From: Fidelibacterota bacterium | Lineage (GTDB): Bacteria > Fidelibacterota > JAANXI01 | Assembly: GCA_021734025.1 (NCBI GenBank) | Contig: JAIPJS010000017.1 | Coordinates: 6,165 to 70,164 of the forward strand | DNA: 64,000 bases | Reading direction: 5' to 3' | Shown here: in pieces, positions 1 through 64,000 of the stretch | Position numbering within the stretch: position 1 is the stretch's first letter | Layout of the letters: each line of letters opens with the position of its first letter | The notes under the pieces: model-generated | Told to the model about the DNA's origin: nothing | Databases searched by the model: none | The model's input: the letters and a program-made list of their open reading frames with translations, nothing else | Program-made: the position numbers and the translations under genes

Positions 1-1
1 C

Positions 2-574
2 CGGGCAGATGAGGTACGGTTCGGTGCGCAGTTTAGCGTAGCGCTTCAGTTATCGGAACAGTTCGCGTTGAATGGTCGGCTGGATTATACCAACATGAAA
101 GTCTTACAGTATTGGGAACTCAGTCAAAGCGGGATGTTCCGGCTCCGGGAGATAAACGGCGTGGAAATCGTTGCCTTTGGATTTGACGCAGAAACTACCC
201 CGGCGGATTGGGTGCAGCTCATCGCCTCGCTGGAAATATATACCACATTTTATGATGATGCCGGTATAGCGATTGATGATGCAATTCCGTACCGCCCCCG
301 GTTGGAAGTTCCGATCAGAGCGGATTTCCAGTTGCCGAAGGAACTGACTCTGCAGGTAGAAAGTACTTACAGCGGGGAGCGGTATGTAGATTTGACAGGC
401 AGTACTACTCTGGAACCATATTGGCAACTCAACAGCACCCTTTCGAGAGATTTCGGAAAGCATTATACTGCGTTTTTTCAGGTCAATAATTTACTAAATC
501 AGAAGTATAACTCATGGGAGAACTATCCGGCGAGACGGTTCCGGATTCTCCTGGGTGTACAGGCGACATTTTAA
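2..574 (+). CDS. TonB-dependent receptor, C-terminal fragment (5' end outside window)
   Basis: Reading frame open to window start; C-terminal beta-barrel-like sequence ending in aromatic Phe (..LGVQATF); followed by exbB-exbD-tonB. Confidence 0.65.
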   Translation, partial: RADEVRFGAQFSVALQLSEQFALNGRLDYTNMKVLQYWELSQSGMFRLREINGVEIVAFGFDAETTPADWVQLIASLEIYTTFYDDAGIAIDDAIPYRPRLEVPIRADFQLPKELTLQVESTYSGERYVDLTGSTTLEPYWQLNSTLSRDFGKHYTAFFQVNNLLNQKYNSWENYPARRFRILLGVQATF

Positions 575-604
575 CTGACATGCTGGATTGAACAGGAGGC
601 ATAC

Positions 605-1243
605 ATGTCCATATTTGAGATACTCACTAAAGGCGGCTGGCTGATGATTCCCATCGGACTTGCGTCGATAATTGCGGTAGCCATACTCGTGGAGCGACTC
701 GTATCACTCCGCAAAATCAGGATTAATGCGGATGCGTTTATTAGTCGGGTCCATAATCTGCTGATGCGTGAGCGGGTGGATGAGGCAATCCGGACCTGTG
801 AGGCAACTCCGGGACCGGTCGCAGCCATTACCAAGGCGGGGCTCAAAAAGCATAATCGTTCAAGAGAAGAGATTAAGGACGCCATCGAAAGCGCGGCCGA
901 ATCCGAAGTCTACCATCTTGAACGGTATCTTGGTGTCCTGGGTACTATCGCAGCTATTGCGCCGCTTATTGGATTTTTGGGAACGGTGACCGGGATGATC
1001 AGGGCGTTTATCCAGATCCAAACTCTGGGCGGAAACGTAGATGCCAGCGTGCTGGCCGGAGGGATCTGGGAGGCACTGATTACGACTGCAGCGGGCCTGA
1101 GTGTCGGTATACCGTCGCTCATCTTCTACAACTGGCTGCAAGGGAAGGTAGAACATCACGTCTTCGAAATGCAGGAAAGTTCCAGTAATCTCCTGGATAT
1201 CCTGCTGGAGAGGGAGGCCGAGGATGAAGATAGAGACGAATAA
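605..1243 (+). CDS. exbB: MotA/TolQ/ExbB proton channel family protein
   Basis: 212 aa, three TM segments, typical ExbB/TolQ C-terminal core; AGGAGG-like RBS upstream; precedes exbD. Confidence 0.85.
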   Translation: MSIFEILTKGGWLMIPIGLASIIAVAILVERLVSLRKIRINADAFISRVHNLLMRERVDEAIRTCEATPGPVAAITKAGLKKHNRSREEIKDAIESAAESEVYHLERYLGVLGTIAAIAPLIGFLGTVTGMIRAFIQIQTLGGNVDASVLAGGIWEALITTAAGLSVGIPSLIFYNWLQGKVEHHVFEMQESSSNLLDILLEREAEDEDRDE

Positions 1244-1625
1244 AAAACGCATGGTGATGTTCTCAGCGATTTCGCTGACGGACATCGTCTTGCTCTTACT
1301 GATATTCTTTATGCTGACCTCGTCGTTCGTGGTGCAGCCCGGTATCAAGGTGCGTCTTCCCAAGGCGGCGTCCGGTCAGCAGGCCAACGAATCGCGCATC
1401 TTTCTGACGGTTACGAACAACGATCAGATTTTCCTGAACCAAAAGCTGATTTCCAGAGATGACCTGGGCCAGCGGCTTCGAACCTTACTCTCTGAAAATC
1501 CGGATCGACTTGTAATTATCCGCGCTGACAGAGACCTTTCTCTGGACAAAACCATTGAAATCATTGATGTCGCCAAGCTGGCCGGCGCAGAGCGGTTTAT
1601 GATTGCAACTCAAAAGGGAATGTAG
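1224..1625 (+). CDS. exbD: Biopolymer transport protein ExbD/TolR
   Basis: 133 aa, single N-terminal TM helix then periplasmic domain; overlaps exbB stop. Confidence 0.85.
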   Translation: MKIETNKKRMVMFSAISLTDIVLLLLIFFMLTSSFVVQPGIKVRLPKAASGQQANESRIFLTVTNNDQIFLNQKLISRDDLGQRLRTLLSENPDRLVIIRADRDLSLDKTIEIIDVAKLAGAERFMIATQKGM

Positions 1626-1636
1626 CACAGAAACAG

Positions 1637-2485
1637 ATGAAGCAGACTTTTATAGATATTTTTGCGGATTTGCGAAAGACTATTGCGGCCTCAGGGGTAC
1701 TGCATATCCTGATACTTCTGCTCCTGATGCTGATGAAAATCGGCATGGACGTTGAGCGCCCGGAATACGCAGAAATTAATTTTGTTGCAAGCCAGCAGGA
1801 GTCGTCGACGCCCACCCCGGCACCGCGAACAACGCAGCGTGAACAGGTGACACCAGAACCACCTGAGCAGGAGGCGCAGGAGGCTGAACAGGAAGAACCC
1901 GCTGAGCCGGAGGTCTCCCAGACCCAGGCCGCCGCACCACAAGCGCCGCCGGTAAATCTGCCGGAACGCCGTATGCAGGAGGAAGAGGACCCGGAGATAG
2001 TGAGACGCAATTCCGAAAAACTTAACCGGGATACGGGAACCGAACGGTTACCCATGCGCGCTGATGTATACGAGGAACGGAAAGCCGGGGATGTCTCCAA
2101 CAGAGAGGCAGAGGGCGAAAAGCTCTCAGCGAATCCGCAGCAGATGGACCTGCAAGATGAAGGGGTAGCACCTACGACTGAAGTCGGCGGTCCATCCGGC
2201 GAGCAGCCGTTTCAGATCACCGGAGAAGCTGCGGAGCGCTCCATCCTGAGCAAAACTATTCCCGAGTACCCGCAGGATCTCCAGCGTGAGGCGGTGATTC
2301 GTATCAGATTTACAGTGACGCCCGACGGCAGGGTTGGCCAGATGATCCCGGTACAGAAGGACTATCCCGAGCTGGAGGCGCTCACTCTGGATGCTCTGAA
2401 AGAATGGCGGTTCAACCCGCTGCCCCCCAGTGCTGAACAGCGTGCAGTGGAGGGGATAATTACATTTCGATATGTGCTTGAGTGA
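1637..2485 (+). CDS. tonB: TonB family energy transducer
   Basis: N-terminal TM anchor, Pro/Glu-rich linker, C-terminal TonB-like domain; third gene after exbB-exbD. Confidence 0.75.
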   Translation: MKQTFIDIFADLRKTIAASGVLHILILLLLMLMKIGMDVERPEYAEINFVASQQESSTPTPAPRTTQREQVTPEPPEQEAQEAEQEEPAEPEVSQTQAAAPQAPPVNLPERRMQEEEDPEIVRRNSEKLNRDTGTERLPMRADVYEERKAGDVSNREAEGEKLSANPQQMDLQDEGVAPTTEVGGPSGEQPFQITGEAAERSILSKTIPEYPQDLQREAVIRIRFTVTPDGRVGQMIPVQKDYPELEALTLDALKEWRFNPLPPSAEQRAVEGIITFRYVLE

Positions 2486-2705
2486 CTCGGTGTGTTTCAT
2501 ATTATAAATAGACAAATTCCCGGTTCCCTGAATTCGTTGTACTGACAGAACACAATACTTATATATTTCTTCAACCTTCCACCTTCTGCAAATCAGAATT
2601 TTTGCAAGTACGAGGATTATCTTCCTGAATATTGGTGGAAATCCAGCATCGATCATCCTACTTTTTTATAATTCCGTTCATTAATACGCCCCACGGATAC
2701 ATTCC

Positions 2706-4550
2706 ATGAAACGTTTGCGATTTCTCCTTGCCGGAATTTGGTTAACGGTTGCCGTCACGGTACTGGTTGCGAAACCAGTGGACGATCCGGCCTCGCTGGC
2801 AAACATTAAAGACGTTCGGATAACACACCTCGATCTACATTTGGATGTGGATTTCGAAAAAAAAGTCCTCCGGGGTCATGTCACGCTCAGTTTGAACAAT
2901 CTCACCGGCACGGACACGCTCATCCTGGATTCCCGGGGCCTCAAAATTCAAAAAGTCACCACTGGAGAATCCGGGCAGCCGGTGCAGTATTCTCTGGGTG
3001 AGTATGTGCTACACCTTGGGCGACCACTCCAGATACTTATTACGCCGGAGACAGAGATGGTAACCGTGTATTACGAGACCAGCGATGATGCGGGGGCGTT
3101 ACAGTGGTGTTCTCCCGAGCAGACCGCCGGCGGCTCGGCACCATTTCTGTACAGTCAATCCCAATTTATAGAGGCCCGATCCTGGATCCCGCTGCAGGAT
3201 TCGCCTGGTGTCCGGATGACTTATTCGGCGACTATCACTGTGCCTAAGGGGTATCTGGCGTTGATGGCAGCGGAAAACCGGCAAACTATTGATAGCAGCG
3301 GAATATATCACTTCGAAATGCCACAACCGATACCGTCATATTTGATGGCCCTGGCAGTCGGAAAACTTGAATATCGGGTCCTCGGCGAACGAGCGGGAGT
3401 GTATGCCGAGCCCGCCTTAGTGGAAAAGGCCGCCCGGGAATTTTCCGGAACCGGAAAGATGGTGAAAGTAGCTGAAGACTTGTACGGACCGTATCAGTGG
3501 GAGCAGTTTGATATCCTGACCCTTCCACCAAGCTTCCCGTTTGGGGGTATGGAAAACCCAAGGTTGACGTTTGCTACACCGACAATAATTACCGGCGACC
3601 GGTCACTGGTTTCGGTTATAGCACATGAACTGGCGCATGCCTGGTCCGGTAATTTGGTTACCAACGCCACCTGGAATGACTTCTGGCTAAACGAAGGGTT
3701 TACCACTTATTTTGAACGGCGGATTACCGAAGCAACAAAAGGGCGAGCGTACGCCAGCATGCTTACAAAACTTGATTACGACGGGCTCCAGGCAGCCGTA
3801 CAGAGAATAGGACCTGAAAACTCTGCGACGGCATTGAAAAGAGAGTATGGCGCCCGGGATCCGGCGGATTTTTATAACTGGATACCCTATGTCAAAGGCA
3901 TGTTTTTTCTCCGGATGCTGGAAGAGGAGTTCGGTCGGCGTCGATTTGATGCATTTCTTGAAGACTATTTTAAAACCCACAGATTTCAGTCGGTGACCAC
4001 TGAAGGTTTTTTGGAATATCTCAGGGAACACCTACTGAACAATAATTCCGCCCTGGAGCGTGAACTTTACATCCGTGAGTGGATCTATGAGCCCGGGATA
4101 CCGGCGAATTGTCCGGTGGTTTCATCGCCGGAGCTGGAAAGGGTGGCCAATAATGCTAAGCAGTATTTGGAAGAGACCGATGCCTCCGTCATTGATACCA
4201 GCGGATGGACGGCGCGTCACTGGGATTATTTTTTCAGCCGCCTTCCGGATACTCTCTCCATGGAACAGATGGCCGTACTGGATGAAGCGTTTGGTCTTAC
4301 GGAGTCCGCAAATGCAAGAATCCAGCGGGAGTGGTATCAGCTTGCAATCCACAGTGGCTATGGAAAGGCATATACGGCAATACGAGAATATTTATTGACT
4401 GTCGGCCGGATTAGCCTCATCAGACCAGTGTATCGGGCGCTCGCTTCAACAAAAGTCGGTGCAGCCCGGGCACAGCTCATTTACGAGTCTGCCAAATCCG
4501 GCTATCACCCTATGACCAGAGAGGCAATTGAACGGGTGCTAGGTCCATAG
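2706..4550 (+). CDS. M1 family zinc aminopeptidase (leukotriene A4 hydrolase-like), secreted
   Basis: Signal peptide; HEXXH-type zinc motif VIAHELAHAWSGNLVTN plus downstream NEGFTTY glutamate motif. Confidence 0.85.
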   Translation: MKRLRFLLAGIWLTVAVTVLVAKPVDDPASLANIKDVRITHLDLHLDVDFEKKVLRGHVTLSLNNLTGTDTLILDSRGLKIQKVTTGESGQPVQYSLGEYVLHLGRPLQILITPETEMVTVYYETSDDAGALQWCSPEQTAGGSAPFLYSQSQFIEARSWIPLQDSPGVRMTYSATITVPKGYLALMAAENRQTIDSSGIYHFEMPQPIPSYLMALAVGKLEYRVLGERAGVYAEPALVEKAAREFSGTGKMVKVAEDLYGPYQWEQFDILTLPPSFPFGGMENPRLTFATPTIITGDRSLVSVIAHELAHAWSGNLVTNATWNDFWLNEGFTTYFERRITEATKGRAYASMLTKLDYDGLQAAVQRIGPENSATALKREYGARDPADFYNWIPYVKGMFFLRMLEEEFGRRRFDAFLEDYFKTHRFQSVTTEGFLEYLREHLLNNNSALERELYIREWIYEPGIPANCPVVSSPELERVANNAKQYLEETDASVIDTSGWTARHWDYFFSRLPDTLSMEQMAVLDEAFGLTESANARIQREWYQLAIHSGYGKAYTAIREYLLTVGRISLIRPVYRALASTKVGAARAQLIYESAKSGYHPMTREAIERVLGP

Positions 4551-4687
4551 GTACTCTGAGTTGAGTCGGTAATGGAGTATCTATCTACAAAATTATCCGC
4601 ACTGCCAAAAAATATGTGTTACGCTGATAGTGTTTCATGTAAGAAAACCGCTGCAATCGTCCGGGTTTTCTTTGTATATTTCCTTCT

Positions 4688-5641
4688 ATGGAGATACATG
4701 AAAATATAGCGCTCAGAGAACGGAATTGGTTTCGCACCGGCGGCCCCGCCGAGTATTATTGTGAACCGCAGAATTCGGCCGATTTTTCCAGGGCTCTTAC
4801 ATTCGCGCTGGAGAAGAATTTCCCGCTCTTTTTCCTTGGAGAAGGTGCTAATATCCTGGTGAGTGACGCCGGATTCCCAGGTCTGGTCGTACACCCGAAC
4901 AATACCGATATCAAAATCCTCTCCGAGGATAGGGACGAAGTATTGATCAGAGCGGGCAGTGGTGTAAGTATGCAAACCCTTATCGATTATTGCCTGGAGC
5001 GAAATTGCATCGGTCTGGAAGATTTTAGCGGTATCCCCGGAACCGTCGGTGGAGCGGTCTATATCAATCTCCATTATTTTGAGTATCTGCTGGCTGATTT
5101 TTTTGACCGGGGCACGGTCATCGATAAAAAAACAGGAGAGATCGAGGAGAAAGATCTCGATTGGTTCCGGTTTGGGTATGACGAATCCCGCCTGCACGAT
5201 GATGAGCATTATTTGATAGATGCGACGTTTCGCCTACGGCGGGTTTCGGAAACCGAAAGCGCATATGCTCGTGGCCGTCGTGACGAGATTATCCGGCATC
5301 GGGATCGCCGGTATCCGGATTCCAATACCTGTGGGAGTTTTTTCCGGAATTTCCATCCGGGGGAAGTGACACTGACGATAGATGGTGAGCCCATGCTTTA
5401 TGTGGCGTACTATTTGGACAAACTTGGCGTGAAAGGGGCACTGCAGGTAGGAGGGGCTCGAATCTCATCAAAACATGCCAATATGCTTGTCACCAACGAA
5501 GTTGCTAAATCTGAGGATGTGATTAAACTTGCCCGGACTATGCAACGCATGGTCAATGAAGAGTACGGCATTGTGCCACAACCGGAATGCCAACTCGTTG
5601 GATTTGACAGTTATCCGCTCATGCAAACGGAGGGTGAATAA
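4688..5641 (+). CDS. murB: UDP-N-acetylenolpyruvoylglucosamine reductase
   Basis: FAD-binding N-terminal region (WFRTGGPAEYY.., FFLGEGANILV) and MurB-like C-terminal domain. Confidence 0.8.
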   Translation: MEIHENIALRERNWFRTGGPAEYYCEPQNSADFSRALTFALEKNFPLFFLGEGANILVSDAGFPGLVVHPNNTDIKILSEDRDEVLIRAGSGVSMQTLIDYCLERNCIGLEDFSGIPGTVGGAVYINLHYFEYLLADFFDRGTVIDKKTGEIEEKDLDWFRFGYDESRLHDDEHYLIDATFRLRRVSETESAYARGRRDEIIRHRDRRYPDSNTCGSFFRNFHPGEVTLTIDGEPMLYVAYYLDKLGVKGALQVGGARISSKHANMLVTNEVAKSEDVIKLARTMQRMVNEEYGIVPQPECQLVGFDSYPLMQTEGE

Positions 5642-5647
5642 GAGCAG

Positions 5648-5965
5648 ATGTTTCATTTTATCGTATCGTGGGAAATATACATTCAGGGTGAAAAGTGGGA
5701 CGAAATCAACGACCGGCTGAAGGTTTGCCTGGACGGTTTCAATATCGTCAAGCTGCTGAAAACCACCTATGTGGTGAAACTTGAGGAGCAACAACAATAT
5801 GCCGAATTGCACAAAAAGTGGTCGGATATTGCGGAGGAATTTCAGGGGAATCTTGAGTTTGTGATGAGTCCGCTAATGAAGGCCGGACAATATGCAGGAT
5901 ATTTTCGCCGGGAAAAGTGGGACAAACTGACCTCCGAATTGGGCAACGGGCAACACAACCACTGA
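5648..5965 (+). CDS. hypothetical protein (105 aa)
   Basis: ORF immediately after murB stop with GGAGG-like sequence upstream; no recognisable motif. Confidence 0.35.
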   Translation: MFHFIVSWEIYIQGEKWDEINDRLKVCLDGFNIVKLLKTTYVVKLEEQQQYAELHKKWSDIAEEFQGNLEFVMSPLMKAGQYAGYFRREKWDKLTSELGNGQHNH

Positions 5966-6086
5966 TTTATATCTGTCAACGGTTTTAAGGAACAATGCCA
6001 GGGAGACCAGCTTCCCGGAATCGTATTACATGTGTGCAATTATCGGCATAAAGAGGCACAAATTGATGAATATTCCCAGATTTTAT

Positions 6087-6115
6087 TTGACATTCGGTTC
6101 ATCTCGTAGTAAATA
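6087..6115 (+). promoter_or_regulatory. sigma70-like promoter candidate (TTGACA-N17-TAAATA)
   Basis: -35 TTGACA at 6087-6092, 17-nt spacer, -10-like TAAATA at 6110-6115, about 130 bp upstream of the 6243 ORF. Confidence 0.3.
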
Positions 6116-6242
6116 TCCAACGATTTGCAGCTCAGAAATCGGTTGAGTTGAATTCGCTAACTCATGGATTCTACTGCCAATTCCATATTTTACGGATGGT
6201 CACCATTACCACACGATTTGTAGGATTTCCCCGGAGGATTAG

Positions 6243-6629
6243 ATGAAAAGTATCCTGGAACGATCTTGGATTATAGCGGTATTCAGCACTTTTGGCTTCG
6301 TAGGACTGGTTGGCTTTCTGCTACAGAGTATATTTGGGCTCGATTTGAATCTTTACGTACCATTGGCAGCGATGATGTTTGTTAGTGGTTTGTACGGGTT
6401 AATCGGCATCTATATGCTGACGGTGAAAAAAGCCGAACCGGGCAAAGAATGGGGTAAAAATCCCTGGAGTAATTTCTGCTTTGCTGTTGGGCTGTTTGCA
6501 CTGGGGATTCTCTTGCTTGTGCATAATACCATTAGTATGTCCGGTTTCGTAGTCCTCGGACTATTTTCCCTGGTTTTTGTCTTTGGGTTTTTTATCGATG
6601 AAAGTATGCAGGATCAAAGTATAGTCTGA
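6243..6629 (+). CDS. hypothetical integral membrane protein (4 predicted TM helices)
   Basis: GGAGG RBS 6 nt upstream of ATG; strongly hydrophobic segments. Confidence 0.55.
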   Translation: MKSILERSWIIAVFSTFGFVGLVGFLLQSIFGLDLNLYVPLAAMMFVSGLYGLIGIYMLTVKKAEPGKEWGKNPWSNFCFAVGLFALGILLLVHNTISMSGFVVLGLFSLVFVFGFFIDESMQDQSIV

Positions 6630-6800
6630 CAGAATTCGCCATTTATGAGGAATTGAAAAGATTCCTGACATTTGCAATCGTGGTACCTTTAGGATGAGAT
6701 ATCCCAAACAATTGGGTTGGGCGGCGTATCGAATTTCATTATTTTATATATACACTTTGGTGTTCGATTCTCCGAAGTCAGTAAAACAGGAGGATATCCG

Positions 6801-7242
6801 ATGAAAAAAGTGATCCTGCTTAGCAGCACTCTACTATTCCTTACCGCTTGTGGACTCCATTTTGTTAAGGACGGGCCAGTGCACCGTGAAAATCCTGATG
6901 GGAGCGAAGAGAGAAGTACCAGTTTCTCAATTTATTCCAACAAGACCGAAGATACGCTGGAACGCGCCCGCCACCTGGCATCTAAACAGGAATTTCAAAA
7001 AGCCATACATTTATATACATCGGGTGTACGAGGATTCGACACTCAAATCCGAGTACAGGGCCGATGCCCTGTATCATATGGGATCCCTGCACGGAAATTT
7101 TTTCAATGATAACAGGGATCTCGAAAAAGCGCATGAACTTCTTACCCGCCTCGTAAACGATTTTCCACTTTCTGATTTCCGGGATCGGGCGGAAAAACGC
7201 ATTGCGGAAATTGAGCGTCAGATGGCTAACACTGAAGATTAA
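6801..7242 (+). pseudogene. TPR-like lipoprotein (BamD/YbgF-like C-terminus) interrupted by a +1 frameshift near 7005-7022
   Basis: AGGAGG RBS and lipoprotein signal peptide (MKKVILLSSTLLFLTACG) in frame 0; TPR-like C-terminal region (..YRADALYHMGSLH..LVNDFPLSDF..RIAEIE) continues in frame +1; switch lies in duplicated hexamer ATACATTTATATACAT. Confidence 0.5.
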
Positions 7243-7427
7243 CCGATCCTCTCAGTAATCCAACAGATCCGCAATGGAGAAATTGTCTTCGGAACCTGTC
7301 CCGTGACAGGATTGCGACATCTCATCGCCGGAAAACTATCGCAAGATCACATTTCTCTTTAACCTTTCTCCCGTTTCATCGTATCATAAATAAAATTCGC
7401 TTTTCACCGGCTGTACCCTGAAAACCG

Positions 7428-7988
7428 ATGACCACCTCCAAATCAACCTATGAACGCACACTGTTGCACCGTTGCCGAAACGGGAACACCAACGCCTTTT
7501 CGGAGATCGTGAAGCAATACCAATCCTATGCCTATTCTCTCGCCATACGGCTGCTGTGGAATGCGGAAGACGCGGAGGACGCAGTGCAGGAGTGCTTTCT
7601 CCGGATTTGGAAGAATTTCGCCTCCTATGATCCGGAGAGAAAATTTACGACCTGGCTGTATACTATCGTGACCAATATCTGCTATGATATGCTTCGGAGA
7701 CGTCAGCGTGACACAGAGCTTAGAGGGAAGGACAGCGTCGATATTTCCGAGTTACAACACGCTCCCAGAAATTCAGCCAATACCGCTGATACGATAGTGC
7801 AATTGAAATGCCTGGCCAGCGGATTACCGGTACAGCAGCGGCTGGTCTTTATCCTGCGGGACGTGCAGGATCTGTCTGTTTTTGAGACGGCGGAAATTTT
7901 GGCCATCTCGGAGAATGCGGTGAAGAGCAATCTCTATTATGCCCGACGTGCTCTTCGCGAGCGATATCGTCAACTTATGAAACAGTGA
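7428..7988 (+). CDS. ECF-type RNA polymerase sigma-70 factor
   Basis: Sigma-70 region 2 and region 4 like segments (..QECFLRIW.., ..SVFETAEILAISENAVKSNLYYAR..). Confidence 0.9.
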   Translation: MTTSKSTYERTLLHRCRNGNTNAFSEIVKQYQSYAYSLAIRLLWNAEDAEDAVQECFLRIWKNFASYDPERKFTTWLYTIVTNICYDMLRRRQRDTELRGKDSVDISELQHAPRNSANTADTIVQLKCLASGLPVQQRLVFILRDVQDLSVFETAEILAISENAVKSNLYYARRALRERYRQLMKQ

Positions 7989-7996
7989 ACAGACCA

Positions 7997-8722
7997 ATGA
8001 AATGTAACGAAATACAGCAGTACTTGTATCTCTATCGGGACGATGAACTTCATGACGAGCCACGGAAATTACTCCGGGATCATCTTGACTCCTGTCCGAC
8101 ATGTTTGGCTGAATCAGATAACATTTCGGAGATAGCAGAGTTAATTAATCTCTTCAGAGCAAGCGTGCTTACACCGGAAAATCCGGATCATCTCCACTCC
8201 AGGATAATGCACTCCATTCCAAAGAAGAGAGGGCGACCCGTCCGCACTTCGATATTTGATCGACTTCTCAGTCGATTGACCGTTCGAAAGATCCGGATTG
8301 CGTTCGCAGGTACTGTGGTATTTTTCATCGCCATCTTCCTGGCTGAGCAGACGCTCCTTATAAAAAAACTCACGGCGCTGGAGGACCGGATGTCAACGCA
8401 AAGGGAACCGTCTCAGTTGCAAGCGCCGGACTGGTACCGGGCGCTGCAGGCGATGGAACCGGCAAATGTTTCACTGACCGAACTCTCCCTGGAAGACTTG
8501 CTGGGATTATTACCGAAACAGCTGAGAAACGATGTACCAAATCAACTGCCGGCAGAAATAAATAATCGGAGTTTGGCGTCTATAGTAAGCAGAGGCATCT
8601 CTCCTGCCGAACGCCGGCTCCTGGAGCGGGCAGGAATTGAAACCGAACTGTTGCGGAGACGATTTTCCACAGACCAACTCCGCCGCTTCGCGGAACAGGA
8701 GGATATCTCATGGCTGGATTAA
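7997..8722 (+). CDS. zinc-finger anti-sigma factor, single TM helix
   Basis: Directly downstream of and overlapping the sigma gene; N-terminal H-x3-C-x2-C motif (HLDSCPTCL); central TM helix. Supplied ORF begins at GTG 7985; ATG 7997 preferred. Confidence 0.7.
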   Translation: MKCNEIQQYLYLYRDDELHDEPRKLLRDHLDSCPTCLAESDNISEIAELINLFRASVLTPENPDHLHSRIMHSIPKKRGRPVRTSIFDRLLSRLTVRKIRIAFAGTVVFFIAIFLAEQTLLIKKLTALEDRMSTQREPSQLQAPDWYRALQAMEPANVSLTELSLEDLLGLLPKQLRNDVPNQLPAEINNRSLASIVSRGISPAERRLLERAGIETELLRRRFSTDQLRRFAEQEDISWLD

Positions 8723-9708
8723 AAAAGATCAGCGTCATCATAACATTGACGGCAACGCTGCTCGCGTTATCCAATTGCAGGGAAATCACCACCACTACCC
8801 GGATATTATCCGATGGCTCCTGTGAGCGGACTGTTGAAGTATCCAGTGACCCCGAAAGTAGCGTATTTCCGATACCCGGCGACAGCACCTGGACGATAAC
8901 CCGCACTACCGAAGGGAAAGACAGCGTGGATGTTTATGCCGCAACAAAGAAGTTTCCGGCGGTTTCGGCACTTCAGGAGGAGTATCCAATGCAATCAAAT
9001 TCCGGAGTAAATGTACCTGTGACGATTGAGTTACGCTCCGGATTCGGACTATTCTTTCGGTATCTGCGATATGAAGAGATCTATGGCCGGTACAATCCGC
9101 TCTCTCATATTCCGATCGCCGAGTACCTCAGCGAGATTGAGATACAACAATACACTGCCGGGGATGATAGCACGGAAATCGAGGAGCGTGTCGATGAGTG
9201 GCGGGCTCACAATCTCTATGCAGAGATGGAAAATGCGCTAATAGTTGGTGCAAAACAAAAGCAGCTTACGGAAATAAATACGGAAACATTGGCACAATAC
9301 AGGGATACTCTTTTGATTACGGTAATTGAGGAGGCTGACAGCACAGATGACCTCCTGGAGATCTTTTCTGAGTATCTTGGTACTGACCAGGTGTGGGAAC
9401 TCGCTGACACGGTCGATCAAGTATATAAGCGGATTGAAACGGTTATTGAACGGTTGACCGACCTGGCGTTGGACGATTTCACGAACCGGGTGGTGATGCC
9501 CGGATTACTCATGGATACCAATGCCAAATCCCTGGAGGGGAATATGGCCCTCTGGCAGTTTGAGGGCGGAGTCTTCGAGTTCCGCGACAAGGTCATGTGG
9601 GCCGAATCCCGTCTGCTGAATTGGTGGGGGATCGGCATTGTGCTGGGGGCCTTGGTGTTGCTCGGTGTATTACTGTTCATCGCGGTCAGGCGGAAGAGAA
9701 CGGGCTGA
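8710..9708 (+). CDS. hypothetical lipoprotein with C-terminal TM anchor
   Basis: AGGAGG RBS; signal peptide with lipobox-like LSNC; C-terminal hydrophobic helix followed by RRKRTG; overlaps anti-sigma gene end. Confidence 0.6.
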   Translation: MAGLKKISVIITLTATLLALSNCREITTTTRILSDGSCERTVEVSSDPESSVFPIPGDSTWTITRTTEGKDSVDVYAATKKFPAVSALQEEYPMQSNSGVNVPVTIELRSGFGLFFRYLRYEEIYGRYNPLSHIPIAEYLSEIEIQQYTAGDDSTEIEERVDEWRAHNLYAEMENALIVGAKQKQLTEINTETLAQYRDTLLITVIEEADSTDDLLEIFSEYLGTDQVWELADTVDQVYKRIETVIERLTDLALDDFTNRVVMPGLLMDTNAKSLEGNMALWQFEGGVFEFRDKVMWAESRLLNWWGIGIVLGALVLLGVLLFIAVRRKRTG

Positions 9709-9761
9709 AGTAACACTTCACAGCTGTCAATTTCCTCAGTGGGTAATTATATTTGCTACTT

Positions 9762-10439
9762 ATGAAAATGGAACGGAGAAAATTTGCCGTTATCTTTGAT
9801 ATGGATGGCGTGATAGTCGATAGCAATCCCGCCCACAAGGAGGCGATCCAGCGGTTTCTTCAGCGTCATGATCAATCCCTGTCCGACAACGAATTGCGGG
9901 AAAAGGTGTATGGACGAACCAACCGAGACTGGCTCCGGAATACCTTCAACGGTATTACCGAAGAGCAGATAGCCGAATATATCGACGAGAAAGAGGCCAT
10001 TTTCCGGGAGATATTTGCCGGCGATATCCGACCGCTGCCCGGTTTGCAAGAATTTTTGGATTCGTTGCAGGGAATGCAGGTCCCGATGGCCGTCGGAACA
10101 TCGGCCCCACAGGTAAATGCGGACTGGGTGCTGAATCAAACCGGATTACGTGAATATTTCGAGGTAGTCCTGCAGGCGGAAGACGTGACGCATGGGAAGC
10201 CCCACCCCGAGATGTATCTGAAAAGTGCCTGGGCATTAGGGATGAGACCGGAAGATTGTATAATTTTTGAGGATTCCGTCTCCGGAATTGAGGCCGGTCG
10301 CCGTGCCGGCGGCACGGTGATAGGCGTGACAACCACGCATTCCAGAGAAGAGATGGCGGCTACTGCTTTCGTTATTTCCGATTTCACAGAAATCACTCCG
10401 GAGCAATTGCCGGAAATTGTACATGAACCCCGGAATTAA
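9762..10439 (+). CDS. HAD-superfamily hydrolase (subfamily IA, phosphatase/beta-phosphoglucomutase-like)
   Basis: Motif I AVIFDMDGV near N-terminus, later HAD motifs (GTSAP, IFEDSVSGIEAG); start chosen at ATG rather than upstream TTG. Confidence 0.85.
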   Translation: MKMERRKFAVIFDMDGVIVDSNPAHKEAIQRFLQRHDQSLSDNELREKVYGRTNRDWLRNTFNGITEEQIAEYIDEKEAIFREIFAGDIRPLPGLQEFLDSLQGMQVPMAVGTSAPQVNADWVLNQTGLREYFEVVLQAEDVTHGKPHPEMYLKSAWALGMRPEDCIIFEDSVSGIEAGRRAGGTVIGVTTTHSREEMAATAFVISDFTEITPEQLPEIVHEPRN

Positions 10440-10454
10440 ACTATTACGACTGCA

Positions 10455-11333
10455 GTGGATAATCACACGCTCATAATATATTTATCAGTCATCGTGCCCG
10501 CAGGCATACTGATCTTGTGGTGGCTGCGCCGGTACTTTTCCAGTCTGGAGTCACGGCGCCTTACCAGGTTAGACCGGGTTGAAGGATTCAACCCGGTAGA
10601 AACCGAGACGCCTTTACGGAATTCGGTGACCTCGGCTAGAGAAAATGCCCAGGAAAGTATGCAGGCCCGCTATACAGTCATCCGCCGAACGTTCCTGATT
10701 ACAGTCTTTATTGTCTGGGTGGTGGCGCTGCTCTTTCCGTTTCTCGGGAGCATTCCCGCAACGCTGGTTTCCGGATTGGCTGCCGCAACGGCTGTCATCA
10801 TTGGAATTGCAGCCCGTCCGTTTGTGGAAAACCTGATCTCGGGGATCGTCATTTCGCTTTCCCGACAATTGCGGACCGGAGACACCATCGTTATCGATGA
10901 CAGTTACGGCACGGTGGAGGATATCACGCCCACTCATACCATTATCAAACTCTGGGACTGGCGCCGGCACATTATCCCGAACAGCAAAATGCTCAGCAAA
11001 GATTTTATTAATTATACCATCACCGATCAGTATATCTGGGAGCACGTGGAGTTTTGGGTGTCGCCGGAAGCGGATCTTGAACAGGTGGAAACTATTGCCA
11101 GAGATGTCGCCAGAGGGAGCGAATTCTGTGCAGGATACGAAGAGCCCCGGTTCTGGACGATGGGAATGGATAAGGACAGCCTGAAGTGCTGGGTGGCCGC
11201 CTGGGCGGATTCGCCGCCGGACGCCTGGAGCTTGAAGACCGATATCAGAAAGGGGTTAACCCGTGAATTTCAGAACGTCGGAATCAAGTTCCACCAGAAT
11301 TGGCATCAGTGGAAGGCTGAACCGGACATCTGA
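10455..11333 (+). CDS. mechanosensitive ion channel family protein (MscS-like)
   Basis: N-terminal TM helices then MscS-like beta domain (GDTIVIDDSYGTVEDITPTHTIIKLWDWRRHIIPNS). Confidence 0.8.
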   Translation: MDNHTLIIYLSVIVPAGILILWWLRRYFSSLESRRLTRLDRVEGFNPVETETPLRNSVTSARENAQESMQARYTVIRRTFLITVFIVWVVALLFPFLGSIPATLVSGLAAATAVIIGIAARPFVENLISGIVISLSRQLRTGDTIVIDDSYGTVEDITPTHTIIKLWDWRRHIIPNSKMLSKDFINYTITDQYIWEHVEFWVSPEADLEQVETIARDVARGSEFCAGYEEPRFWTMGMDKDSLKCWVAAWADSPPDAWSLKTDIRKGLTREFQNVGIKFHQNWHQWKAEPDI

Positions 11334-11883
11334 ATGACGCAGGCCCGTTTCACAAAGACGGTAGACTTTTCCTGAGAAAGTTTGACTCACTACCGCGAAT
11401 CAAACAAATGCATTAGACTCCGAAAGATACAGCAATCTTTGGTAGCCGTCTAAGATAACGCGGAAGGGTATGTCGCTGTTCGTCAAGCAACTCTGGATTG
11501 TCCGGGTTCATTTTTGACAATAAAAACGCTCATAAAACGATTTTTCCTGGCTTATTCGCTCCGGAATACGATATATTAGAACTGTATGCAAGCAGTAATA
11601 ACCCAATTCTTTCCTTGTTAATTGGAGCGGAAAAATGCACAACCAGTCTCACGAGACTCCCAAATCCGATCGGGAACCCCTCTTGGCTCAGTGCGGTAAG
11701 GAAGTAGTGTGTCAGGCAGTGCGCTCTGGAATTTCGGGGCTTTACGAATGTAATTCCGACAGGGACGGTGAATGTGAGTATGCACTTTCGTTCGGATATT
11801 CGTATTACTGCCGATGCCCCTATCTTACCAGAGATTAGGCAGAAAGTTTTTAGGAGTTTAACACTCTGGTACCAGATCTAATG

Positions 11884-11930
11884 AAAAAACCGCCGAATCC
11901 AAACGGTCTGGATCCGGCGGTTATCTTTTT
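11884..11930. terminator. bidirectional rho-independent terminator candidate
   Basis: Inverted repeat ACCGCCGAATCC..GGATCCGGCGG flanked by A-run on one side and T-run on the other; sits between convergent units, 46 bp downstream of trx stop. Confidence 0.5.
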
Positions 11931-11976
11931 GCCAATTAGAGTAATACAATTGGCAGGGGGATTTTAATTATGTGGC

Positions 11977-12354
11977 TTAATTTGCCATCTCGGTGACCGG
12001 TTGAATCCCGAATACATCGTTAATAGCCTGCACGAAGGTTTCCTTCGGCAGGGCGCCAGTCGCCATCTGTGGTTGTCCTTCGGTCGGTACGAAGAGTAAG
12101 GATGGAATACTCCGGATTCCAAAAACGGAAGCAAGTTCCTGTTCCTGTTCGGTATTCACCTTGTACACCTTCAGCTGCCCCTCATATTCCTCGGACAGTT
12201 CCTCAAGGACGGGAGCTACCGCCTTACACGGCGCACACCAGTCCGCCCAGAAATCTATAATTGCGGGGACGTCTCCTTCATATTCCCATTCTTCATTTTC
12301 TTCAAAGTTGAAAACCTTGGTTAAAAAATCCTGTTTTGTTAAATGTTCAGTCAT
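11977..12354 (-). CDS. trxA: thioredoxin
   Basis: 125 aa; active-site WCAPC motif in thioredoxin-fold context. Confidence 0.85.
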   Translation of the reverse strand: MTEHLTKQDFLTKVFNFEENEEWEYEGDVPAIIDFWADWCAPCKAVAPVLEELSEEYEGQLKVYKVNTEQEQELASVFGIRSIPSLLFVPTEGQPQMATGALPKETFVQAINDVFGIQPVTEMAN

Positions 12355-12595
12355 GCTGCCTCCCAGCAGTTAGTGTCCGGTTTTTGGTTATCTCTTGGTC
12401 TTTTGATTGACGAAAAGGGAGAAGGTTACAAAAATTCAGTATCAGGGTATTTTAATAAAAAAACCGTGTGACAGTGTTACTATTAAAACCGGTCGGGCGT
12501 CTGGAGTCCTCAGTCCGTCTTTCAGCTTCCATTTCTTCCCTGTTTTACCGTATTTTCCCGTAATTCCAATCGATAGTTTTAACCTGGATATTCCA

Positions 12596-13657
12596 ATGAT
12601 GATAGTGGTCATAATTCTGGGGTGCATGGCGATTTTGTCTACGATTATTCCGATCTTGGATCGGGATGCCTGGTGGATTCGGATCTTCGATTTCCCCCGG
12701 ATACAAATCATTGTGATTGCGCTCGCCCTTCTGATTGCGTTTATACCATGGTGGGATCGGAGAAATATTCCCGACAATATATTTATGGGGCTGTTAGCAA
12801 TTGCGATGGTCTATCAAATTATCCATATGTTGCCGTATACATCGTTGTGGAAAAAGCAGGTACTGAATCCCAGGGATGGTGAGATCGGGGAGACCATCAG
12901 CCTCCTGGTGACCAATATTCTCATGACAAACCGGAACGGCGATCTGTATCGTGAACTCCTGACAAGGGTAAATCCGGATGTGCACCTGATATTGGAAGCC
13001 GACACATGGTGGGAAGAGGAATTGCGGGAAACCGAAGACCTGTTTTCCGACTATGTACTCTATCCGCTTGAGAATACCTACGGTATGCTCCTCTATTCCA
13101 AACTGCCGCTGGAGGAAGTGGAGGTAAAATTGTTAGCGGAGTCCGACATTCCGTCCATCCATGCTAAGGTCGTTTTGCCGGGAGGCGGCAGAGTTCAGCT
13201 CCATTGTGTCCATCCCCGGCCACCGGGCCACGGAAAGAATCCGAACACCACTCATCGCGATGCAGAGCTGTTAGCTGTCGCTCGGGAGGTTTCGAAGTCA
13301 GATTTACCGGCCATCGTCACAGGCGACTTTAACGACGTGGCATGGTCGTATACCACCACGCTGTTCCAGCGAATCAGCGGACTGCTTGACCCCAGGGTCG
13401 GCCGGGGCTTGTACAGTACCTATCATGCAGGATATCCGTTTTTTCGCTTCCCGCTCGATCATATATTTCATTCACACCATTTCAGGATTCAGACATTCAG
13501 GCGGTTGCAATACATCGGCTCCGACCATTTTCCGCTCTACGCAGAGTTGCGCTATGTTGGAGGTGATGATATTCAAGAAGCGATTGTCGTACTGGAAGAA
13601 CACCAGGAAGCCATGCAGGAAAAATTGCGCAAAGTTGAGTTAATTGATGAATTTTAA
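12596..13657 (+). CDS. endonuclease/exonuclease/phosphatase (EEP) family protein, membrane-anchored
   Basis: N-terminal TM helices then EEP-like catalytic region (..LILEADTWWEE.., ..TGDFNDVAWS.., ..GSDHFPLYAEL); supplied ORF extends upstream to 12407 but ATG 12596 precedes the first TM helix. Confidence 0.7.
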   Translation: MMIVVIILGCMAILSTIIPILDRDAWWIRIFDFPRIQIIVIALALLIAFIPWWDRRNIPDNIFMGLLAIAMVYQIIHMLPYTSLWKKQVLNPRDGEIGETISLLVTNILMTNRNGDLYRELLTRVNPDVHLILEADTWWEEELRETEDLFSDYVLYPLENTYGMLLYSKLPLEEVEVKLLAESDIPSIHAKVVLPGGGRVQLHCVHPRPPGHGKNPNTTHRDAELLAVAREVSKSDLPAIVTGDFNDVAWSYTTTLFQRISGLLDPRVGRGLYSTYHAGYPFFRFPLDHIFHSHHFRIQTFRRLQYIGSDHFPLYAELRYVGGDDIQEAIVVLEEHQEAMQEKLRKVELIDEF

Positions 13658-13723
13658 GTATCGGATTGGTTTTCGGAGGGCATCATCAGTAAAGGTCAAT
13701 ACTCATCAACCAGTGGAGCACTA

Positions 13724-14122
13724 ATGAAGCTAACAATTGCACTCATCACTATTTTGACTGACAATTTCGGGAAGATGTCTAAGTTTTATCAGGATGTAAT
13801 AGGGTTTACGACTAAACTGAAGATGGACCAATACTGCGAATTCGAGAGTCCGGGAGTTCGGTTTGCCATCTGTGACCGATCAGTAATGGCCCAAGCGACC
13901 GGGGCCGACAGCTATAATCGAACAGCATCCGGCCACGCGTTTGAGCTGGCCTTCCATGTGGATTTACCTGAAGAAGTGGATAAAGAATACCGGCGCTTGG
14001 TGCAGAGCGGTGCCACAGGAATTAAACCGCCGACCGACATGCCGTGGGGACAACGCACTGGATTTTTCGCCGATCCGGATGACAATATCCATGAAATATT
14101 CGCTGCCATCGAGACCAATTAA
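13724..14122 (+). CDS. VOC family protein (glyoxalase/bleomycin resistance fold)
   Basis: 132 aa with paired beta-alpha-beta-beta-beta module features (ELAFHVD.., ..GFFADPDDNIHEIF). Confidence 0.75.
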   Translation: MKLTIALITILTDNFGKMSKFYQDVIGFTTKLKMDQYCEFESPGVRFAICDRSVMAQATGADSYNRTASGHAFELAFHVDLPEEVDKEYRRLVQSGATGIKPPTDMPWGQRTGFFADPDDNIHEIFAAIETN

Positions 14123-14140
14123 ACTGACCTGGAGGATAAT

Positions 14141-14791
14141 ATGAGCAGATTTAATAGTATCGGAGGATACTTTAATGTTCTCGGTGAGGGGCGGACGTAT
14201 CTGAACCTGATGTACCTGATTTTGTCCTTTCCGCTGGGCCTGGTCTATTTTGTTATGCTAACGGTTGGGATTTCGCTTGGGATAGGGTTGTTGATTATCT
14301 GGATAGGGATTGCAATCCTGGCTGGAGTATTGGCTGCCGCATGGGCTGCCACGATCTTCGAACGATATCTCACTGAGTCGCTACTCGGTATCCGGATTCA
14401 CCGGGAGCCGCCCGCACCATCGCGCCAGTCATCTCCCTGGGAGCGTATTCGAAGTCATCTGACCAACCCGGAGACATGGAAAGGGCTCCTCTTTCTCGGA
14501 CTGAAATTTCCACTGGGGATAGCATCGTTCGTGATAAGCATCACCCTGGTCAGTATCGCCGGTGGGCTGCTCGCTGCTCCATTTACCTATAACAGTTTAG
14601 ATTATCAATTCAGTGGCTGGGAACTGAATTCTATGAACGAGGCGATGCTACTTTTCCTCCTTGGAATCATTATTTCTCCCCTATTTTTACACATCCTGAA
14701 TATCATTGCAACCGCATACGGTACCATCGCCAAATCACTGTTAGGGACTGCGCCTGTCCCGGAGCGTCGCCGAGAGGAGCCGGAAGCATGA
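14141..14791 (+). CDS. hypothetical integral membrane protein
   Basis: Multiple hydrophobic helices; overlaps next gene start. Confidence 0.55.
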   Translation: MSRFNSIGGYFNVLGEGRTYLNLMYLILSFPLGLVYFVMLTVGISLGIGLLIIWIGIAILAGVLAAAWAATIFERYLTESLLGIRIHREPPAPSRQSSPWERIRSHLTNPETWKGLLFLGLKFPLGIASFVISITLVSIAGGLLAAPFTYNSLDYQFSGWELNSMNEAMLLFLLGIIISPLFLHILNIIATAYGTIAKSLLGTAPVPERRREEPEA

Positions 14792-15495
14792 GTATGCATC
14801 CCATGGTACAATATCTCATTGAGGAGATGGAAAGAAACCGGGATCCGGAGAAGGCGAAACCGATGCAAGCGTACATGAAGACGGACCAACCCTTCTATGG
14901 AATTCAGGCAAAACCCAGGCGGGAAATTTTTCGCAAAGCAAAGCGAAAATTTCCCATCGATTCCAGAGAAGAGTGGGAGCAGGTGGGCCGGCAGTTGTGG
15001 ACTGGAGAGCATCGCGAGGAGATGTATATGGCGCTGGAGGTGGCGGAGCGCTACAAACAATTCCGGGACGAGGAGGCCATGCCCCTGTTCGAATATCTGG
15101 CGGAAACGGCGCCACACTGGGATACGCTGGACTGGATTGCCGGGAAACTTATCAGCAGTTTGATACTTGCGCATCGTGAATTTGAGTCTAAACTCAGGGA
15201 ATGGCGGGAATCGGAGAATTTGTGGATGCGTCGGGCATCTCTGCTGGCGCATTTAAAACACAAGGAAGAGACCAATACGGAGTTGTTGGCAAAATCCGTT
15301 CTATTGCTGGCTCACGAGGATGAATTCTTTATCAGGAAGGCGATTGGATGGGTCCTCCGGGACTATTCTTATGCGAACCCGGACTGGGTGCAGGAGTTCG
15401 TAGATAAACATGCGGCAGAACTCTCGGGACTGAGCAGGCGGGAAGCACTGAAAAAGATCAACCGGGATCGGAAAAAGCAAAAAACAAAGCAATAG
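14788..15495 (+). CDS. DNA alkylation repair protein (AlkC/AlkD-like HEAT-repeat family)
   Basis: Characteristic C-terminal segment FFIRKAIGWVLRDYSYANPDWV. Confidence 0.75.
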   Translation: MSMHPMVQYLIEEMERNRDPEKAKPMQAYMKTDQPFYGIQAKPRREIFRKAKRKFPIDSREEWEQVGRQLWTGEHREEMYMALEVAERYKQFRDEEAMPLFEYLAETAPHWDTLDWIAGKLISSLILAHREFESKLREWRESENLWMRRASLLAHLKHKEETNTELLAKSVLLLAHEDEFFIRKAIGWVLRDYSYANPDWVQEFVDKHAAELSGLSRREALKKINRDRKKQKTKQ

Positions 15496-15540
15496 AATTT
15501 CGATGGATGTTAGGCCACAAACAAACGAAAGGACGAATGC

Positions 15541-16548
15541 GTGGAGTGGGTAAAAAATATTTTCGTCAATACTGCCGAAAACCGGGCCCGGATGTTTTGG
15601 CGGATTTCGGTGCAGCTCGGGCTGTTTGTACTGTTCTCATTTTTGGCCAGTATTGTTCTGACATTCGCTTACAGGAAGATGGCAGACGTGGAAGCGGGCG
15701 CGTCGGTCTCCCAGAGCCAGTTGATGGAATTCGTGGTCAATAATCTGTATGCCATGTCATTATATACACTGCTCACCGGTGGGGCAATCTGCGTAAGCGT
15801 CTGGGTTGCTATCCGTATAATGGACCGGCGGAGGATTGCAGATTACGGACTCAATCTTTCCAAACGATGGTGGGAGGAATTCTGGTTTGGAATACTAGTA
15901 GGGGGCGGGCTCATAGCGTTGGTGTTTGGATTCGAACTCGCCGCGGGTTGGATCACGGTTGATGCAGTGCTCGCCGGAAGTCCGGGGAAAATTGTCGCCG
16001 GACTAACCGTCTTGGCGTTTAACTTTATCTTTGTAGGGTTTTATGAAGAGTTCATCAGCCGGGGATACCACCTGACGAACTTCGCCCAGGGATTTCGCGG
16101 AATACTGGGCGCACGCGGATCGATACTGCTGGGGATGGTTTTATCGGCGGGAATCTTCGGAATAGCTCATATCGGGAATCCGGAGGCCACCGTCATGACC
16201 TCCGTAAATATTATGGTGGTCGGAGTGATATTATTAGGACTCGGATACGTTTTTACGGGCAGACTGGCTATTCCCATCGGGATGCACATCACCTGGAATT
16301 TTTTCCAGGGGGCGGTGTTCGGGTTCCCCGTGAGCGGCAGAACAGGCAGCTGGGCAAAGGTGTTCACTATTACCCAGCACGGAAACCCTGTCTGGACCGG
16401 CGGTAAATTTGGCCCGGAAGGCGGACTGATTGGTACCATTGCGGTTCTGATTGGAGCGGGGGTTATAATCTGGTGGCTCAAATACAAAGATGGGAAGGTT
16501 GGGCTCGCAACCGAAATTGCCCGTTATGAACAGACAGATGAACTATAA
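15541..16548 (+). CDS. CPBP family intramembrane metalloprotease (CAAX protease / Abi-like)
   Basis: Polytopic membrane protein with EEFISRG and FGIAH motifs matching CPBP conserved motifs. Confidence 0.8.
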   Translation: MEWVKNIFVNTAENRARMFWRISVQLGLFVLFSFLASIVLTFAYRKMADVEAGASVSQSQLMEFVVNNLYAMSLYTLLTGGAICVSVWVAIRIMDRRRIADYGLNLSKRWWEEFWFGILVGGGLIALVFGFELAAGWITVDAVLAGSPGKIVAGLTVLAFNFIFVGFYEEFISRGYHLTNFAQGFRGILGARGSILLGMVLSAGIFGIAHIGNPEATVMTSVNIMVVGVILLGLGYVFTGRLAIPIGMHITWNFFQGAVFGFPVSGRTGSWAKVFTITQHGNPVWTGGKFGPEGGLIGTIAVLIGAGVIIWWLKYKDGKVGLATEIARYEQTDEL

Positions 16549-16584
16549 ATATGATAACAGCCCGGTATAAGGTCCCTGGATAGT

Positions 16585-17370
16585 ATGGTAACTGATTTAT
16601 TCGGACTTCTCGGACAACTTGGAGTAATTATCTTTGCGTACGTTACGGTGATATTCGCAATCGCTGTATGGCGAAAAGATAACGGCATTATGGATGTCGC
16701 TTGGGGACTTGGATTCGTGATTATCGCAGGGTACACGTTGTTCACCACAGGAGAATTCCATGTTCGGCAAATCCTGGTGACGCTGTTGACGGTAATATGG
16801 GGAAGCCGGTTGTCGCTGCATATCTATGTCCGGAACCGGCGGAAGTCCTCGGAAGACTTCCGCTATCGGAACTGGCGCGAGCGCTGGGGAAGGTGGGTGT
16901 ACCTCCGGAGCTATTTACAGGTGTTTCTACTCCAGGGATTTTTGATGATCGTCTTTACCGTGCCGGTAATCTTCATAAACAAATTTTCCGGCCCGGGATT
17001 AATTGTAGCCGATTACGTGGGAATGATTATCTGGTTTACAGGATTCCTGCTCGAATCTGTTGCCGATTTTCAGTTGCTGCGGTTTAAATCGAATTCGGAG
17101 AACCAGGGCGAAATCATGACCCGTGGATTATGGCAGTATTCCAGGCATCCGAATTATTTTGGCGAGTCCCTCTTATGGTGGGGTATTTGGGGAATGGCAT
17201 TATCAGTAAATGGCGGCCTGTATACGGTGGTGAGTCCGGTTCTGTTAACCTTTTTTTTGTTGCGAATCTCCGGCGTGCCAATGCTAGAGGACAAGTATAA
17301 AGGTAATCCTGACTACCGGGAATACCGTGAACGGACAAATACGTTTATTCCATGGTTCCCTAAAGGATGA
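16585..17370 (+). CDS. DUF1295 / steroid 5-alpha-reductase-like membrane protein
   Basis: Polytopic membrane protein with C-terminal ..YSRHPNYFGESLLWWG.. motif typical of this superfamily. Confidence 0.75.
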   Translation: MVTDLFGLLGQLGVIIFAYVTVIFAIAVWRKDNGIMDVAWGLGFVIIAGYTLFTTGEFHVRQILVTLLTVIWGSRLSLHIYVRNRRKSSEDFRYRNWRERWGRWVYLRSYLQVFLLQGFLMIVFTVPVIFINKFSGPGLIVADYVGMIIWFTGFLLESVADFQLLRFKSNSENQGEIMTRGLWQYSRHPNYFGESLLWWGIWGMALSVNGGLYTVVSPVLLTFFLLRISGVPMLEDKYKGNPDYREYRERTNTFIPWFPKG

Positions 17371-17428
17371 TGCAGTTGTTGGAGGGGAATGGGGAACACA
17401 AACACTATAACACTGTCGTAATGTGATC

Positions 17429-17465
17429 CATATCAACTTGATATGTTCTATATCAATTGGATATG
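17429..17465 (+). promoter_or_regulatory. paired inverted-repeat sites (CATATCAA-N-TTGATATG and ATATC-N5-GATAT)
   Basis: Perfect 8-bp-arm palindrome at 17429-17445 and related site at 17449-17463, about 150-180 bp upstream of the DUF4097 gene; third CATATCAATTG copy at 17546. Confidence 0.35.
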
Positions 17466-17610
17466 AAAATCGCCACATTTTAGAATTTTTTTGATATATA
17501 TAAGTGGTTGAAATATAGCGATTTACTTATTAAAAAAATAGAATGGCATATCAATTGTAATACTCTATGCAGCAACAGAGAATTTTTTATCTTTTATACA
17601 AAGGGGAAAG

Positions 17611-18630
17611 ATGATGAATACAACACAAAAATTTTTCATTACAGTTGGGGCAGGTATCGCGCTAATGCTGGTGATAATGACGACCCAGGCATGCGCGGAC
17701 GTCAGACAGACAGTGGATAAGCAGTTTTCGGTGGACGCTGGCGGAACGCTCATTATCGATAGCGACCGGGGCTCCATTGAGATAAAAACAGTGGAAGAAA
17801 ATGAAGTGAAGGTCTCGGTTATCTACGAAGCGGATGTAATGAGTGAGCAAAAGGCCGAATCGATTTTTGAAGATTTCGTGGTGGACTTTTCGCAAAAGGG
17901 GAATAATGTAATTATCTCAGGCAAAGTGGATAAAGATCTGTTAGGAATATTTGATGGGAATAATCGATTGCGGATAAAGTATAAGGTGACCGTTCCGGAA
18001 CGATTTAACGCCGAACTGGCCACCGCCGGAGGCAGCATTATCGTTGGTGATCTTCACGGGAAATTGCAGGCGAAGACGGCTGGCGGCAGCCTGGATTTTG
18101 GAAATATCACGGGGAAAGTAGACGGAAAAACCGCCGGCGGGAGTATTAAAATGCAAAGCGCAGGCGATGATGTGGACCTCAAAACGGCTGGGGGCAGCAT
18201 CACAGTCGGACCAGTCAATGGAGACGCTGAAGCCATAACCTCCGGAGGGTCGGTTCGGATTGGTGAGGTGTCGGGTACGTTGGTGGCGCATACGTCCGGT
18301 GGCAGTATTTCCATCGATGGTGTTGGCGGTTCGATCGATGCAAAAGCATCCGGTGGATCGATTCGGGCTTCGGTGACGGAACAGCCTAAAGACGATTGCC
18401 AGCTGACAACGTCCGGAGGTAGCATTTCGGTCAGTCTGCCGGAAAATATCGGTCTGAATATTAAGGCCAGGACCTACGGTGGAAAAGTCAGTACCGACCT
18501 GCCTATTACAGTGCGCGGTGAAATCTCCAAGTCCCATATTGAGGGCACTCTGAACGGTGGTGGGCCTGCGATGATACTAGAAACCTCAGGCGGGAATATC
18601 TCAATTACAAAGAGCAAAGAACTGCTCTGA
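17611..18630 (+). CDS. DUF4097-like secreted beta-strand repeat protein (putative adhesin fold)
   Basis: Signal peptide; many tandem repeats of the type TAGGSI.. / TSGGSI.. roughly every 19-20 residues. Confidence 0.75.
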   Translation: MMNTTQKFFITVGAGIALMLVIMTTQACADVRQTVDKQFSVDAGGTLIIDSDRGSIEIKTVEENEVKVSVIYEADVMSEQKAESIFEDFVVDFSQKGNNVIISGKVDKDLLGIFDGNNRLRIKYKVTVPERFNAELATAGGSIIVGDLHGKLQAKTAGGSLDFGNITGKVDGKTAGGSIKMQSAGDDVDLKTAGGSITVGPVNGDAEAITSGGSVRIGEVSGTLVAHTSGGSISIDGVGGSIDAKASGGSIRASVTEQPKDDCQLTTSGGSISVSLPENIGLNIKARTYGGKVSTDLPITVRGEISKSHIEGTLNGGGPAMILETSGGNISITKSKELL

Positions 18631-18667
18631 TTTTCAGTCTCCAGGTTCTGGGAGGTATTCATTAAAT

Positions 18668-18698
18668 GATGCCCCGGCGCGCCGGGGCATTTTTTTTG
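18668..18698 (+). terminator. rho-independent terminator
   Basis: GC-rich perfect hairpin ATGCCCCGGCGCGCCGGGGCAT followed by a run of 8 T, 38 bp after the DUF4097 stop. Confidence 0.85.
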
Positions 18699-18766
18699 GG
18701 CTCCAGGTCTTCAACTATGGCTCTGTATTTACCTGCCAATCTGCGGACGTGTCACGAAGTGGGTTA

Positions 18767-18783
18767 ATAGAATATTATTCTAT
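18767..18783 (+). promoter_or_regulatory. palindromic operator ATAGAATATTATTCTAT (same family as the tetR operators)
   Basis: Perfect 17-bp palindrome, upstream of the DUF1761 gene. Confidence 0.45.
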
Positions 18784-18941
18784 AGAGTATCTATAATCAA
18801 TAAAACACTTTCCCTCATCAGGCAAATAGACTAAATTCATCCGTCACATCTGAATTCTGCAGAATCTTCGCACCTAACACAATCAAAAAAATACGGTTCC
18901 CGGAGTTTGGGTCCGTATAATCAACCATAAAGGAGTATGTT

Positions 18942-19340
18942 ATGGATATAAATTATCTGGCAGTCGCAGTTGCCGGTGTACTCTATTACGTAATCGGTGC
19001 CGCCTGGTATTCGCCCGTCCTGTTCGCGCGGCCGTGGATGGATGCCCTGGGTTTTACCAAAGAAGATCTGGAGGATGGCGCCGGTGCCAAGGCATATATA
19101 CTAACATTCGTCAATGCACTGATTATGGCGTTCGTGCTGGCCTGCATCGTGGAAGCCTTCGGCGCCACAACTGTGTGGGCCGGACTCCAGGGCGGTTTCT
19201 GGTGCTGGTTGGGATTTGTGGCGACGACCATGGCGACGAATTCGGTGTTCGCCGGCCGGTCGCTGAAGTTGTATGCCATCGATTCCGGCTATCATCTGGT
19301 CGGCCTGTTAGTTATGGGAGGTCTGCTGGCAATCTGGTAA
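18942..19340 (+). CDS. DUF1761-like small membrane protein
   Basis: 132 aa, four hydrophobic helices; GGAG RBS upstream. Confidence 0.65.
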   Translation: MDINYLAVAVAGVLYYVIGAAWYSPVLFARPWMDALGFTKEDLEDGAGAKAYILTFVNALIMAFVLACIVEAFGATTVWAGLQGGFWCWLGFVATTMATNSVFAGRSLKLYAIDSGYHLVGLLVMGGLLAIW

Positions 19341-19458
19341 GCATCGCATTATTGTTGATCTCAATCGCCGCTGTTATCTCCGGATGGCAGCGGTGTTTTT
19401 ATATGGGCGAAGAAATTTTGCCAATATCATTGGAGGAAATTCTATTTTATCCCTATAA

Positions 19459-19475
19459 ATAGAATTTCATTCTAT
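19459..19475 (+). promoter_or_regulatory. palindromic operator ATAGAATTTCATTCTAT
   Basis: 17-bp inverted repeat, about 70-85 bp upstream of tetR start. Confidence 0.5.
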
Positions 19476-19482
19476 AAAGTTC

Positions 19483-19511
19483 TTGCATTAAATAGAATTA
19501 TATTCTACAAT
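19483..19511 (+). promoter_or_regulatory. sigma70-like promoter TTGCAT-N17-TACAAT with operator in the spacer
   Basis: -35 TTGCAT 19483-19488, 17-nt spacer containing palindrome TAGAATTATATTCTA (19493-19507), -10 TACAAT 19506-19511. Confidence 0.5.
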
Positions 19512-19543
19512 TGGCCGTATTGGAAATTTAAGGGGGCCAAACG

Positions 19544-20206
19544 GTGGCAGGATCAAAAAAAATAGGACGACGCAAGCAACCGGACGAACGGAAAAAGGAA
19601 ATTATCGATGCGGCAAGAGATCTGTTCGCATCCCAGGGATACGACAACACTACCATGCAGCAGGTCGTGGAGAAGGCGGGCACGTCCATCGGGAATTGCT
19701 ACTTTTACTTTTCCAATAAAAAGGAATTGTACCAGGGAGTCGTAGAGTCCGTTAACGAAGAGATCTCCGGAGTTGTCGACACTGCAATTCGAGAAATGAA
19801 TTCACCGTATGAGAAACTCGCTGCTGCCGTGTACTACGGGGCGAGGACCGTGCTGGAACTTTCGGAATCGGCCGGTGCCATCCTTACTGGAACGGATCAC
19901 CCGGAGATTCGCCGAAATATTCTGAACCATTACACCCGTCGAATCTATCGGTTCCTCAAACGGAATCCTGTTATCACCGGAGACATAAATCTGGAGTTGG
20001 CCTCAGCCGCATGGCAGGGTGCGATATTCAACTTGATTGAACGACAGACGGCCGGGCAGTTCGACGGCGATGCGCAAACGGTCGCCCGATTCCTGGTGCG
20101 GTGGAACCTCCGCGCCCTCAACGCCCCGGATGCCGAAATCAACAGCGCGCTGGAGACGGTTGAGAGGCATTACCGGGAGGAATACGGGAGCGGGGATGAG
20201 GTATAG
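19544..20206 (+). CDS. TetR/AcrR family transcriptional regulator
   Basis: N-terminal TetR HTH (..KEIIDAARDLFASQGYDNTTMQQVVEKAGTSIGNCYFYFSNKKELY..); GTG start. Confidence 0.9.
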   Translation: MAGSKKIGRRKQPDERKKEIIDAARDLFASQGYDNTTMQQVVEKAGTSIGNCYFYFSNKKELYQGVVESVNEEISGVVDTAIREMNSPYEKLAAAVYYGARTVLELSESAGAILTGTDHPEIRRNILNHYTRRIYRFLKRNPVITGDINLELASAAWQGAIFNLIERQTAGQFDGDAQTVARFLVRWNLRALNAPDAEINSALETVERHYREEYGSGDEV

Positions 20207-20244
20207 GGTATAGGGAAAAAGGGAGAAAGGAAAAAGGAGAAGGG
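20206..20244 (+). repeat. G-tract module (GGGTATAGGGTATAGGG..) immediately after stop codon; four GGG tracts
   Basis: GGG at 20206, 20213, 20221, 20242; begins within the TetR stop codon; start of a purine-rich spacer. Confidence 0.6.
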
Positions 20245-20482
20245 AGAACGAAAAAAGGAAAAAAGCCGCGAAGGGGCGACAGATGAATAGCCCCGGGTTT
20301 TAACCCGGGGATTGTGTGAATCCCAAAATTCAAAACACTGAAGATGTGAAAGAAATACCTTATTGAAGAATGAAGAATGAAAATTAAAGAAGTGGAAAAA
20401 CTAAAGGAAACTGGAATTATGAGACAGGAAACCGAAAACCAGCAATCCAGAACTGGGGACACAGCATGCTTGACCGTTTTAA

Positions 20483-20550
20483 CGATAACACCATAACACA
20501 ATTACACAGTTTTAACTTAAACACTTGAACACCTGAACACACTAACACTG
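20483..20550 (+). repeat. tandem octamer NNRAACAC module upstream of start codon
   Basis: GATAACAC CATAACAC .. TTAAACAC TTGAACAC CTGAACAC ACTAACAC, ending 17 nt before the ATG at 20568. Confidence 0.6.
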
Positions 20551-20567
20551 TACAAAGGAGAATACAC

Positions 20568-21008
20568 ATGCAAGAACTCTACACCGAAATAGAGATCAAC
20601 GCCACCCCGGAGGAGGTTTGGGACATCCTGATGGATTTTTCGAACTATCCGGAATGGAATCCGTTTGTCACCAGCATCAACGGGGAGCAGGCCGTTGGCG
20701 GGAAGCTGACGGTAGAACTAACTCAGCCGGATAGCAAGCCGATGACCATGAAGCCGACTGTCAGGAATATTGAGCAAAACAGAGAGTTCCGCTGGCTGGG
20801 ACATCTCGGCATCCCGCGGATCTTCGACGGGGAGCACATCTTTGAACTCGAGCAACTCGATGAAAACAGGGTACGCTTTGTCCAGCGGGAAAAATTTAGG
20901 GGAATTCTTGTCCCGTTCCTGAAGAAGATGCTTGAGACGAGAACGAACGAAGGGTTTCAACTGATGAATCAAGCGCTGAAAAAACGAGCGGAAGCTGGGA
21001 CTGCCTGA
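20568..21008 (+). CDS. SRPBCC (START/Bet v1-like, polyketide cyclase-like) domain protein
   Basis: 146 aa; N-terminal ..ATPEEVWDILMDFSNYPEWNPFV.. typical of SRPBCC ligand-binding fold. Confidence 0.75.
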   Translation: MQELYTEIEINATPEEVWDILMDFSNYPEWNPFVTSINGEQAVGGKLTVELTQPDSKPMTMKPTVRNIEQNREFRWLGHLGIPRIFDGEHIFELEQLDENRVRFVQREKFRGILVPFLKKMLETRTNEGFQLMNQALKKRAEAGTA

Positions 21009-21635
21009 ATGACATAAGCCGGTGGGAATCTTGAAACGTGCAAAATAAAAAGCGTCGACTTGAATTTTTTTCCACTTTTAACGTCAAGGTTTTGATGTCC
21101 AAGTGTTCCATGCAGGCCCGGACATGCGTTTCAAGATAAAAGTGGAATTAATTGATATAGTTCCAAAACTCCAACATCACTCTTGTTTTTAAAACTATTG
21201 CTATCTTTTAATTGCCCGCTTTTTCTTGATAAAAAACGGGCAGAAAAAATCAAGGAAACTCAGAACTCGCACTCCTATAAATATACAGGCTCTTTTGCAA
21301 CATTGGATATAGTAAATATTAACTCATTCAATTTCTACTGGGGTGCTCAAACAGCTGAGTTTCCGGTAAAAAAACTAGCAATAATTTGCTGTGCAATTTA
21401 TTTTTCGCTCTTTTAATGCCCGAGTATTCCATATACGCATCAAGACAAAAGGGCGGTTACCTGCCGTGTCAACGTTGAAAACACAATCAATACGTTGTTC
21501 ACCCTACATCCAGAAGAAATCTTCGTCTGTAAAGATGGTGGCTATCTATTTGGGCGAATTTTAATAATCCCGACGTCACCCCCTCGGAAAGCTCAGCTCC
21601 GGGAAAAGCCTCCGGTGAGGATATTGCCTAAAACA

Positions 21636-21674
21636 GTCATTCCGAGCGGAACGGAGTGGAGCCGAGGAATCTCG
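21636..21674 (+). repeat. mosaic intergenic repeat R1 (GTCATTCCGAGCG..GGAATCTCG), copy A
   Basis: Near-identical to 34989-35027; related copy at 31264-31312. Confidence 0.6.
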
Positions 21675-21759
21675 CAAATGAATTTCAGGGGTAAAATTGA
21701 TGCGCCCTTTCCTCATCGCAATAATATGTTCGTCGCGGCGAATTGCGAGGCTCTTCTTT

Positions 21760-21788
21760 GGTAGCCTTTGAATTTCATTCAAAGGCGG
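21760..21788 (+). repeat. palindromic repeat R5 (GGTAGCCTTTGAATTTCATTCAAAGGCGGA)
   Basis: Perfect hairpin CCTTTGAAT-TTC-ATTCAAAGG; second copy with 2 mismatches at 39517-39546. Confidence 0.55.
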
Positions 21789-21999
21789 ATTTTACCGGAT
21801 AAAGCCGGAAAATTTGGTTGGCGACTGTGAATTAGAATGACCCTTTCAGGGTCTCGACCCCTGAAAGGGTCGGTAGCAAATAAGGAAACTCAATGCCATT
21901 CAGTCTTTGCGGCCCAGGTGATCCGTTTGTTAAGAGGGAGAACTCGAGAAATCTAGTCTGAACACATCGGGAATGAAGTGAAAAACTAAAAAACAAGAA

Positions 22000-22221
22000 G
22001 TAGAGACGTAGCATTCAGGTTGTGTGAAAACGAAAAATCAAATAAAAAGTGAATGCTGGGCACCGGTTTGTTCTTCCAGTAGAGACGTTCCATGGAACGT
22101 CTCTACAATCAACAATATCAATGGGTTACTGTATATTATTTTGCAGAGAGGATTTTCCGGAATCAAGAGAAAAAAATCTCTTGACAAAAAATTCTCACAC
22201 AGCCTCCGTGGTACGTCTCTA
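22000..22221 (+). repeat. MITE-like structured element, copy A (about 220 bp with long terminal inverted repeats and internal hairpins)
   Basis: Ends TAGAGACGTAGCATTCAGGTTGTGTGAAAA / TTCTCACACAGCCTCCGTGGTACGTCTCTA are inverted repeats; internal perfect hairpin 22079-22106; homologous to 34393-34627. Confidence 0.55.
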
Positions 22222-22237
22222 GTCTACCATTAACTTT

Positions 22238-23119
22238 TCAGTCCTCCCGACACGTCTCCGCCACATCCTCAAATGTAAACAGCCGGGAGTGAATCGCCGG
22301 ATGATCGACGCCAAGCCGGTCGAAGCCATCGCCGCCAACGTACAGCCGGATATCATATTTCTGGCATTGCTCATAGAGATAGTTAATCTCAAACTGGATC
22401 ATATTGATATCCTGGATATATGTGCTGGAAACGTAGAGCCGGTCAATATTAACCTCGCTGAAGATCTTTTCGATGTTGAAGAGCGGGGTAATCTGTCCGC
22501 TGAACAGTACCCGATATCCGTGCTCCTCCAGAATATGATCCACCATCTTGATGGCAATGTCATGCAGCTCCGATGAGAAATTAAGGCAAAAAGCTGTTCC
22601 CTTTTTCTGCGGGGGAATCTTGATCGATCCCTGGAGCCGGATAATACTGTCCCGGATGGTCTGCGACGCAAAGTGCTCCCCGATGACGGATAATTGATCA
22701 TTCTCCCAGAGATGGCCGATCTCGTGCAGTGCTGGCGTGAGAACTTTGTCATAAATCCGGTGCAGCGGATGCTGTCCCAGGTAGAGGCCGTTCAGGATTT
22801 TCTGAATTTTTTCGCGGTTTTTGTCCAGGGCGAGGTCAAGTATTTGCCCAGACAAGTATTCATAGTCGCCTTTAATAATGTGGTAGCTCGTCTCCAGATC
22901 CGATTCGGTTTCGATGGGGAAAAGGTTGGCTTTCTGGATTTTTTCCTCATTGCGCTCAAGAAAGTCCGCCAGATGCTCCGGCAGGAATTTCCGGTGCCCC
23001 CCGGCTGTCCGGATGCACTCCAGCTTCCCGTCATCCGTCCACCGTTTGATGCTGGACACATGCACTCCAAGGATATTGCTCACCTCTTCGCTGGTAAAGT
23101 ATTTCATCTCACTCGACAC
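22238..23119 (-). CDS. MerR/excisionase-type HTH regulator with B12-binding-like C-terminal domain (LitR/CarH-like light-responsive regulator)
   Basis: N-terminal HTH (..EEVSNILGVHVSSIKRWTDDGKLECIRTAGGHRKF..); C-terminal Rossmann-like cobalamin-binding-type region with GEH and VGGDGF motifs; divergent from a carotenoid operon. Confidence 0.7.
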   Translation of the reverse strand: MSSEMKYFTSEEVSNILGVHVSSIKRWTDDGKLECIRTAGGHRKFLPEHLADFLERNEEKIQKANLFPIETESDLETSYHIIKGDYEYLSGQILDLALDKNREKIQKILNGLYLGQHPLHRIYDKVLTPALHEIGHLWENDQLSVIGEHFASQTIRDSIIRLQGSIKIPPQKKGTAFCLNFSSELHDIAIKMVDHILEEHGYRVLFSGQITPLFNIEKIFSEVNIDRLYVSSTYIQDINMIQFEINYLYEQCQKYDIRLYVGGDGFDRLGVDHPAIHSRLFTFEDVAETCRED

Positions 23120-23202
23120 AACATTTCTCCTAATTTAATTCTCCGTAAGATACTTTTACGCGAGACCAGAGTCAAATATTTTGAGCGTTATGAACTTTTT
23201 TC

Positions 23203-23231
23203 TTGACGTATAATGATTTTAAATGTATTAT
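23203..23231 (+). promoter_or_regulatory. sigma70-like promoter TTGACG-N17-TATTAT for the carotenoid operon
   Basis: -35 TTGACG 23203-23208, 17-nt spacer, -10 TATTAT 23226-23231; about 55 bp upstream of the 23285 start. Confidence 0.5.
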
Positions 23232-23234
23232 CTA

Positions 23235-23251
23235 AACGCTCAAAACGCTCA
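23235..23251 (+). promoter_or_regulatory. direct repeat AACGCTCA-A-AACGCTCA just downstream of the -10 (candidate operator for the adjacent regulator)
   Basis: Two AACGCTCA copies at 23235-23242 and 23244-23251; inverted copy TGAGCGTT at 23182-23189. Confidence 0.35.
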
Positions 23252-23284
23252 TAAAATTTTTGAAGGAGCGAAAACGGAGAAAGA

Positions 23285-23866
23285 ATGAGAAGACGGATAA
23301 TTAAATCGATAATGGTGGTAATGGCCGGAATAACCTGTCTTGCCGGACTGACTAAAGCACAGGATGTCCCGGAGGATTCCCTGTTGCACCGAGGCCGGAA
23401 TTTGTTCTATACAGCCGTGGAGAGTGAAGTTGCGCTGGATTCCGCTCAAGCGGCGTTTAAACAATTGCTCTCCGAATATTCTCAGGAATACGGAGGCCGT
23501 GCCCAAACCTACATCGGCGCCCTCACCGCACTCCGGGGCAAGCACGCTCTCTGGCCGCAGAAGAAATACAAATATGTCATGGAGGGAATTGACCAGATGG
23601 AGTCCGGCGTCGCTGCCAATCCGAATGATATCGAATCACTCTTTATATACGGTTCAACCTGCTATCACCTGCCGAGTTTCTTCGGCAAAAGCAAAGAGGC
23701 GCAAGAGGCATTCAGGCAGATAGTAGCTCTCCTGCCGGAGCATGCGGATCAATATGACGCGGATATGATGGAAAACGTCATTGAATTCCTGCGAGCCAAC
23801 GCCAATCTGGATTCCAGTGACATGATGACCCTCAGTACAATTGCCAAGGAACTCGGAAACGGATGA
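23285..23866 (+). CDS. hypothetical secreted protein, first gene of the carotenoid operon
   Basis: GGAG RBS; signal peptide (..MVVMAGITCLAGLTKAQD); helical, no recognisable catalytic motif; stop overlaps next start (ATGA). Confidence 0.6.
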   Translation: MRRRIIKSIMVVMAGITCLAGLTKAQDVPEDSLLHRGRNLFYTAVESEVALDSAQAAFKQLLSEYSQEYGGRAQTYIGALTALRGKHALWPQKKYKYVMEGIDQMESGVAANPNDIESLFIYGSTCYHLPSFFGKSKEAQEAFRQIVALLPEHADQYDADMMENVIEFLRANANLDSSDMMTLSTIAKELGNG

Positions 23867-24561
23867 TCTACGAATATCTCATATTTAACGCGATTGTGGC
23901 AGCCGGCCCGGTGGCGCTCAGTTTTGAGCGAACGGTGCGGTACGTGACGAAGTGGCGGGCTGCCATCATCGCTTCTGTAACAGCGGCGCTCCCGTTCCTT
24001 CTCTGGGATCTGCTGGTCGCCGGCAAGCACTGGCAGTTCAGCGAGGATCACACCCTGGCATCTCTGGGATTCCTGCTGCCGCCGGGGGAGATACTGTTTT
24101 TCCTCACCGTCCCGTTCGCCTGTCTCTTCATCTGGGAAGTACTCCGGAAAAGGGAATGGGCCTTGCTGAAAAGGACTTCCTTAATTTACCCGATATTTTA
24201 TGCAATCGGTGCGGCTGGAATACTCTTTCTCATTGTCACTTCCAGAGATTACACGGCGCTCGTGCTGATAACCATCGGTGTTGTGGCGCTGGCGGACCGA
24301 TTCTCTGGTGCACAATTGTTAACACAAAAGGTGACTTACACGTTTTTAGCCATCGTTACGGGACTCATTTTAGTGTTTAACGGATACCTCACCGCCCGGC
24401 CGGTGGTGCTGTACAATCCGGACGTCCTCTCAGGACTTAAAATTTTCACTATTCCGGTGGAGGATTTCCTCTACGGCTACGGCCTTATTTTGTTGGTAAC
24501 GGTTATATACACAAGAACAACCCACACGAACACTACACCCAATCACGGAGAAAACCAATGA
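23863..24561 (+). CDS. lycopene cyclase domain protein (fused CrtYcd-type)
   Basis: Membrane protein with two copies of the PxE(E/D) lycopene-cyclase motif (LPPGEILFFL and IPVEDFLYGYG). Confidence 0.7.
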   Translation: MIYEYLIFNAIVAAGPVALSFERTVRYVTKWRAAIIASVTAALPFLLWDLLVAGKHWQFSEDHTLASLGFLLPPGEILFFLTVPFACLFIWEVLRKREWALLKRTSLIYPIFYAIGAAGILFLIVTSRDYTALVLITIGVVALADRFSGAQLLTQKVTYTFLAIVTGLILVFNGYLTARPVVLYNPDVLSGLKIFTIPVEDFLYGYGLILLVTVIYTRTTHTNTTPNHGENQ

Positions 24562-26057
24562 AACGAGCAGTCATAATCGGAGCGGGCTTTGGCGGACTGG
24601 CAACGGCTATCCGTTTGCAGTCGCGGGGCTACCGCACTACGCTTCTGGAAAAGAATGCAAAAGTCGGGGGACACGCCTACCAGCTGAAGCGGGACGGCTA
24701 CACCTTCGACATGGGACCGTCGTTGATCACCGCACCGGATATTATCCAGGGTGTATTCAGTTCCGCCGGGAAACGGATGGAGGACTATCTGGATCTGACC
24801 AAACTGGATCCGTTCTACCGGATCTATTATCACGACGGAACTTATCTGGATTACACGGACGATTCCGACGATATGAAGCGTCAGATGGCGCAATTCAATC
24901 CCGGGGATGCAGAAAACTACGACGAATTCATCAACGAATCCCGGGAACTCTACAACGCCGTGATCACCGACGGGCTCGGTTCGACGCCGTTCCAGGACTG
25001 GGGCACCATGCTGGAATTTTTACCGCGAGCATTGAAGCTGAAGGCCCTCCTGCCGGCTCACACGTTCGTCAAACGTCATTTTAAAGATCCGCGGCACCGG
25101 TTTGCGTTTTCGTTTCATCCGTTGTTTATCGGCGGGAGTCCGTTTCGGGCTCCTTCAGTCTACTTGATGATCCCGTACCTGGAGAAAACCGGCGGCGTCT
25201 GGTTCAGCAAGGGGGGCATGTACAGCCTGGTGGAAGCGTTCGCCAAAGTATTCACCGAATCCGGCGGCACCATTCACACCAATTCGCCTGCCACAGAGAT
25301 CGTAGTGGAGGACGGAAAGGCTGTAGGAGTCCGGACGGACGATAACTTCTACCACGCTGACGTAGTGGTCTCAAACGCTGACTTTGCGCATACCTATCGC
25401 AACTTGGTAAAGCCGGAGCACCGATCGAAATGGTCGGATCGCAAGGTGGAAAAAATGGACTATTCCATGAGCGCCTTTCTCCTGTATCTGGGTGTGAAAA
25501 AGCAGTATCCCAAACTGAAGCACCACACTCTGATACTCTCGGAACGTTACAAAGAACTTGTGAAGGACATTTTTGACAGGAAGATTCTGCCGGACGATTT
25601 CTCCATGTACCTGCACGTGCCGACCCGCACCGATTCTGAGATGGCGCCGGAAGGAGCCGAAAGTATGTACGTGCTGATTCCGGTAGCCAATCTCGATAGC
25701 GGCATTGATTGGGAAGAGATGAAGCAGACGTACGCCGATAAAATCCTCCAATTCCTGGAGGAAGATTTCGGCTTGGAGGACCTGCGCACCAACATCGAGG
25801 TGCAGGAAATTTTTACTCCCAAGGATTTTCAGGAGCAACGAAATTCCCATCTCGGCAGCGCCTGGGGCGTGGAGCCGAAGCTCACCCAGACGGCGATTTT
25901 CCGCCCCCATAACCGCAGCGATGATATCGGCGGACTTTACTTTGTTGGCGCCAGCACCCACCCCGGCGCAGGCGTCCCGGGCGTCCTGCTGACGGCGGAG
26001 GCCACGGAGAATGCCATTCTGGAAGATATACGAAAAAATCAACTGAAAACCACGTGA
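24558..26057 (+). CDS. crtI: phytoene desaturase
   Basis: N-terminal FAD dinucleotide-binding motif (AVIIGAGFGGLATA..); overall amine-oxidase fold; adjacent to crtB. Confidence 0.85.
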   Translation: MKRAVIIGAGFGGLATAIRLQSRGYRTTLLEKNAKVGGHAYQLKRDGYTFDMGPSLITAPDIIQGVFSSAGKRMEDYLDLTKLDPFYRIYYHDGTYLDYTDDSDDMKRQMAQFNPGDAENYDEFINESRELYNAVITDGLGSTPFQDWGTMLEFLPRALKLKALLPAHTFVKRHFKDPRHRFAFSFHPLFIGGSPFRAPSVYLMIPYLEKTGGVWFSKGGMYSLVEAFAKVFTESGGTIHTNSPATEIVVEDGKAVGVRTDDNFYHADVVVSNADFAHTYRNLVKPEHRSKWSDRKVEKMDYSMSAFLLYLGVKKQYPKLKHHTLILSERYKELVKDIFDRKILPDDFSMYLHVPTRTDSEMAPEGAESMYVLIPVANLDSGIDWEEMKQTYADKILQFLEEDFGLEDLRTNIEVQEIFTPKDFQEQRNSHLGSAWGVEPKLTQTAIFRPHNRSDDIGGLYFVGASTHPGAGVPGVLLTAEATENAILEDIRKNQLKTT

Positions 26058-26064
26058 GGCCATC

Positions 26065-26979
26065 ATGAAAAAGTACTGGAAATCCGGGGAAAACAGGGTC
26101 GCCTTCGAGCACGCCAGAGATCTGACGGCGCATCACTCCAAGTCGTTTTATCTCTCCACCCGGCTGCTCCCGGAGGAAAAGCAGTGGGCCACGTTCGGCC
26201 TGTACGGTTTTTGTCGCTATGCCGATAATCTCATCGATAATCCCAGGGATCGGTCGGCAGACGAGCTAATCCGAGAAGTGGACTACCTGCACGAGGAACT
26301 CAGCATCGCGTATCGAACCGGCGAATCCGAGCATCCGATACTCCGCCCGTTTATCGCCGTGGCCAAGCGGTACGGGATTCCGGAGAAATATCCCAGAGAT
26401 TTGCTCCTGGGCGTCCGGATGGATCTGGAAATCGATCGCTATAAAACGTTCGACGAACTCTACCTGTTTGCCTATCGCGTTGCCGGTGTGGTGGGATTGA
26501 TGATGACTTCCGTGTTGGGCTACAAGGACGAGGCGGCATTTGAGTACGCAGAGAAATTGGGCATTGCCATGCAGCTGACCAATATCCTCCGGGACGTCCG
26601 CGAGGACGCCGAACGTGGCCGTATCTATCTGCCACAGGATGAACTGAAGCAGTTCGGCGTTTCCGGGCAAGCTATCCTCCGGGGAGAAATGTCGCCTGAA
26701 TTTCGGGAATTGATGCAGTTTCAGGTGGATCGGGCGCACCGGTATTACCGCGAGGCCAATCCCGGCATCAACATGCTGGCGACCAACGCCCAGTTTGCCA
26801 TCCATTCGGCAAGCAAAATCTATCGGGGAATTCTCCGGAAAATTGAAGCTCAGAATTACGATCCCTTCCAGGGACGGGTATTCGTCCCGCAGATCCAGAA
26901 GTTCGGCATCCTGATCCAGGAAGTGGTGCGAACCAAAGTCCTGGTGGCCCAGGAACGGCTTCTCCCGGCAGGAACCTAA
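26065..26979 (+). CDS. crtB: phytoene synthase
   Basis: Squalene/phytoene synthase family segments (..YCRYADNLIDN.., ..YAYRVAGVVGLMMT..). Confidence 0.85.
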   Translation: MKKYWKSGENRVAFEHARDLTAHHSKSFYLSTRLLPEEKQWATFGLYGFCRYADNLIDNPRDRSADELIREVDYLHEELSIAYRTGESEHPILRPFIAVAKRYGIPEKYPRDLLLGVRMDLEIDRYKTFDELYLFAYRVAGVVGLMMTSVLGYKDEAAFEYAEKLGIAMQLTNILRDVREDAERGRIYLPQDELKQFGVSGQAILRGEMSPEFRELMQFQVDRAHRYYREANPGINMLATNAQFAIHSASKIYRGILRKIEAQNYDPFQGRVFVPQIQKFGILIQEVVRTKVLVAQERLLPAGT

Positions 26980-26997
26980 GGATTTGGGAGACAAGAA

Positions 26998-27729
26998 ATG
27001 ATAAAGGCAGAGAAAACATGGTGGGCGGATCAGCTGTTCCGGAGGTACGTGTTCCGGTCGCTGCGAAAGCACTTCGCCGGGATATCTCTGGTAGGAGAAG
27101 TCCCAGTAATTGATCCGAAACTCCCGGTGATCCTGGCGCCGAATCACAGCACGTGGTGGGACGGATTTTTCGTCTATGCACTCAATGAGAAATTACTGAA
27201 CCGGGATCTCTACCTGATGATGACCGAAGAGCAGCTCTCCCGGTTTCCCTTTTTCCGGAAGGTCGGCGCCTATTCGATTAATCTGAAGTCCACCCGGGAT
27301 GCTCTCAATTCGCTACGGTACACTACCGAATTACTTGCGCGTGATGAAGTTCCAGGCCCGATGGCCTGCATCTTTCCCCAGGGAAAATTAGAGCCGTGGC
27401 ATCGGAGACCGCTGGAGTACAAGCCTGGATTGCAATGGATTATCAATCATTGTGTGGGTGCAGTCAGCCTGCTTCCGCTCGCTATATATGTGACATTCAT
27501 CGATCAGCAGTATCCGGAAGTGTTTATCCTCTTCGGGGAGACGTGTGAAGTCAGTTCCAGTTCCTTCCAGGGAGTGGACTGGCTTGCAGGTGAGGAGGAA
27601 AGCCTTTTGGACAGGCTGCTACAAACGGTGGATGCAGGTGAACGGAAGCAGGTGCTTTTTCAGGGAAGGCGGTCGGCAGACCAGCGCTGGAGCGGCATTA
27701 AACATCTCTGGAAAGGCGATATGTCATGA
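26998..27729 (+). CDS. lysophospholipid/glycerol-3-phosphate acyltransferase family protein (candidate carotenoid-glycoside acyltransferase)
   Basis: Acyltransferase motif NHSTWWD (H-x4-D); position between crtB and a glycosyltransferase. Confidence 0.65.
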   Translation: MIKAEKTWWADQLFRRYVFRSLRKHFAGISLVGEVPVIDPKLPVILAPNHSTWWDGFFVYALNEKLLNRDLYLMMTEEQLSRFPFFRKVGAYSINLKSTRDALNSLRYTTELLARDEVPGPMACIFPQGKLEPWHRRPLEYKPGLQWIINHCVGAVSLLPLAIYVTFIDQQYPEVFILFGETCEVSSSSFQGVDWLAGEEESLLDRLLQTVDAGERKQVLFQGRRSADQRWSGIKHLWKGDMS

Positions 27730-28847
27730 CCGTACTTTCAATCTTATTGCTCGTTCCACTGGGACTTTTGTTACTTGTCGCACTGTTCAATGCGGTGTTT
27801 ACACCCAGATTACAGAAGCATTTTCCTGTAAAGGATTCGCCGAAAGTCTCGGTTTTGGTGCCTGTCCGCAATGAAGAGGAAACCTTACCGCGCTGCCTAT
27901 TGACTTTGACTGAGCAGGATTATGGGGACTTCGAAATCCTGGTGCTGGACGATGGTTCCACCGACAAAACGCCGGACATAATCCGGGAATTTGCGGAGGA
28001 ACACGCCCGGGTGCACTATATCCCCGGTGAACCGCTTCCTGAAGAATGGTCGGGGAAGAACTGGGCGTGCCATCAGCTGAGTGCAGCAGCGACCGGAGAT
28101 ATTTTGCTCTTTACGGATGCCGATAACTGGTACCGGGACGATGCGATTTCCAGAACTATCGGATGGATGCAACAGTATGAACTCGGAATGCTTTCGGCGT
28201 TCCCGGAACAGAGCACTCATACCCTCGCCGAGCAGATGATCATCCCGATTATGGATCTGTTGGTTTACGCGGGATTGCCGCTCTGGCTGACATATTATAC
28301 GAAATTTCCATCTCTGGCAGCAGCAAACGGCCAGTGGATGGCCTTCTCCAGAGAAGCCTATAACGCGGTGGCGGGACATGCATCAGTCTGTCGGGAAATT
28401 GCCGAGGATACCGCACTGGCGCGCCGGGTAAAACAGGCCGGAATTCCCATGCTGACAATGGCGGGAACCGGGGTGGTTTTCGGCCGCATGTATAAATCGT
28501 TCAATGCCATCAAAGAAGGATTTACTAAAAACCTGTTCAGCCTGATGAACCGGCGAACCCGGCCGTATTTTATTCTGGTGGCCATCGTGCTTTTTGTCAC
28601 CATTACTCCGTACGTGTTGGTATTCGTCCCCGGATTCAGTATCGTTGGAACGGTCGGTGTCCTGTTACAAGGAGTTATGCGGCTTATTGTGGCGGTCAGG
28701 TTTTGGCATCCGCCGGTGATCAGCGCGGTATTGCACCCGGTGAGTATATCCATCTTTGCCTACATAGCCGTCAACTCGTTTTTTAAAACAAAGAGCAATG
28801 CGGTGGTCTGGAAGGACAGAACAATTGCGCTGTATAATCGTGGGTAA
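27726..28847 (+). CDS. family 2 glycosyltransferase (candidate carotenoid glycosyltransferase)
   Basis: GT2 segments (VSVLVPVRNEE.., LVLDDGSTDKT.., FTDADN); C-terminal TM helices; start overlaps previous stop (ATGA). Confidence 0.75.
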   Translation: MTVLSILLLVPLGLLLLVALFNAVFTPRLQKHFPVKDSPKVSVLVPVRNEEETLPRCLLTLTEQDYGDFEILVLDDGSTDKTPDIIREFAEEHARVHYIPGEPLPEEWSGKNWACHQLSAAATGDILLFTDADNWYRDDAISRTIGWMQQYELGMLSAFPEQSTHTLAEQMIIPIMDLLVYAGLPLWLTYYTKFPSLAAANGQWMAFSREAYNAVAGHASVCREIAEDTALARRVKQAGIPMLTMAGTGVVFGRMYKSFNAIKEGFTKNLFSLMNRRTRPYFILVAIVLFVTITPYVLVFVPGFSIVGTVGVLLQGVMRLIVAVRFWHPPVISAVLHPVSISIFAYIAVNSFFKTKSNAVVWKDRTIALYNRG

Positions 28848-28889
28848 TTTTAATCACAAATCATGAAGATATTGGTAAAAAGGAAAGTG

Positions 28890-31229
28890 ATGATGAAACG
28901 TATTTCGATAATATTTGCAGCCGTTCTGGGGATAACAGTTACTGGTGTACAGCATACGCATGCCCAGCAGACCGGCGTCATTCAGGGCACTGTGGTGGAT
29001 GCCAAAACCCAGGAGCCGCTCATCGGTGTAAACGTGGTCGTGGTGGATACCGACCTCGGGGCATCTACCGATATGGAAGGCTTTTACCGCATAACGGGCG
29101 TGCCGATCGGTACCGAGCGGCTCCGTTTTTCTTATATCGGATATGAAACACTTCTCCGGACGGACGTCATCGTCACCCGCAACAAACCGGCGCAGGAGAA
29201 CGCCGAACTCCAGCCGCAGGCAGTAGAGGGAGAAGAGGTCGTTGTGACCGCAGGTTATTTTGAGGAATTGCGAAAAGCCCAGACCAGCAAGATCCAACTC
29301 TCCAAGGAAGAGATTCGACGGTTTCCCGGTGGCTTCGAGGATGTGGTGCGAACGGTGGCAGCCCTGCCGGGAGTAGCCATAAATAACGATGGTGGCAGAA
29401 ACGACTTGCTGGTGAGGGGCGGCGGCCCGTCGGAAAATTTATACCTGATCAATAATATAGAAATCCCCAACATTAATCATTTTGGCTCCCAGGGGACGGG
29501 AAGCGGCTCCCTGAGTTTTATCAACCTGGATTTTGTGGATAAAGTGGACTTCTCCACCGGCGGATTCAGCGCGCAATACGGAGACAAGATGAGCTCTGTG
29601 CTGGCGCTGGATATGGCCGACGGACGGGAAGACCGGTTCGGGAGTAAGGTTTTAGTTTCCGCTACACAGTACGGGCTAAATGCCGAAGGTCCGCTGGGTA
29701 ACGATGGCAATTTCATCTACTCCATCCGTCGGAGCTACCTGGATCTCATTTTCGAGGCCAACGGACTGCCGTTCGTTCCGACATATACCGACTGGAATTT
29801 CGTCGCCAATTACGATGTGACACCTACGGATAAACTCTTTGTGTTGGGTATCGGCGCCTACGACGAAGTCAACCGGGATCAGAGCACCCTGGAGAGCCGG
29901 GTGTTCAACGCAGGTATTATGGACAATTCGCAGAACCGCTGGATCGGCGGACTGAACTACCGCCATCTGCTGGGCAGCGGGTATCTGGATTTCACCTTGA
30001 GTAACAATTATACGGATTTCCAGTTCAGCCAGGTGGATTCAGTCCAGACGGAATATTTTCGCAGCGAAGCTACCGAAGTGGAGACGAACCTGAAGTTGCA
30101 ACATTACTGGCGGCTGAGTAACAGTGTGAACCTGCTGAGCGGCGCATCGGTCAAGGATGTCCGGAATGAGAACACCACTACTTTCGCAGATACCATATAC
30201 AACCGGAACGGCGATCAGGTGCCGGTGAATTCGCTGGGCATACCGCAGCGGCTGGAGGAGAATTCCGACGCATTCAAGAACGCGCTCTTCTCGGAGATTC
30301 AATGGAAAATCACACCAAAATTGGAAGTTTCAACAGGCATCCGGGCGGATATTTACACCTTCCTGGATCAGCCATGGTACGTGGCGCCGCGATTCAAGAT
30401 GCGGTACGCGTTTAATGAGGTATTCAGCCTGAAATCCAGCGCCGGGATTTACTATCAGGCGCCCTCGTACGTCTGGGTGATCAACGATGTGAATACCCAG
30501 CTGAAGGCGCTGCGGAATAACATGGCGGTGGTCGGATTCGACTATCTGCTCGATGAGGATCTGCGGCTTTCGGTAGAATCCTATTACAAGGATTACCAGG
30601 ATCTACCCACCGGCGCCACACCCGGCACCGATTATCTGGTGATTACAAACACCGGCACCGGGTTCGGCGGACGGGAGAACGATTTCCAGTCCTTCGGCTA
30701 TTTTCCCATGGAATCAACAGCGTACGGCCACGCCTACGGATTCGAATTGTTTCTGCAGAAAAAATACTCCGAGGTGCCACATTACGGGAAGGCTAGTCTG
30801 ACTTACAGCAAGAGTGAATTCACTGCCGGCAACGGCAGGGTGCAGCCCGGCGAATTCGACCAGCGCTGGATCTTCAACCTGTACGGCGGATACAAGTTTA
30901 ACGCGGATTGGGAAATGAGCGGCAAATTCCGGTTCTTCACCGGCGCACCGTATACGCCGGTATATCGGCCATCGGAGAACGGCGGGGAGATTCAGAATCT
31001 GCCGGAAGAATACCTGTCGAAGCGACTCGAACCGGGACATCATCTGGACGTTCGGCTGAATCGGTACTGGAATTTTGAGAGCTGGACATTCATCGCATTC
31101 ATCGATATTCAGAACATCTACAACAATCGGATCCAGGTACGGCCGCGCTACGACTTCTGGGAGGACGAAGTCGTTGACCGGCAGGGCATCGGGATTTTGC
31201 CGTCGATTGGACTCAGCGCGGAGTTGTAG
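28890..31229 (+). CDS. TonB-dependent receptor-like outer-membrane protein with N-terminal carboxypeptidase-regulatory-like domain
   Basis: Signal peptide; CarbopepD_reg-like segment (GTVVDAKTQEPLIGVNVVVVDTDLGASTDMEGFYRI), plug-like region, long beta-barrel region; start chosen at internal ATG after AGGA RBS. Confidence 0.7.
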   Translation: MMKRISIIFAAVLGITVTGVQHTHAQQTGVIQGTVVDAKTQEPLIGVNVVVVDTDLGASTDMEGFYRITGVPIGTERLRFSYIGYETLLRTDVIVTRNKPAQENAELQPQAVEGEEVVVTAGYFEELRKAQTSKIQLSKEEIRRFPGGFEDVVRTVAALPGVAINNDGGRNDLLVRGGGPSENLYLINNIEIPNINHFGSQGTGSGSLSFINLDFVDKVDFSTGGFSAQYGDKMSSVLALDMADGREDRFGSKVLVSATQYGLNAEGPLGNDGNFIYSIRRSYLDLIFEANGLPFVPTYTDWNFVANYDVTPTDKLFVLGIGAYDEVNRDQSTLESRVFNAGIMDNSQNRWIGGLNYRHLLGSGYLDFTLSNNYTDFQFSQVDSVQTEYFRSEATEVETNLKLQHYWRLSNSVNLLSGASVKDVRNENTTTFADTIYNRNGDQVPVNSLGIPQRLEENSDAFKNALFSEIQWKITPKLEVSTGIRADIYTFLDQPWYVAPRFKMRYAFNEVFSLKSSAGIYYQAPSYVWVINDVNTQLKALRNNMAVVGFDYLLDEDLRLSVESYYKDYQDLPTGATPGTDYLVITNTGTGFGGRENDFQSFGYFPMESTAYGHAYGFELFLQKKYSEVPHYGKASLTYSKSEFTAGNGRVQPGEFDQRWIFNLYGGYKFNADWEMSGKFRFFTGAPYTPVYRPSENGGEIQNLPEEYLSKRLEPGHHLDVRLNRYWNFESWTFIAFIDIQNIYNNRIQVRPRYDFWEDEVVDRQGIGILPSIGLSAEL

Positions 31230-31263
31230 GATAGGGAATGGGGCAATTATGTAGTTCAGCTGA

Positions 31264-31312
31264 GTCATCATCCCGAGCGGAGGTTCTTCAGAACCGAAGC
31301 CGAGGGATCTCG
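31264..31312 (+). repeat. mosaic repeat R1-related copy
   Basis: GTCATCATCCCGAGCGG..CCGAGGGATCTCG related to 21636-21674 and 34989-35027. Confidence 0.45.
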
Positions 31313-31342
31313 TCAATTACACTGGGTGGTTTAAATTTCCGG

Positions 31343-31405
31343 CAAAGTAACACTTACCTCAAAGAGATCCCTGTGGGACAGAGGGCAAGACCTGGAAGGG
31401 TCGAT
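31343..31405 (+). repeat. repeat R3 copy 1 (..GTAACACTTACCTCAAAGAGATCCCTGTGGGACAG..)
   Basis: About 60-nt element repeated at 31567-31630 and in reverse orientation around 35128-35190. Confidence 0.6.
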
Positions 31406-31434
31406 AAAATTGGGAGATGAAAAACCAGGTTCAA

Positions 31435-31500
31435 CCTGTCATTTCGACCGAAGTGAACCTTTGGTTTTTAAAAGGTGAACGAAGCGGAAAAATCTCGTGA
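31435..31500 (+). repeat. repeat R2 (66 nt), copy 1
   Basis: CCTGTCATTTCGACCGAAGTGAACCTTTGGTTTTTAAAAGGTGAACGAAGCGGAAAAATCTCGTGA; second copy at 34651-34716 with 3 mismatches. Confidence 0.75.
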
Positions 31501-31566
31501 AAATCCAATAGGAATGGAAAAATAATTCAAATATTCCGGGATGACTTGCACTTTTTTTCTTGAGTG

Positions 31567-31630
31567 CAAAGTAACACTTACCTCAAAGAGACCCCTGTGG
31601 GACAGGGGTTAAGACCCTGGAAGGATCGGT
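31567..31630 (+). repeat. repeat R3 copy 2, ending 20 nt before the 31650 start
   Basis: Contains perfect hairpin ACCCCTGTGGGACAGGGGT. Confidence 0.6.
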
Positions 31631-31649
31631 TATACAAAGAAAGTGAAAA

Positions 31650-32294
31650 ATGAAGCATAAAATTAAACTCACTACCCTCTACCTCCTCCTCGGCGCCGGC
31701 GGACTCTGGCACTTGCTGGGATTGTTTCAGTCAGCGATGGCCTGGCTAGCCGGGCCGTTGCTGATTGGACTCGGTGTCTGGACTGCATGGGAGTGGTATC
31801 ACACATTATCTGAAAATCAGCGATGGCGGTATATAGGTTGGGCAACGTTCGTGATCGCGGGGAGTTTTCTCCTGGAGTGGATCGGCGTAAAAACCGGAGT
31901 GGTCTTCGGCGAGTACCATTACGGCACTGTACTTCAACCGCAAGTCGCCGGAGTGCCGGTCGCCATCGGCTTTGCCTGGCTGACGGTGATGCTCTCTTCG
32001 ACCGCTGTGGTCGGGAGGCTTCGATCCGGAATGCGGGGATGGGGACTGGTAATCGGTGGAGCGCTCTTTATGGTGACATTTGATGTGATATTAGAACTAG
32101 CCGCAATGAAACTCGGCTACTGGGAGTGGGAAGGCGTGCTGGTTCCGATACGGAATTATGTTGCCTGGTTTGCGGGCGGACTCATCTTCCTTTCCATTGG
32201 AGACCTGCTCAAGATTTTTCCGTCAAAAATTCCAAAGATTTTGATGCATATGTATTTTGCCCAGATATTGTATTTTGGGTTGGCGCTGATTTAA
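31650..32294 (+). CDS. carotenoid biosynthesis membrane protein (CruF-like, candidate carotenoid 1,2-hydratase)
   Basis: 214 aa polytopic membrane protein in a carotenoid gene neighbourhood; family assignment by context and architecture only. Confidence 0.45.
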   Translation: MKHKIKLTTLYLLLGAGGLWHLLGLFQSAMAWLAGPLLIGLGVWTAWEWYHTLSENQRWRYIGWATFVIAGSFLLEWIGVKTGVVFGEYHYGTVLQPQVAGVPVAIGFAWLTVMLSSTAVVGRLRSGMRGWGLVIGGALFMVTFDVILELAAMKLGYWEWEGVLVPIRNYVAWFAGGLIFLSIGDLLKIFPSKIPKILMHMYFAQILYFGLALI

Positions 32295-32307
32295 TAATTT
32301 TATAGAG

Positions 32308-32772
32308 GTGACTTTGAAAGTTTACAATATGGATGAAACGCAGGTATTGCCGATTTCTCTCGACGTGGCGTGGGATTTTTTCTCGGATCCGGCCAACCTG
32401 GAGGAAATTACGCCTCCGTGGCTGAAGTTCAGCATACAATCGCATGACGAGGGGGAGATGTATCCCGGAATGCTTATCCGGTACAAGGTCACCGCGCTGT
32501 TCGGCATTCCGATGAACTGGATCACCGAAATCACCCAGGTGAGGGAAGGGGAATACTTCATCGACGAGCAGCGGTTCGGTCCGTACAGGTTCTGGTATCA
32601 TCAGCATCATTTCAGCGAGGTTGAAAACGGGACGAAAATCAGGGATATTCTCCACTATGGACTGCCGTTTGGGATAATTGGAAGAATTGTACACGCAGTC
32701 AAAGTGAAGGGACAATTGCGGGAGATTTTTGAATATAGACACCGGATTTTGCGGGAACGATTTGGAGAATAA
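32308..32772 (+). CDS. SRPBCC domain protein
   Basis: 154 aa; ..VAWDFFSDPANLEEITPPWL.. typical of SRPBCC fold; GTG start. Confidence 0.7.
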   Translation: MTLKVYNMDETQVLPISLDVAWDFFSDPANLEEITPPWLKFSIQSHDEGEMYPGMLIRYKVTALFGIPMNWITEITQVREGEYFIDEQRFGPYRFWYHQHHFSEVENGTKIRDILHYGLPFGIIGRIVHAVKVKGQLREIFEYRHRILRERFGE

Positions 32773-32781
32773 TTGCGCTGT

Positions 32782-32808
32782 TTGGGGCTGAAGCCCCATT
32801 TGTTTTGT
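32782..32808 (+). terminator. rho-independent terminator candidate
   Basis: Hairpin GGGGCT-GA-AGCCCC followed by T-rich ATTTGTTTTG; second hairpin CCCCGCCATAGATGGCGGGG at 32818-32838. Confidence 0.45.
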
Positions 32809-32966
32809 GCCATTTAACCCCGCCATAGATGGCGGGGCTAGTCAATTTTGTCGCTATTCATTCATATGAATAGCCCCGGGCTTTCCCAAAGGGATCTCCA
32901 TGAGGCAGCCCGGGGATAAAGATAAACTACAAATGATTGGCCCATTAAGGCTATTGTCGCAACGAA

Positions 32967-34334
32967 ATGCAATCCAAAATCCACCCGAACCGAATTCAGC
33001 GATTAAACAACAAGAGCATCAGTCCGGACGGCTCGTACGTCCTCTACTGGATGCAGGCCTCTCAGCGGGCGGAGTGGAATCACGCGCTGGAGTATGCCAT
33101 CGAACGAGCAAACGCGATGGAAAAGCCGCTCATCGTGGTCTTCGGGATCACCGATGATTATCCCGACGCTAACGAGCGGCACTACGCGTTCATGCTTCAG
33201 GGCTTGCAGGAGGCACAGCAATCGCTCGCTGAACGCGGCATCCGAATGGTCATCCGGCACCAGCCGCCGGCAAGGGCGGCCATAGCATTTGCCAGAGATG
33301 CCGTTCTCGTCGTCACCGATCGAGGGTACCTCCGGTTCCAGCGGGTATGGCGGAGCGAGGTTGCGGAAAGTATCGAAATACCGCTGATTCAGGTGGAGAC
33401 AGGCGTCATTGTCCCGGTAGAAGTCGCCTCGGAGAAGCGGGAATACGCCGCCCGCACGATCCGACCAAAGATTCACCGGCATCTGGAGGAGTACCTGAAG
33501 CCCGTCGAACCGGTGGTATTGCATCACCACTCACTGGACATCAAATTTGAGTCCTTTGCCATAGATGATGTGGAGTCGGCACTTGCCAGCCTGGATATCG
33601 ATCCGAGTGTTCCACCAGTTGGTACTTTCACCGGCGGAACTTCGGAAGCGAAGAAACATCTCCGGGAATTCATCGAAAACAGGTTGGATCAATATGATAA
33701 CCTGCGAAACGATCCCACGAAGGAGTATCTCTCCAATATGAGCCCCTATCTGCAATTTGGGCAGATTTCGCCGCTCTATATTGCGATGCAGGTTGAGGAA
33801 ACCGAAAGTCCCGGAAAGGAGTCATACCTGGAAGAGTTAATCATCCGCCGGGAACTGAGTATGAATTTCTGCTATTATGACGAGAACTATGACAATTTTG
33901 AGTGTCTTCCGGGGTGGGCGAAGAAATCACTGGATAAGCACGCCGATGACGAGCGCGAATATCTCTACTCTCTAGAGGAGTTCGAAAACGCCAAGACCCA
34001 CGACCCGTACTGGAACGCCGCGCAAATGGAGATGGTGAAGACCGGCAAAATGCACGGCTACATGCGGATGTACTGGGGCAAGAAGATCCTGGAGTGGTCG
34101 GAGTCACCGCAGGAGGCGTACCAGATAGCCATCTTTCTCAACAACACGTACGAATTGGACGGCCGGAATCCCAACGGCTACGCCGGCGTGGCCTGGTGCT
34201 TCGGGAACCACGACCAGGGCTGGAAGGAACGACCTGTGTATGGCAAGGTGCGCTATATGAACGCGAACGGATTAAAGCGCAAGTTTGATGCGGAGGGGTA
34301 TGTGGAGAAGGTTAAAAGAATGGCACGCAGATGA
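32967..34334 (+). CDS. deoxyribodipyrimidine photolyase, class II CPD photolyase type
   Basis: Recalled class II photolyase signatures: ..YVLYWMQASQRAEWNHAL.., ..RNDPTKEYLSNMSPYLQFGQIS.., ..KTHDPYWNAAQMEMVKTGKMHGYMRMYWGKKILEWSESPQEA.. Confidence 0.85.
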   Translation: MQSKIHPNRIQRLNNKSISPDGSYVLYWMQASQRAEWNHALEYAIERANAMEKPLIVVFGITDDYPDANERHYAFMLQGLQEAQQSLAERGIRMVIRHQPPARAAIAFARDAVLVVTDRGYLRFQRVWRSEVAESIEIPLIQVETGVIVPVEVASEKREYAARTIRPKIHRHLEEYLKPVEPVVLHHHSLDIKFESFAIDDVESALASLDIDPSVPPVGTFTGGTSEAKKHLREFIENRLDQYDNLRNDPTKEYLSNMSPYLQFGQISPLYIAMQVEETESPGKESYLEELIIRRELSMNFCYYDENYDNFECLPGWAKKSLDKHADDEREYLYSLEEFENAKTHDPYWNAAQMEMVKTGKMHGYMRMYWGKKILEWSESPQEAYQIAIFLNNTYELDGRNPNGYAGVAWCFGNHDQGWKERPVYGKVRYMNANGLKRKFDAEGYVEKVKRMARR

Positions 34335-34392
34335 CGTGGAAAAAACGGATGACCACGGATTAATAGATTTGGTTAAACTAGATCAAGATGTA

Positions 34393-34627
34393 ACGACGTA
34401 ACATGCAGGGTGTGTGAAAATACGCAAGGGAACAATTGTGAGTAATCATCACATATTCCTTCTGGTAGAGACGTTTCTTGCCTGTCCCGAGATGTCGGGG
34501 GAAACGTCGCTACATACAATAGTAACAATGGCTTATCGAAGATTTTTATCGAGTGGGATTTCACTACGCTCAGAGGAAAAAATTCCTTGACAATGCATTC
34601 TCACACTGCCTCCATGCTATGTCTCTA
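34393..34627 (+). repeat. MITE-like structured element, copy B
   Basis: Homologous to 22000-22221 with shared terminal blocks and internal hairpins; compensatory changes in one stem (AGAGA/TCTCT versus AGGAA/TTCCT). Confidence 0.55.
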
Positions 34628-34650
34628 CTGCTTCCACTCATCTAATATTA

Positions 34651-34716
34651 CCTGTCATTTCGACCGAAGTGAGCCTTTGGTTTTTAAAAGGTGAACGAAG
34701 CGGAGAAATCTCGTGA
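34651..34716 (+). repeat. repeat R2, copy 2
   Basis: 66-nt near-identical copy of 31435-31500. Confidence 0.75.
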
Positions 34717-34988
34717 GTTAGACCGGAGATTCCGCTTCAACAGAACAACCCTTCATTTCCGGCTACACGATTTGTTGTCCCTTCCACACTCGGGGACTCT
34801 AATGATGGTGAATGGAGTCTCAAGAATGTGAGACGGAAAATAATTCAAATAGCCCGGAGTGCAGTGATATTGGCGGAATCCCTGGCGGTGAAAATGCCGA
34901 TTAAATTACGAGTTTCCTTAATCCTTGGCTTCCTCCGATAAAACGGTTTTCGCCAGAAATTAGAAAATATTAAAAGCAAAAAGTATAA

Positions 34989-35100
34989 GTCATTCCGAGC
35001 GAAACGAAGTGGAGTCGAGGAATCTCGTAAAGCCAACCTCTTGAGAGACAACCACGAGATCCTTCGACTCCCCCGACAAGTCGGGGTCGCTCAGGATGAC
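34989..35100 (+). repeat. 112-bp imperfect palindrome (R1 full element)
   Basis: 5' arm GTCATTCCGAGCGAAACGAAGTGGAGTCGAGGAATCTCG pairs with 3' arm CGAGATCCTTCGACTCC..TCGCTCAGGATGAC; internal hairpin CCCCGACAAGTCGGGG. Confidence 0.65.
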
Positions 35101-35202
35101 TGGTATTGTTTTCGACTGTATTCTTATGATCCTTTCAGGGCCTCGAGCACTGTCCCACAGGGATCTCTTTGAGGAAAGGGTCTGATAATACACGAGGAGA
35201 AT

Positions 35203-35238
35203 AACCGTCGGTGAGCCCTCTCAGGGTCACCGACGGTT
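35203..35238 (-). terminator. rho-independent terminator candidate for the M3 peptidase gene
   Basis: Perfect 11-bp-stem hairpin ACCGTCGGTGA..TCACCGACGGT 12 bp downstream of the minus-strand stop, followed on the minus strand by a short U-rich stretch. Confidence 0.5.
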
Positions 35239-35249
35239 ATCTTCGAAGT

Positions 35250-37343
35250 TTAGTTCAATCCCCGCCGTTTCAGCAATGGTTCGATGCCCGGTTCTCGTCC
35301 CCTGAAACTTTTATACAGATCCATGGGATCATCGGTGCCGCCCTTTGCCAGGATATTATTCCTGAATTTGGTCGCGGTTTCCGTGTCGAAGAGGCCGTTC
35401 TCTTTGAACGCCTGAAACGCATCGGCGTCCAGTACTTCCGCCCAGATGTAGCTGTAATAGCCGGAGGAATAGCCGCCGGAGAAGATGTGCTGGAAATACG
35501 GACTTCGATACCGGACAACTATCTCATCGATGAGTCCTATGTCATCCATGGATTCCTTCTCGAATTCGTTAACGCTCTGCTTCACCGGCTCGGTGAGGGT
35601 GTGCCAGTCCATATCCAGATACGCCGCGGCCAGATACTCTACCGTGGCGAATCCCTGGTTAAAGTGGCGGGCCTTCCGGATTTTTTCGATGAGTGCGTCC
35701 GGTATCGGTTCGCCGGTCTCATAGTGCCTGGCATACTGTTTCATCACTTCAGGCTCGGATGCCCAGTTCTCCATAATCTGGGACGGCATCTCCACGAAAT
35801 CTCTGGGAACATTTGTGCCGGCCAGCATCGGATAGGTAACATCCGAAAGGAGTCCGTGCAGACCGTGGCCAAATTCGTGGAACAGTGTCGAGACTTCATC
35901 GAAGGTCAGAAGCGCCGGTTTGCCGCCGCTCGGCTCGGAGAAGTTGAACACGTTGGTGATGATCGGATCGATGTCGCCGTCCAGCTTCTCCTGGGTGCGG
36001 TATTCGTTCATCCAGGCCCCGCCGCGTTTCGAAGCCCGGGGATGATAATCGGTGAACAGAATTCCCACGTGGGAACCGTCTGCTTCCTTGACCTCGTAAA
36101 CCTTCACATCTTCGTGATAGGTCGGAATATCATTGCGTTCCTCGAAGGTGAGGCCGTACAGTTTTTTGGCCACCATGAAGGCGCCCTCACGGACGTTTTC
36201 CAACTGGAAGTACGGGCGCAGAATCTCGTCGTCCACCGCATATTTCTGCTGCTTCACTTTTTCGGCGTAATACCACCAATCCCACGGCTGGAGTTCGAAG
36301 TCCCCGCCTTCCTCGTCGATGAGCGCCTGGAGGTTTTCGGCTTCCTCTTTGGCGCGCTCCAGCGCAGGTTCCCAAATCTGATCAATCAGCTCGTAGACCT
36401 GCTCCGGCTCCTTGGCCATGTTATCGGCGAGGACATAGTGAGCGTGAGTCGGAAATCCAAGCAACTTTGCCCGCTCGATGCGGAGAGTGGTCATTTCCCT
36501 TACGATTTCCTTGTTATCCAGGTCGTTGCCGTGGTTCCCACGGTTGATATATGCCTTCAGCATTTTTTCCCGGAGATCTCGTCTTTCGGAGTACTGGAGG
36601 AACGGAATCAGGCTCGGCTTGTGCGTGGTAAACACCCACTTATTTGAATTGCCACGCTCCTCGGCGGCCTCGGCTGCAGCGCTGATGACGCCGTCCGGCA
36701 GGCCTGCCAGGTCTTCCCGGTCGTCGATAACGAGTTCGAATTTATTTGTCTCTTTTAAAACGTTATCCCCGAACTGTACCGAAAGCACCGAGAGCCGCTC
36801 GTTGATCTTGCGGAGTTTCTTTTTGTCGGACTCGTTCAGGTTTGCGCCCCCTCGCACGAACATCTTATGGTATTCCTCAAGAAGTTTGTTTTGTTCCGCG
36901 GTGAGTTCCAGGGATTCGCGCTGATCGTAGATCGTTTTAACCCGGTCAAACAGCTGTGCGTTTAGTAAAATATTATCATGATGCGACGAAAGATTGGGAG
37001 CCACTTCTTTGGCGAGATCCTGCATCTCGTCGTTGGTGTGCGCCGAGGTGAGGTTATAGAAGACGTTGCTCACTTTATCCAGCAACTCACCTGAACGCTC
37101 CAGTGCCTCGATAGTATTAGCGAAGGTCGGCGCGTTCTCTGAGGAAGCGATAGCCTCCACCTCTTTGGCCTGCTCCTCGATTCCCGCCTCGAACGCCGGC
37201 ATATAGTGTTCTTCCTCGATTTCACTAAATGGCGGCACGCCGAACGGTGTGTTGTACTCGACAAAGAACGGATTTTGCTGTGGCTGACTACACATAACTA
37301 GTAACACTCCTGCTATTCCTATTATTAGCGTCAATCGTTTCAT
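35250..37343 (-). CDS. M3 family zinc metallopeptidase (peptidyl-dipeptidase Dcp / oligopeptidase-like), secreted or lipoprotein
   Basis: HEFGH zinc motif (..LFHEFGHGLHGLLSD..); N-terminal signal peptide with Cys (..IAGVLLVMCSQP); 697 aa. Confidence 0.85.
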   Translation of the reverse strand: MKRLTLIIGIAGVLLVMCSQPQQNPFFVEYNTPFGVPPFSEIEEEHYMPAFEAGIEEQAKEVEAIASSENAPTFANTIEALERSGELLDKVSNVFYNLTSAHTNDEMQDLAKEVAPNLSSHHDNILLNAQLFDRVKTIYDQRESLELTAEQNKLLEEYHKMFVRGGANLNESDKKKLRKINERLSVLSVQFGDNVLKETNKFELVIDDREDLAGLPDGVISAAAEAAEERGNSNKWVFTTHKPSLIPFLQYSERRDLREKMLKAYINRGNHGNDLDNKEIVREMTTLRIERAKLLGFPTHAHYVLADNMAKEPEQVYELIDQIWEPALERAKEEAENLQALIDEEGGDFELQPWDWWYYAEKVKQQKYAVDDEILRPYFQLENVREGAFMVAKKLYGLTFEERNDIPTYHEDVKVYEVKEADGSHVGILFTDYHPRASKRGGAWMNEYRTQEKLDGDIDPIITNVFNFSEPSGGKPALLTFDEVSTLFHEFGHGLHGLLSDVTYPMLAGTNVPRDFVEMPSQIMENWASEPEVMKQYARHYETGEPIPDALIEKIRKARHFNQGFATVEYLAAAYLDMDWHTLTEPVKQSVNEFEKESMDDIGLIDEIVVRYRSPYFQHIFSGGYSSGYYSYIWAEVLDADAFQAFKENGLFDTETATKFRNNILAKGGTDDPMDLYKSFRGREPGIEPLLKRRGLN

Positions 37344-37499
37344 CGGACTCCTCCTGTAAAGAATACTCTATTTGCATAGATGTTGGGGGAAACTTGGTAC
37401 CGGTGAATGGATGTAATAATAATTCGGGTAATCATAAATGATCTCAAAAAAGAGATATGAAGATAGTGAGGCCGGGGAGAGAAAGCAATTGGTGTATAA

Positions 37500-37526
37500 A
37501 AGCCAGTGTTACGGTGTTATTGTGTT
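37500..37526 (-). repeat. octamer NNRAACAC module, minus-strand orientation (upstream of the M3 peptidase gene)
   Basis: Reverse complement reads CTAAAACAC AATAACAC CGTAACAC. Confidence 0.5.
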
Positions 37527-37684
37527 TTAGTTGGAGAAGTTCTTAATCGTAATCCTACTCTTAATCTTACTCCGTTTGTTTGTAGTTAGTTGTTGGTAAA
37601 ACTCCGCTTGTGTATCTGTTTTCACCTTTCTATGTGGATAAAAACTTTCTCGAGTTGTTTTTGGACGTCACAGAAAATTGATTG

Positions 37685-37758
37685 GGAGTAAGATTAGGAT
37701 TAAGAGTAACCAGCACTGTTGTTAACTTGAACACCCGAACACATTAACACTTGAAAAC
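37685..37758 (+). repeat. hexamer (TAAGAT/TAGGAT) module followed by octamer NNRAACAC module, + orientation
   Basis: GTAAGATTAGGATTAAGAG then TTGAACAC CCGAACAC ATTAACAC, about 80 bp upstream of the 37836 start; mirror-image copy 37545-37575 on the other side of the divergent region. Confidence 0.55.
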
Positions 37759-37835
37759 TTACTATTTCGCTTTCCCCCACACCTTTTTGTATAATACGCA
37801 TTCTGATATTCCGAACAAACACAGGACTAAGACGA

Positions 37836-39233
37836 ATGAAATTATCCCGCTTCAAAGCGCCAAATACGTTCTTTATTATCTTTTCGCTGATTATTGTAAT
37901 GGCTGCACTTACATGGGTGATTCCCGGTGGGGAATACGCCCGGGTCGAGGTGGAAGGCCGCCAGCTGGTTGATCCTAATTCCTTCGAATACGTGAAGAGC
38001 AATCCCCAGGGGATCGGTGCGGTATTAATGGCGCCCATCCGGGGATTTGTGGAGGCGGCGTTGATTATCGGATTCGTGCTGATAGTCGGCGGCGCGTTCG
38101 GAATTTTCCAAAAGACCAAGGCCATCGACGCTGCCATCAAGGGGCTGGCCAAGGCGCAGCAAAGTTCCCGTCTCATAGAGATCCTGACTATCCCACTGTT
38201 CATGCTGCTGTTCTCGCTGGGCGGCGCGGTGTTCGGCATGAGCGAGGAGACTATTCCGTTCGTGCTTATATTTGTACCACTGGCACTCACACTGGGCTAC
38301 GACTCCATCGTCGGTGTAGCCATACCGTTTATCGGCGCCGGCGCCGGATTCGCCGGGGCGTTTCTGAATCCATTCACCATCGGTATTGCCCAGGGAATTG
38401 CGGAGGTGCCGCTGTTTTCAGGACTCCAGTATCGATTTGTCGCCTGGGTTATTATCACGGGAATCGCGATTGCCTTTGTGATGATCTATGCCGCTCGGAT
38501 CAAAAAGGATCCCGAAAAAAGCGTCATGTACGAGAAGGATGAAAAGAAGCGAGCGGATCTGGATACCGATGAAATCGAAAACTTCGGTGGACTGTCCAGG
38601 CGACACAAGGGCGTTCTCTGGACGTTCGCTGCCGGTATGGGTGTGCTGATCTTCGGTGTGCTCACCTATCATTGGTACATCGAGGAGATTGCCGCAGTGT
38701 TTCTTGCCACCGGGATCGCAGTGGGTATTGTGGGGAAACTCGGCATCAACGATGTGGCGGACGCCTTCGAGGACGGCGCCAAGACGCTGGTTGGGACGGC
38801 AATCATCATCGGACTGGCACGGGGTATTTTAGTGGTGGCGCAGGGCGGGCATATCATCGATACCATGCTCCATTCACTCTCAGTAATCGTGAGCGACTTT
38901 CACCCGATTGTCGCCTCCCAGATGATGTTCATCGTCCAGACCTTCCTGAATTTCTTCGTTCCTTCCGGCAGCGGGCAGGCTGCGCTCACTATGCCTATCA
39001 TGGCGCCGCTGGCAGACCTGGTCGGCGTCACCCGGCAGACGGCGGTGCTGGCATTCCAGTTCGGCGACGGATTCAGCAACCTCATTATCCCGACTTCCGC
39101 GGTCACCATGGGCGTGCTTATGCTCGCGGACATTCCCTGGGAAAAATGGGCCAAGTGGATTCTTCCGCTGGAGTTCCTGTTCCTGATTGCGGGCTTGCTC
39201 CTGCTCGTTCCACCGTTTCTGATGGGATGGTGA
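37836..39233 (+). CDS. YfcC-family integral membrane transporter (C4-dicarboxylate anaerobic carrier-like; putative amino-acid/peptide transporter)
   Basis: 465 aa, about 12 TM helices, glycine-rich conserved loops. Confidence 0.7.
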
Positions 39234-39235
39234 TA

Positions 39236-39312
39236 GGGTACAAGGGTATAGAGGTATAGGGGGCAGTTGGGTTTCTTAATCCTAATCTTAATCCTAATCC
39301 TAATCTTACTCA
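39236..39312 (+). repeat. G-tract module (GGGTACAAGGGTATAGAGGTATAGGGGG..GGG) followed by hexamer (AATCCT/AATCTT)n module
   Basis: Starts 3 nt after the YfcC stop; four G tracts at 39236, 39244, 39259, 39269; then CTTAATCCTAATCTTAATCCTAATCCTAATCTTACTC. Confidence 0.6.
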
Positions 39313-39726
39313 TACTCCAAATCAAATTTATCTAATTATGAAATGCAGAAGGGATAAAGCGTTTCGTGGTGCGTTTACTGTTGGATATCCCGGTGCATGG
39401 GAGCGGACGAAAACTCGGATAGCCGGAGAGGAAGCGTCGCGTCCCGACAGAGACTCCTCCCGGAGGCATCCCCGGCGAAGTTTATCACCGCGCAATAAGA
39501 CTATGATGTTAATAATGGTAGCCTTTGAATCTCATTCAATGGCGGAGAACTATCATCAACATCTGCAAAAATTTGCTATTTCAGTTCAATATTCGGCATC
39601 TGTTGTAAGCAATTCACCGGCAACGACGCTTAACGCGATCGTCGCCGGAAGGATCCGTTTCACACTTCGATATTCGAAATTGGGCATTGGATATTCGATA
39701 TTCATTCTTTCCCGTCCAACCACACC

Positions 39727-39756
39727 TTGACTTTGGCCGGGTGAATCCCTTAATTA
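39727..39756 (+). promoter_or_regulatory. sigma70-like promoter candidate TTGACT-N17/18-TAATTA
   Basis: -35 TTGACT 39727-39732 and -10-like TTAATT/TAATTA around 39750-39756, about 25 bp before the 39781 ATG. Confidence 0.35.
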
Positions 39757-39780
39757 AAGGCAATTACAGCCGACGTAGAC

Positions 39781-40752
39781 ATGAAACTCACACGCATAAA
39801 AAATTTCCGTACCGGTGACAGTATCAAAGGGTTTTATCAGCTGACCCAGATGAATCGTCGTACCACGAGAAAGGGCGACGCCTTCCTGGATTGCGTTCTC
39901 AGCGATAAGACCGGATCGGTCTCTGCCAAGTGGTGGAACGTGCCCGAGGCGGCGTTCGACTGGCTGAATCCCGGGATTGTGGTGGCCGTGACCGGCGAAG
40001 TGGAAGAGTATAACGATGCCCGTCAGCTGGTCGTTGAGCAGATTACCCCGGCCAAAGAAGGGCAGGTGGAAAAGTTCGGATGGGCATTTTCTGACATTGT
40101 TCCTTCGACTACGTACGATCCCGATCAAATGTGGGAAAAGGTACAGGAGATCATTGATTCCTTTGAGGAGGAACACCTGCAGAAGCTCGTCCGCCGGATT
40201 TACCACGACTTCGAAGAGGAGATTGCCACGCACCCCGGCTCTGTTTCGCATCACCATCTCTATCGCGGAGGATTCCTGGAACATGTATGGTCATTGACTC
40301 AACTGGGGGAGTTCGTCGCCGATCACTACTTCGAGCTGGATCGGGATCTGTTTCTGGCGGGACTATTCCTGCACGATATAGGGAAGCTGCTTGAAATTAA
40401 GTCGGACTTTGAACGCCAGTATACCGATGAAGGACAATTCATAGGGCACATTGTGCTTGGCAGAGATTTGGTTCGGGAGACGGTGGAGGACTATTTCCCG
40501 GAATTTCCGGATGATTTATTGATTCGCCTGGAGCACGTCATCCTCGCGCACCAGGAGGAGCCGGCCATGGGATCGCCGAAGCGTCCGGCAACGTTAGAAG
40601 CGCTGGCGGTAGCCATGCTCGATCGGTTTGACACCAGAATGGAACAGTTCCTCATGACGCTCCGAAACGATACCAATACCGGCGAATGGACGCTGCCAAC
40701 CAGACTGTTTCCGTATCCACTCCATAAAGGCGTCGGGGACGACGAGGAGTGA
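39781..40752 (+). CDS. HD-domain phosphohydrolase with N-terminal OB-fold (YhaM-like 3'-5' exoribonuclease family)
   Basis: OB-fold-like N-terminus; HD motif region (..HHHLYRGGFLEHVWS.., ..LFLHDIGK..). Confidence 0.7.
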   Translation: MKLTRIKNFRTGDSIKGFYQLTQMNRRTTRKGDAFLDCVLSDKTGSVSAKWWNVPEAAFDWLNPGIVVAVTGEVEEYNDARQLVVEQITPAKEGQVEKFGWAFSDIVPSTTYDPDQMWEKVQEIIDSFEEEHLQKLVRRIYHDFEEEIATHPGSVSHHHLYRGGFLEHVWSLTQLGEFVADHYFELDRDLFLAGLFLHDIGKLLEIKSDFERQYTDEGQFIGHIVLGRDLVRETVEDYFPEFPDDLLIRLEHVILAHQEEPAMGSPKRPATLEALAVAMLDRFDTRMEQFLMTLRNDTNTGEWTLPTRLFPYPLHKGVGDDEE

Positions 40753-41300
40753 GTACCCGCCGCATCGCGTATACCGGACTGTTTATCGCACTTGCCGTGG
40801 CTCTGGGATTTGCCCTGGTTGCCATCCCCAATTTCGAAATGATTTCCGCAACCGTGTTTATTGCCGGCTGGCTGCTCGGGCCCGGAATGGGCGCGTTGGT
40901 CGGATTCATCGCCGAACTCGTCTTCTCCGGAATTAATCCCGCCGGTTCCGGTTTTTTGTTTCCGCCGTTGCTTATAGCCCAAGTCATTTCAGTGAGCCTC
41001 ATAGGGTTCGTTGGCGGTGTTGCCAGACGCGGACAGGTATTTTTTCTGGCCTCTGCCGGCGGAGCGGTATCACTGGGTCTGCTGGGGGGATTACTTACCA
41101 TCATTTTTGATTTCCTGACCACCATCAGTTATCCGCTTGTTGCCGGATTTAACGAAACCCAAATTTGGGCGACGCTCGGCATCGGAGCACTGTTTTATAG
41201 CATGCACGTCATCTCCAACGCCGCAATCTTCGCTGTTATCGTTCCGGCGATTCTCAAAGCCGTCCATTCGCAACTCGGAATAACCGGAGTCATCCGGTGA
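40749..41300 (+). CDS. small polytopic membrane protein (ECF-transporter S-component-like)
   Basis: 183 aa, about 5 TM helices, glycine-rich; overlaps upstream stop; family assignment tentative. Confidence 0.5.
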   Translation: MSTRRIAYTGLFIALAVALGFALVAIPNFEMISATVFIAGWLLGPGMGALVGFIAELVFSGINPAGSGFLFPPLLIAQVISVSLIGFVGGVARRGQVFFLASAGGAVSLGLLGGLLTIIFDFLTTISYPLVAGFNETQIWATLGIGALFYSMHVISNAAIFAVIVPAILKAVHSQLGITGVIR

Positions 41301-43096
41301 AGTATCTGTGCGTCATATTCATCATTGGGATTGCGATTGTGCCTGGAACAGACCTCGCGGGAAAACCGCTGGATTCACTCCATGTTAGGAATCCGGACAG
41401 TACACGAATTATTATGGATTCCGAGACAGTGCCCGGGGCCGTCCGGTCGAGATCTCACCAGATGACGATACTGCGTCCTGTCGGTTTTTTTCCCAGAGAA
41501 GAGTCGGGCGCTTCCGGATACTGGCAGATGGCGCCGGGACCGCAGTATGGCCGCACCATTTTGATCCATGGTCTGGAACTCGACACCCGGCTCCGCCCGG
41601 GCTGGCCGCTCCGGTATTTCCCGCAGCATTCCCTAATTGGTATTGCGCCGGTGAGTACCGATTCCACCGGATATCCCTTGCGTTCACATCTGCTGGAACG
41701 CCGGGAAGAGCCGATGGTCGATCTTGTGTATAAAGAGGGTGACTACGGACTCAGTGCCGTATCTGTAGGGGTAGCCACGGATATCACTGATGATACACAT
41801 CTGCATCTGTCCAGAGAAGGGGAGGGTTTCGTCGGACAATTCGGAATCGACGGTCTTGAAACTGAGCGGTATTATCTCGGAGTGCACCACCGGGTGAGCG
41901 ATTCCACCCGGTTTTTGTACAGTACGTTCTATGCCAGAGATAATAGTACGTGGACGACAGCAACGCCTGCCCCCAACAGTTTCGGGAGTGAATCCTCCAG
42001 CTGGTATCAGCATCTCCTGCGATGGAACTCCCAAACCCGCTTCGGGGAGTGGGATTATGGGTTGCGTCTCGGCTCCCAACGTCTCTGGCTCAACAAAACT
42101 GCTGAAAGAGGACAGATGACCGAACTGCAGCGCGGCGGCTGGCTCGGATATCATTTCCAATTAAATAATGCGATCGGTATTCAATGGCGATATTCCGGAG
42201 TTCAGTATGTGCTGGATGGCAGTAGTTCTAATCTGCAACGTGAACTTTGGCACCGGTTGCAAGGCGGAGCCACCATTCGTTTCGGGGAATTCTCAGTGAA
42301 GGTCCACCCGGAGATTGTAACGGTTTCTACAGGTGACGAAGTATACGTCCTTCCGAACGGCAATGTATCCTATGAGCCTTTTGATTGGATTACAGCCTCG
42401 GTGGAACTGGCAGGTACTGTTACTCCAATACCGTACCAATGGGAGCAGACGTCGGAGAAAATCACCATCCCCACCAGCTCAGTCGAAAAGACAAGCACCC
42501 AAAACATCACAAGCTCGCTGGAGATCACTCCCTTTAATTTCCTTTCGGTAACCGGAGGAGCTGAGTTTACCCAATACTCCAACTGGCACAGTCTGGCGTA
42601 TAACATGCCCGCTGCCCGGACAGATTCCACGTTGACGCTGGAGACAGTAGACGGTAACCACACCGGGCTATTTGCCTCAGCAAAGTTCCAGGTTTTTGAG
42701 GAGTTCGCACTGGGAGGGCGGTATGATGTGTATCCATCAGTGAGCAACATTCTCCCTGAACTCTGGACCCGGCAGACCATCACCGGCTGGATGCAGGCAC
42801 AGCGCTACTTTTTTGATAATAACCTCCTGCTGCACGTGTACCTGGAAGGCGGGACACTGCTATCACGACAGCCGGTCGGCTGGAATCCCCGATTCCAGAG
42901 CCTGACACACTATCCCCTGTTCGGTGATCCGGAATCCTCGGTGTTTATGCATGCAATTATCCAGGGACAAATTGGGGCATTTACCATTTCCACTTCATTT
43001 TATAATGCCGCGGCAAATAATCTTATATATGCATTGGATCAGCGCCCGCCCGCTACAATATTTTATCTTGGTGTGCGCTGGCAGCTCTGGAATTGA
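41297..43096 (+). CDS. hypothetical secreted protein, possible outer-membrane beta-barrel
   Basis: Signal peptide; alternating amphipathic strands; C-terminus ..YLGVRWQLWN rich in aromatics. Confidence 0.55.
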   Translation: MKYLCVIFIIGIAIVPGTDLAGKPLDSLHVRNPDSTRIIMDSETVPGAVRSRSHQMTILRPVGFFPREESGASGYWQMAPGPQYGRTILIHGLELDTRLRPGWPLRYFPQHSLIGIAPVSTDSTGYPLRSHLLERREEPMVDLVYKEGDYGLSAVSVGVATDITDDTHLHLSREGEGFVGQFGIDGLETERYYLGVHHRVSDSTRFLYSTFYARDNSTWTTATPAPNSFGSESSSWYQHLLRWNSQTRFGEWDYGLRLGSQRLWLNKTAERGQMTELQRGGWLGYHFQLNNAIGIQWRYSGVQYVLDGSSSNLQRELWHRLQGGATIRFGEFSVKVHPEIVTVSTGDEVYVLPNGNVSYEPFDWITASVELAGTVTPIPYQWEQTSEKITIPTSSVEKTSTQNITSSLEITPFNFLSVTGGAEFTQYSNWHSLAYNMPAARTDSTLTLETVDGNHTGLFASAKFQVFEEFALGGRYDVYPSVSNILPELWTRQTITGWMQAQRYFFDNNLLLHVYLEGGTLLSRQPVGWNPRFQSLTHYPLFGDPESSVFMHAIIQGQIGAFTISTSFYNAAANNLIYALDQRPPATIFYLGVRWQLWN

Positions 43097-43506
43097 AAAT
43101 TACGGGGAATGTTGAATAGCCGTAGTTTTAAGATATAAGTATAGGCGAAAGACCGTTCGTGGGTAGTGAGCCGAAGTTGGTTGTTTTGCTTCCCCCGAAC
43201 TCTTCACTCTCCGAAGGTTCCATTAACTATATCCTGTTTGAATGACGTGCCCATTAACAATTTAAAAATCTCCCTCTGAAGAGGTGACTGCCTACCAACC
43301 AAATCAGTGCACTTTTTTTCTGCTGAATCTCACGTACCAATCGCCGCTTTGAACCTCCTCACTGGTCATGGCCAATTGGTTACTGTTCGCTGTTTACGTG
43401 CTATTGAATAGAGTATTCAGGGCGGCAGACACATAATATATGACGGTTTTCAACTGTGACTACATGAACGCTCGATATCAGGGGGTTTTGACGGCAACCT
43501 CTGCGC

Positions 43507-43535
43507 TTGACATCTTTAGGCTAATCGTCTAATTT
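43507..43535 (+). promoter_or_regulatory. sigma70-like promoter candidate TTGACA-N17-TAATTT
   Basis: -35 TTGACA 43507-43512, 17-nt spacer, -10-like TAATTT 43530-43535; AAAGGAG about 15 nt further downstream. Confidence 0.35.
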
Positions 43536-43592
43536 CCAAGCAATTAGAAAGGAGATACAGCTTTCAGTACCAATTCGGAAACAGAAAAACTC

Positions 43593-44357
43593 GTGAATGT
43601 CGGTGTGGCGAATGTCTATGCCGAGCCGGCGTTTCATTCTGCCGTTACCACCCAGTGTATTCTCGGTGAAAAAGTCATAATCCAGAACAAAGATGGAGAC
43701 TGGCTCCGCATTACACAGTGGGACGATTACTCCGGTTGGATTCAGGAATTTTATCTGGTAGATTATCCGGAGGATTGGGCACCGGATTACAGTTATCGCG
43801 CTCCGTTGGGATGGATATTTAATGCCACATCCCGGAGTGCAAAGACTTTGCGGCAGATCACTGCCGGTTCCCGATTACCCGGAGTGCCGGAGAATAACGG
43901 TTGGGTGCAAGTATCTCTTCCGGACGGAACCAGGGGCTTCGTTCCTCATACAGACTATAAGTGGCAATCCAATGATATTCGAAGCAAGATCCTGGAAACT
44001 GCAGAGCGCTTTTTCGGCACCTCCTATCTCTGGGGAGGCAAAACGGGGTTTGGGTTCGACTGCTCCGGGTTTGTGCAGACGGTGTTTCGGCTCAATGGAA
44101 TAAATTTACGGCGCGACACCTGGATGCAAATGGAACAGGGAACAGATTTGGACAGCCGGGAAGATCTCCGTCCGGGTGATTTAGTGTTTTTTGCAGAGAA
44201 GGAGAAAGTGAGTCACGTGGGCATCGCCTATAACGAATCGGAATTTATTCATTGTTCAGGTTATGTCCGTCGGAACTCATTTGAAAAAGAGGCATCTGAC
44301 TATAGCGCCCGGCTGGATGCAATGTTTATAGGTGCACAAAGGATAATTCAGGAATAA
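43593..44357 (+). CDS. C40 family (NlpC/P60) peptidoglycan endopeptidase with N-terminal SH3-like domains
   Basis: Catalytic region ..GGKTGFGFDCSGFVQ.. and downstream His (..SHVGIAY..); GTG start; no signal peptide found in this frame. Confidence 0.75.
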   Translation: MNVGVANVYAEPAFHSAVTTQCILGEKVIIQNKDGDWLRITQWDDYSGWIQEFYLVDYPEDWAPDYSYRAPLGWIFNATSRSAKTLRQITAGSRLPGVPENNGWVQVSLPDGTRGFVPHTDYKWQSNDIRSKILETAERFFGTSYLWGGKTGFGFDCSGFVQTVFRLNGINLRRDTWMQMEQGTDLDSREDLRPGDLVFFAEKEKVSHVGIAYNESEFIHCSGYVRRNSFEKEASDYSARLDAMFIGAQRIIQE

Positions 44358-44360
44358 CCG

Positions 44361-44879
44361 ATGTCAGGCAACGGCATACTCAACAGACAGGTACTGGTCT
44401 TAAACCAGAACTACGAGCCGCTCCAGATTTGTAATGCAAAGCACGCCATCGTGATGCTCTACCTGAACCGCGTGGAATTGGTGGAGAGTGATGGGGTAAT
44501 GGTGCATTCCGTCAATGACGAATTCCCGCTGCCGACAGTCGTTCGGGTAAAACGGTACATTAATTACCGTGGATACGAGGTTGTCCTGTCTCGGAAAAAT
44601 ATCATGCGCCGTGACGAATTTAAATGTCAGTATTGCGGGAAACACGACTCGCAACTAACCATTGATCACGTCACACCGAAGCGACACGGCGGAAAGGATA
44701 CCTGGGAGAATCTGGTGACAGCCTGCATCCGGTGCAACAACACCAAAGGGGATAACACCCCGGAACAGGCGAATATGCCGCTCCTGAAGCAGCCGAAAAA
44801 ACCGCACTATATCCAGTTCCTGAAGCAGCATATTGACGAGCCGATACAATCCTGGAAACCATACATTTATTTAGGCTAA
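44361..44879 (+). CDS. HNH endonuclease family protein
   Basis: C-x2-C ... H ... H ... C-x2-C HNH signature (CQYCG.., ..TIDHVTPKRHGGKDTWENLVTACIRCNNTKG). Confidence 0.8.
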   Translation: MSGNGILNRQVLVLNQNYEPLQICNAKHAIVMLYLNRVELVESDGVMVHSVNDEFPLPTVVRVKRYINYRGYEVVLSRKNIMRRDEFKCQYCGKHDSQLTIDHVTPKRHGGKDTWENLVTACIRCNNTKGDNTPEQANMPLLKQPKKPHYIQFLKQHIDEPIQSWKPYIYLG

Positions 44880-45030
44880 CGGCGGGTACAAGGTAATGAA
44901 AACATGTTTTTCAATTAGAAAATGTAAATCACCGAGATTGAAAAACATGATTAAGATTATGAGTAGGATATAGAATAAGAAACGCGAGACATTAATACGA
45001 TAACACATTAACACGAGCGAACTGGTTTTT

Positions 45031-45765
45031 GTGAGCTACGAAGTTAAACTTGACGTCTTTGAAGGTCCACTCGACCTGCTGCTGTTTTTTATCAGCAGGG
45101 ACGAGATCGATATCTATGATATTCCCATTGCGTATATTACTGACTCGTACCTGGAATACCTGGATTTGATGCGGGAATTGAATATTAGCATTGCTGGCGA
45201 ATACATCCGGATGGCGGCGACGCTGATGCGGGTGAAAGCACGTACATTGTTACCCCAACTGGCGGGTGATCCTGATGATGAGGATTATGAGGATCCACGA
45301 TCCGAGTTGGTGGAAATGCTGCTGGAGTATAAGCGGTTCAAGGAACTTGCCGGCACTCTGAAGGTTCGGGAGTCGGATCAGAGGCAACATTTTCAGCGGA
45401 AGCCGGATCTGTCGTACGTGGATACGGATGTCCGGCCTGATGAGGTACTGAATGACGTAACCCTGTACGAATTGATGAAGACTTTTAAGCGGCTTTTGGA
45501 CAATATACCCGAAACGCCGACGCACAATATTGAGCGGGTGCAGACCAACATCCGGAAACAGTCCGAGTATCTGAGAAATCGATTACAGAAAGACGGTAAG
45601 GTGATGTTCTCCGCTATCATGAAAGAACTGGATAATAAAATTACGATCATTGTTACGTTCATTGCACTGCTGGATATGATTAAAAACCAGGAAGTGGCAA
45701 TTTTTCAGGAAACTATCTTCGAGGACTTTCGCATTGAACGCCGGATGGAAACGGCGAAGGCATAG
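45031..45765 (+). CDS. scpA: segregation and condensation protein A
   Basis: Kleisin N-terminal region (..LDVFEGPLDLLLFFISRDEIDIYDIPIA..); followed by scpB; GTG start. Confidence 0.8.
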   Translation: MSYEVKLDVFEGPLDLLLFFISRDEIDIYDIPIAYITDSYLEYLDLMRELNISIAGEYIRMAATLMRVKARTLLPQLAGDPDDEDYEDPRSELVEMLLEYKRFKELAGTLKVRESDQRQHFQRKPDLSYVDTDVRPDEVLNDVTLYELMKTFKRLLDNIPETPTHNIERVQTNIRKQSEYLRNRLQKDGKVMFSAIMKELDNKITIIVTFIALLDMIKNQEVAIFQETIFEDFRIERRMETAKA

Positions 45766-45776
45766 GTTAAGCGATT

Positions 45777-46388
45777 ATGGCTGTGGATCATTATGTATCG
45801 GTAGTAGAAGCGTTGCTGTTCGCTTCCGAGAATCCGGTAAGCGCCGGAAAAATACGGGGATGCTTTGATGAGGGGGAGGATGTGCCGGTCGAATCAATTG
45901 TCGAAGAATTGAATACCCACTATGATGAGACCGAGCGGGCATTTTTTATTATGGAAGTGGCCGGTGGCTATCAGCTGGTTACCCGGAAAGAATTCGAACC
46001 GTACGTGAAGCAGCTCTATGTGAGTTCCTCACGGATGCGCCTCTCCCAGGCAGCTTTGGAAACGCTGGCCATTGTGGCTTATAAGCAGCCGGTGAGTCGC
46101 CCGGACATCGACTCCATCCGTGGGGTGAACAGCGACGGTGTACTCCGAACATTACTGGAGCGGAATCTTATCGACATCAAGGGCAGAGAGGATGCCCCGG
46201 GTCGGCCATTACTTTATGCGACCTCCGATGAGTTTCTACGATATTTCGGTCTGAAAAGTATCAAAGATCTGCCTAAATTAAAGGAAATAGACGAACTGAC
46301 GTTGGAATCCGAGGATATTCCCGAGGATACCGACATCGCGCTAGAAGAACCCGAGGCTCCGGACGCCGAACCGAGTGCGACTGAATAA
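45777..46388 (+). CDS. scpB: segregation and condensation protein B
   Basis: Tandem winged-helix ScpB features (..VEALLFASENPVS.., ..LETLAIVAYKQPVSRPDIDSIRGV..). Confidence 0.8.
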   Translation: MAVDHYVSVVEALLFASENPVSAGKIRGCFDEGEDVPVESIVEELNTHYDETERAFFIMEVAGGYQLVTRKEFEPYVKQLYVSSSRMRLSQAALETLAIVAYKQPVSRPDIDSIRGVNSDGVLRTLLERNLIDIKGREDAPGRPLLYATSDEFLRYFGLKSIKDLPKLKEIDELTLESEDIPEDTDIALEEPEAPDAEPSATE

Positions 46389-47082
46389 GTACCTCGCCAG
46401 ATGTGGAGTAACATCCCGGCGGAAAGCCGATGACCTGATCGCTGACGGCCGGGTGGCGGTTAATGGGAAAACGGTAACCGAACTCGGAACCAAAGTTGAG
46501 CCAGACGCCGCCACTGTCACCGTCGACGGGGAAGCGGTCGAATTGCCAGACAAGTATATCTGTTATCTCCTGCACAAGCCGCAAAAATCGATATCGACCG
46601 TAGACGATCCGAAAGGGCGACCTACGGTCGTCGATCTGATAGACACGGAGCGGAGGATTTATCCGGTAGGACGCCTGGACTACGATACCACCGGCGTGCT
46701 TTTACTAACCGATGACGGAGAACTTGCCAACAAGCTGACCCATCCGTCCAACGAAGTACCGCGGAAGTATGAGGTATATTATTCCGGTAAATTGCCGGAA
46801 GATGCTCGGGGAAAATTAGCGGAAGGTATCGATATCGGAGAAGATCTGCCGGCATCCGGGGAACTTCAAATTCTCTGGGAAAAAGAAGACCATGGCGCGA
46901 CTCATCTCACGTTACATGCGGGGAGATATCATGAGGTAAAGCGCATTTTCAAACATTTTGGATGCAGCATAGAGCGGCTACACCGGATTAAATTTGCCGG
47001 CCTGGACTGCGGGGAACTGGCGCCGGGAGAATACCGGCGACTCTCGAGTGATGAATTGCAACAGCTAAAAACGGGGGAATAA
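46375..47082 (+). CDS. RsuA/RluB-family pseudouridine synthase with N-terminal S4 domain
   Basis: S4 domain (MRLNKYLARCGVTSRRKADDLI..), catalytic Asp loop (..GRLDYDTTGVLLLTDDGELANKL..); GTG start overlapping scpB end. Confidence 0.85.
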   Translation: MRLNKYLARCGVTSRRKADDLIADGRVAVNGKTVTELGTKVEPDAATVTVDGEAVELPDKYICYLLHKPQKSISTVDDPKGRPTVVDLIDTERRIYPVGRLDYDTTGVLLLTDDGELANKLTHPSNEVPRKYEVYYSGKLPEDARGKLAEGIDIGEDLPASGELQILWEKEDHGATHLTLHAGRYHEVKRIFKHFGCSIERLHRIKFAGLDCGELAPGEYRRLSSDELQQLKTGE

Positions 47083-47084
47083 TT

Positions 47085-48794
47085 ATGGATATCCGGGACA
47101 AACGAATACTCGTACTGGGGGGCTGGGGGCTAGTTGGCAGAGCCATTAGCAAGCGGATTTTGGCGCGGGGACCGGAGCAACTGATAGTGACCTCTCTGCG
47201 GAAACGGGAAACTGAAGAGGTGGTTGAAGCGTTGGAGCCCCGGGCAATGAAATACGGGGCAGAAATCGTCGGAGAATGGGGAGACATCTTCGTCAGAGAT
47301 TCCATGAAAGATGTTGGCCGGGGGGAAATGTATACGGATCAGGAGTTGCGCACCACACTCATCGCGGATATCTACGATGACCTGAGCGAGGATGTGCTGA
47401 CATCCTCAGTCCTTTATCAATTGGTGGAAAAATATCAACCGCACATTATTATTGATTGTATTAATACCGCAACGGCATTTGCGTATCAAAATCTTTTTGA
47501 ACGGGTCGCTCAGATTCGGAACTCCCTGAAATCCACCGGGAGGAGTATTGAAGACGAAGAGCATATTCTTGAGAACGTGGAACAGCTTATTGCATCCCAG
47601 TATATCCCGCAGCTGATTCGTCATATTCAGATTCTCCACGCGGCCATGTGGGAGTTCGACACCGACAGCTATTTGAAAATCGGTACCAGCGGGACCGGCG
47701 GTATGGGACTGAACGTGCCGTTTACCCACAGCGAGGAAAAGCCGTCGAAACTCTTGTTGAGCAAGTCGTCGGTAGCCGGAGCGCATACCATGTTGCTGTT
47801 TCTTATGGCGCGGACGCCGGGCGGTCCGGTGGTGAAGGAGATTAAACCGTCGGCGGCCATCGCCTGGAAGGAGATCGGTTACGGGAAGATTCGGCGGCAC
47901 GGGTCCTATATTCCCATGTACGACTGCAAAGTGGAGGATGCCAAGCGGATGGATGACTATCTGGAGAGGCATCCGGATAAGTACTGGGAGGAAATGGAGG
48001 ACAAAGTTGTAGAGTCAGTCTATATCGATGCCGGGGAAAACGGATATTTTTCCGCCGGCGAATTTTCGGTTATTACCTCTGAAGGGCTCATGGAATTTGT
48101 GACGCCGGAGGAGATCGCGGATAAAACGCTGATGGAAATTGAAGGTGGGAATACCGGCAAAGATGTGGTGGCGGCGCTGGATTCTGCCGTGCTTGATCCG
48201 TCGTATCGCGCCGGTGTCCTGCGGGAAAAGGCCGTGAATAAAATGCAACACCTGGAGGAGGAACACGAAACCCACTCTATCGCCTTCGAACTGTTAGGCC
48301 CTCCGAAAATCACGAAACTCCTGTACGAAATTTACCTGCTGAAGCGGATTACCGGTGACATCAAAAAGATTCCGGATTACGATGCGGAATCGCTCTCCGA
48401 ATCCATGGTCGGGATTATTGACTCTGACGATCATCTCCGTCAGCTTATTTTGTCAGTCGGTACCGGAATCCTGATGCCCAGTGGTAAAGATTTTCTGCGC
48501 GGACCGGATCTCAGTTTTCCGCGATTTGAGGGTGTTAACCTCTACGAGTCGACGCCGGAGAAGGTTGATTTCTGGGCGGACAATGGCTGGCTGGATCTGC
48601 GAGTAAAGAACATGGAGGCCTGGCGGGACAGGATCACCGCCATACTGGAGGAAATGGGGGAGGACAGCGAAGAAGACTACTCATCTGAGTTCTATCATCG
48701 ACACAAATACGAGTTCGACTTCGGCTCCAGTGAGCTGGGCGCTATTGTAAGCTGGATTCTGGATAAGGAAGAGGATGGCGCGCGGATAAAGTAG
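47085..48794 (+). CDS. hypothetical protein with N-terminal Rossmann-like dinucleotide-binding motif (569 aa)
   Basis: N-terminus KRILVLGGWGLVGRAI resembles a GxGxxG NAD(P)-binding loop; remainder unrecognised. Confidence 0.6.
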   Translation: MDIRDKRILVLGGWGLVGRAISKRILARGPEQLIVTSLRKRETEEVVEALEPRAMKYGAEIVGEWGDIFVRDSMKDVGRGEMYTDQELRTTLIADIYDDLSEDVLTSSVLYQLVEKYQPHIIIDCINTATAFAYQNLFERVAQIRNSLKSTGRSIEDEEHILENVEQLIASQYIPQLIRHIQILHAAMWEFDTDSYLKIGTSGTGGMGLNVPFTHSEEKPSKLLLSKSSVAGAHTMLLFLMARTPGGPVVKEIKPSAAIAWKEIGYGKIRRHGSYIPMYDCKVEDAKRMDDYLERHPDKYWEEMEDKVVESVYIDAGENGYFSAGEFSVITSEGLMEFVTPEEIADKTLMEIEGGNTGKDVVAALDSAVLDPSYRAGVLREKAVNKMQHLEEEHETHSIAFELLGPPKITKLLYEIYLLKRITGDIKKIPDYDAESLSESMVGIIDSDDHLRQLILSVGTGILMPSGKDFLRGPDLSFPRFEGVNLYESTPEKVDFWADNGWLDLRVKNMEAWRDRITAILEEMGEDSEEDYSSEFYHRHKYEFDFGSSELGAIVSWILDKEEDGARIK

Positions 48795-48797
48795 AAA

Positions 48798-48817
48798 GGG
48801 GTATAAGGGTATAAGGG
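48798..48817 (+). repeat. G-tract module GGGGTATAAGGGTATAAGGG after stop codon
   Basis: Starts 4 nt after the stop at 48794. Confidence 0.55.
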
Positions 48818-49060
48818 ATTAGTATTACGTACTGCGTATTAGTGTCCAGGTGTTCCACACAAGCGCGTATGAAACCGGAAAAGGGGACAGATTGAATATC
48901 CAACCGACGATTATCCAATGCTCTGCTGCGGCGGAACGGCGAACCAATCCCGAGGACCCCACCCGGTTCTGACCCCTTCTAAAGAATTCAATATCATGAA
49001 TGATGAGTGAAAAAGTGAAGAACGCGGAGAGCGGAAACTGAAGAATCTCGAGCATCTAAA

Positions 49061-49106
49061 CAATAACACGGGAATACCCGAACACTATAACACTATTTTC
49101 AACACT
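49061..49106 (+). repeat. octamer NNRAACAC module upstream of cmk
   Basis: AATAACAC .. CCGAACAC TATAACAC .. TTCAACAC, about 50 bp upstream of the 49157 start. Confidence 0.5.
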
Positions 49107-49156
49107 TGAAATTCGGTTTGCAATCGCAAGGGGAAACTTCTAAATTCCAAAGCTAA

Positions 49157-49852
49157 ATGAGAACAAAACTAACTATAGCAATTGATGGTCCGTCAGGATC
49201 AGGGAAAAGTACCACTGCCCGGCGCAGTGCCGAACGGCTGGATTATACCTATGTCGACACCGGCGCCATGTACCGGGCCATTACGCTACACATTCTCAAC
49301 AACAACGTCCCGATTAAGGATAAATCGCAGGTAGTGAAAGCGGCGGCTGAGGTGCAGATTCAGTTCACCCGGACCGGTGACCGGCTTGAAGTGTTGCTGG
49401 ACGGGAAGAACGTCACCGATGCTATTCGCGAGCCACGGATTGATAAGTCGGTGGGACTTGTAAGTGAGAACCCCGGGGTGCGTGCCATACTGGTGAATTT
49501 ACAGCGATCGCTCGCAAAGGATGGCGGGGTGGTCATGGAAGGACGTGATATCGGTACCCGGGTACTCCCCGATGCCGATCTCAAGTTTTTCATGGATGCC
49601 GACCTCGACATCAGGGCGGAACGCCGGAAATCTCAGTTGGCCGATCAGGGGGTAGATGTAGACAAAGAAACCGTTAAACAAGAACTGGTCAATCGGGATA
49701 CTCGCGATTCCGAGCGCGATGAATCGCCGCTTCGTGCCGCGGAGCACGCTATTCTGATTGATACAACAAACCTTTCCATTGAAGACCAGGTGGACTTAAT
49801 CGTCCAGCGAGCGAGGGAGAAGGAAGCACAGGAGGTTACTCTTCATGAGTGA
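49157..49852 (+). CDS. cmk: cytidylate kinase
   Basis: P-loop IAIDGPSGSGKST and CMP-kinase specific regions. Confidence 0.9.
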   Translation: MRTKLTIAIDGPSGSGKSTTARRSAERLDYTYVDTGAMYRAITLHILNNNVPIKDKSQVVKAAAEVQIQFTRTGDRLEVLLDGKNVTDAIREPRIDKSVGLVSENPGVRAILVNLQRSLAKDGGVVMEGRDIGTRVLPDADLKFFMDADLDIRAERRKSQLADQGVDVDKETVKQELVNRDTRDSERDESPLRAAEHAILIDTTNLSIEDQVDLIVQRAREKEAQEVTLHE

Positions 49853-52088
49853 AGAAGAAAAACAGCAACAAACCCAAGATGAGGAAACACAAGTCGAAGA
49901 AGTAGAAGAAACACAGGAGAAGGCACCTGAAAGTGATGAACAGACGGAGGCAGCAGAAGAACAGGAAACCGCTGCTCCGGAATCCGATGGCAACGGACAA
50001 ACCACTGACTTTGGCATCCTCGATCTTGACGACATTCAGACCATTCCGAAAGACGAGTTAGTCGAAAAGCGTGAAGAGACCGACGAAGAGGAAGAGCAAC
50101 TTCGCTCGCTGCTGTCAGACACGTTAAAGGATATCGGCGAAAACCAGATCACTGAAGGCCGCGTGCTCTCCATTAATGAGCGCGAAGTCGTGGTGGATAT
50201 CGGGTTTAAGGCAGAAGGGCTGATCCCCATTGAAGAATTTGAAGGTGACGATCTGCCAGAGCCGGGAGAAGAAGTCGACGTCTATATCGATTTTCTGGAA
50301 GACGAAGACGGCCAGCTGATTCTCTCCAAGCGCAAAGCTGACTTTATGAAGCAGTGGGAGAAGGTCGCCAATGCCGAAGCCAACGACGAGGAAGTCGAGG
50401 GAACTATTGTCCGCCGCGTGAAGGGTGGTATGATGGTGGACGTCAGCGGCGTCAACTGCTTCCTGCCGGGGTCACAGATCGATGTCCGGCCGATTCAGGA
50501 TTTCGACGCCTACGTTGGGCAGACCTTCAATTTCAAGATCGTCAAAATCAACGAAATGCGGAAAAACGTGGTGCTCTCCCGGAAGGTCATTCTGGAAGAG
50601 AATCTCAAAGAGCGCCGGAAAGAACTCCTCAAGGATATCGAGGTCGGTCAGGTGCTCCAGGGCCGCGTCAAAAATATCACCGACTTCGGCGTGTTCGTTG
50701 ATCTCGGTGGCATAGACGGCTTGATCCATATTACGGATCTCTCCTGGGGCCGTGTGAATCATCCGTCGGAGGTGGCCAATCTGGAAGAAGTTATCGACGT
50801 GATGGTCATCGATTATGACGAAGAGAAACAGCGTGTTTCTCTCGGACTCAAGCAATTGCAGCCGCATCCCTGGGATAGCGTGGAGGAGAAATACCCCGTG
50901 GGTTCCGTTGTCACCGGCAAGGTGGTCAGCATCACCAATTACGGCGCCTTTGTCGAGCTGGAGAAGGGCATCGAAGGGTTGGTGCACATCTCGGAGATTT
51001 CATGGGTGAAACACATCAAGCATCCTTCGGAAGTCTTTTCACTCGGTGAGGAAATCGATGTAAAAGTGCTGGATATCCAGCCGGAAGAGCAGAAAATTTC
51101 TCTGGGCGTCAAACAGTTGGAACCGGATCCCTGGGAAGAGATCGAAAAGAAATTCGAACCGGGATCCATCGTTACCGGTATCGTCCGGAACCTCACCCAG
51201 TTTGGTGCATTTGTTGAACTGGAAGAGGGTATTGATGGGCTGATTCATGTGTCCGACATGTCCTGGACCCGGAAGATCCGGCATCCCAAGGAAATTCTCT
51301 CCAAGAGTGATGAAGTCCAGGTCAAGGTCCTGGATGTCTCCAAGGACGAGCGGAAAATTTCCCTTGGCCTGAAACAGGTGGAAGAGGATCCGTGGCCCAA
51401 GATCAAGGAGAAGTTCAAGATCGGTACAACAACCCAGGGCAAGGTGGAGCGTATCCTGAACAAGGGGATTATCGTGAATCTGGAACTGGATGTGGAAGGT
51501 ATTGTCCCGTTGTCTCATATTCCGAAAAAGGATCGGAAGCAGATGACGCAGAACATCCAGGTCGGTGACGAAATGGAACTGAAGGTTATCGACATCAATG
51601 AGGATGATAAAAAAATCGTACTCTCCCGGGATGAATTCATCCAGGACAAGGACCAGCACGAGGTCGATATGTTTATGAAGACTCAGGGCGGCCAGGCGGC
51701 TGAAAAGATCGAAATTCCGGAAGAAGTCCGGAAAACGATTGAAGAAGGCGAAAGCCAGGCTGAAGAAGAGCCCGAGAGTACCGAAGCCGAGGAAGAAGTG
51801 ACCGAGAAGGCCACTGCCAACGAAGTCGACGAAGGGACAGACGAAGAGGAGGACGCAGCTCAACCAGAATCTGCAGAGGATGACGAAGAAGCAGTGAAGG
51901 CAGAAGAAGCCGAAGAGGCCGACGAAGAGGAAGCGACAGAGGCAAAATCGGAGGCCGACGAAGCAAACGACAAATCGGAGGAGAAAGAAGAAGACGACGT
52001 GGAGGAGGAACCAGAGGACGACGGGGATGCCGAGGATGACGTTGATGAAGATGAGGATGAAGATGAGGATGAGGAGTCGGAGAAATAA
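49845..52088 (+). CDS. rpsA: 30S ribosomal protein S1 with acidic N- and C-terminal extensions
   Basis: Six S1-type OB-fold repeats; Glu/Asp-rich N-terminal segment (about 60 aa) and C-terminal tail (about 100 aa); start overlaps cmk end. Confidence 0.9.
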   Translation: MSEEEKQQQTQDEETQVEEVEETQEKAPESDEQTEAAEEQETAAPESDGNGQTTDFGILDLDDIQTIPKDELVEKREETDEEEEQLRSLLSDTLKDIGENQITEGRVLSINEREVVVDIGFKAEGLIPIEEFEGDDLPEPGEEVDVYIDFLEDEDGQLILSKRKADFMKQWEKVANAEANDEEVEGTIVRRVKGGMMVDVSGVNCFLPGSQIDVRPIQDFDAYVGQTFNFKIVKINEMRKNVVLSRKVILEENLKERRKELLKDIEVGQVLQGRVKNITDFGVFVDLGGIDGLIHITDLSWGRVNHPSEVANLEEVIDVMVIDYDEEKQRVSLGLKQLQPHPWDSVEEKYPVGSVVTGKVVSITNYGAFVELEKGIEGLVHISEISWVKHIKHPSEVFSLGEEIDVKVLDIQPEEQKISLGVKQLEPDPWEEIEKKFEPGSIVTGIVRNLTQFGAFVELEEGIDGLIHVSDMSWTRKIRHPKEILSKSDEVQVKVLDVSKDERKISLGLKQVEEDPWPKIKEKFKIGTTTQGKVERILNKGIIVNLELDVEGIVPLSHIPKKDRKQMTQNIQVGDEMELKVIDINEDDKKIVLSRDEFIQDKDQHEVDMFMKTQGGQAAEKIEIPEEVRKTIEEGESQAEEEPESTEAEEEVTEKATANEVDEGTDEEEDAAQPESAEDDEEAVKAEEAEEADEEEATEAKSEADEANDKSEEKEEDDVEEEPEDDGDAEDDVDEDEDEDEDEESEK

Positions 52089-52143
52089 GTCAGACAAAAA
52101 TACGGAAGTTCGATTACTGTAGTGCGCAAGGAGGTAGATTCCA

Positions 52144-52341
52144 ATGACCGAGCCAGATCGAGAATTTCCAGGCTGCCAACAATGCGGAACCGGAATACTG
52201 GTCCCGCTGTCGGATTACGGACGTGAAGGGGCCAGCATCCTGTATAAAGCGTGGGTCTGTATTAATCCCGAATGCGGATTCAATCTCCGTATTGACAACG
52301 GCGACGTCAGCCGGGGAGAACCTATCAGGCCAAATTCCTGA
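52144..52341 (+). CDS. small zinc-ribbon protein (65 aa)
   Basis: AGGAGG RBS; two C-x2-C pairs (CQQCG .. CINPEC) spaced about 30 residues apart. Confidence 0.5.
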   Translation: MTEPDREFPGCQQCGTGILVPLSDYGREGASILYKAWVCINPECGFNLRIDNGDVSRGEPIRPNS

Positions 52342-52366
52342 CGGCTGTATAAGATAACCACAGATT

Positions 52367-52410
52367 GCAGAGGGGGAATTAAACCTCCTCTGCGTCTGAT
52401 TCTGTTTTCT
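52367..52410 (+). terminator. rho-independent terminator candidate
   Basis: Hairpin GCAGAGGGGG..CCTCCTCTGC followed by T-rich tract, 26 bp after the zinc-ribbon ORF stop. Confidence 0.4.
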
Positions 52411-52541
52411 GGCTGTCCAGCCCCTGAGAGACAGGAGTACAGAATGAATCCCCGTTTTCATCCGAAACCCTGCCCAGTGAGGTCAATTCAGCCGCTCTCA
52501 GGCCAAAATAAGGTTGCCGCAATGATCACCGGGACTGAATC

Positions 52542-53537
52542 ATGAACAACGATACATTCCTGCAGCTGTGGGATAATTTTGTGGAGTTTTTCCGGGTGGA
52601 CCGGGGAGTCAAACTCGGTGCTTTTTTACTGGCTATCCTCCTGTGGGTATATGTGGTAACGGCCAATACTTATGTGTACGAGATGCAGGTCCCGCTGGAA
52701 GTTGTAAACGTCCCGCCAGGCAGGACTATCGCAGAGCAGGTTCCGCAAAAGGTGAAGGCGGAATTCCGGGGCACTGGTATTACGTATTTCAAGACGCGGC
52801 TCTCCCTCGCGTATTCGGACATGGCCTTGCGACTAGACGTCCGCCGGGTGGACAGAGCCGAGCAATTTTATCTTCCACAGTATGTGCGGGATCATCCCGA
52901 TAATTTCATTATTCCCAGGGGATTAAATTTAGAGCTCGTCGATGTGGTTTCCCCCGAACGGATCGAAATATCTCTGGATAAGCGCGCGGTCAAGCGCGTC
53001 AAGGTGATACCCGATATCACTGTTGAGGCAGTTCCGGGGTATACAATAGTGGGGGATGTGTTTATTAATCCGGACAGCGTTATTTTACGGGGCCCGGCGT
53101 CCCGTATTGAGCAAATTGACTCCGTAAATACAGAAACAGTGCGGATTGACAACGCAGACAACAATGTCTCCGGTCAGGCCACAATACGCTTCCCGGAGCC
53201 CGGGCTAATCCACGCAGCAGTTCAATCTGTCCGGTATTCCGCGGAGATCCAGCCAATCAGCGAGCGCCGGATTACGGACATTCCGATACTTGTACAAAAT
53301 GTACCGAGCAACCTGGAGGTGACAACGGCGCCGTCTACGGTCAGTATGACTATAGAAGGCGGTTCGAGTTATATCTATGAGTTACAGCCGCAGGACGTCG
53401 AGGTGTACTTCGATTATGCCGAAGACTGGACACCGACCGTCAACAACTATGCACCAACAGTCGAGATGCCAAAAGGTGTGCTGCGGTACCGAAATATGAC
53501 GCCTGAGCGGGTGGAAGTCACAGTGGTGAGGAAGTAG
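52542..53537 (+). CDS. YbbR-like domain-containing membrane-anchored protein
   Basis: N-terminal TM helix followed by repeated beta-rich YbbR-like segments; family assignment by architecture. Confidence 0.5.
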   Translation: MNNDTFLQLWDNFVEFFRVDRGVKLGAFLLAILLWVYVVTANTYVYEMQVPLEVVNVPPGRTIAEQVPQKVKAEFRGTGITYFKTRLSLAYSDMALRLDVRRVDRAEQFYLPQYVRDHPDNFIIPRGLNLELVDVVSPERIEISLDKRAVKRVKVIPDITVEAVPGYTIVGDVFINPDSVILRGPASRIEQIDSVNTETVRIDNADNNVSGQATIRFPEPGLIHAAVQSVRYSAEIQPISERRITDIPILVQNVPSNLEVTTAPSTVSMTIEGGSSYIYELQPQDVEVYFDYAEDWTPTVNNYAPTVEMPKGVLRYRNMTPERVEVTVVRK

Positions 53538-53541
53538 GAGC

Positions 53542-54576
53542 ATGTCTGACAAGACAGTCGGAACAGTGCTGGGGATAGAAACCTCTTGCGATGAGACTTC
53601 CGTTGGAATTGTTCGTGATGGAAAGGTGTTAAGTAACATTATTGCCTCTCAGCAGGTGCATTCCGAATACGGCGGAGTGGTCCCGGAAATGGCATCCCGG
53701 GAGCATGAGCGATTGTTGGCCCATATTACCAGAGAAGCTTGTGACGACGCGCATCTCCGGTTTACTGACATCGATGGAATAGCTGTCACTGCCGGCCCGG
53801 GTCTTATGGGGTCACTGCTCGTTGGGATTAATTTTGCCAAGGGACTCGTTCTGCGGAACTCGCTTCCATTCATTGGAATAAACCATATCGAAGCCCACCT
53901 GCTGGCCAATTTTATTGAAGCTGAAACTCTGGAATACCCGTTTCTTTGTCTGCTGGTTTCCGGCGGGCACTCGCAGATTATACGCGTGAACGGATACGAC
54001 AAATACGACATTCTGGGGACTACCATGGATGATGCGGCCGGCGAAGCGTTCGATAAGGTGGCGCGGCTGTTAGATTTGGGATATCCGGGAGGACCGTATA
54101 TCCAAAAACAGAGCGAGGGCGGGCAATCCGATAAATACGATTTCCCCAGGGGGTTGCTGGATTCCGGTGATTTGAATTTTTCCTTTTCCGGACTGAAGAC
54201 GGCGGTATTGTACACGGTGAAACCCATGGAGGTGAAAAAGCGGACAGCCGAGCGCCCTCACATCAGCGCCAGCTTTCAGGCGGCAGTAGTGGAGTCTCTG
54301 GTGGCCAAGATGGAAATGGCCATCGAACAGACCGGCATCACCCAGGTGACACTTGCCGGTGGGGTGGCAGCGAATGCGGAGCTGCGGCGTCAAATGGATG
54401 AACTCCGCGACCGACACGGGCTGAATTTGTACTATCCATCTCTGGAATACTGTACCGATAACGGCGCCATGATTGCCTATGCCGGTTGGGAGGGGTTTCG
54501 TCACGACAAATCTTCCGAACTGGATCTCACCGCTACCCCGCGGGTCAGTATATCGTCACCAGTTTTTACCTCCTGA
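53542..54576 (+). CDS. tsaD: tRNA N6-adenosine threonylcarbamoyltransferase
   Basis: Kae1/TsaD signatures (..LGIETSCDETSVGIV.., ..INHIEAHLL.., ..GGVAAN..); AGGAG RBS. Confidence 0.9.
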   Translation: MSDKTVGTVLGIETSCDETSVGIVRDGKVLSNIIASQQVHSEYGGVVPEMASREHERLLAHITREACDDAHLRFTDIDGIAVTAGPGLMGSLLVGINFAKGLVLRNSLPFIGINHIEAHLLANFIEAETLEYPFLCLLVSGGHSQIIRVNGYDKYDILGTTMDDAAGEAFDKVARLLDLGYPGGPYIQKQSEGGQSDKYDFPRGLLDSGDLNFSFSGLKTAVLYTVKPMEVKKRTAERPHISASFQAAVVESLVAKMEMAIEQTGITQVTLAGGVAANAELRRQMDELRDRHGLNLYYPSLEYCTDNGAMIAYAGWEGFRHDKSSELDLTATPRVSISSPVFTS

Positions 54577-56612
54577 TGTTTTCACTGCATACTGTTACTC
54601 TATGGATTACTGTTCCTCTCATTTTGGGAGGACTGTTGTTCTGGTGGTGGTCAACCCGTTACCTATCGAGTGTTACAAATCCCACTGTTGCCGGAATAAT
54701 CCGGGGGATTCGTCTGTTTGCATTGATTGGGATTATACTGTTAGTTGCGGATTTTCGAATTAATTGGGTCACGCATCAAAATATTCCACCAACAATTGCC
54801 GTCTTCGCCGACGATTCGCAAAGTTTGACAGATTTTGAAGGACAGCTCTCCGATTCATTGGAAAAAATTCTGTCTGAAGATGCCGTAGAGGTCCAACTAT
54901 TCCGTTTTTCGGGAGATGTTCAGAAGACGGGTTCACCCAAGGCTTTGGATTTTTCCGGAACCGAAACCAATTTAAGTGCTCCGTTAGAATACCTGAAACG
55001 AGAAGCCGACAACCGGAATTACCAGGCGGCGATTTTACTCAGCGACGGTATCCATAACAGCGGACCAGAACCAACATCAGTTCTGGAGGATTGGCGGCTT
55101 CCGGTGTATACGATGTTTATCGGAGATTCGACGGTTGCGCCGGATATCAGCCTCCAACAATTTACGCTTCCCAAATACGCATATGCCGGGGATTCCGTTA
55201 CCGCCCAATTGAGGCTGGATGTTCAGTCACTCCGAAACGAAGAATCTGTCTCTCTCGTTCTCAGAGACAACAACCAGGAGTTGGCGAGCAGAACCCTGTC
55301 ACTGACGCCAGGGGATTACCAGCGGTCTGATGAGGTGGCACTGCAGTTCGAAGAGCCTGGTGAATATACTGTCTCAGCGGCTGTTGGTACGGTTTCAAAC
55401 GAGACGGATGTGGCCAATAATAGTTCCCGGGAACGCATTACAGTGAAGCCGTCCCGGTACCGGGTGCTGGTGTTAAGCGCAGCGCCGTCAACGGATACGC
55501 GCTTTCTGCTCAACGCTATCGATAATCTTGAGCGGTTCGAGTCCATTCCGATCTTTACATCACTCTCGGTTCCTGATTCGATGCCGGAAGCCCCCGATAT
55601 TATTTATTTGTTGGGCAATTCGCCGGAGTTTCAGTCGTATCTGAGCGAGTGGCAAAACGACCACACGATTACACAGGTTGGTGCGGGCGGGAGAATGTAT
55701 CTTCCCGGCGATTCCGGAGAAGAGAATGTGAACAACTGGCAGGAGCACCAGGTCACGCTCCAGCGATCCTCGGAAAGTCCTCTGCAGTCCCTTCCCTGGG
55801 GACAATCGATATGGGAGCAACTGCCTCCGGTCTGGATCCCGGCGGCATCAGAAATCGGGAAAATACGCGGGACCACGATTTTAAAATCTGTCGATGGGAA
55901 TAATTCTGTAATAACCATGGATGTGGATGGCACCGGACGAACTATTCGTGTCTATGCAAGAGAACTCTGGCGGTGGTCGTTTGCGAACCGGGATGCTGAA
56001 GAAAGTATCGAAGTACTCCCTGAGAAGCCGTATTCCAGGGTGATGGAACAGGTTTTTTACTGGTTGCTGCAGGATACGGAGTTTCAGCGATTGCAGGTAG
56101 AGTTGGACACCGATTCAAGAAACGTGATCCGGGCGACGGCTCAAGTATATTCCCGGGCACTGGAGGTTGCGGAAGTCGCGAGGGTATGGGGTGAAGTGAT
56201 CGATTCGACAGGACAAACCATCCGGCGGCAGCCGTTTACCCGGGATGGAAATACTTTTACTTTTCAGTCGAAGGTGACTTCGCCGGGGGAGTATCGGCTC
56301 AGGGCTATTGCTCATCTGACAGACGATACGCTGCGTTCCGTAGCCGGACCGGTTCGGATGGAGGATGTAGAGTATGAGTTATTGAATCGCCAGGGGCGCC
56401 CCGGTTTGCTGAAACAGATTAGTCAGCGATCTGGCGGCAAGCTCTTGGAAAATATTGCGGAGTTACCGGCGGAGGAGTTCGCGGGCCGCCCGTACACACA
56501 GCAATCAGAGCACCATTCCTTTGCATTGCGCAGGGCGTTTTGGGTGTGGATTTTACTCGTCATTCTGCTGGGCATAGACTGGTGGATCCGCCGGCGGAGC
56601 GGGATTCTGTGA
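54576..56612 (+). CDS. hypothetical membrane protein with N-terminal double TM segment and C-terminal TM anchor (about 678 aa)
   Basis: ATG overlaps tsaD stop (TGATG); two N-terminal hydrophobic helices, large soluble middle, C-terminal helix then RRRSGIL; supplied ORF extends further upstream in the same frame. Confidence 0.55.
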   Translation: MFSLHTVTLWITVPLILGGLLFWWWSTRYLSSVTNPTVAGIIRGIRLFALIGIILLVADFRINWVTHQNIPPTIAVFADDSQSLTDFEGQLSDSLEKILSEDAVEVQLFRFSGDVQKTGSPKALDFSGTETNLSAPLEYLKREADNRNYQAAILLSDGIHNSGPEPTSVLEDWRLPVYTMFIGDSTVAPDISLQQFTLPKYAYAGDSVTAQLRLDVQSLRNEESVSLVLRDNNQELASRTLSLTPGDYQRSDEVALQFEEPGEYTVSAAVGTVSNETDVANNSSRERITVKPSRYRVLVLSAAPSTDTRFLLNAIDNLERFESIPIFTSLSVPDSMPEAPDIIYLLGNSPEFQSYLSEWQNDHTITQVGAGGRMYLPGDSGEENVNNWQEHQVTLQRSSESPLQSLPWGQSIWEQLPPVWIPAASEIGKIRGTTILKSVDGNNSVITMDVDGTGRTIRVYARELWRWSFANRDAEESIEVLPEKPYSRVMEQVFYWLLQDTEFQRLQVELDTDSRNVIRATAQVYSRALEVAEVARVWGEVIDSTGQTIRRQPFTRDGNTFTFQSKVTSPGEYRLRAIAHLTDDTLRSVAGPVRMEDVEYELLNRQGRPGLLKQISQRSGGKLLENIAELPAEEFAGRPYTQQSEHHSFALRRAFWVWILLVILLGIDWWIRRRSGIL

Positions 56613-56617
56613 AAAAA

Positions 56618-56657
56618 GGGTATAAAGGTATACGGGTATAGGGTATAAGTAATAGGG
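56618..56657 (+). repeat. G-tract module (GGGTATAAAGGTATACGGGTATAGGGTATAAGTAATAGGG) after stop codon
   Basis: Four GGG tracts at 56618, 56634, 56641, 56655, starting 6 nt after the stop. Confidence 0.6.
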
Positions 56658-56817
56658 AATAAGGTAGTCGCCCGCTTCAAGTCCGCGAGGCGGATTTAAT
56701 CAGGGGAGACGCCGGAGAAAAGCAGAAAGGAACAGATTGAATATCCATTTCGCCGCGGTAGAGAAAAAGTGAAAAAACCAAACGAGAAACGGAAGGCACT
56801 CGATTCATGACGTTTTT

Positions 56818-56925
56818 AACTATAACACCACAAAAAGGAAACACTATAACGCCCTCATCCGCCAGGGCTTCGGAGAGATGGTGTTGTTACTCGAACACTG
56901 GAACACCTGAACACTATACCACTTG
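56818..56925 (+). repeat. octamer NNRAACAC module upstream of the UDP-glucose dehydrogenase gene
   Basis: CTATAACAC .. GAAACAC TATAAC .. TCGAACAC TGGAACAC CTGAACAC TATACCAC. Confidence 0.5.
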
Positions 56926-57049
56926 AGGGATGGGTGGGGAGGCGAAAAATGCTTCAGCTGTTGACTTTCAACGCGGACTTTTCTACTATTTTCGCTCGTA
57001 AATATACATTAAATTCGAGGCGTTTGACCATTAACCACTGGAGTACCAC

Positions 57050-58375
57050 GTGAAGAAGATTGCGGTGATTGGTACAGGCTACGTTGGCCTGGTCAGCGGG
57101 ACGGGACTGGCAGATTTCGGCAACAAGGTAACCTGTCTCGATATTGACGAAGAGAAGATTGAGATCCTGCAGAGCGGGGAACTGCCGATCTGGGAACCCG
57201 GTCTCCTGGAACTGGTGCAGAAAAACGTCCGAAGCAACCGGTTGCATTTTTCTACGGATATTCCCAGTGAAATCCAGGAGGCGGAGGTGGTCTTTATCGC
57301 CGTCGGCACGCCTAGTGCGGATAACGGTGAGGCCGATCTGAGTGCTGTCTACGCGGTCGCCGAGACTATCGGTCAGAACCTGAACGGACATAAGTTTATC
57401 GTGACCAAGAGTACCGTGCCGGTGGGGACCGGGCGAAAAGTCCGGGAGATTATCGAGGAGCAGGCGCCGGCCGGGAGCAGCTTCGAGGTGATTAGCAATC
57501 CTGAATTTCTCAGAGAAGGTTCGGCCGTCTATGATTTTATGCATCCGGATCGGGTAGTCATTGGCACTGAGACGGAGGACGGTCACGAGGTAATGCAGGA
57601 TATTTATCGACCGCTCTATCTCATCGAGACGCCATTTGTGTTTACGAATGTGCCGACTGCCGAGCTGATTAAATACGCATCAAATGCGTTTCTGGCGACA
57701 AAAATTACCTTTATTAATGAAATCGCGAACATATGTGACGGCGTGGGGGCAGATGTCCACATGGTGGCCAAAACCATGGGGATGGATGGTCGGATCTCAC
57801 CCAAGTTTCTGCATCCCGGCCCGGGCTACGGCGGTTCCTGCTTTCCCAAAGATGTGAAAGCGCTCCATGCCATCGCCAAAGAGGCCGGATACGATGCGGA
57901 ACTGATTGAGGCCGTGACCCGTGTGAATCAGAATCAGAAAACACGGATGTTCACGAAACTGGAAAAGATGTTGCCGGACCTGGACGGGAAAACCGTTACT
58001 TTGCTGGGACTCGCGTTTAAGCAGAGGACGGACGATGTCCGTGAATCCCCGGCCCTGCCGATTATCGATCACCTGAAAGCGGCCGGAGCGACTATCAGAG
58101 CCTTCGATCCCGTAGCCATGGAATCCATGAGAAAACGACATGCTGACCTTGATTATTACGAGGATATTTATGAAAGCGTGAAAGGCTCCGACGCCGTAAT
58201 GATTCTCACGGAATGGAATGAATTCCGGGGACTGGATCTGGCGAGGATTAAATCGAATATGCGCCAGCCGAATATGGTGGATGCCCGGAATTTGTATGAT
58301 CCGGATACCGTGCGAAAAGCCGGATTCAAGTATGCGTGTGTCGGCCGGGAAACCTATAGCGAGCAATTATCATGA
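57050..58375 (+). CDS. UDP-glucose/GDP-mannose dehydrogenase family protein (UDP-glucose 6-dehydrogenase-like)
   Basis: N-terminal Rossmann motif KIAVIGTGYVGLVSG; catalytic-Cys region ..GPGYGGSCFPKD..; GTG start with GGAG RBS. Confidence 0.85.
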   Translation: MKKIAVIGTGYVGLVSGTGLADFGNKVTCLDIDEEKIEILQSGELPIWEPGLLELVQKNVRSNRLHFSTDIPSEIQEAEVVFIAVGTPSADNGEADLSAVYAVAETIGQNLNGHKFIVTKSTVPVGTGRKVREIIEEQAPAGSSFEVISNPEFLREGSAVYDFMHPDRVVIGTETEDGHEVMQDIYRPLYLIETPFVFTNVPTAELIKYASNAFLATKITFINEIANICDGVGADVHMVAKTMGMDGRISPKFLHPGPGYGGSCFPKDVKALHAIAKEAGYDAELIEAVTRVNQNQKTRMFTKLEKMLPDLDGKTVTLLGLAFKQRTDDVRESPALPIIDHLKAAGATIRAFDPVAMESMRKRHADLDYYEDIYESVKGSDAVMILTEWNEFRGLDLARIKSNMRQPNMVDARNLYDPDTVRKAGFKYACVGRETYSEQLS

Positions 58376-58830
58376 TTGAGGGCGTACAGACCAAACAGCT
58401 GAAGATCATCCCTGATGAGCGGGGCCGTCTTTTCGAGATCCTGCGGAATGACGACGAGATGTTCACCGAATTCGGGCAGGTCTATCTTACGACCAATTAT
58501 CCCGGCGTGGTGAAGGCGTGGCATTATCATAAGTCCCAGCGACACGATGCAGTCTGTTGCGTCTCCGGGATGATTAAGCTGGTGCTATACGACAACCGCG
58601 AAGAGAGTCCGACATATGGCGAGGTGAATGAGTTTTTTATCGGGGAACATAATATGATGATTGTGAGTATTCCCCAGTATGTGTGCCACGGATGGAAGGG
58701 GATCTCTGAACAGGAATCGATGGTTTTGAGCGTGGTAAGTGAACCGTATAATCACGAGGATCCGGACGAGTACCGCCTGCCGTACGATACTGACGAAATT
58801 CCGTACGACTGGGAGCGGAAAAATCGATGA
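58372..58830 (+). CDS. RmlC-like cupin sugar epimerase/isomerase (dTDP-4-dehydrorhamnose 3,5-epimerase family, short form)
   Basis: 152 aa cupin-like with ..IPDERGRLFEIL.. and ..AWHYHK.. segments; within a nucleotide-sugar gene cluster. Confidence 0.55.
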   Translation: MIEGVQTKQLKIIPDERGRLFEILRNDDEMFTEFGQVYLTTNYPGVVKAWHYHKSQRHDAVCCVSGMIKLVLYDNREESPTYGEVNEFFIGEHNMMIVSIPQYVCHGWKGISEQESMVLSVVSEPYNHEDPDEYRLPYDTDEIPYDWERKNR

Positions 58831-59873
58831 AGATTACTGAACAGACATTTTTTGTGACAGGAGGCTGCGGATTTATCGGCAGCAATTATGTCCGGTTTCT
58901 GCATCAAAAATATCCCGATGTTACGATTGTAAACCTGGATAAACTGACCTATGCCGGCAATCCGGAAAATCTCAGCGATATCGAGGAATCGGAACGGTAC
59001 CACTTTGTAAAGGGCGATATCTGCAATAAAGAATTGGTCGATGAACTGTTTGAGGAGTATCAACCAGACGTCCTGGTGAATTTCGCCGCGGAGAGCCATG
59101 TGGACCGCTCTATCGGCGCGCCGGATGATTTTATCGATACGGATGTCTACGGAGCATACAGGCTCCTGGAGGCCTCCAAATCCCATGGGATAGCAAAATT
59201 CATCCAGATTTCCACCGATGAGGTCTACGGCAGCATCGAGGACGGCGAGTTCAGCGAGACCGATCCGCTGATGCCGCGGAATCCGTATTCGGCGAGTAAA
59301 GCCGGCGCCGACCGCCTGGCGTATTCGTATTCCCAGACATACGATCTTCCGGTGATTGTGACCAGGGCATCGAATAATTTCGGCCCCTATCAGTACCCGG
59401 AAAAGCTGATTCCGCTGTTCGTAACCAACGCCATCGACGGCGAACAGCTTCCGCTTTACGGCGACGGGAAGAACGTTCGCGACTGGCTATACGTGGAAGA
59501 TCACTGTGACGCCATCTGCTTTATCATCGAAAACGGTGAAGACGGGGAGACCTACAATATTGGCGGCGGCAACGAAAAGCAGAATATCCAGATTACGAAA
59601 GCGATTCTCAATGCGCTCGGCAAGGATGAGTCGCTCATCAAATATGTCCGGGATCGCCAGGGACATGACCGGCGATATGCGCTGGATACGGAGAAACTTG
59701 GATCGCTGGGATGGCAGCCCCGTTTCCGAGGCGATGACGGGTTTCGCGACGCAATGCAACTGACCGTCGATTGGTACCGCGACAACGAAAATTGGTGGCG
59801 CCCCCTGAAAAGCGGGGAGTTTCTGGAATATTATAAATCGCACTATAACATGGAATTATCAGAGCAGGGATGA
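58827..59873 (+). CDS. rfbB: dTDP-glucose 4,6-dehydratase
   Basis: SDR extended family: TGGCGFIGSNYV Rossmann motif, YSASKAGAD catalytic YxxxK. Confidence 0.85.
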   Translation: MKITEQTFFVTGGCGFIGSNYVRFLHQKYPDVTIVNLDKLTYAGNPENLSDIEESERYHFVKGDICNKELVDELFEEYQPDVLVNFAAESHVDRSIGAPDDFIDTDVYGAYRLLEASKSHGIAKFIQISTDEVYGSIEDGEFSETDPLMPRNPYSASKAGADRLAYSYSQTYDLPVIVTRASNNFGPYQYPEKLIPLFVTNAIDGEQLPLYGDGKNVRDWLYVEDHCDAICFIIENGEDGETYNIGGGNEKQNIQITKAILNALGKDESLIKYVRDRQGHDRRYALDTEKLGSLGWQPRFRGDDGFRDAMQLTVDWYRDNENWWRPLKSGEFLEYYKSHYNMELSEQG

Positions 59874-61201
59874 GTGGAAGTATGACCTTTGAAGAGCGAA
59901 TTCAAAATCATGATATCACCCTGGGCGTGGTTGGCCTGGGATATGTTGGCCTGCCGCTGGCAGTGGATTTTGCCTCGGCCGGGTTTAAGGTGATCGGTAT
60001 TGATATCGATGACTCCAAAATTGAAAAAATCAACGCCGGAGAAAACTACATCCAGGATGTGTCCGATTCGGAACTACGGGGCCACGTGGAGACCGGGAAA
60101 CTCTCCGCTACCACTGACTTTAGCGTTATTGATGAACTTGATGCGATTTCTATCTGTGTACCCACCCCGCTGAATAAGCTGAAAGATCCGGACGTGTCGT
60201 TCATCCTGAACGCGCTGGATGAGATCAACGAACATATGCACAAGGATCTTATCATTGTCCTGGAGAGCACAACGTACCCGGGCACAACCCGGGAACTGGT
60301 GCTCCCGAAACTGTCTGAAAGCGGCCTGGAGGTCGGGAAGGATTTCTTCCTGGTGTTCAGTCCCGAACGCGTCGATCCGGGGAACGAGACGTATCATACC
60401 AAAAATACGCCGAAGGTCCTGGGCGGCATCACCGATGAGTGCACCCGTCTGGGGAAGATTCTCTACGAAGAGGTGATAGAGACCATCGTTCCGGTCTCCT
60501 CCACCGAGGCGGCGGAGCTCGTTAAACTGTTGGAAAATACCTTTCGGTCCATTAACATCGGACTTGTGAACGAAATGGCCATCATGGCGGAAAAACTGGG
60601 TGTGGATATCTGGGAGGTCATCGATGCTGCGGACACCAAGCCGTTCGGGTTTATGAAGTTCTATCCCGGTCCTGGCCTTGGCGGTCACTGCATTCCTATC
60701 GATCCCCATTATCTGGCCTGGAAGATGAAGACTTTGGATTACAAGGCGCGCTTCATCGAACTGGCCGGGGAAATTAATACGGAGATGCCGTATCACGTGG
60801 TACAACTGGTGATGGACGGGTTGAATCGATATAAAAAGAGCGTGAACGGAGCAAAAATCCTGGTGATGGGAGTCGCCTATAAAAAGAATATCGACGACGT
60901 CCGGGAATCCCCTGCGCTGGATATCATCCGTCTCCTCCAGGAGAAAGGCGCGGAAGTGGACTACTACGATCCCTTCATCGATAACATCAAGCTCGATGGC
61001 ACGAATATGGAGTCCATCCGGTATTCTACTGATATTTTAGGGAACTACGACTGTAACGTTATTGCCACAGATCATTCAACGTTTGACTATAATGAAATTG
61101 TGGAGAAAAGTAGCCTGGTGATTGATACGCGGAATGCGGCCAAAGTGCATGATAGCGTTCAAAAGGACAAAATTATTAAATTGGGTGGGAATAACAGTTG
61201 A
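59870..61201 (+). CDS. nucleotide-sugar dehydrogenase (UDP-N-acetyl-D-hexosamine dehydrogenase-like)
   Basis: Rossmann motif LGVVGLGYVGLPLA; catalytic-Cys region ..GPGLGGHCIPID.. Confidence 0.8.
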   Translation: MSGSMTFEERIQNHDITLGVVGLGYVGLPLAVDFASAGFKVIGIDIDDSKIEKINAGENYIQDVSDSELRGHVETGKLSATTDFSVIDELDAISICVPTPLNKLKDPDVSFILNALDEINEHMHKDLIIVLESTTYPGTTRELVLPKLSESGLEVGKDFFLVFSPERVDPGNETYHTKNTPKVLGGITDECTRLGKILYEEVIETIVPVSSTEAAELVKLLENTFRSINIGLVNEMAIMAEKLGVDIWEVIDAADTKPFGFMKFYPGPGLGGHCIPIDPHYLAWKMKTLDYKARFIELAGEINTEMPYHVVQLVMDGLNRYKKSVNGAKILVMGVAYKKNIDDVRESPALDIIRLLQEKGAEVDYYDPFIDNIKLDGTNMESIRYSTDILGNYDCNVIATDHSTFDYNEIVEKSSLVIDTRNAAKVHDSVQKDKIIKLGGNNS

Positions 61202-62202
61202 TACGGAAATTAATTTTTGTAGGTCTTGTCTGCTTCCTTTCATTACTAATGCAAACTTTCACTTATGGGCAGGGATTGAGTGGGCAACAATCCCGTGATC
61301 GTTCCCTTGAACTCCGTCAGACACTCCAGGATCGCGTTCAGCAGCAACAAAAACGACAACAGATTACCCAGGAGACTCTCGCACAAATCGCATATGATGA
61401 ACCGATTGACCCCAACGAGTATATTGTGGGGCCGGGTGACAGGTTTGCACTTTATATTGAATCAATCGAAGCGCAATATCTTGAGTTGATGGTCAGCCCC
61501 ACTGGTACCTTTCTTATCCCGAGTGTCGGAGATATCAATGTGCTCGGTTTGACCCTCAAAGAGATGAAGGAAAACGTAAGGGAGAAGATAAAAGAGGTTT
61601 ACGCCAATTCGCAATCAGGTATTGTATTGACAATGCCTCGTATTATTTCGGTTTATTTGGTGGGAGCGGTTCAAAATCCCGGGAGTTATGATATATTTTA
61701 TACTAGCCGGGTGAGCGATCTCTTCGAGCACTCCCAGACTTCTTCGTTGTTTAAGAAGCCGAAGAGATTGCAGATTATAAGAGACGGTGATACGCTTTCC
61801 TTGGATTATACTCAATACCTTTATGAGGGGAAAATCTCTGAGAATCCGAAGCTCCTATCAGGTGATATCGTTTTTATTGGTGAAGCGAATTTAGGCATTA
61901 CGGTGACCGGCTTCGTCGCTTCGCCTGGGATTTATCCGTATATCCCCGGGTTTAGCTATGTGGATTATGTCGGCATGGCCGGCGGTGAATTACCGGAAGG
62001 CGATGCGCAACGCTATGTGCTGTCCGATCGGCAAAACAGGGTGAAATCGAAAGAAAATGCCGTTATTAAACCTGGGGATCACATTTTTGTCCCCCGCTCT
62101 CAAACGTACGTATGGCTGGGAGATACTTCAGTTTTAGAGGTTGTGACAAGTTTGAGTTCATTGGTACTGGCGTTTATTGCGGCGGTAAGTCGGTTACGAT
62201 AG
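61198..62202 (+). CDS. polysaccharide export protein (Wza-like, outer-membrane auxiliary)
   Basis: Signal peptide; Poly_export-like motif ..YIVGPGDRFALYI.. and SLBB-like repeats; TTG start overlapping upstream stop. Confidence 0.75.
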   Translation: MIRKLIFVGLVCFLSLLMQTFTYGQGLSGQQSRDRSLELRQTLQDRVQQQQKRQQITQETLAQIAYDEPIDPNEYIVGPGDRFALYIESIEAQYLELMVSPTGTFLIPSVGDINVLGLTLKEMKENVREKIKEVYANSQSGIVLTMPRIISVYLVGAVQNPGSYDIFYTSRVSDLFEHSQTSSLFKKPKRLQIIRDGDTLSLDYTQYLYEGKISENPKLLSGDIVFIGEANLGITVTGFVASPGIYPYIPGFSYVDYVGMAGGELPEGDAQRYVLSDRQNRVKSKENAVIKPGDHIFVPRSQTYVWLGDTSVLEVVTSLSSLVLAFIAAVSRLR

Positions 62203-62280
62203 CTTACAACTTAGCATATTGAGCCGGGGCACCTCACATCTATACCGAAATTATAATGAATTACAAATAAGGTAGTTTTA

Positions 62281-63528
62281 ATGAGTAAAAACAAGACGGA
62301 TTTTACCTTCATCGATTACCTGTATATGCTTGTAAAGCATCGATGGTTGATAATTATTAACGGATTAATCTTCTGCCTGATTGCGGCAGTATATAGTTTA
62401 CTTATGCCGAAAACCTATACCGCTCATGTGACCATTATGCCCCCGGAATCGCAAGGGGCATCCAGTATATTTTCAAGCATGGCTTCCGCTACATCAAATC
62501 TACCAATACCCGGAGGGCTTGGTTCGTTGATCGGCGGCTCATCCGGAGAGGTGACTTCTTATTTAACTTTATTGAAAAGCAGGAACATGGCGGTCAGAAC
62601 TATTGAGCGCTTTAATTTACTCGAGCGCTACAATTCAAAAAATATAGATGAGGCGTTGGTTTCTTTTTATAACAATGTAGATATTGAACTGACCGAAGAG
62701 GGGGCCGTCCGAATTGATACATATGCTTCGACGGAATTCCTCCATCCGGATTCCAGTGAAATCGAGTCTCGTCAACTTGCTGCTGAAATGGCGAATTATA
62801 TGGCGGCGGAACTGGATCGTATTAATACAAAGCTTCGCACAAAACAGGCACGTCTCACCCGAGAATTTATCGGAAAACGGTATGAGCAGAATAAAGAAGA
62901 TCTCCGACAGATTGAGGAGGAGATGCAGGCGTTTGAAGAAAAGCATGGTGTTATCTCAATTGAAGACCAGGTGAGTGCGGCAATACAGTCCGCGGCAGAA
63001 CTTAAGACTGAGATCATATTAAATGAGATCCAGTTGAAGGCAATGAAAAGTACACTGAATCCGGAAAGCCCAAGCGTAGTGCAACAAGAGGTGAGGCTTA
63101 AGGCGTTACGGAACAGTATGCAGGAGTTAAAAACCGGGCAAAATGGTGAAGCCGGGATGCAGATTTTTCCCCCATTTGACCAGGCGCCCGAACTCGGAAT
63201 TCGTTTTTTACGGATCAAACGAGAGATGGAAGTTCAAAATTTAATCTATGAATTCCTGACCCAACAATTTGAGCAGGCCAAATTGCAGGAAGCACGGGAT
63301 ACCCCGACGGTTCAGGTAGTTGATGAAGCCGTCGCTCCTATTTTACGGGAAAAACCAAAACGGAAATTATTAGTACTATTCATTGGATTTATCTCGGTGA
63401 TTATTAGTGCTGCATACATTTTTACCGTTGAATATTTGGAGGTTTTACGTGAAGAGAATCCGGAACGGTATGAACGGGTCGTCTATGTTTTAAGAGGGGT
63501 GAATATATTTAAACCACTGAACAATTAA
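62281..63528 (+). CDS. polysaccharide chain-length determinant protein (Wzz/PCP family, no kinase domain)
   Basis: N-terminal TM helix, long coiled-coil periplasmic region, C-terminal TM helix. Confidence 0.7.
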   Translation: MSKNKTDFTFIDYLYMLVKHRWLIIINGLIFCLIAAVYSLLMPKTYTAHVTIMPPESQGASSIFSSMASATSNLPIPGGLGSLIGGSSGEVTSYLTLLKSRNMAVRTIERFNLLERYNSKNIDEALVSFYNNVDIELTEEGAVRIDTYASTEFLHPDSSEIESRQLAAEMANYMAAELDRINTKLRTKQARLTREFIGKRYEQNKEDLRQIEEEMQAFEEKHGVISIEDQVSAAIQSAAELKTEIILNEIQLKAMKSTLNPESPSVVQQEVRLKALRNSMQELKTGQNGEAGMQIFPPFDQAPELGIRFLRIKREMEVQNLIYEFLTQQFEQAKLQEARDTPTVQVVDEAVAPILREKPKRKLLVLFIGFISVIISAAYIFTVEYLEVLREENPERYERVVYVLRGVNIFKPLNN

Positions 63529-63548
63529 TAAAGCACCGGCGATCTTGA

Positions 63549-64000
63549 ATGAAAAAATTACTCCATCTTGATTATCAACATTCATGGCCGGTGTTATCTC
63601 TCCTCGTCCTCTTTCAGATTTTTTTAACATATATTGTCCTTACTACTTCCATTCCGGTTGCTGCTATTTTTATCCTTGGATTTGTTATTGTATTTCCCGC
63701 CGTAATCTATTCACCGCAGATCATTTTTTTTTCTCTGCTTTTTTATATTTCATTGTTACCCAATCAGAGCTGGGGAGAACAGTATGACTTGTTTCCGATC
63801 TATGTCAATAGGTTCTTTGTGCTCGCTCTGTTATTCCTGGCATTTGCGATATTCGTAATCCGCAACAGGTTTGAAAATCGCTGGAAGATTCGTATTACGC
63901 CCCTGGATGTACTTGTTGGAATGTTCTTACTCTATTCCTTGGTCAATTTACTATGGGGATTATACAATAACGCCAATAGCTACATAGCCTATACTGAATT
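63549..64000 (+). CDS. polytopic membrane protein, 3' end outside window (possibly Wzy-like polymerase / O-antigen ligase family)
   Basis: My own translation from ATG 63549 is open to the window end (MKKLLHLDYQHSWPVLSLLVLFQIFLTYIVL..) and strongly hydrophobic; missing from the supplied track because it has no stop. Confidence 0.4.
   Translation, partial: MKKLLHLDYQHSWPVLSLLVLFQIFLTYIVLTTSIPVAAIFILGFVIVFPAVIYSPQIIFFSLLFYISLLPNQSWGEQYDLFPIYVNRFFVLALLFLAFAIFVIRNRFENRWKIRITPLDVLVGMFLLYSLVNLLWGLYNNANSYIAYTE

Follow-up and report, generated by a model that had tools for sequence, protein, structure and literature searches.

The gene at positions 6801-7242 of the window (the whole 64-kb stretch of DNA analysed here) is likely an ordinary and very recent frameshift pseudogene, or null allele, of a small outer-membrane-type lipoprotein. 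We propose that a single TPR lipoprotein gene gained one nucleotide within 7017-7023, most simply by a change of GG to GGG. Translation from the ATG at 6801 would then depart from the family frame midway through the second TPR helix, add 28 unrelated residues and stop at 7107, so that the TPR domain could not form and the gene would thereby be inactivated. We infer that the insertion is a real mutation rather than a read artefact and that the truncated 102-aa product is non-functional. The first-pass annotation had left three options for this locus: a pseudogene, a sequencing error or a genuine +1 recoding site. The first is favoured here; an error is disfavoured by identical assemblies and three protein records, and recoding by the lack of a slippery site or stimulator and by an orthologue that reads in one frame. 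The finding is an ordinary one, of a known kind, and carries little weight beyond annotation.

A single gene in two reading frames

All features of the gene lie on the plus strand, and the minus strand at the locus has no ORF of more than 50 aa. A Shine-Dalgarno sequence, AGGAGG, can be read directly at 6788-6793, with a 7-nt spacer to the ATG at 6801. The start codon, signal peptide and L-T-A-C lipobox together occupy 6801-6851, with the TGT codon of Cys17 at 6849-6851, and the translated frame-0 N-terminus is MKKVILLSSTLLFLTAC-GLHF..., in which the signal peptide leads into the lipobox cysteine. The good ribosome binding site and lipoprotein signal peptide that had been described in frame 0 are both evident in the sequence.

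From the ATG at 6801, frame 0 runs to a TGA at 7107-7109 and encodes 102 aa, while frame +1 is open from 6814 to a TAA at 7240-7242 and reads VYEDSTLKSEYRADALYHMGSLHGNFFNDNRDLEKAHELLTRLVNDFPLSDFRDRAEKRIAEIERQMANTED from about 7024. Codon usage was scored as log-odds with the 29 long ORFs of the 64-kb window as the training set; the score is higher for frame 0 in 6890-7010, and for frame +1 in the rest of the gene from about 6985. The ORF ends and codon usage agree with the earlier placement of the N-terminal half in frame 0 and the remainder in frame +1. The N-terminal part (6801-7022, residues 1-74), delimited by codon usage and family alignment, comprises the signal peptide, a beta-rich linker and the first TPR-like helices. 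The C-terminal part (7024-7242, residues 75-146 and the TAA), delimited by codon usage, conserved residues and AlphaFold2, holds the remaining TPR-like helices. The premature frame-0 TGA falls 28 codons past the junction, and the gene as written encodes a truncated lipoprotein. Frame 0 ends in AAA UUU UUU CAA UGA (7095-7109), with a U6 run two codons before the stop. The frame-corrected protein of 146 aa used below is the two parts joined by dropping one G of 7022-7024.

A HMMER search of 1.84 billion cluster representatives with this frame-corrected query returned 164 proteins at E <= 1e-3. The closest, P0122 (143 aa, 55% identity, E 4.9e-37), matches query residues 11-139 in one stretch, and the search also gave dozens of intact homologues of 140-150 aa that aligned over nearly their full length. 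A 21-sequence alignment (A1, with P0122-P0150 among its members) is gapless across the junction. Cys17 is invariant in all 21 sequences, family identity to the window protein is 27-55% over the whole length, and the mature part of the frame-0 half is 70% identical to P0122. The residues that are invariant or nearly so in the family (A68, A89, L90, N102, D106, A110, P122 and A130) are all present in the window protein. The other 20 aligned relatives all have intact reading frames, and only the window copy is broken by a 1-nt insertion. No patterns could be derived from A1 because its sequences are too diverse. When 5.8 billion proteins were searched by word index with the fused protein, the sole match was P0001 (114 aa), which is the window's own frame +1 ORF, and the profile version of that search added only distant members. 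Likewise, metagenome contig scans with the fused protein and with a 2-sequence alignment (A3) found no relatives, and a single-sequence search of the PDB gave no significant match.

With the alignment as input, AlphaFold2 models the frame-corrected protein at a mean pLDDT of 93 and a pTM of 0.78. The model features a short beta-meander at residues 20-45, followed by helices at residues 49-61, 65-77, 83-97, 107-120 and 127-145. The junction (residues 73-75) falls inside the helix at 65-77, where pLDDT is about 98, and the frame +1 part is modelled at a similar pLDDT of about 98.

Overall, the alignment and the predicted fold indicate that the two reading frames are two halves of one gene and one domain. 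The earlier reading of a single gene split by a +1 frame change is upheld, as intact homologues of 140-150 aa span both halves and align ungapped across the junction. P0122 and its relatives are single proteins, not the two separate genes that had been named as the observation that would speak against a split. Two functional genes at this locus, one for the 102-aa lipoprotein of 6801-7109 and one, overlapping it in frame +1, for a small protein with a start such as ATG 6898 or GTG 7024, are thus very improbable, since the homologues are all single proteins spanning both parts and the predicted TPR helix and domain straddle the junction. NCBI does annotate the frame +1 ORF as a gene and start codons are available in that frame, but the internal starts have no preceding Shine-Dalgarno sequence, the frame +1 product would have no signal peptide, and nothing matches the 42 residues with which it would begin at ATG 6898 (coverage 58%).

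The P0122 locus (L015) provides an orthologue for comparison at the DNA level. There the lipoprotein gene is preceded by the C-terminal end of a protein homologous to the 128-aa membrane protein encoded at 6243-6629 of the window, and with this shared upstream gene the locus is orthologous. This multi-pass membrane protein (L015 3-149) has no family assignment and is syntenic upstream of the lipoprotein gene; the two genes may form a conserved pair.

The extra base and its origin

The alignment of the P0122 locus DNA (Logan ERR6043686) to the window contains one gap, of 1 nt, located at the junction, where the window reads ACATCGGGTGTAC and the orthologue ACTC-CGATGTCTAC. Deletion of any one base in 7017-7024 restores a full-length ORF: dropping a G of the GGG gives ...LYTSVYED..., and dropping 7019 or 7020 gives ...LYTRVYED.... 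The register is set by the motif A68-x6-V-Y in the 21-sequence alignment, with AIHLYTSVYED in the window and AITLYSDVYRD in P0122. From the DNA alignment and the single-base deletion test, the interval that holds one extra base is 7017-7023 (ACATCGG), which faces two codons in the orthologue and the family. Relative to the orthologue, then, the window carries exactly one extra base within 7017-7023, and this base is probably a G of the run at 7022-7024 (GG to GGG).

The first-pass annotation had mapped the switch to a duplicated hexamer, ATACAT, at about 7005-7022 and regarded it as a slippage-prone context. The hexamer is indeed present twice, at 7005 and 7015, and the interval of the extra base overlaps its end, but the proposed slippage does not hold up. 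The gene contains 3 repeats of 6-mers spaced 6-20 nt apart, where shuffled sequences have 1.6 +/- 1.6 and the window as a whole 3.5 per 442 nt, and a 6-nt repeat with 10-nt spacing favours 10-nt indels, not 1-nt indels. Because near-repeats of this kind occur at chance level, the hexamer was dismissed as a feature and the duplication rejected as the cause of the frame change. The same evidence bears on phase variation, in which slipped-strand mispairing would have turned off a contingency gene. The protein is a surface or envelope lipoprotein and its frame breaks at a short run of G, as would suit such a role, but the run is only 3 bases long, no tandem repeats were found in 6780-7260 and the hexamer is duplicated no more often than expected by chance; in known contingency loci the tracts have some 7 units or more. 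We regard phase variation as exceedingly improbable.

It is unlikely, too, that the real gene is intact and that the consensus has a spurious extra base in the GGG run. The window is identical, with no mismatches over the 12.3 kb fetched, to an NCBI MAG contig (JAIPJI010000005.1 of GCA_021734225.1, Candidatus Marinimicrobia bacterium), and the same 12.3 kb is identical in a separately built 78-kb Logan contig (run SRR12088347) made with a different assembler from read sets that are possibly shared. NCBI lists the frame +1 product under three protein accessions (MCF7805383.1, MCF7828610.1 and MCF7880351.1), in each case with the neighbouring gene under an adjacent accession, and it occurs on four contigs of different lengths from samples that are possibly not independent. 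A random assembly error is unlikely because the same frameshifted sequence recurs in the NCBI MAG contig, the Logan assembly and the three protein records. The assembly is not indel-prone either, since about 60 other genes of the window have long uninterrupted ORFs, including some of 600-790 aa, and no other broken gene is evident in the 64 kb. The perfectly kept downstream frame, with all conserved residues present, would fit an error, as would a sole candidate site in a short homopolymer and the chance that the assemblies share read sets; a run of only three identical bases, however, is not known to raise the error rate of accurate short reads. A literature search under the run and assembly accessions found no publications.

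If the insertion is a real mutation, as we favour, the part of the gene behind it bears on its age. The 72 codons after the junction are undegraded, with a mean identity to the family of 0.344 against the family's own mean of 0.345. The intact orthologue fits the family profile less well than this part of the gene, and a relative-rate count against that orthologue gives 22 vs 16 sites (p = 0.42). Because these 72 codons are undamaged and every conserved family residue is kept, the insertion would be very recent on an evolutionary scale, and the allele may be fixed only in the Marinimicrobia population of the window. The lack of decay after the frameshift is also expected under a sequencing error or a bypassed frameshift.

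The case for and against recoding at the junction

A bypass could take the form of a programmed +1 frameshift, in which ribosomes skip a base near 7020-7023, perhaps aided by folded downstream RNA, to make the full-length lipoprotein. The frame after the junction is intact and conserved, and three hairpins (7022-7044, 7053-7074 and 7080-7122) form in the RNA of 7000-7130, which folds with an MFE of -42.2 kcal/mol and a z-score of -4.0, a value that was reached by 3 of 160 other windows of the 64 kb (about 2%). The placement of these hairpins does not resemble that of a stimulator, however. The first begins 0-3 nt from the site, inside the ribosome footprint, whereas known stimulators act at a set distance from the site (the prfB and -1 PRF geometry). 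The orthologue has no comparable structure (z = +0.47), and the downstream RNA was accordingly rejected as a conserved stimulator.

The junction itself offers little for the ribosome to slip on. None of the P-site codons in 7005-7023 (AUA CAU UUA UAU ACA UCG GGU) can re-pair in the +1 frame; the frame-0 junction codons are ordinary in the genome (ACA 10.7, UCG 12.4 and GGU 13.0 per 1000); the nearest frame-0 stop, at 7107, is 28 codons away; and no AGGAGG-like or other SD-like element is found in 6985-7016. The closest orthologue (L015) reads in one frame, and no other close relatives were found in the searches. With no slippery, rare or stop codon and no SD-like element at the junction, and with the orthologue in frame, programmed +1 recoding is unsupported, and we consider it very unlikely.

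The U6 run at 7098-7103, the only U-run, was considered as a shift site (tRNA-Phe moving from UUU to UUC) and rejected. It lies 75 nt downstream of the required site, and a shift there would leave 27 out-of-frame residues in a conserved stretch. Its position near the frame-0 stop is probably coincidental.

A lineage-specific, non-canonical form of +1 recoding, with neither re-pairing nor a stop codon, could be imagined if the hairpin RNA of 7022-7122 paused ribosomes and so allowed some full-length lipoprotein to be made. We judge this more doubtful still, although it would, if true, explain the perfect preservation of the downstream frame. Were the frameshift bypassed in vivo, the locus would represent a bacterial +1 recoding site that lacks canonical signals, and this would be of wider interest. 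We retain the recent pseudogene as the preferred reading.

Genomic neighbourhood and comparison with known systems

The immediate neighbours of the gene are a small membrane protein gene and an ECF sigma gene. Downstream lie the ECF sigma factor (7428-7988), a zf-HC2 anti-sigma factor (7985-8722) and a 332-aa protein (8710-9708), and the first-pass annotation, by placing the lipoprotein gene directly upstream of this module, had implied a functional link. We find none. In the closest sigma relatives, at about 50% identity, the 332-aa protein likewise has a homologue that stays with sigma and anti-sigma (L012, E 2e-47), and in L010 the place upstream of sigma is taken by another such homologue (E 8e-31) instead of a TPR lipoprotein. 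Intact homologues of the TPR lipoprotein, for their part, adjoin unrelated genes: another lipoprotein (L015), an acyl-CoA dehydrogenase (L017), and Ada and Rho (L020). Since sigma relatives have a different upstream gene and the lipoprotein homologues have unrelated neighbours, the adjacency is positional only, and the lipoprotein gene is not to be counted within the neighbouring module. The synteny route through the sigma orthologues of about 50% identity yielded no orthologue of the broken gene and was abandoned. A genome contig scan with the adjacent ECF sigma as query returned only paralogues of about 30% identity in other phyla, the source genome itself not being among the matches.

The module of ECF sigma, zf-HC2 and the 332-aa protein is conserved in relatives (window 7428-9708; L010 3425-4633; L012 1869-3098). 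The 332-aa protein has an N-terminal cysteine in a lipobox-like context, a C-terminal TM helix and no Pfam match, and a second paralogue of it lies upstream of sigma in L010; it is an uncharacterised partner family of the window's ECF group.

The NCBI gene K9N46_06400 (6898-7242, 114 aa) begins at an out-of-frame ATG, with its first 42 residues out of frame, and the true start at 6801 with its lipoprotein signal is unannotated. We propose that this "hypothetical protein" become a frameshifted pseudogene spanning 6801-7242. Elsewhere in the window, a 1.2-kb stretch at 21009-22237 contains no convincing ORF, tRNA or tandem repeat, and relaxing the Rfam threshold to E 0.1 gave no match. A 293-aa regulator-like protein is encoded on the minus strand at 22238-23119, and the stretch lies upstream of its gene.

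Judged from sequence and model, the intact protein would be a small (about 146 aa) envelope TPR lipoprotein, distantly BamD/CpoB-like and a member of neither family. Pfam matches of family members are to TPR_6, TPR_14 and YfiO, all well below the curated cut-offs. The NCBIfam matches are weak, to BamD (TIGR03302) in 21 of 21 members (best E 1.1e-12) and to YbgF (TIGR02795) in 20 of 21. Foldseek against the PDB places BamD, LapB and the YbgF/CpoB TPR domain on top, with E values of 3e-3 to 1e-2. The earlier label of a TPR protein resembling BamD/YbgF therefore stands at the level of fold, as the Foldseek matches indicate, but not at that of family, where the NCBIfam BamD and YbgF scores are below cut-offs.

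Its closest affinity is to an unnamed family of proteins of about 140-150 aa, with which it shares length, a signal peptide, the invariant lipobox cysteine, an S-T-S linker and two to three TPR_6-like repeats. Members of this family, about 145 aa long, combine a predicted beta-meander and a conserved S-T-S motif before the TPR helices, and their genomic contexts vary; neither Pfam nor NCBIfam has a model dedicated to them. As a by-product of this analysis, the widespread family has been delineated, and its confidently predicted fold could seed a family model.

Relative to BamD/YfiO (TIGR03302, PF13525), a lipoprotein of outer membrane protein assembly, the window protein is likewise a lipoprotein with TPR helices and finds 5efr and 3qky as Foldseek matches. 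It scores 33.4 bits against a cut-off of 81.4 in NCBIfam and 19.5 against 25 bits in Pfam, however, and covers only positions 126-169 of the profile. BamD has about 240 aa and 5 TPRs, whereas the window protein has 146 aa, with five helices after residue 49 that amount to about 2.5 repeats. The TPR domain of CpoB/YbgF (TIGR02795; 2xev) is a three-helical-hairpin of the same size and superposes with an rmsd of 1.9 A over 90 columns (TM 0.62, target-normalised), but at 22.9 bits the window protein stays well short of the cut-off of 90.1. CpoB itself resides in the periplasm, begins with a coiled coil and is encoded within the tol-pal operon; the window protein differs in having a lipobox and a beta-rich N-terminal part, and tol-pal genes are not adjacent to its gene.

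Finally, the locus resembles prfB-type +1 frameshifting in that a full-length window protein would need a +1 frame change. It differs in that the junction has no re-pairing codon of the CUU-U type, no in-frame stop and no upstream SD-like stimulator, and in that the offset between the two frames is not conserved in the orthologue.

Follow-up and report, generated by a model that had tools for sequence, protein, structure and literature searches.

Octamer Arrays in Intergenic Spacers

The stretch of DNA analysed here (64,000 nucleotides, the window) comes from the metagenome-assembled genome of an uncultured, salt-loving, free-living sediment bacterium of the Marinimicrobia/Neomarinimicrobiota. 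Several of its intergenic spacers carry short tandem arrays of an octamer with the consensus N-N-(T/G/A)-A-A-C-A-C, also written NND+AACAC. Positions 1 and 2 of the unit are uninformative, position 3 is T, G or A (C in 1 of 29 units) and positions 4-8 are AACAC, in a logo that is partly circular because the arrays were found via AACAC. Arrays comprise 2-4 units; the SRPBCC locus, with two adjoining arrays, has up to approximately eight.

The leftmost array, GGGGAACAC AAACAC TATAACAC with spacings of 6 and 8 (17395-17413, + strand), is short and lies ~198 nt upstream of the start of a DUF4097 gene at 17611; its in-register units are ACAAACAC TATAACAC (17398-17413, +). At the SRPBCC gene, an "array leader" motif, TGACCGTTTTAAC, is followed by GATAACAC CATAACAC AATTACAC (20471-20508, +; units at 20484-20508). 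The adjoining four-unit array, TTAAACAC TTGAACAC CTGAACAC ACTAACAC (20517-20548, +), ends 19 nt 5' of the ATG at 20568, with an AAGGAG Shine-Dalgarno sequence in between. The divergent M3 peptidase/yfcC region contains a three-unit minus-strand array, TAAAACAC AATAACAC CGTAACAC (37506-37529), pointing at the M3 peptidase gene (start 37343), and a plus-strand array upstream of the yfcC promoter, TTGAACAC CCGAACAC ATTAACAC plus a degenerate TTGAAAAC (37727-37758). Two units, GATAACAC ATTAACAC (44999-45014, +), stand 16 nt upstream of scpA, which begins with a GTG codon at 45031, and AATAACAC GGGAATAC CCGAACAC TATAACAC TATTTTCAACAC (49062-49105, +) lies upstream of the cmk promoter. Farther right, a leader motif, TGACGTTTTTAAC, introduces TATAACAC CACAAAAA GGAAACAC (56808-56844, +; array part 56821-56844), and TCGAACAC TGGAACAC CTGAACAC TATACCAC (56891-56922, +) ends 38 bp upstream of the ugd -35 element. 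The same contig carries one extra array in sense orientation at L208 5016-5039, 5 kb to the left of the window. The genes downstream of the arrays are unrelated in function, with no common theme, and no Rfam match reached the gathering score across the whole window.

The arrays lie where an earlier, sequence-only reading of this DNA had put them, and their register is far from random. Same-strand pairs of AACAC cores at exactly 8-bp spacing number 13 in the window, whereas 200 Markov shuffles gave 0.055 on average and never more than 1; pairs recur at 16 and 24 bp, and other spacings are nearly empty. Every array in the window is intergenic, and the motif is not equally frequent in coding DNA: on the + strand of the window, AACAC occurs at 3.77/kb in intergenic sequence vs. 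0.55/kb in coding sequence. The array-to-start distances of 17-115 bp given earlier require correction; measured from the last unit to the start codon, they are ~19, 77-85, 51 and 115-135 nt.

Orientation and Occurrence in Other Phyla

All nine arrays of the window and the flanking one read toward their downstream gene (10/10), which bears out the orientation coupling proposed earlier, including the M3 peptidase/yfcC region, where each array points toward its own gene. Because 54 of the 58 mapped genes lie on the + strand, the orientation match in the window is carried by one informative minus-strand array (37506-37529). The AACAC core and its register, with variable spacers, also occur in Saprospiraceae, Chitinophagales, Cytophagales, Chthonomonadaceae, Calditrichaceae, Rhodothermales, Balneolaceae, Ardenticatenaceae and another Neomarinimicrobiota genome, a patchy distribution across phyla. 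Many of them are in sense orientation, with 0-25 nt between array and start codon. Among arrays at most 30 nt from a start, ~25 are sense vs. 5 antisense, a count whose bias may be inflated by the crude gene calls behind it. A test independent of gene calls gives the same direction: the arrays of other genomes typically come in pairs, arranged as outward-pointing GTGTT...AACAC rather than in the reverse order by 26:1. Other lineages also have arrays directly beside stop codons, and these run in the opposite sense. Unrelated repeat families of the same genomes likewise place their G-poor strand toward the gene (39:4), which suggests a composition-based directional constraint rather than a single AACAC-specific reader.

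Promoters Downstream of the Arrays

Three arrays are followed by conserved promoters of the sigma-70 type. The cmk promoter, TTGCAA-17 nt-TAAATT (49118-49146, +), lies ~10 nt before the ATG; four lineages conserve its hexamers and 17-nt spacing but not the sequence of the spacer, and the cmk mRNA appears to be near-leaderless. The ugd promoter, TTGACT-17 nt-TACTAT (56961-56989, +), is conserved in L341, L342 and L343, and the form TTGACT-17-TAnnAT is found in four lineages. At yfcC, the -10 region TTGTATAATA (37787-37796, +) corresponds to the motif TTTGTATACTATA in L330 and L334-L339 at a similar distance from the array; this -10 motif, TTTGTATAMT, is conserved in three lineages, which also keep the 39-41 nt between array and -10 element. 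The end of the array is ~12 bp from the -35 position at cmk, 38 bp at ugd (~55 bp in L341) and 8-16 bp at yfcC.

Because these promoters sit 3' of the arrays, the cmk, ugd and yfcC arrays are read as promoter-upstream DNA and not as 5' UTR, and an RNA-level role in their own mRNAs is therefore unlikely. The sequence-only reading had suggested a promoter-proximal or 5' UTR element, for example a CA-rich translational element. Its promoter-proximal part stands for these three genes, and its 5' UTR and translational part does not. The SRPBCC and scpA arrays, 16-19 nt from their start codons, are probably transcribed, the former because there is no room for a promoter 3' of it; a 5' UTR or translational role is possible for these two arrays only. 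A 5' UTR translational enhancer, which would lie between the transcription start and the start codon of its gene, was rejected for the cmk, ugd and yfcC arrays.

More broadly, the arrays might act as RNA in transcripts heading toward the gene, a reading that we regard as distinctly unlikely. It could take the form of an unstructured A/C-rich leader or ribosome standby site, of a docking platform for RNA-binding proteins, the role suggested for TAACTGA repeats, or of a C>G tract that loads Rho on read-through or antisense transcripts and insulates the gene. The strand specificity of the arrays, the two window arrays next to start codons and the many start-proximal sense arrays of other phyla all speak for it. 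In AACAC arrays and unrelated families alike, it is the G-poor strand that faces the gene, whether at its start or at its stop, which fits a reading of RNA from gene-entering polymerases. As RNA, moreover, the window arrays are unstructured, without any gain in folding over shuffled sequence (z-scores -0.7 to +0.7). Three arrays upstream of conserved promoters, one of them before an apparently near-leaderless gene, nevertheless argue against it. Paired arrays carry their C-rich arm second, where it would be sequestered in a hairpin at once; paired arrays of Calditrichaceae do form hairpins (z-scores -3.9 to -8.2). Rho utilisation (rut) sites are C-rich, G-poor, unstructured RNA tracts of ~60-80 nt, rich in YC dinucleotides. 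The arrays are G-poor and unstructured, but at 16-32 nt each (~65 nt for the adjoining pair) they are short for Rho loading, and their units are poor in the YC dinucleotides that Rho prefers, AACAC itself containing none, so a rut site was rejected. An intrinsic terminator or REP-like hairpin also failed, since the window arrays are unstructured and have no palindromic partner in this genome.

Conservation and Loss Among Relatives

Comparison with related genomes indicates that the arrays are evolutionarily labile, a well-supported conclusion: they expand and contract rapidly and are gained and lost among close relatives. The closest relative keeps arrays at the orthologous sites of yfcC, scpA and ugd and lacks those at cmk and M3; further relatives have the same promoters without arrays. 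At yfcC, an orthologous four-unit array is found in L330 and L337, and the M3 array is missing at the orthologous site of L330. At scpA, three units precede the GAGCNAACTGTTTT motif in L330, a motif also present in the window, and L125 has a 55-bp spacer without an array. The ugd array at 56891-56922 aligns in register (MAFFT) with a four-unit array in L341 and is missing in L342 and L343; the cmk array is missing in L123, L124, L125 and L343. The promoter is retained in all these cases of cmk and ugd, and the arrays are therefore dispensable. Spacers are longer in the window organism than in relatives (362 vs. 100-216 bp at cmk; 151 vs. 55 bp at scpA). Unit number apparently differs even among contigs encoding an identical YfcC protein, and contigs break inside the array. 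Adjacent identical units occur as TATAACAC TATAACAC in L341 and as TTG-TTG and TCG-TCG in L334.

Where arrays are shared, the AACAC cores stay intact between species and the 3-nt spacers drift. In the orthologous yfcC, scpA and ugd arrays (relative at ~86-88% protein identity), 47/50 core positions are identical vs. 13/30 spacer positions (Fisher p = 7e-7), a contrast to which the alignment itself contributes, since its register follows the cores. The non-promoter spacer DNA around these arrays is barely alignable.

These patterns bear on the main rival to a dedicated function, namely that the arrays are tolerated microsatellites: slippage-prone repeats, like cyanobacterial STRRs, in dispensable spacers, of which selection filters only orientation and composition. 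The sense strand lacks ATG and GTG, often contains TGA or TAA, and is G-poor and unstructured; the antisense (GTGTTCAN)n would put stop-free GTG starts before genes. We consider this explanation somewhat unlikely. Presence and absence among close relatives, the longer spacers of the window organism, the apparently variable unit number and the adjacent identical units, suggestive of recent duplication, are as it predicts, as are the many other 6-9-bp repeat families in the same spacers, the unrelated downstream genes and the lack of RNA structure. Neutral decay, however, should strike cores and spacers equally, yet the differences, within arrays as well as from one species to another, fall in the spacers and leave the cores intact. 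The 5-6-bp core, with free spacers, also turns up in several phyla, and the position of the yfcC array relative to its promoter is kept in three lineages. Moreover, arrays upstream of promoters lie outside the mRNA, where a translation-based filter would be inoperative.

The Surrounding Repeat Mosaic

The AACAC arrays belong to a larger mosaic, in which they take the position nearest the gene. The mosaic consists of short tandem repeats with strand asymmetry and of small dispersed motifs, and it fills the spacer from the stop codon of one gene to the promoter of the next; this description is well supported. Tandem repeats of GGGTATAA directly follow a stop codon (48799-48817, +), and repeats of this type at 20200-20263, 39234-39262 and 56616-56666 likewise form a C-poor, stop-proximal part of the mosaic. 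A G-free (TAATCC)n hexamer array (39274-39323, +) belongs to it as well. In the M3 peptidase/yfcC spacer, a hexamer array of the TCTTAATCC type (37541-37573, +) and a C-free array of the GGATTAAGA type (37680-37705, +) make up a degenerate inverted repeat, the former as its left arm; the latter lies immediately 5' of the yfcC AACAC array. This composite, a GATTA-type array followed by an AACAC array, is found at three sites, including yfcC and ~44947-45014. A dispersed 16-mer, ACAGATTGAATATCCA (48887-48902, +), has an identical copy at 56732-56747, and the 21-mer leader TGACNGTTTTAACNATAACAC occurs at 20471 and 56808 with one mismatch (chance expectation 0). Modules common to unrelated spacers keep their order and orientation, relatives differ in whether they have whole mosaics, and many further 6-9-bp repeat families occupy the same spacers and genomes.

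Such sharing raises the question of whether the arrays are part of a dispersed mosaic element or are insertion footprints, carried or generated by an intergenic element that moves or recombines, much like the BIME/REP mosaics of Escherichia coli. In one variant, an AACAC-recognising enzyme would leave reiterated 8-bp target duplications with errors concentrated at unit junctions. The leader 21-mer, the 16-mer and the composite, all common to unrelated spacers, would follow from this origin, as would the gain or loss of entire mosaics, the patchy distribution across phyla and the clustering of variation at unit junctions. In L069, GTGTT x5 and AACAC x4 arrays even bracket a 0.5-kb small gene. 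We judge this origin more doubtful still than action in RNA. Paired arrays lack a terminal inverted repeat with a conserved interior, no transposase is linked to the arrays, and most matches in viral contigs come from a single conserved coding repeat or are perfect simple repeats. A MITE- or BIME-like mobile element was rejected because the spacers of paired arrays are heterogeneous, target-site duplications are absent and only short modules are common. Gene-ward orientation, furthermore, is not explained by a mosaic alone.

A Possible Directional Array of DNA Sites

It is well supported that the arrays constitute a lineage-restricted family of phased octamer repeats. With low confidence, we favor a reading in which they act on DNA, as directional arrays of binding sites for a putative protein. 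A sequence-specific protein may recognize the reiterated 5-bp AACAC cores. The 8-bp register would let successive protomers spiral around the helix with cooperative binding, a mode familiar from ribbon-helix-helix proteins on operators with 7-8-bp repeats. From its site next to the core promoter, on the upstream side and in matching orientation, such an array might serve as a general accessory or insulating element of the promoter-upstream region, neither a gene-specific switch nor a translational element.

This DNA-level reading draws on the 8/16/24-bp register, the informative cores with free spacers and their recurrence across phyla, as well as on the kept cores of orthologues, the fixed distance between yfcC array and promoter, the uniform orientation and the 26:1 pairing rule. 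Against it stand the array-less promoters of relatives, the microsatellite-like variation in unit number and the probably transcribed scpA and SRPBCC arrays. The distance from array to -35 element also varies (~8-16, 12, 38 and ~55 bp), which makes the arrays a poor fit to a classical activator. The regulator-binding array suggested by the sequence-only reading is plausible and unproven: it is favored by cores that stay intact, spacers that are free and a register of strictly 8 bp, and array-less promoters, variable unit number and -35 distance, and unrelated genes weigh against a gene-specific regulator.

Comparison With Known Repeat Systems

Mechanistic analogues are the operators of ribbon-helix-helix proteins, such as the tandem 8-bp met-boxes of MetJ and the 7-bp heptads of the omega repressor. 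These operators consist of two to ten contiguous 7-8-bp units beside promoters, in direct or inverted orientation, each bound cooperatively by one dimer. The AACAC arrays resemble them, as analogues only, in their contiguous units, promoter-adjacent position and unit number that varies between promoters. An operator array would have a conserved core at a fixed promoter position throughout its regulon; here the core is conserved and the position is kept at yfcC orthologues, and the -35 distance ranges over ~8-55 bp between genes. MetJ and omega operators overlap the promoters of a defined regulon and have known repressors, whereas AACAC arrays lie upstream of the -35 element of unrelated genes and are dispensable in relatives.

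Other intergenic repeats share some of these features. BIME/REP enterobacterial extragenic mosaics are built of ~35-bp palindromic units, mobilised by RAYT transposases and bound by general DNA-binding proteins. Like them, the mosaics described here combine a few short motifs in stereotyped order and orientation between genes and vary between strains; unlike them, their blocks are 6-8-bp tandem repeats without a palindromic partner in this genome. Haemophilus influenzae hmw1A and hmw2A carry 7-bp promoter-associated contingency repeats upstream, which are likewise 7-8-bp repeats of variable copy number in an upstream regulatory region. Those repeats, however, are perfect and confined to a few surface-antigen loci of host-adapted pathogens, whereas AACAC repeats are imperfect and precede housekeeping genes in a free-living sediment bacterium.

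Cyanobacterial short tandemly repeated repetitive (STRR) heptamers are abundant intergenic repeats with a 7-bp period, located near promoters and start codons. A genome can hold several STRR families, whose copy number is variable enough for strain fingerprinting. AACAC arrays differ from them in period, motif and phylum, and the units of STRRs are as a rule near-perfect copies, without the division into core and free spacer. For a heptamer-repeat region of Nostoc, a preprint describes reporter and DNA-binding assays that implicate contiguous repeats in recF and recO regulation (10.1101/2022.06.06.494920).

Together with the STRRs, the nearest published parallel is the TAACTGA family of heptamer direct repeats, known from marine Beggiatoaceae and from some Cyanobacteria and Bacteroidetes (MacGregor 2015, PMC4679880). 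These repeats too form tandem direct repeats of 2-6+ units, nearly all intergenic and "forward" toward the start codon, before functionally unrelated genes including housekeeping ones; they occur in a patchy set of phyla, relatives have shorter, repeat-free spacers, other short repeat families are intermixed, and a minority face stop codons (PMC4679880). The largest TAACTGA class ends 1 nt before the start codon (PMC4679880), whereas three arrays here lie upstream of conserved promoters. The taxa also differ, AACAC being found in Marinimicrobia, Calditrichota, Saprospiraceae, Armatimonadota and Chloroflexota. Intergenic tandem arrangement, forward orientation and a patchy distribution, in which close relatives have shorter spacers and no repeats, are thus common to the AACAC arrays and the STRR/TAACTGA kind, and the exact heptamer is replaced by an 8-bp unit with a fixed 5-bp core and three free positions. 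The AACAC arrays are an undescribed octamer relative of the TAACTGA repeats of Beggiatoa and the short tandem repeats of cyanobacteria.

Register, placement and orientation of the AACAC arrays

The AACAC arrays are runs of 8-bp units, NND followed by AACAC, in which a fixed core alternates with a free 3-nt spacer; a synthetic four-unit array would be written (TTGAACAC)4. In the window, which has a G+C content of 50%, pairs of AACAC on the same strand at a spacing of exactly 8 bp occur 13 times, whereas Markov shuffles average 0.055 and never exceed 1. Extra pairs at 16 and 24 bp enclose one degenerate unit, and almost none are found at other spacings. The arrays were found where a sequence-only reading had noted octamer modules upstream of start codons, and both their existence and their placement are borne out by these counts. 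Within the window, the arrays are 100% intergenic, and the plus-strand density of AACAC is sevenfold higher between genes than within coding sequence (3.77/kb vs 0.55/kb).

When the 29 units are set in register, positions 1-2 are uninformative, position 3 takes T, G or A, and AACAC fills positions 4-8. Since AACAC was also the means of locating the arrays, the resulting logo is in part circular; despite this circularity, it shows that they are not exact 8-mer repeats. Several resemblances were considered and rejected. Reiterated -35 boxes (TTGAAC) do not fit, as TTG falls in the variable part of the unit and AACAC in the conserved part. Stop codons in all three frames do not fit as the selected property, with TGA or TAA in only about 70% of units and some arrays covering two frames. 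Likenesses to Hfq (ARN)n sites, DnaA boxes and parS fail in register or sequence.

All nine arrays of the window, together with one in its left flank (L208 5016-5039), read toward the gene downstream. Because the genes are strand-biased, with 54 of 58 on the plus strand, coupling to the gene can be separated from coupling to the strand only at the minus-strand array at 37506-37529. The gene-matched orientation first noted from sequence thus holds for all ten arrays, the minus-strand array being the single informative case within the window. The downstream genes are functionally unrelated. They encode a DUF4097 protein; an SRPBCC/polyketide-cyclase-like protein, preceded by a TetR gene; an M3 peptidase and a YfcC/DcuC-type transporter, a divergent pair with arrays for both; ScpA; cytidylate kinase (cmk), whose gene overlaps with the beginning of the one for ribosomal protein S1; and UDP-glucose dehydrogenase (ugd), the first gene in a polysaccharide cluster.

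Position relative to promoters

Scans of four spacers for consensus promoters and terminators were equivocal alone, and promoters were accepted only if conserved in orthologous loci fetched from relatives. Upstream of cmk, TTGCAA-17 nt-TAAATT lies about 10 nt before the ATG and is common to four lineages (74-87% Cmk identity). In this region (49118-49157), which is without a Shine-Dalgarno sequence, the hexamers are kept and the 17-nt spacer varies in sequence among the four lineages, the signature of a real promoter. Its proximity to the ATG implies a near-leaderless message, and the cmk mRNA is, judging from the sequence, probably leaderless or nearly so. On the upstream side, the window array stops 12 bp short of the -35 element. 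No array occurs at the orthologous site in the compared relatives, where the spacers measure 100-216 bp, as against 362 bp in the window.

For ugd, TGTTGACTTT...TTTTCTAnnAT is kept in the window, in L341 of the closest relative (88%), and in two further loci, L342 (86%) and L343 (80%). The window array lies 38 bp upstream of the -35 element and aligns in register with a four-unit array of L341 (MAFFT). The L342 spacer is only 99 bp and holds the promoter alone, and L343 has an apparent terminator hairpin in place of the array (a GC-rich inverted repeat, by eye). For yfcC, TTTGTATAMT is kept in the window, in L330 of the closest relative, and in a third population (six contigs, L334-L339), and in all of these the arrays end 39-41 nt upstream of it.

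Given the conserved promoters at cmk, ugd and yfcC, the array is promoter-upstream DNA in all three testable cases. The sequence-only reading was therefore right to call the arrays promoter-proximal and oriented, and its alternative of a 5' UTR or translational element mostly falls away, with promoters downstream of three arrays. Its suggestion of a regulator-binding array is plausible. Two other arrays lie closer to their genes. The scpA array is 16 nt from the start codon and is kept in L330, where the GAGCNAACTGTTTT motif follows it as well, and the SRPBCC array is 19 nt from the start, with a Shine-Dalgarno sequence between. These distances leave no room for a promoter downstream of the array, so both arrays are probably transcribed.

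Gain, loss and conservation of the cores

The closest relative (Ga0180433_10000008; L123, L330 and L341) has arrays at yfcC, scpA and ugd, and none at cmk or M3. Relatives at about 74-80% protein identity, and L342 at 86%, have no arrays at orthologous sites, and 80 cmk loci (469 kb) contain zero AACAC pairs at 8-bp spacing. Between orthologous arrays, 47 of 50 core positions are identical compared with 13 of 30 spacer positions (Fisher p = 7e-7), a comparison limited by an alignment register that the cores themselves fix. Its real content is that the cores are intact in every unit of both species, with spacers and surroundings randomised.

The number of units also changes. Contigs with identical YfcC (P0007) and an identical 100 nt downstream carry different yfcC arrays: TTG-CTG-TCG-TGT in 4 units, TTG-TTG-TCG-TGT after a truncated first unit in at least 5, and TTG-TTG-TCG-TCG-TGT after a truncated first unit in at least 6. 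These alleles indicate slippage-type variation in unit number at yfcC, in sequence whose short-repeat assembly is error-prone. Five of the six independent Logan contigs L334-L339 begin inside the yfcC-upstream array, from which it follows that AACAC repeats break short-read assemblies at gene boundaries. At the window's own loci, the comparable Logan contigs (SRR12088346-48) are 100% identical to the window or to the source contig and so are uninformative on polymorphism.

These patterns bear on whether the arrays are read or simply tolerated. A tolerated microsatellite, somewhat unlikely but a serious alternative, is in keeping with the absence of arrays from close relatives, the variable unit number, the array to -35 distance that differs between genes, and the obedience of unrelated repeat families to the same orientation rule (see below); pure slippage is hard to reconcile with intact cores beside freely varying spacers. 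Those intact cores and free spacers, the strict register and the fixed distance to the yfcC promoter argue that the core is read and is not just slippage debris. Since the arrays lie upstream of conserved promoters, a DNA-level reader is the most economical single explanation for those of this genome. The reading tentatively preferred here, by analogy with ribbon-helix-helix proteins, which occupy tandem 7-8-bp operators, is of a cooperative, directional protein-binding array. A putative protein would read the AACAC cores at the DNA level, binding the array cooperatively and in one direction, and the bound array might serve the promoter-upstream region as a general accessory or insulator.

The spacer mosaic

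The long spacers of the window share an order of elements, from C-poor repeats through a 16-mer, GTGAAAAA-like repeats and a 21-mer to the AACAC units. The C-poor tandem repeats, of GGGTATAA/GGAAAAA type, begin a few bases after stop codons (20200-20263, 39234-39262, 48799-48817 and 56616-56666). With at least four GGG runs each, several of them could fold into G-quadruplexes, and a polypurine stretch of about 50 nt, in which C occurs once, spans 20214-20263. The 16-mer ACAGATTGAATATCCA occurs in perfect copies at 48887-48902 and 56732-56747, and the 21-mer 'leader' TGACNGTTTTAACNATAACAC lies at 20471-20491 and, with one mismatch, at 56808-56828, where chance would yield none. TAATCC/GGATTA hexamer arrays accompany the AACAC arrays (37541-37573, 37680-37705, about 44947-44970, and 39274-39323), and the divergent M3/yfcC spacer holds the entire composite in both orientations.

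The presence of ACAGATTGAATATCCA and TGACNGTTTTAACNATAACAC in unrelated spacers, with order and orientation kept, indicates a dispersed mosaic intergenic element. That such an element, or insertion footprints, contributed to the spread of the arrays is suggested by the modules shared between spacers; this contribution, which would not exclude the other readings, is considered quite improbable.

Distribution and paired arrays beyond the lineage

A scan with GAACACNNGAACACNNNAACAC of one genome per GTDB species gave at least 120 matches, with about 70 chance matches expected across the entire collection. Among the matches listed, arrays with conserved GAACAC and variable spacers occur many times per genome in Saprospiraceae, Chitinophagales and Cytophagales, and likewise many times per genome in Chthonomonadaceae (Armatimonadota), Calditrichaceae, Rhodothermales, Balneolaceae, Ardenticatenaceae (Chloroflexota) and a Neomarinimicrobiota genome from Red Sea brine. 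The cyanobacterial and actinomycete matches listed are mostly perfect simple repeats of the (GAACACCG)n type. A phage origin was rejected: viral contigs yielded for the most part a single conserved coding repeat, (GAACACCA)n, along with perfect simple repeats, and not arrays of the imperfect intergenic type.

In the cross-phylum genomes the arrays are typically paired, GTGTT preceding AACAC within 225 bp in 26 cases and following it in 1, a count made without gene calls. At L069 and at three of the four Calditrichaceae loci (L022, L057 and L092), the stop of the upstream gene is followed by a GTGTT array, and an AACAC array comes ahead of the next start. An unpaired AACAC array abuts a stop codon in L038, and one toward-stop array was confirmed via the Pfam domains of its flanking gene. 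Across phyla, 41 arrays point toward starts and 40 toward stops, an apparent lack of bias that is resolved because the arrays form outward-pointing pairs. Within 30 nt of a start, about 25 are sense and 5 antisense by crude gene calls, whose longest-ORF rule may inflate the bias.

Folding was applied to three short-spacer pairs (L022, L057 and L092), and each gave a long hairpin (z-scores between -3.9 and -8.2). The window arrays have no inverted partner, shuffled sequence folds as well as they do, and a hairpin or terminator role was rejected for them; an Rfam scan of the whole window gave no family match. A MITE with arrays as its ends was likewise rejected, the spacers of the 26 pairs being heterogeneous, with no target duplications seen.

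Two local arrangements deserve mention. At L069 7378-7937 (Neomarinimicrobiota, Suakin Deep), a small gene of 0.5 kb lies between GTGTT x5, directly after a stop, and AACAC x4, 15 nt ahead of the next start; it was apparently inserted between the two arms of the pair. The N-terminal sequence of its product presumably resembles a four-helix-bundle protein of the '23S rRNA intervening sequence' type. In four loci of the Chthonomonadaceae MAG CAYNFH01 (L007, L009, L059 and L072), GAACACCT arrays are flanked by CCGGAATCCGG palindromes and also by heptamer arrays (CACGACT, CAACCTT), a different mosaic with the same AACAC core.

A wider orientation rule

The cross-phylum loci (GTDB loci L003-L122) contain many further arrays with a 6-9-bp period. 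Where neighbouring arrays have opposite C-G skew, the G-rich array comes before the C-rich one 39 times and after it 4 times, again without gene calls, and pairs with neither array of the AACAC type make up 18 vs 2 of this total (p = 3e-8). Put another way, it is the G-poor strand that runs toward the flanking gene, whether at starts or at stops. The window mosaic follows the rule: GGGTATAA-type repeats come after stops, and the next gene is preceded by AACAC or TAATCC, for example in the spacers at 20207-20567, 39234-39337, 48795-49156 and 56613-57049.

The AACAC arrays may be one case of a general intergenic grammar, in which tandem arrays of unrelated motifs in repeat-rich genomes of several phyla present a G-poor, C-containing strand toward the flanking gene, a generalisation judged distinctly unlikely. 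If true, it would imply a conserved directional machinery, either terminating or insulating polymerases that enter genes or forming a directional DNA-binding system. Cores such as AACAC would then be under purifying selection, and a trans-acting factor might have spread by horizontal transfer. The rule would also be neatly explained if the arrays worked in RNA, as a leader, as a site for an RNA-binding protein, or in Rho loading on incoming transcripts; this is improbable, with three arrays lying outside the mRNAs of their own genes and a core without YC dinucleotides.

Other sequence features of the window

A separate dispersed family of hairpin repeats, GTCATTCCGAGCG...GAGGAATCTCG with the variant GTCATTTCGACCGAAGTGA...GAAAAATCTCG, is found at about 21630-21680, 31265-31310, 31435-31500, 34650-34715 and 34985-35030. 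Its members cluster in three large gene-free stretches (21009-22237, 31230-31649 and 34335-35249) and are accompanied by TCTCTTGACAAAAAATTCTCACACAGCCTCC blocks at about 22175 and 34575 and by GTAGAGACGTT inverted repeats.

Between rpsA and a YbbR-like gene lies a small conserved gene of about 65 codons (52146-52343), below the threshold of the 100-aa ORF list, with two Cys pairs, CxxC and CxxxxC (MTEPDREFPGCQQCGTG...). It is called in a Logan contig (L001 5095-5292); L342 and L343 each have a 65-aa gene called there, and L125 shows similar coding sequence. At its C terminus, ribosomal protein S1 (gene at 49845-52088; 747 aa) has a long, acidic, low-complexity tail (51884-52075), built of 9-27-bp coding repeats and also present in relatives, where lengths differ (738-772 aa). 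Downstream of yfcC (39338-39730 and 39666-39703), a 130-aa ORF is called as a gene in neither annotation of this contig. The spacer there spans 547 bp in the window and 266 bp in the closest relative, contains TAATCC and TTCGATA tandem repeats, and is probably non-coding.

Relation to known repeat families

The AACAC array is a real, statistically strong and widespread feature, and it has a published analogue. Five 14-mers taken from the arrays had no match in 8 million full texts, and a keyword search for octamer repeats returned nothing relevant; no description of the AACAC family was found. The arrays add an octamer family to those described, evidence from related genomes that in this lineage they lie upstream of core promoters and not in leaders, and a strong, gene-call-independent orientation rule common to other repeat families across phyla. 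Should a reader protein or a directional transcription-insulating role be found, a widespread class of non-coding DNA would be explained, as would assembly breaks between genes in these organisms. If neutral, the arrays still mark fast-evolving spacers usable for strain typing.

The STRRs of cyanobacteria, the earliest known gene-adjacent bacterial short tandem repeats with a 7-8-bp period, form the broader class that contains such repeats. In the literature examined, including the work of MacGregor on TAACTGA repeats (PMC4679880), a function for gene-adjacent repeats of this period is not established. In the abstract of a preprint, contiguous heptamer repeats at Nostoc recF and recO are implicated in regulation by reporter and DNA-binding assays (10.1101/2022.06.06.494920). 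The TAACTGA heptamers are the closest published case. Like the AACAC arrays, they are intergenic (almost all of them), read forward toward the start codons of unrelated downstream genes, are patchy across phyla, are lacking from relatives with shorter, repeat-free spacers, are mixed with other heptamer families, and in a minority of cases point toward stop codons. The AACAC family differs from these known repeats in its 8-bp period, its core-plus-spacer architecture, the taxa in which it occurs and its demonstrable position upstream of promoters.

Follow-up and report, generated by a model that had tools for sequence, protein, structure and literature searches.

The 64-kb window under study, that is the whole stretch of DNA that was analysed, carries the gene of a TetR-family regulator that very likely represses its own transcription through two tandem operators, O2 and O3, both copies of one 17-bp palindrome, ATAGAAT-N3-ATTCTAT. 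Sequence comparison, within the limits of what such evidence can show, establishes that this palindrome belongs with the adjacent TetR and serves autorepression. The conserved partner of the regulator is, as judged from gene neighborhoods, an SRPBCC protein encoded downstream, which the preliminary description had missed; the target assignment is corrected herewith, and the small DUF1761 protein encoded upstream, its choice of target, is at best a lineage-specific recruit. The complete scheme, in which TetR is autorepressed through O2 and O3 at its own promoter, probably controls the SRPBCC gene as well, reaches DUF1761 by way of a third operator, O1, and is released by a ligand, is regarded as likely. 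It describes an ordinary autoregulated TetR repressor with tandem operators, a known kind of system, in the genome of an uncultured marine bacterium (Marinimicrobia). The features of the region are compiled in Table 1.

Table 1. Genes and sequence elements around the tetR gene (positions refer to the window).
Feature	Position	Strand	Description
DUF4097 'toastrack' protein gene	17611-18630	+	from the gene map upstream of O1
Terminator-like hairpin after DUF4097 gene	18668-18691	+	10-bp stem with 7 GC pairs, then TTTTTTGG
Candidate DUF1761 promoter, GTGTCA-N18-TATTAT	18749-18778	+	putative; 9/12 match to consensus, -10 at the centre of O1
Operator O1	18767-18783	.	ATAGAATATTATTCTAT; 14/14 specified bases, perfect palindrome arms
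DUF1761 gene	18942-19340	+	132 aa; PF08570, 109.2 bits (cut-off 31), residues 6-129
Terminator-like hairpin between DUF1761 gene and tetR	19366-19395	+	13 pairs, 7 of them GC, then TTTTT
Operator O2 (distal)	19459-19475	.	ATAGAATTTCATTCTAT; 14/14 specified bases
-35 hexamer of tetR promoter	19483-19488	+	TTGCAT; from the sequence, position conserved in relatives
Operator O3 (proximal)	19492-19508	.	ATAGAATTATATTCTAC; 13/14 specified bases
-10 hexamer of tetR promoter	19506-19511	+	TACAAT; from the sequence
tetR	19544-20206	+	220 aa, GTG start, ribosome-binding site AAGGGGG upstream
tetR-SRPBCC spacer	20207-20567	+	361 bp, purine-rich repeats, (AACACNNN)n array
SRPBCC (Polyketide_cyc2) gene	20568-21008	+	146 aa; PF10604, 67.2 bits (cut-off 27.4), residues 1-142
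MerR/B12-binding regulator gene	22238-23119	-	beyond the gene-free 1.2 kb

A scan of the window for this palindrome at up to two mismatches returned three matches, namely O1, O2 and O3, and no others, while 0.28 matches were expected from shuffled sequence and none of 100 shuffles reached three; the three palindromes of one family reported in the preliminary description are thus borne out. Two copies are perfect, against 0.00 expected from the shuffles, and when three mismatches were allowed the additional matches were weak or overlapping only. O3 harbors a perfect 15-bp core at 19493-19507, the interval given for this site in the preliminary description. Within one operator the centres of the half-sites lie 10 bp apart, a distance suited to a single dimer that reaches into consecutive major grooves, as is customary in the TetR family. 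The centres of O2 and O3 are separated by 33 bp, which places both sites on one face of the helix, and O2 ends 7 nt upstream of the -35 hexamer.

The family membership of the protein is clear from both sequence and predicted structure. The N-terminal helix-turn-helix is recognized as TetR_N (PF00440) at residues 20-64 with 58.2 bits against a cut-off of 24, and the AF2 model (pLDDT 90) shows the all-helical two-domain TetR fold with 10-11 helices. A Foldseek search of the PDB with this model yielded 549 matches at E <= 0.001, the best 50 of which are all TetR-family regulators, and the matches to TetR-family repressors were obtained at probability 1.0; the closest neighbors are FadR from Bacillus, FasR from M. 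tuberculosis, and RolR, with TM scores of 0.64-0.69 and 17-24% sequence identity. None of the Pfam TetR_C domains and none of the named TetR equivalogs of NCBIfam was matched above cut-off. Ninety homologues were detectable, the nearest being 67% identical, and the recognition helix AGTSIGNCYFYF (A45-G-T-S-I-G-N-C-Y-F-Y-F56) is invariant across 30 of them. When 1.84 billion representative proteins were searched with a profile, the subfamily comprised 95 clusters (formed at 50% identity) at E <= 1e-30, to be compared with 134,417 TetR-like clusters at E <= 1e-3 in the same search; the subfamily is small, distinct and cross-phylum in its distribution. In the literature nothing relevant was found on the motif in connection with a TetR, on a TetR with an SRPBCC protein, or on the subfamily together with its operator.

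The assignment of the palindrome to the adjacent regulator is based on its recurrence elsewhere. A scan for tetR homologues, with one genome per species, gave 27 loci (205 kb) from Acidobacteriota, Chloroflexota, Syntrophobacteraceae and other delta-proteobacterial groups, Armatimonadota (Armatimonadales), Latescibacterota, Dormibacterota, Spirochaetota (Spirochaetaceae), and Myxococcota (Anaeromyxobacter), at least seven phyla overall. At no more than one mismatch, TAGAAT-N3-ATTCTA occurred 31 times in these 205 kb, and 30 of the 31 sites were located within 600 bp upstream of tetR, where shuffles give 0.5; the remaining one is found 14 bp in front of a gene for a metallo-beta-lactamase-fold protein heading an operon that includes tetR. 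In all distant loci the operators are confined to the start of the tetR-containing operon, and the same pairing of operator and tetR was seen in four metagenome loci (L121, L122, L125, L127). In a matrix built from 48 distinct sites, T-A-G-A-A and T-T-C-T-A are essentially invariant, and the invariant recognition helix of the subfamily fits this invariant half-site. One might argue that the palindromes are sites of another protein, or debris of a repeat element that came to lie near tetR by chance, considering that they are AT-rich and overlap promoter-like hexamers, but this is highly improbable in view of the 27 unrelated genomes, in which all but one of 31 sites directly precede an orthologous tetR, of the invariant recognition helix, and of the missing further copies in the window. 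The earlier proposal that the palindromes are operators of the neighboring TetR holds up, with the 17-mer being found upstream of orthologous tetR genes across phyla as part of a fixed module.

This module comprises the promoter as well. The usual layout across lineages is TTGACA, followed after about 3 nt (2-4) by the operator, whose last bases begin the -10 element; it recurs in about 24 lineages, the window included, with TTGACA, a close variant, or TTGCAT. In most distant loci TTGACA is present at the -35 position, and TTGCAT-TAA-O3-(TAC)AAT in the window represents the same module. The TTGCAT-N17-TACAAT promoter proposed in the preliminary description is indeed present, and O3 fills its 17-nt spacer, but the site is not wholly contained in the spacer as had been stated: O3 and the -10 hexamer share three bases (TAC), with which the former ends and the latter begins. 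The promoter did not appear in the output of a sigma-70 consensus scan of the window, because TTGCAT matches TTGACA at three positions only, and its reality therefore rests on the comparison across lineages. In an alignment of the Marinimicrobia promoters, conservation is confined to O2, a CTTG motif, O3 and the -10 element; CTTG is kept at the -35 position in six Marinimicrobia lineages, and the -10 equivalents in the relatives read TATAAT, TATATT, TATCTT or TATACT. Both operators, at the identical 33-bp spacing, are retained in L006, L008 and L124, whose TetR proteins are 65-67% identical to that of the window, and the proximal operator alone is retained in L009/L010 (50% identical) and L118 (46%). 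A promoter-like match on the minus strand inside O3, TTTCCA-18-TATAAT, was judged to be a by-product of the AT-rich operator.

As is typical of TetR-family repressors, a palindromic operator is thus found at the regulated promoter, as indicated both by the statistics and by the cross-phylum co-occurrence. Since the operator covers the region from -35 to -10, repression of tetR by its own product through O2 and O3 is predicted with high confidence. According to the proposed mechanism, the 220-aa TetR would bind the 17-bp palindrome as a dimer; in the ligand-free state it would occupy O3, across the spacer and the beginning of the -10 element, and O2, just upstream of the -35 element, and switch off tetR. 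The SRPBCC gene downstream would probably be silenced too through the tetR promoter, on the assumption that both genes are co-transcribed here, and O1 would most likely extend the control by this repressor to DUF1761, an extension restricted to this lineage. Release of the repressor would come about through a small hydrophobic ligand, most likely one resembling a lipid or an acyl-CoA.

Nine lineages, which represent at least three phyla, have an SRPBCC gene adjoining tetR. The pairing is found in all Marinimicrobia loci (L006, L007/8, L009/10, L118, L124, L127/8), in an Armatimonadales MAG (L029), where SRPBCC and tetR form an operon with the operator upstream, and in an Anaerolineae MAG (L033), where an SRPBCC protein is likewise the partner of tetR. 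The distance between both genes is 0 nt in L009/L010 and L118, 13 nt in L127, and 0-156 bp across the relatives, in which the SRPBCC gene is predicted to be co-transcribed with tetR. Compared with these, the 361-bp gap in the window is enlarged. By sequence, the SRPBCC protein gave only weak matches to the PDB (XoxI, 3cnw, at E 2e-4). Because the relatives place the SRPBCC gene directly after tetR, in two lineages without any gap, it is probably co-repressed; whether it stands under the tetR promoter in the genome of the window is, on the sequence at hand, an evenly balanced question. The (AACACNNN)n array of the spacer, at 20487-20548, also precedes several unrelated, housekeeping genes, and it ends 7 nt before the SRPBCC ribosome-binding site. 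Its occurrence before unrelated genes suggests that SRPBCC may have an expression signal of its own in the window, and in the corresponding scenario the spacer would provide the signals for expression of the gene without any part played by TetR, the regulon then consisting of tetR and DUF1761. The length of the gap and the missing operator within it are in accord with such an arrangement; on the other hand, neither a terminator on the plus strand nor a consensus promoter was found in these 361 bp, the array, at its short distance from the ribosome-binding site, must lie within a transcript that starts further upstream, and the pairing of tetR and SRPBCC is conserved in all nine lineages. Independent expression is considered rather unlikely, and control of SRPBCC through the tetR promoter is kept as part of the preferred scheme. 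On its 3' side, the SRPBCC gene is followed by about 1.2 kb without genes, and carotenoid genes lie beyond the MerR/B12-binding regulator.

The role of O1 is less straightforward. The site lies 159 bp upstream of the start codon of the DUF1761 gene, which is the sole gene downstream of it in a terminator-bounded intergenic region, and the hairpin behind the DUF4097 gene isolates the unit of O1 and DUF1761 from upstream transcription. A putative promoter has its -10 element at the centre of O1, and an alternative -10 element, TATAAT, is found just downstream of the operator at 18792-18797; it has to be kept in mind that the sigma-70 scan was not enriched over shuffles (5 promoters found, 3.2 expected). 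The canonical module is missing, as there is no TTGACA-like -35 element at the module position of O1 and the would-be -10 element reads TATAGA. The DUF1761 gene precedes tetR in L009/L010, L118 and L124 as well. In L009/L010 and L118, however, the orthologues next to tetR have no operator upstream, the best match having four mismatches (L009 and L118 are the two loci with the sequence upstream of DUF1761 on the contig), and no O1 was found upstream of the DUF1761 orthologue in L038. Furthermore, a metagenome scan with an alignment of eight DUF1761 sequences produced 80 loci (316 kb) that contain neither an operator at one mismatch or less nor a TetR of the subfamily present in the window, and a family-wide tie between DUF1761 and this TetR subfamily was consequently rejected. 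Given that the site is missing from the DUF1761 genes of the relatives and that the canonical module is lacking, the most suitable reading of O1 is that of a site which joined the regulon in this lineage specifically. Of the preliminary proposal that DUF1761 is the probable target, there remains a perfect operator, placed behind a terminator and facing this gene only; the proposal is weakened by the site-free orthologues, the 80 loci, and the incomplete module.

Alternatively, the regulon may consist of tetR and SRPBCC only, and O1 may be bound with no control over DUF1761, be it as a recent or auxiliary site, a decoy, or a looping partner; DUF1761 would then be no more than a neighbor by synteny. 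Besides the orthologues and metagenome loci just described, this is suggested by the position of O1 outside the conserved promoter module, by a TATAAT hexamer at 18916-18921, closer to DUF1761 and devoid of an operator, and by the restriction of operators in all distant loci to the head of the tetR operon. It is difficult to reconcile with the match of O1 at 14/14 bases within 310 bp of intergenic DNA, which is not expected by chance; there is no gene except DUF1761 for O1 to act on, no sigma-70-like candidate promoters were found upstream of that gene other than those overlapped by O1, and small membrane proteins are typical cargo of the TetR subfamily. A regulon restricted to tetR and SRPBCC is therefore rather unlikely, and the balance tips slightly in favor of O1 controlling DUF1761 in this lineage.

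Several other candidates at this site were set aside. A perfect site in L006 (3365-3379), which occupies the position equivalent to O1 and might have been taken in its support, resides within codons (V-E-F-N-S-I) of a 123-aa membrane ORF that is unrelated to DUF1761; the orthologous sequence in L124 has two mismatches, and the site is likely a codon coincidence. A riboswitch or leader RNA upstream of DUF1761 was rejected: Rfam gave no match from 18730 to 18941 at E <= 1 and none at gathering score in the whole window, and the leader folds no better than shuffled sequence (z = -0.40). The search for a hidden small gene near O1 came up with ORFs of 21-36 aa only, none of them credible. The DUF1761 protein is taken as hydrophobic and membrane-spanning; its AF2 model (pLDDT 95) consists of four long helices and had no fold match in the PDB (best E 2.7), and nothing relevant was found in the functional literature on DUF1761 or DUF4260.

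The genes co-transcribed with an operator-bearing tetR vary among the distant loci. Small membrane proteins of the DUF4260 family were encountered in seven loci (L015, L017, L018, L022, L122 and L125 according to Pfam, L034 by eye only), whereas L020 and L036 encode unnamed small membrane proteins. In L021, L023, L037 and L121, Pfam assigned a short-chain dehydrogenase together with a CMD-family protein, and the same layout is seen in L027 and L028; outer-membrane efflux proteins accompany tetR in L025 and L035, an acyl-CoA dehydrogenase is present in L022, and a divergent thiolase in L013. SRPBCC proteins constitute a family of hydrophobic-ligand binders. On account of the fold neighbors FadR and FasR, of the SRPBCC partner, and of the occasional beta-oxidation neighbors, the inducer would most likely be lipid- or acyl-CoA-like; with no equivalog or TetR_C domain matched, this tentative class assignment depends on weak fold similarity at 18-20% identity. 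The recurrent coupling to DUF1761, DUF4260 and proteins that bind hydrophobic ligands hints at one signal common to them, which can be tested. It is a more speculative and rather doubtful extension that the subfamily has been conserved as a sensor for a signal of membrane-lipid or otherwise hydrophobic nature, with SRPBCC, DUF1761 and DUF4260 proteins taking part in one response; if true, this would offer the first regulatory handle on DUF1761 and DUF4260. In any case, an operator has been defined for an uncharacterized TetR subfamily, and operator and promoter module together allow the prediction of regulons from sequence alone.

Comparison with known systems helps to place the regulator. TetR from Tn10, with its operators tetO1 and tetO2, resembles it in the TetR_N helix-turn-helix, in two tandem operators over the promoter of the regulator, in negative autoregulation, and in the release by a ligand that is expected here. 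In Tn10, however, tetR and tetA are divergent and the cargo is an efflux pump, whereas the genes in the window are co-directional, an SRPBCC protein and perhaps the DUF1761 membrane protein take the place of the pump, and the operator sequence is unrelated to tetO. The classic autoregulated TetR layout that had been suggested previously applies with respect to autoregulation but not to a divergent arrangement: DUF1761, tetR and SRPBCC follow each other in tandem on the plus strand, with one pair of operators in front of tetR and a single, separate one before DUF1761. The best fold neighbors, FadR (YsiA) from Bacillus and FasR from M. tuberculosis (TM 0.64-0.69, probability 1.0), were both solved with long-chain acyl-CoA, and some orthologues of the TetR from the window are found beside thiolase or acyl-CoA dehydrogenase genes. 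Yet, the identity to either protein is only 18-20%, the scores fall below the equivalog cut-offs of NCBIfam (34.7 bits against 200 for FadR, NF053878, and 44 against 330 for FasR), and the locus in the window has no beta-oxidation genes. The FadR box also differs from the operator described here. A further lead comes from KstR, a TetR-family repressor of lipid-related genes in actinobacteria with the operator TnnAACnnGTTnnA. The TetR of the window scores 34.9 bits against the cut-off of 280 of the NCBIfam KstR family (NF033703), the half-sites of its operator are 3 nt apart compared with 2 in KstR, and phyla and regulon differ; the likeness resides in the AT-rich TAGAAC...GTTCTA palindrome, as some sites of the subfamily read ATAGAAC-N3-GTTCTAT.

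Short-period arrays of the unit AACACNNN were found upstream of the SRPBCC gene and at several other places in the window, as well as at two Marinimicrobia loci that carry a TetR homologue, L007 and L124. The arrays consist of three to eight units with a strict period of 8 nt, and every array is oriented toward the next gene. A three-unit pattern, with up to two mismatches permitted, gave 12 matches where 0.04 were expected. The genes located 3' of the arrays, which comprise those for SRPBCC, an M3 peptidase, a DcuC transporter, ScpA/ScpB, cytidylate kinase together with ribosomal protein S1, and UDP-glucose dehydrogenase, show no kinship with one another, and among SRPBCC orthologues the upstream array is retained in the closest relatives only. 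No Rfam family matched the array. It could be a promoter element placed upstream, or else a C-rich, G-poor leader that enhances translation or serves for the loading of Rho.

Coordinates of repeat arrays, the spacer elements and the neighbouring regulator
Feature	Sequence	Position	Strand	Remark
AACACNNN array	window	20487-20548	+	upstream of SRPBCC
AACACNNN array	window	37506-37526	-	
AACACNNN array	window	37730-37758	+	
AACACNNN array	window	44994-45014	+	
AACACNNN array	window	49065-49105	+	
AACACNNN array	window	56824-56922	+	
AACACNNN array	L007	787-847		
AACACNNN array	L124	1503-1531		
Purine-rich low-complexity repeats	window	20200-20265 and 20364-20381		immediately 3' of tetR stop codon
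Two-hairpin element	window	20264-20310	-	ends in terminator-like T-run
CarH/LitR-like regulator	window	22238-23119	-	MerR HTH and B12-binding domains

The purine-rich repeats that follow tetR are built from GGTATAG (two copies), GGAAAAA (about seven copies) and TGAAGAA (2.6 copies), and similar GGATTAAGA-like stretches also precede other AACAC arrays. The two-hairpin element lies in the enlarged spacer between tetR and the SRPBCC gene, on the strand opposite to both. It resembles the Rfam Acido-Lenti-1 RNA: a search over 401 bp gave a match of 28.2 bits (E = 1.4e-4), short of the gathering threshold of 37.

Between the SRPBCC gene and the MerR/B12 regulator, a stretch of 1.2 kb (21009-22237) contains no credible gene; perfect hairpin palindromes, GTAGAGACGTTCCATGGAACGTCTCTAC being one example, are present there. 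Its counterpart is absent from the Marinimicrobia loci L006, L007, L009 and L118, and in L006 the corresponding place is occupied by a DUF1614 gene. The CarH/LitR-like regulator keeps its place beside the tetR-SRPBCC pair in Marinimicrobia loci down to a TetR identity of 50%, and lycopene cyclase and phytoene-desaturase-like genes are divergent from it in the window and at L001, L006 and L009. It is possible that a light-controlled carotenoid cluster is functionally linked to the SRPBCC/TetR pair.

Upstream of tetR, the DUF1761 protein (18942-19340) yielded a very confident AF2 model (pLDDT 95) with four long and two short helices; a Foldseek search of this model against the PDB returned no significant match (best E 2.7), and the fold, as modelled, is not represented among solved structures. 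The regions upstream of DUF1761 in the window and in L009 are not conserved apart from the short motif CACATCTGAATTC (window 18855-18867; L009 ~3357-3369), of which CACAT alone is retained in L038, a locus with a DUF1761 orthologue.

A perfect TAGAATTTAATTCTA, resembling the operators, occurs in L006 at 3365-3379, inside the coding sequence (codons V-E-F-N-S-I) of a 123-aa ORF, and its equivalent in L124 (~237-253) carries two mismatches. This ORF encodes a three-helix membrane protein that is conserved in L006 and L124 and belongs to no Pfam family; in both lineages it is positioned between DUF4097 or DUF1761 and tetR.

Follow-up and report, generated by a model that had tools for sequence, protein, structure and literature searches.

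Tandem GGGTATA arrays at gene 3' ends in a Candidatus Marinimicrobia genome: probable components of rapidly evolving intergenic spacers

Four clusters of GG(G)TATA(A/G) words, all on the + strand, start between −6 and +7 nt relative to the stop codons of four unrelated genes in the 64-kb stretch of Candidatus Marinimicrobia DNA analysed here (the window). We conclude that these modules are probably short, fast-changing tandem arrays of a 7–8 nt word, one of a small vocabulary from which rapidly evolving, lineage-specific spacers are built. Most likely, they represent slippage-driven, largely dispensable spacer DNA; no evidence was seen for a role as G-quadruplex or as terminator.

Results

An earlier note had reported GGGTATA runs directly after four + strand stops, and all four are present (features are given on the + strand throughout). 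Module 1 (20200–20219) consists of 2.3 copies of GGTATAG, with the sequence GGTATAGGGTATAGGG, and was found both by pattern search and by TRF. It overlaps the end of a tetR gene (TetR_N) such that the TAG stop codon (20204–20206) lies inside the first unit; the tetR ORF is ~7 aa longer than its orthologues, and the array itself would here supply the stop codon. Module 2 (39234–39263; TAGGGTACAAGGGTATAGAGGTATAGGGGG), three units by pattern search, adjoins the TGA (39231–39233) of a gene for a DcuC-family transporter, previously described as yfcC-like. Module 3 (48797–48820) comprises 2.4 copies of GGGTATAA (TRF; sequence AGGGGTATAAGGGTATAAGGGATT) and lies 2 nt past the TAG of a gene for a 569-aa protein, for which PF27054 is on record and which NCBI names a short-chain dehydrogenase. 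Module 4 (56616–56666; AAGGGTATAAAGGTATACGGGTATAGGGTATAAGTAATAGGGAATAAGGTA), with 4.4–6.9 units of (A)AGGGTAT(A) by TRF, is located 3 nt past the TGA of a gene whose 708-aa product has no Pfam match. The TRF calls at 20200, 48799 and 56616 had a period of 7–8 nt and 2.3–4.4 copies (6.9 counting degenerate units). The modules are thus head-to-tail tandem copies of a 5–11 nt unit, as is characteristic of intergenic simple-sequence repeats.

Three weaker copies were also seen: a single word, GGTATAAGG, at 16564–16572, 15 nt past the stop of the gene at 15541–16548; degenerate G-tract words, GATAGGGAATGGGGCAAT, at 31230–31247, directly past the stop of the gene at 28863–31229; and degenerate words, GGGTACAAGGTAATG, at 44884–44898, 4 nt past the stop of an HNH gene, an intergenic region that carries better arrays in the relatives L169 and L294. 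The genome sequence examined amounted to 84 kb, with nearly all genes on one strand; the window holds these four clear and three degenerate sites, and the extra 20 kb holds none.

With a cluster defined as at least two GGTA[TC]A matches within 18 nt, four were observed, all on the + strand. In 300 dinucleotide shuffles the mean number was 0.13 and the maximum 3. Under uniform placement in the window's 9.4 kb of intergenic sequence, with both orientations allowed, the stop-adjacent position would have a probability of ~0.017 per cluster and of ~9e-8 for all four. A two-unit pattern with up to two mismatches was likewise found 11 times vs 2.55 expected. A coincidence of G-rich and TA-rich sequence after four stops could draw on the single heptamer GGGTATA, which is only ~2-fold enriched (10 matches vs 4.8 expected); such a coincidence is refuted by the cluster statistics and by the recurrence of the words at orthologous stops in relatives (see below). 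Modules are commoner than base composition predicts, as simple repeats are, and their non-randomness lies in word recurrence and position.

By TRF in the window and its flanks, three GGGTATA arrays lie ≤ 6 nt from a stop (≤ 7 nt for all four clusters), and six AACAC-type arrays lie 17–135 nt from a start. In Marinimicrobia loci, the GGTATA words found ≤ 60 nt after an ORF of ≥ 170 codons were all in sense orientation (12/12), the remaining matches appearing to lie within coding sequence. The sense, stop-adjacent polarity was seen also in unrelated metagenome contigs, where arrays after ORF ends numbered 23 in sense and seven in antisense orientation (P = 0.005).

Comparison with relatives revealed that the arrays change quickly. 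At the stop of the 569-aa gene, L166 and L294–L301 (87% identity) carry one unit (TAGAAACGGTATAAGGG), the window 2.4 units, and L169 (85% identity) at least nine units, its contig ending in the array; no array was found there in L167, L168 or L170. In L173, TRF placed the start of a (GGGAGAC)4 array 71 nt past the same stop, so that relatives at 69–75% identity have either no array or another word. The segment between the HNH gene and scpA measures 200 nt and includes GGGTATACGGTATAAGGG in L294 vs 67 nt without it in L296, although the 569-aa protein is identical in these two contigs.

The spacers that begin with the modules differ as well. Module 2 forms the left edge of ~480 nt absent from L169, and the L170 region orthologous to module 4 is only 106 nt long and array-free. 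Intergenic lengths in the window vs relatives were 547 vs 70 (L169), 437 vs 106 (L170), 362 vs 175 and 172, and 361 vs 131 and 156 nt. Intergenic DNA has expanded in a lineage-specific way, to 361–547 nt in the window vs 70–175 nt in the closest relatives compared, and the arrays are the edge of these expansions on the stop side. Variable copy number among close relatives whose spacers are shorter and repeat-free is what simple repeats display. Promoter-like sequence downstream of the spacers is conserved, and in the closest orthologous regions that have no array, the stop and the conserved TTGACT promoter-like hexamer are just 15–18 nt apart. At two stops, GGTATA words persist from lineage to lineage even though the remaining intergenic sequence has diverged beyond alignment, a persistence that could reflect selection.

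From the G tracts, the earlier note had read G-quadruplex (G4) potential into three of the four modules. Its tract counts are accurate (four GGG tracts within 35–40 nt at three sites, three at 48798), but G4 potential as the defining property of the modules was not borne out. A regular-expression scan for (G3N1–7)4 gave zero matches on both strands of the window, and the L169 array fails the motif as do all four modules. The three four-tract sites each contain at least one loop of 11–18 nt (longest loops 18, 12 and 13/11 nt) and module 3 has three nearby G tracts only; hence, no site fits the canonical motif. ViennaRNA minimum-energy folds were identical at all four sites with the G4 option on or off, and none contained a G4. 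G4Hunter scores reached 1.56 and 1.40 at two modules and stayed < 1.4 at the other two, whereas at least six higher peaks fall within coding regions; moreover, many array units carry GG only. No hairpin followed by a T-run was predicted on the + strand from any of the four stops up to the gene that follows, and the module RNAs fold no better than shuffled sequences (z-scores −1.1 to +0.4). The modules are no demonstrable G4-type 3' end signals.

The same observations bear on the broader idea of the earlier note, that the module functions as an RNA element where the 3' UTR begins. A G-quadruplex or another G-rich platform could stall 3'-to-5' exonucleases, pause RNA polymerase or bind a protein, and so define or stabilize the mRNA 3' end. 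That the placement in four genes is non-random, on the sense strand and tied to gene 3' ends was upheld; the function read from it was not, given the absence of predicted terminators, the folding scores and the gain, loss and resizing of arrays among close relatives. We consider an RNA element of this kind unlikely. Sense placement at stops of genes without an intrinsic terminator would suit it, as would the sense bias in metagenomes, and four perfect units give the canonical G3N4 motif, which 20/85 metagenomic arrays contain; yet neither the window sites nor the L169 array fit that motif, their G4-aware folds contain no G4, many units are GG-only, and stronger G4Hunter peaks sit inside genes. 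A stabilizing role has a parallel in the proposal made for cyanobacterial STRR (PMC2670836), but here one unit vs at least nine occur at the same stop, contigs encoding the identical 569-aa protein differ in presence, and a clear module follows only four of the 27 gene ends that have ≥ 60 nt of intergenic DNA downstream.

Rho suppresses antisense transcription, and we also considered the opposite strand, on which the word reads (TATACCC)n: C-rich, G-free, unstructured and resembling a Rho-loading site. Transcription that is antisense or convergent could be halted there ahead of the gene. The first 40 sense nucleotides of the modules contain 0–2 C (none in the first 40 nt after the stop at module 1), leaving a G-poor, C-rich complement, and the modules are predicted to be unstructured. 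Such an antisense action is nonetheless highly improbable: at 16–50 nt the arrays fall short of the usual length of rut regions, an antisense promoter is not evident, and copy number is unstable.

The spacers are built of several tandem words, all intergenic: GG(G)TATA(A/G), (T/G)AACAC(NN), TAATC(C/T), and purine words including GGAAAAA and TGAAGAA. Module 1 is continued by a purine-only tandem array of GGAAAAA and GGGAGAAA words (20214–20265; TRF period 7, 14 or 21), and its spacer carries 8-nt (T/G)AACAC arrays at the start-proximal end (20485–20549). Module 2 adjoins 7.8 copies of a TAATCC/TAATCT hexamer (39274–39323; TRF), which are 92% complementary to 37680–37709. Other dispersed repeats occur in the window. 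AACAC arrays also lie upstream of the DcuC-family gene (37725–37760) and at the promoter-proximal ends of the module 3 spacer (49060–49096; conserved in L166/L294) and of the module 4 spacer (56889–56923), the last with a promoter-like site, TTGACT-17-TACTAT, downstream of it (56961–56989).

Alternatively, each long spacer might have been inserted as a mobile or selfish element of a MITE-, REP- or BIME-like type, one end of which is the GGGTATA array. The spacers are indeed lineage-specific insertions, each sitting precisely in the gap from a stop to the promoter that follows; three of them have the same end words in common, those at 48794 and 56612 contain an identical 16-mer, and dispersed repeats are found elsewhere in the window. 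However, a search of the spacers at 20150–20600, 48750–49170 and 56580–57060 gave no terminal inverted repeats, and inspection by eye of filled-vs-empty junctions revealed no target-site duplication. The three spacers align only at their low-complexity ends; the 60% column identity is mostly low-complexity sequence, the interiors do not align, and no conserved full-length copies emerge. Unit numbers, furthermore, change in place between relatives. An inserted element is thus very unlikely.

The opposite positions of the two word classes point to another possibility, that they are recognition sites of a lineage-specific DNA- or RNA-binding protein, GGGTATA marking the ends of transcription units and AACAC their starts, as punctuation or insulation. 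A 23-nt AACAC motif occurs in four copies vs 0 expected and persists before the same genes in relatives, and a binding protein was proposed for the TAACTGA repeats by MacGregor 2015 (PMC4679880). Set against this, the majority of transcription-unit boundaries in the window have neither word, close relatives differ in whether the words are present and in how many copies, and no candidate protein was found. A single role for the AACAC arrays, moreover, is hard to reconcile with their location, which is just before a Shine–Dalgarno sequence in some cases and upstream of a promoter-like site in others. Recognition by such a protein appears quite doubtful.

Discussion

We favour the interpretation of the modules as fast-changing tandem arrays within spacer DNA. 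By analogy, they appear to belong to one class with cyanobacterial STRR, TAACTGA heptamer repeats and long simple sequence repeats (LSSR). The repeat class itself was already known; new here are the phylum, the word and the sense-strand, stop-adjacent polarity. LSSR have units of 5–11 nt and a sporadic phylogenetic distribution, and heptamers, ascribed to slippage, are their commonest class (Mrazek et al. 2007, as far as summarised in PMC4679880). The modules agree in unit size, and in these respects resemble LSSR, but they are short (2–4 units) and individually might miss the LSSR length threshold.

A close parallel in detail is provided by the TAACTGA repeats, which occur in marine Beggiatoaceae, in Cyanobacteria and in some Bacteroidetes (PMC4679880). 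Those, too, form short sets of one heptamer (2–6 copies, sometimes long arrays), with other heptamers mixed in, no predicted RNA structure and an unknown function; the sets lie at many intergenic sites, and the window shows four clear and three degenerate ones. Heptamer assemblages occupy intergenic regions that are shorter and repeat-free in relatives, contigs end in arrays, and indels come in 7-nt steps (PMC4679880). The differences are the word (here GGGTATA), the phylum (here Marinimicrobia) and the location: most TAACTGA sets lie just upstream of starts, whereas the window modules lie just downstream of stops, the start-proximal place being held by the AACAC arrays. STRR are likewise tandem 7-bp units, a limited set per genome, non-coding and of unknown function, with a suspected role in raising transcript stability (PMC2670836). 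They belong to filamentous, heterocyst-forming cyanobacteria and often form hairpins; the modules are predicted to be unstructured and come from a Candidatus Marinimicrobia MAG, not a cyanobacterium, so that STRR in the strict sense were rejected. REP/BIME sequences resemble the modules in being intergenic repeats concentrated near the 3' ends of genes, but REP elements are imperfect palindromes forming hairpins, whereas the modules are direct tandem repeats without a palindrome. With G4 motifs of mRNA 3' regions the modules have sense-strand G3 tracts in common, and at least four perfect units would give G3N4G3N4G3N4G3; however, no copy in the window has the motif or the predicted fold, and tract number is not conserved.

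Under the interpretation that we favour, the arrays would grow and shrink by replication slippage and are probably dispensable. They may touch the stop codon because the narrow gap between stop and promoter is the only place that tolerates extra DNA. In sense orientation the word places a TAG or TAA in each frame at intervals of 7–8 codons, which bars any ORF from running on into the array; read in reverse, all three frames are open. The same forward-closed, reverse-open argument was made for the TAACTGA repeats (PMC4679880). Once transcribed, the arrays would give the 3' untranslated region a beginning that is unstructured and nearly devoid of C.

A purely neutral model, however, gives no reason for the reuse of the same word at many sites, nor for GGGTATA being always stop-proximal and AACAC always start-proximal. 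The words that persist at two stops across diverged lineages and the metagenomic sense bias also speak against strict neutrality, and the four genes lack a predicted intrinsic terminator, so that some role at 3' ends is possible. A word-binding protein, or orientation-dependent instability of repeats in transcribed DNA, could possibly account for the G-rich word at the stop end and AACAC at the promoter end. In the boldest version, which we hold to be improbable, the two words punctuate sense-strand transcription units, GG(G)TATA after the last stop and (T/G)AACAC before the next promoter or start, and are read by a dedicated nucleic acid-binding factor to end, insulate or stabilize transcripts in place of hairpin terminators. 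If true, this would apply to the present Marinimicrobia lineage and perhaps to other members of the FCB group, as similar GGTATA arrays directly follow genes elsewhere, too; one of 14 units stands after menB in a Cytophagales bacterium.

Short GGGTATA repeats directly follow four stop codons

As the earlier note had described, four stop codons on the + strand are directly followed by a 7-8 nt word, GG(G)TATA(A/G), repeated two to four times in tandem. Module 1 (20200-20219; GGTATAGGGTATAGGG) begins within the tetR gene, such that the tetR TAG (20204-20206) is part of the first unit. Module 2 (39234-39263; TAGGGTACAAGGGTATAGAGGTATAGGGGG) directly follows the TGA of the DcuC-family gene, module 3 (48797-48820; AGGGGTATAAGGGTATAAGGGATT) starts 2 nt past the TAG of the 569-aa gene, and module 4 (56616-56666; AAGGGTATAAAGGTATACGGGTATAGGGTATAAGTAATAGGGAATAAGGTA) 3 nt past the TGA of the 708-aa gene. 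Tandem Repeats Finder (TRF) assigned periods of 7-8 to the modules, and their first units start −6, +4, +6 and +7 nt from where the stop codon ends. A weaker copy with a single word follows each of three further stops (at 16564, 31230 and 44884).

This stop-adjacent pattern is real and non-random. Four times in the window, two or more GGTA[TC]A cluster within 18 nt, always on the + strand, compared with a mean of 0.13 (maximum 3) in 300 dinucleotide-preserving shuffles. With clusters free to fall in either orientation at any point of the 9.4 kb intergenic DNA, the observed position has a probability of ∼0.017 for a single cluster and of 9e-8 for the four together. Of the four unrelated genes 5′ of the modules, the first encodes a TetR regulator and the second a DcuC-family transporter; the third encodes a 569-aa protein with PF27054, which NCBI names short-chain dehydrogenase, and the fourth a 708-aa protein without a Pfam match. 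The claim that such placement is not due to chance was upheld. No population variation was seen: the Logan copy of the window region is identical to that of NCBI.

The modules lack G-quadruplex, terminator and RNA structure signatures

The earlier note had also ascribed G-quadruplex potential to three of the four modules. Its G-tract counts were correct, with four tracts at three sites and three nearby tracts at 48798, but the inferred potential was not borne out. At each of the three four-tract sites, one or more loops measure 11-18 nt, and a regular expression search for (G3N1-7)4 returned no match on either strand of the entire window. ViennaRNA minimum-energy folds were the same with and without G-quadruplex energies at all four sites. 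G4Hunter scored two modules at 1.56 and 1.40 and the other two below 1.4; coding regions contain at least six peaks that score higher. We therefore rejected a G-quadruplex identity on the basis of the regex search, G4Hunter and quadruplex-aware folding.

An intrinsic terminator or structured RNA was likewise rejected. Consensus scans found no hairpin plus T-run after any of the four genes, and the 87-101 nt 3′ of each stop folded no better than shuffled sequences (z of −1.1 to +0.4). Rfam gave no match at gathering scores, and no tRNA or tmRNA was found. Pairing of the GGGTATA array with a TAATCC array (39231-39330) had a predicted energy of −23.1 kcal/mol but was not significant (z = −1.1). 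With only 0-2 C residues in their first 40 nt, the modules as RNA would be predicted to be unstructured and almost C-free.

The modules open long, lineage-specific spacers

All four modules reside in unusually long intergenic regions. The DcuC to HD gene region spans 547 nt in the window and 70 nt in L169, one of the related loci compared here; the 708-aa gene to ugd region, 437 nt and 106 nt (L170); the 569-aa gene to cmk region, 362 nt and 175 or 172 nt (L294 and L170 respectively); and the tetR to cyclase gene region, 361 nt and 131 or 156 nt (L302 and L303 respectively). The exception to the short versions in relatives is L173, whose 569-aa gene to cmk region measures 581 nt. In the short orthologous versions, the stop and a conserved TTGACT promoter-like hexamer are only 15-18 nt apart. 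The extra DNA of the window sits exactly in this gap, and the GGGTATA array comes first. It is followed by a mosaic of further tandem words, i.e. GGAAAAA/GGGAGAAA, TGAAGAA, TAATCC and TTCGATA, with 8-nt (T/G)AACAC arrays at the far end. Because the spacer interiors did not align to each other and no terminal inverted repeats were found in three of the spacers, they are not copies of a mobile element, and a MITE- or REP-like origin was rejected.

Two of the long spacers share an identical 16-mer, ACAGATTGAATATCCA (48887-48902 and 56732-56747); in two others (20280-20312 and 32863-32895), a hairpin comes after a related motif, (C)AGATGAATAGCCCCGGG. TAATCC-type arrays lie in inverted orientation on either side of the DcuC-family gene (37680-37709 and 39274-39312), being 92% complementary over 24-26 nt; if one transcript contained both, its 5′ and 3′ ends could be brought together by pairing.

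Repeat number varies at orthologous stops

Orthologous loci from relatives were collected via the 569-aa and TetR proteins. Downstream of the 569-aa gene, where the window has 2.4 units, the Red Sea loci L166 and L294-L301 (87% protein identity) carry one unit (TAG AAAC GGTATAAGGG), and L169 (85%) at least nine, its contig ending within the array. No GGTATA word is present at this stop in L167, L168 and L170 (70-75%), while L173 (74%) has (GGGAGAC)4 from 71 nt past the stop. In the HNH-scpA intergenic region, clear GGGTATA words occur 33-39 nt past the stop in L169 and L294, and the window has a degenerate GGGTACAAGGTAATG. L294 and L296 encode an identical 569-aa protein, yet this region is 200 nt long in L294 versus 67 nt, without words, in L296. 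After tetR, we counted 2.3 units in the window, one in L302 and none in L303. Since unit number and presence vary in this way, the arrays appear, disappear and change in length over short evolutionary times. The window TetR (ORF 19544-20206) is ∼7 residues longer at its C-terminus than orthologues of 66-67% identity and terminates at the TAG of the first GGTATAG unit; hence, the array seems to have taken the place of the ancestral tetR stop.

Collectively, these are tandem arrays of a recurrent word, hypervariable in copy number, at the stop edge of lineage-specific spacers. Such resizing among relatives, along with the lack of a G-quadruplex, hairpin or terminator signature, speaks against the functional 3′ end element that had been proposed. 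The arrays are better described as bacterial intergenic heptamer/octamer simple repeats.

The HNH-scpA region also contains a 16-bp hairpin (44900-44952; 94% complementary, 21-nt loop); by eye, a similar hairpin occupies the same place in L294 (about 1490-1540), the 87% relative.

AACAC arrays lie at the opposite end of intergenic regions

The 8-nt (T/G)AACAC tandem arrays are found at 20485-20549, 37725-37760, 44989-45014, 49060-49096 and 56889-56923, and outside the window at 5014-5040 of L053, its flank, and at about 790-850 of L303. A 23-nt AACAC core, GAACACCTGAACACTATAACACT, has four copies versus none expected. According to TRF on the window and its flanks, six AACAC-type arrays precede the next start by 17-135 nt, always on the sense strand, and three GGGTATA arrays lie within 6 nt past the upstream stop (all four clusters, within 7 nt). 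AACAC arrays are kept before the same genes in relatives; in L303, approximately ten units immediately precede the Shine-Dalgarno sequence of the Polyketide_cyc2 gene. This polarity refers to 84 kb of genome, in which nearly all genes are on one strand that is also the G-rich strand, so that gene-relative and replication-relative polarity are inseparable here.

GGTATA arrays in metagenomes

A metagenome pattern scan for three GGTATA units was evaluated for the matches listed (at least 120). We removed telomere-like contigs (GGGTATA beside GGGTTTA arrays), arrays spanning > 120 nt and arrays near contig ends, which left 85 arrays among the matches listed, on contigs of 33-62% GC. Where an open frame of 100 codons or more ended within 40 nt upstream, the G-rich strand was sense in 23 arrays and opposite in seven of these matches (binomial P = 0.005). 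Seven of nine upstream ORFs tested among the matches listed were recognizable bacterial genes, and one upstream ORF is menB of a Cytophagales bacterium, with an array of 14 units. Canonical G-quadruplex motifs were limited to 20 of the 85 listed arrays. The GGGTATA word in reverse is open in all three frames, and 19 of the 85 are contained in open frames of 150 or more codons that run along the C-rich strand; the 23 versus seven bias may therefore be partly an artefact of antisense arrays being absorbed into real or spurious ORFs. GC skew in the array flanks merely tracks gene orientation, which again makes replication strand and gene strand inseparable. In viral contigs, the matches listed were near chance level or unrelated tandem repeats.

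Several metagenome matches consist of (GGTATA)n ... (TATACC)n, an inverted pair that could fold into a long hairpin. Such pairs follow genes on contigs L180, L185, L203, L204, L222, L224, L249 and L293; because some are then followed by A/T-rich sequence, they resemble terminator-type stems built from simple repeats. Other contigs (L178, L181, L196, L200, L283 and others, from Ga0075108, Ga0075109 and Ga0208768) carry long GGGTATA arrays interleaved with GGGTTTA and lack long ORFs. GGGTTTA is the plant/algal telomere-type repeat, and these contigs are probably eukaryotic telomeric or subtelomeric sequence.

Relation to known heptamer repeats and possible origin

Heptamers are the commonest class of long simple sequence repeats, and slippage is their proposed cause (PMC4679880); cyanobacterial STRR are built of 7-bp units whose function is unknown but which may contribute to transcript stability (PMC2670836). 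The closest known phenomenon is the TAACTGA intergenic heptamer repeats of Beggiatoaceae, Cyanobacteria and Bacteroidetes. These come in sets of 2-6 copies, and different heptamers are assembled in one intergenic region, where close relatives have shorter versions free of repeats. Contigs end in the repeats, indels occur in steps of 7 nt, RNA structure is not predicted, and the forward orientation is closed by stops while the reverse is open (PMC4679880). The GGGTATA arrays have the same signatures. They differ from the TAACTGA repeats in word and phylum (Marinimicrobia) and in position: TAACTGA sets are mostly just upstream of starts, a place taken in the window by the AACAC arrays, whereas GGGTATA is just downstream of stops. 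A full-text literature search for the exact repeat strings found nothing. New here are the GGGTATA word and Marinimicrobia within a known heptamer/octamer repeat class; the stop-adjacent sense-strand polarity and the pairing with promoter-proximal AACAC arrays are a modestly interesting detail.

We infer that replication slippage creates the arrays and alters them. They would abut the stop because the few bases between stop and next promoter may be the sole place that tolerates extra DNA. In sense orientation, an ORF would be unable to extend into the array, since every frame of the repeated word meets a TAG or TAA once in 7-8 codons; in modules 2-4, stops in all three frames occur within 26-44 nt. 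Slippage leaves unexplained the reuse of GGGTATA and the G-rich stop-proximal versus C/A-rich promoter-proximal placement. A putative word-binding protein is one candidate for both word reuse and polarity. Others are repeat instability that depends on which strand is non-template in a transcribed region, and a role of the antisense strand as a putative C-rich Rho loading site.

What maintains bacterial heptamer repeats has been a question since STRR were first described. The polarity, if real genome-wide, would offer a clean case for deciding whether slippage limited by coding potential, instability that depends on orientation in transcribed DNA, or a binding protein is responsible. In addition, arrays break metagenome assemblies, as in L169, and can shift annotated stop codons, as in the window tetR, which bears on both the quality of MAGs and gene calling in Marinimicrobia and Bacteroidota.

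Other features of the window

Outside the GGGTATA units, two hairpins followed by a T-run lie at 20264-20310 on the − strand. This was the only Rfam match in E-value mode (Acido-Lenti-1), at a sub-threshold 28.2 bits (gathering score 37), and the hairpin pair may represent either a small RNA or a terminator on the minus strand. Its T/C-rich tail is complementary to, and on the opposite strand of, the purine tract that follows tetR.

Dispersed intergenic repeats of 31-67 nt (91-97% identity), unrelated to the GGGTATA word, occur at 31434-31500 and 34650-34716; at 31342-31392, 31566-31616 and 35124-35181 (inverted); at 21635-21678 and 34988-35031; and at 21759-21789 and 39516-39546, which suggests other small repeat families in this genome. 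Finally, the 3′ end of an S1-domain gene (49845-52088) contains in-frame tandem repeats of 9-27 nt rich in GAA/GAG/GAC (51884-52075), which encode an acidic, low-complexity C-terminal tail.
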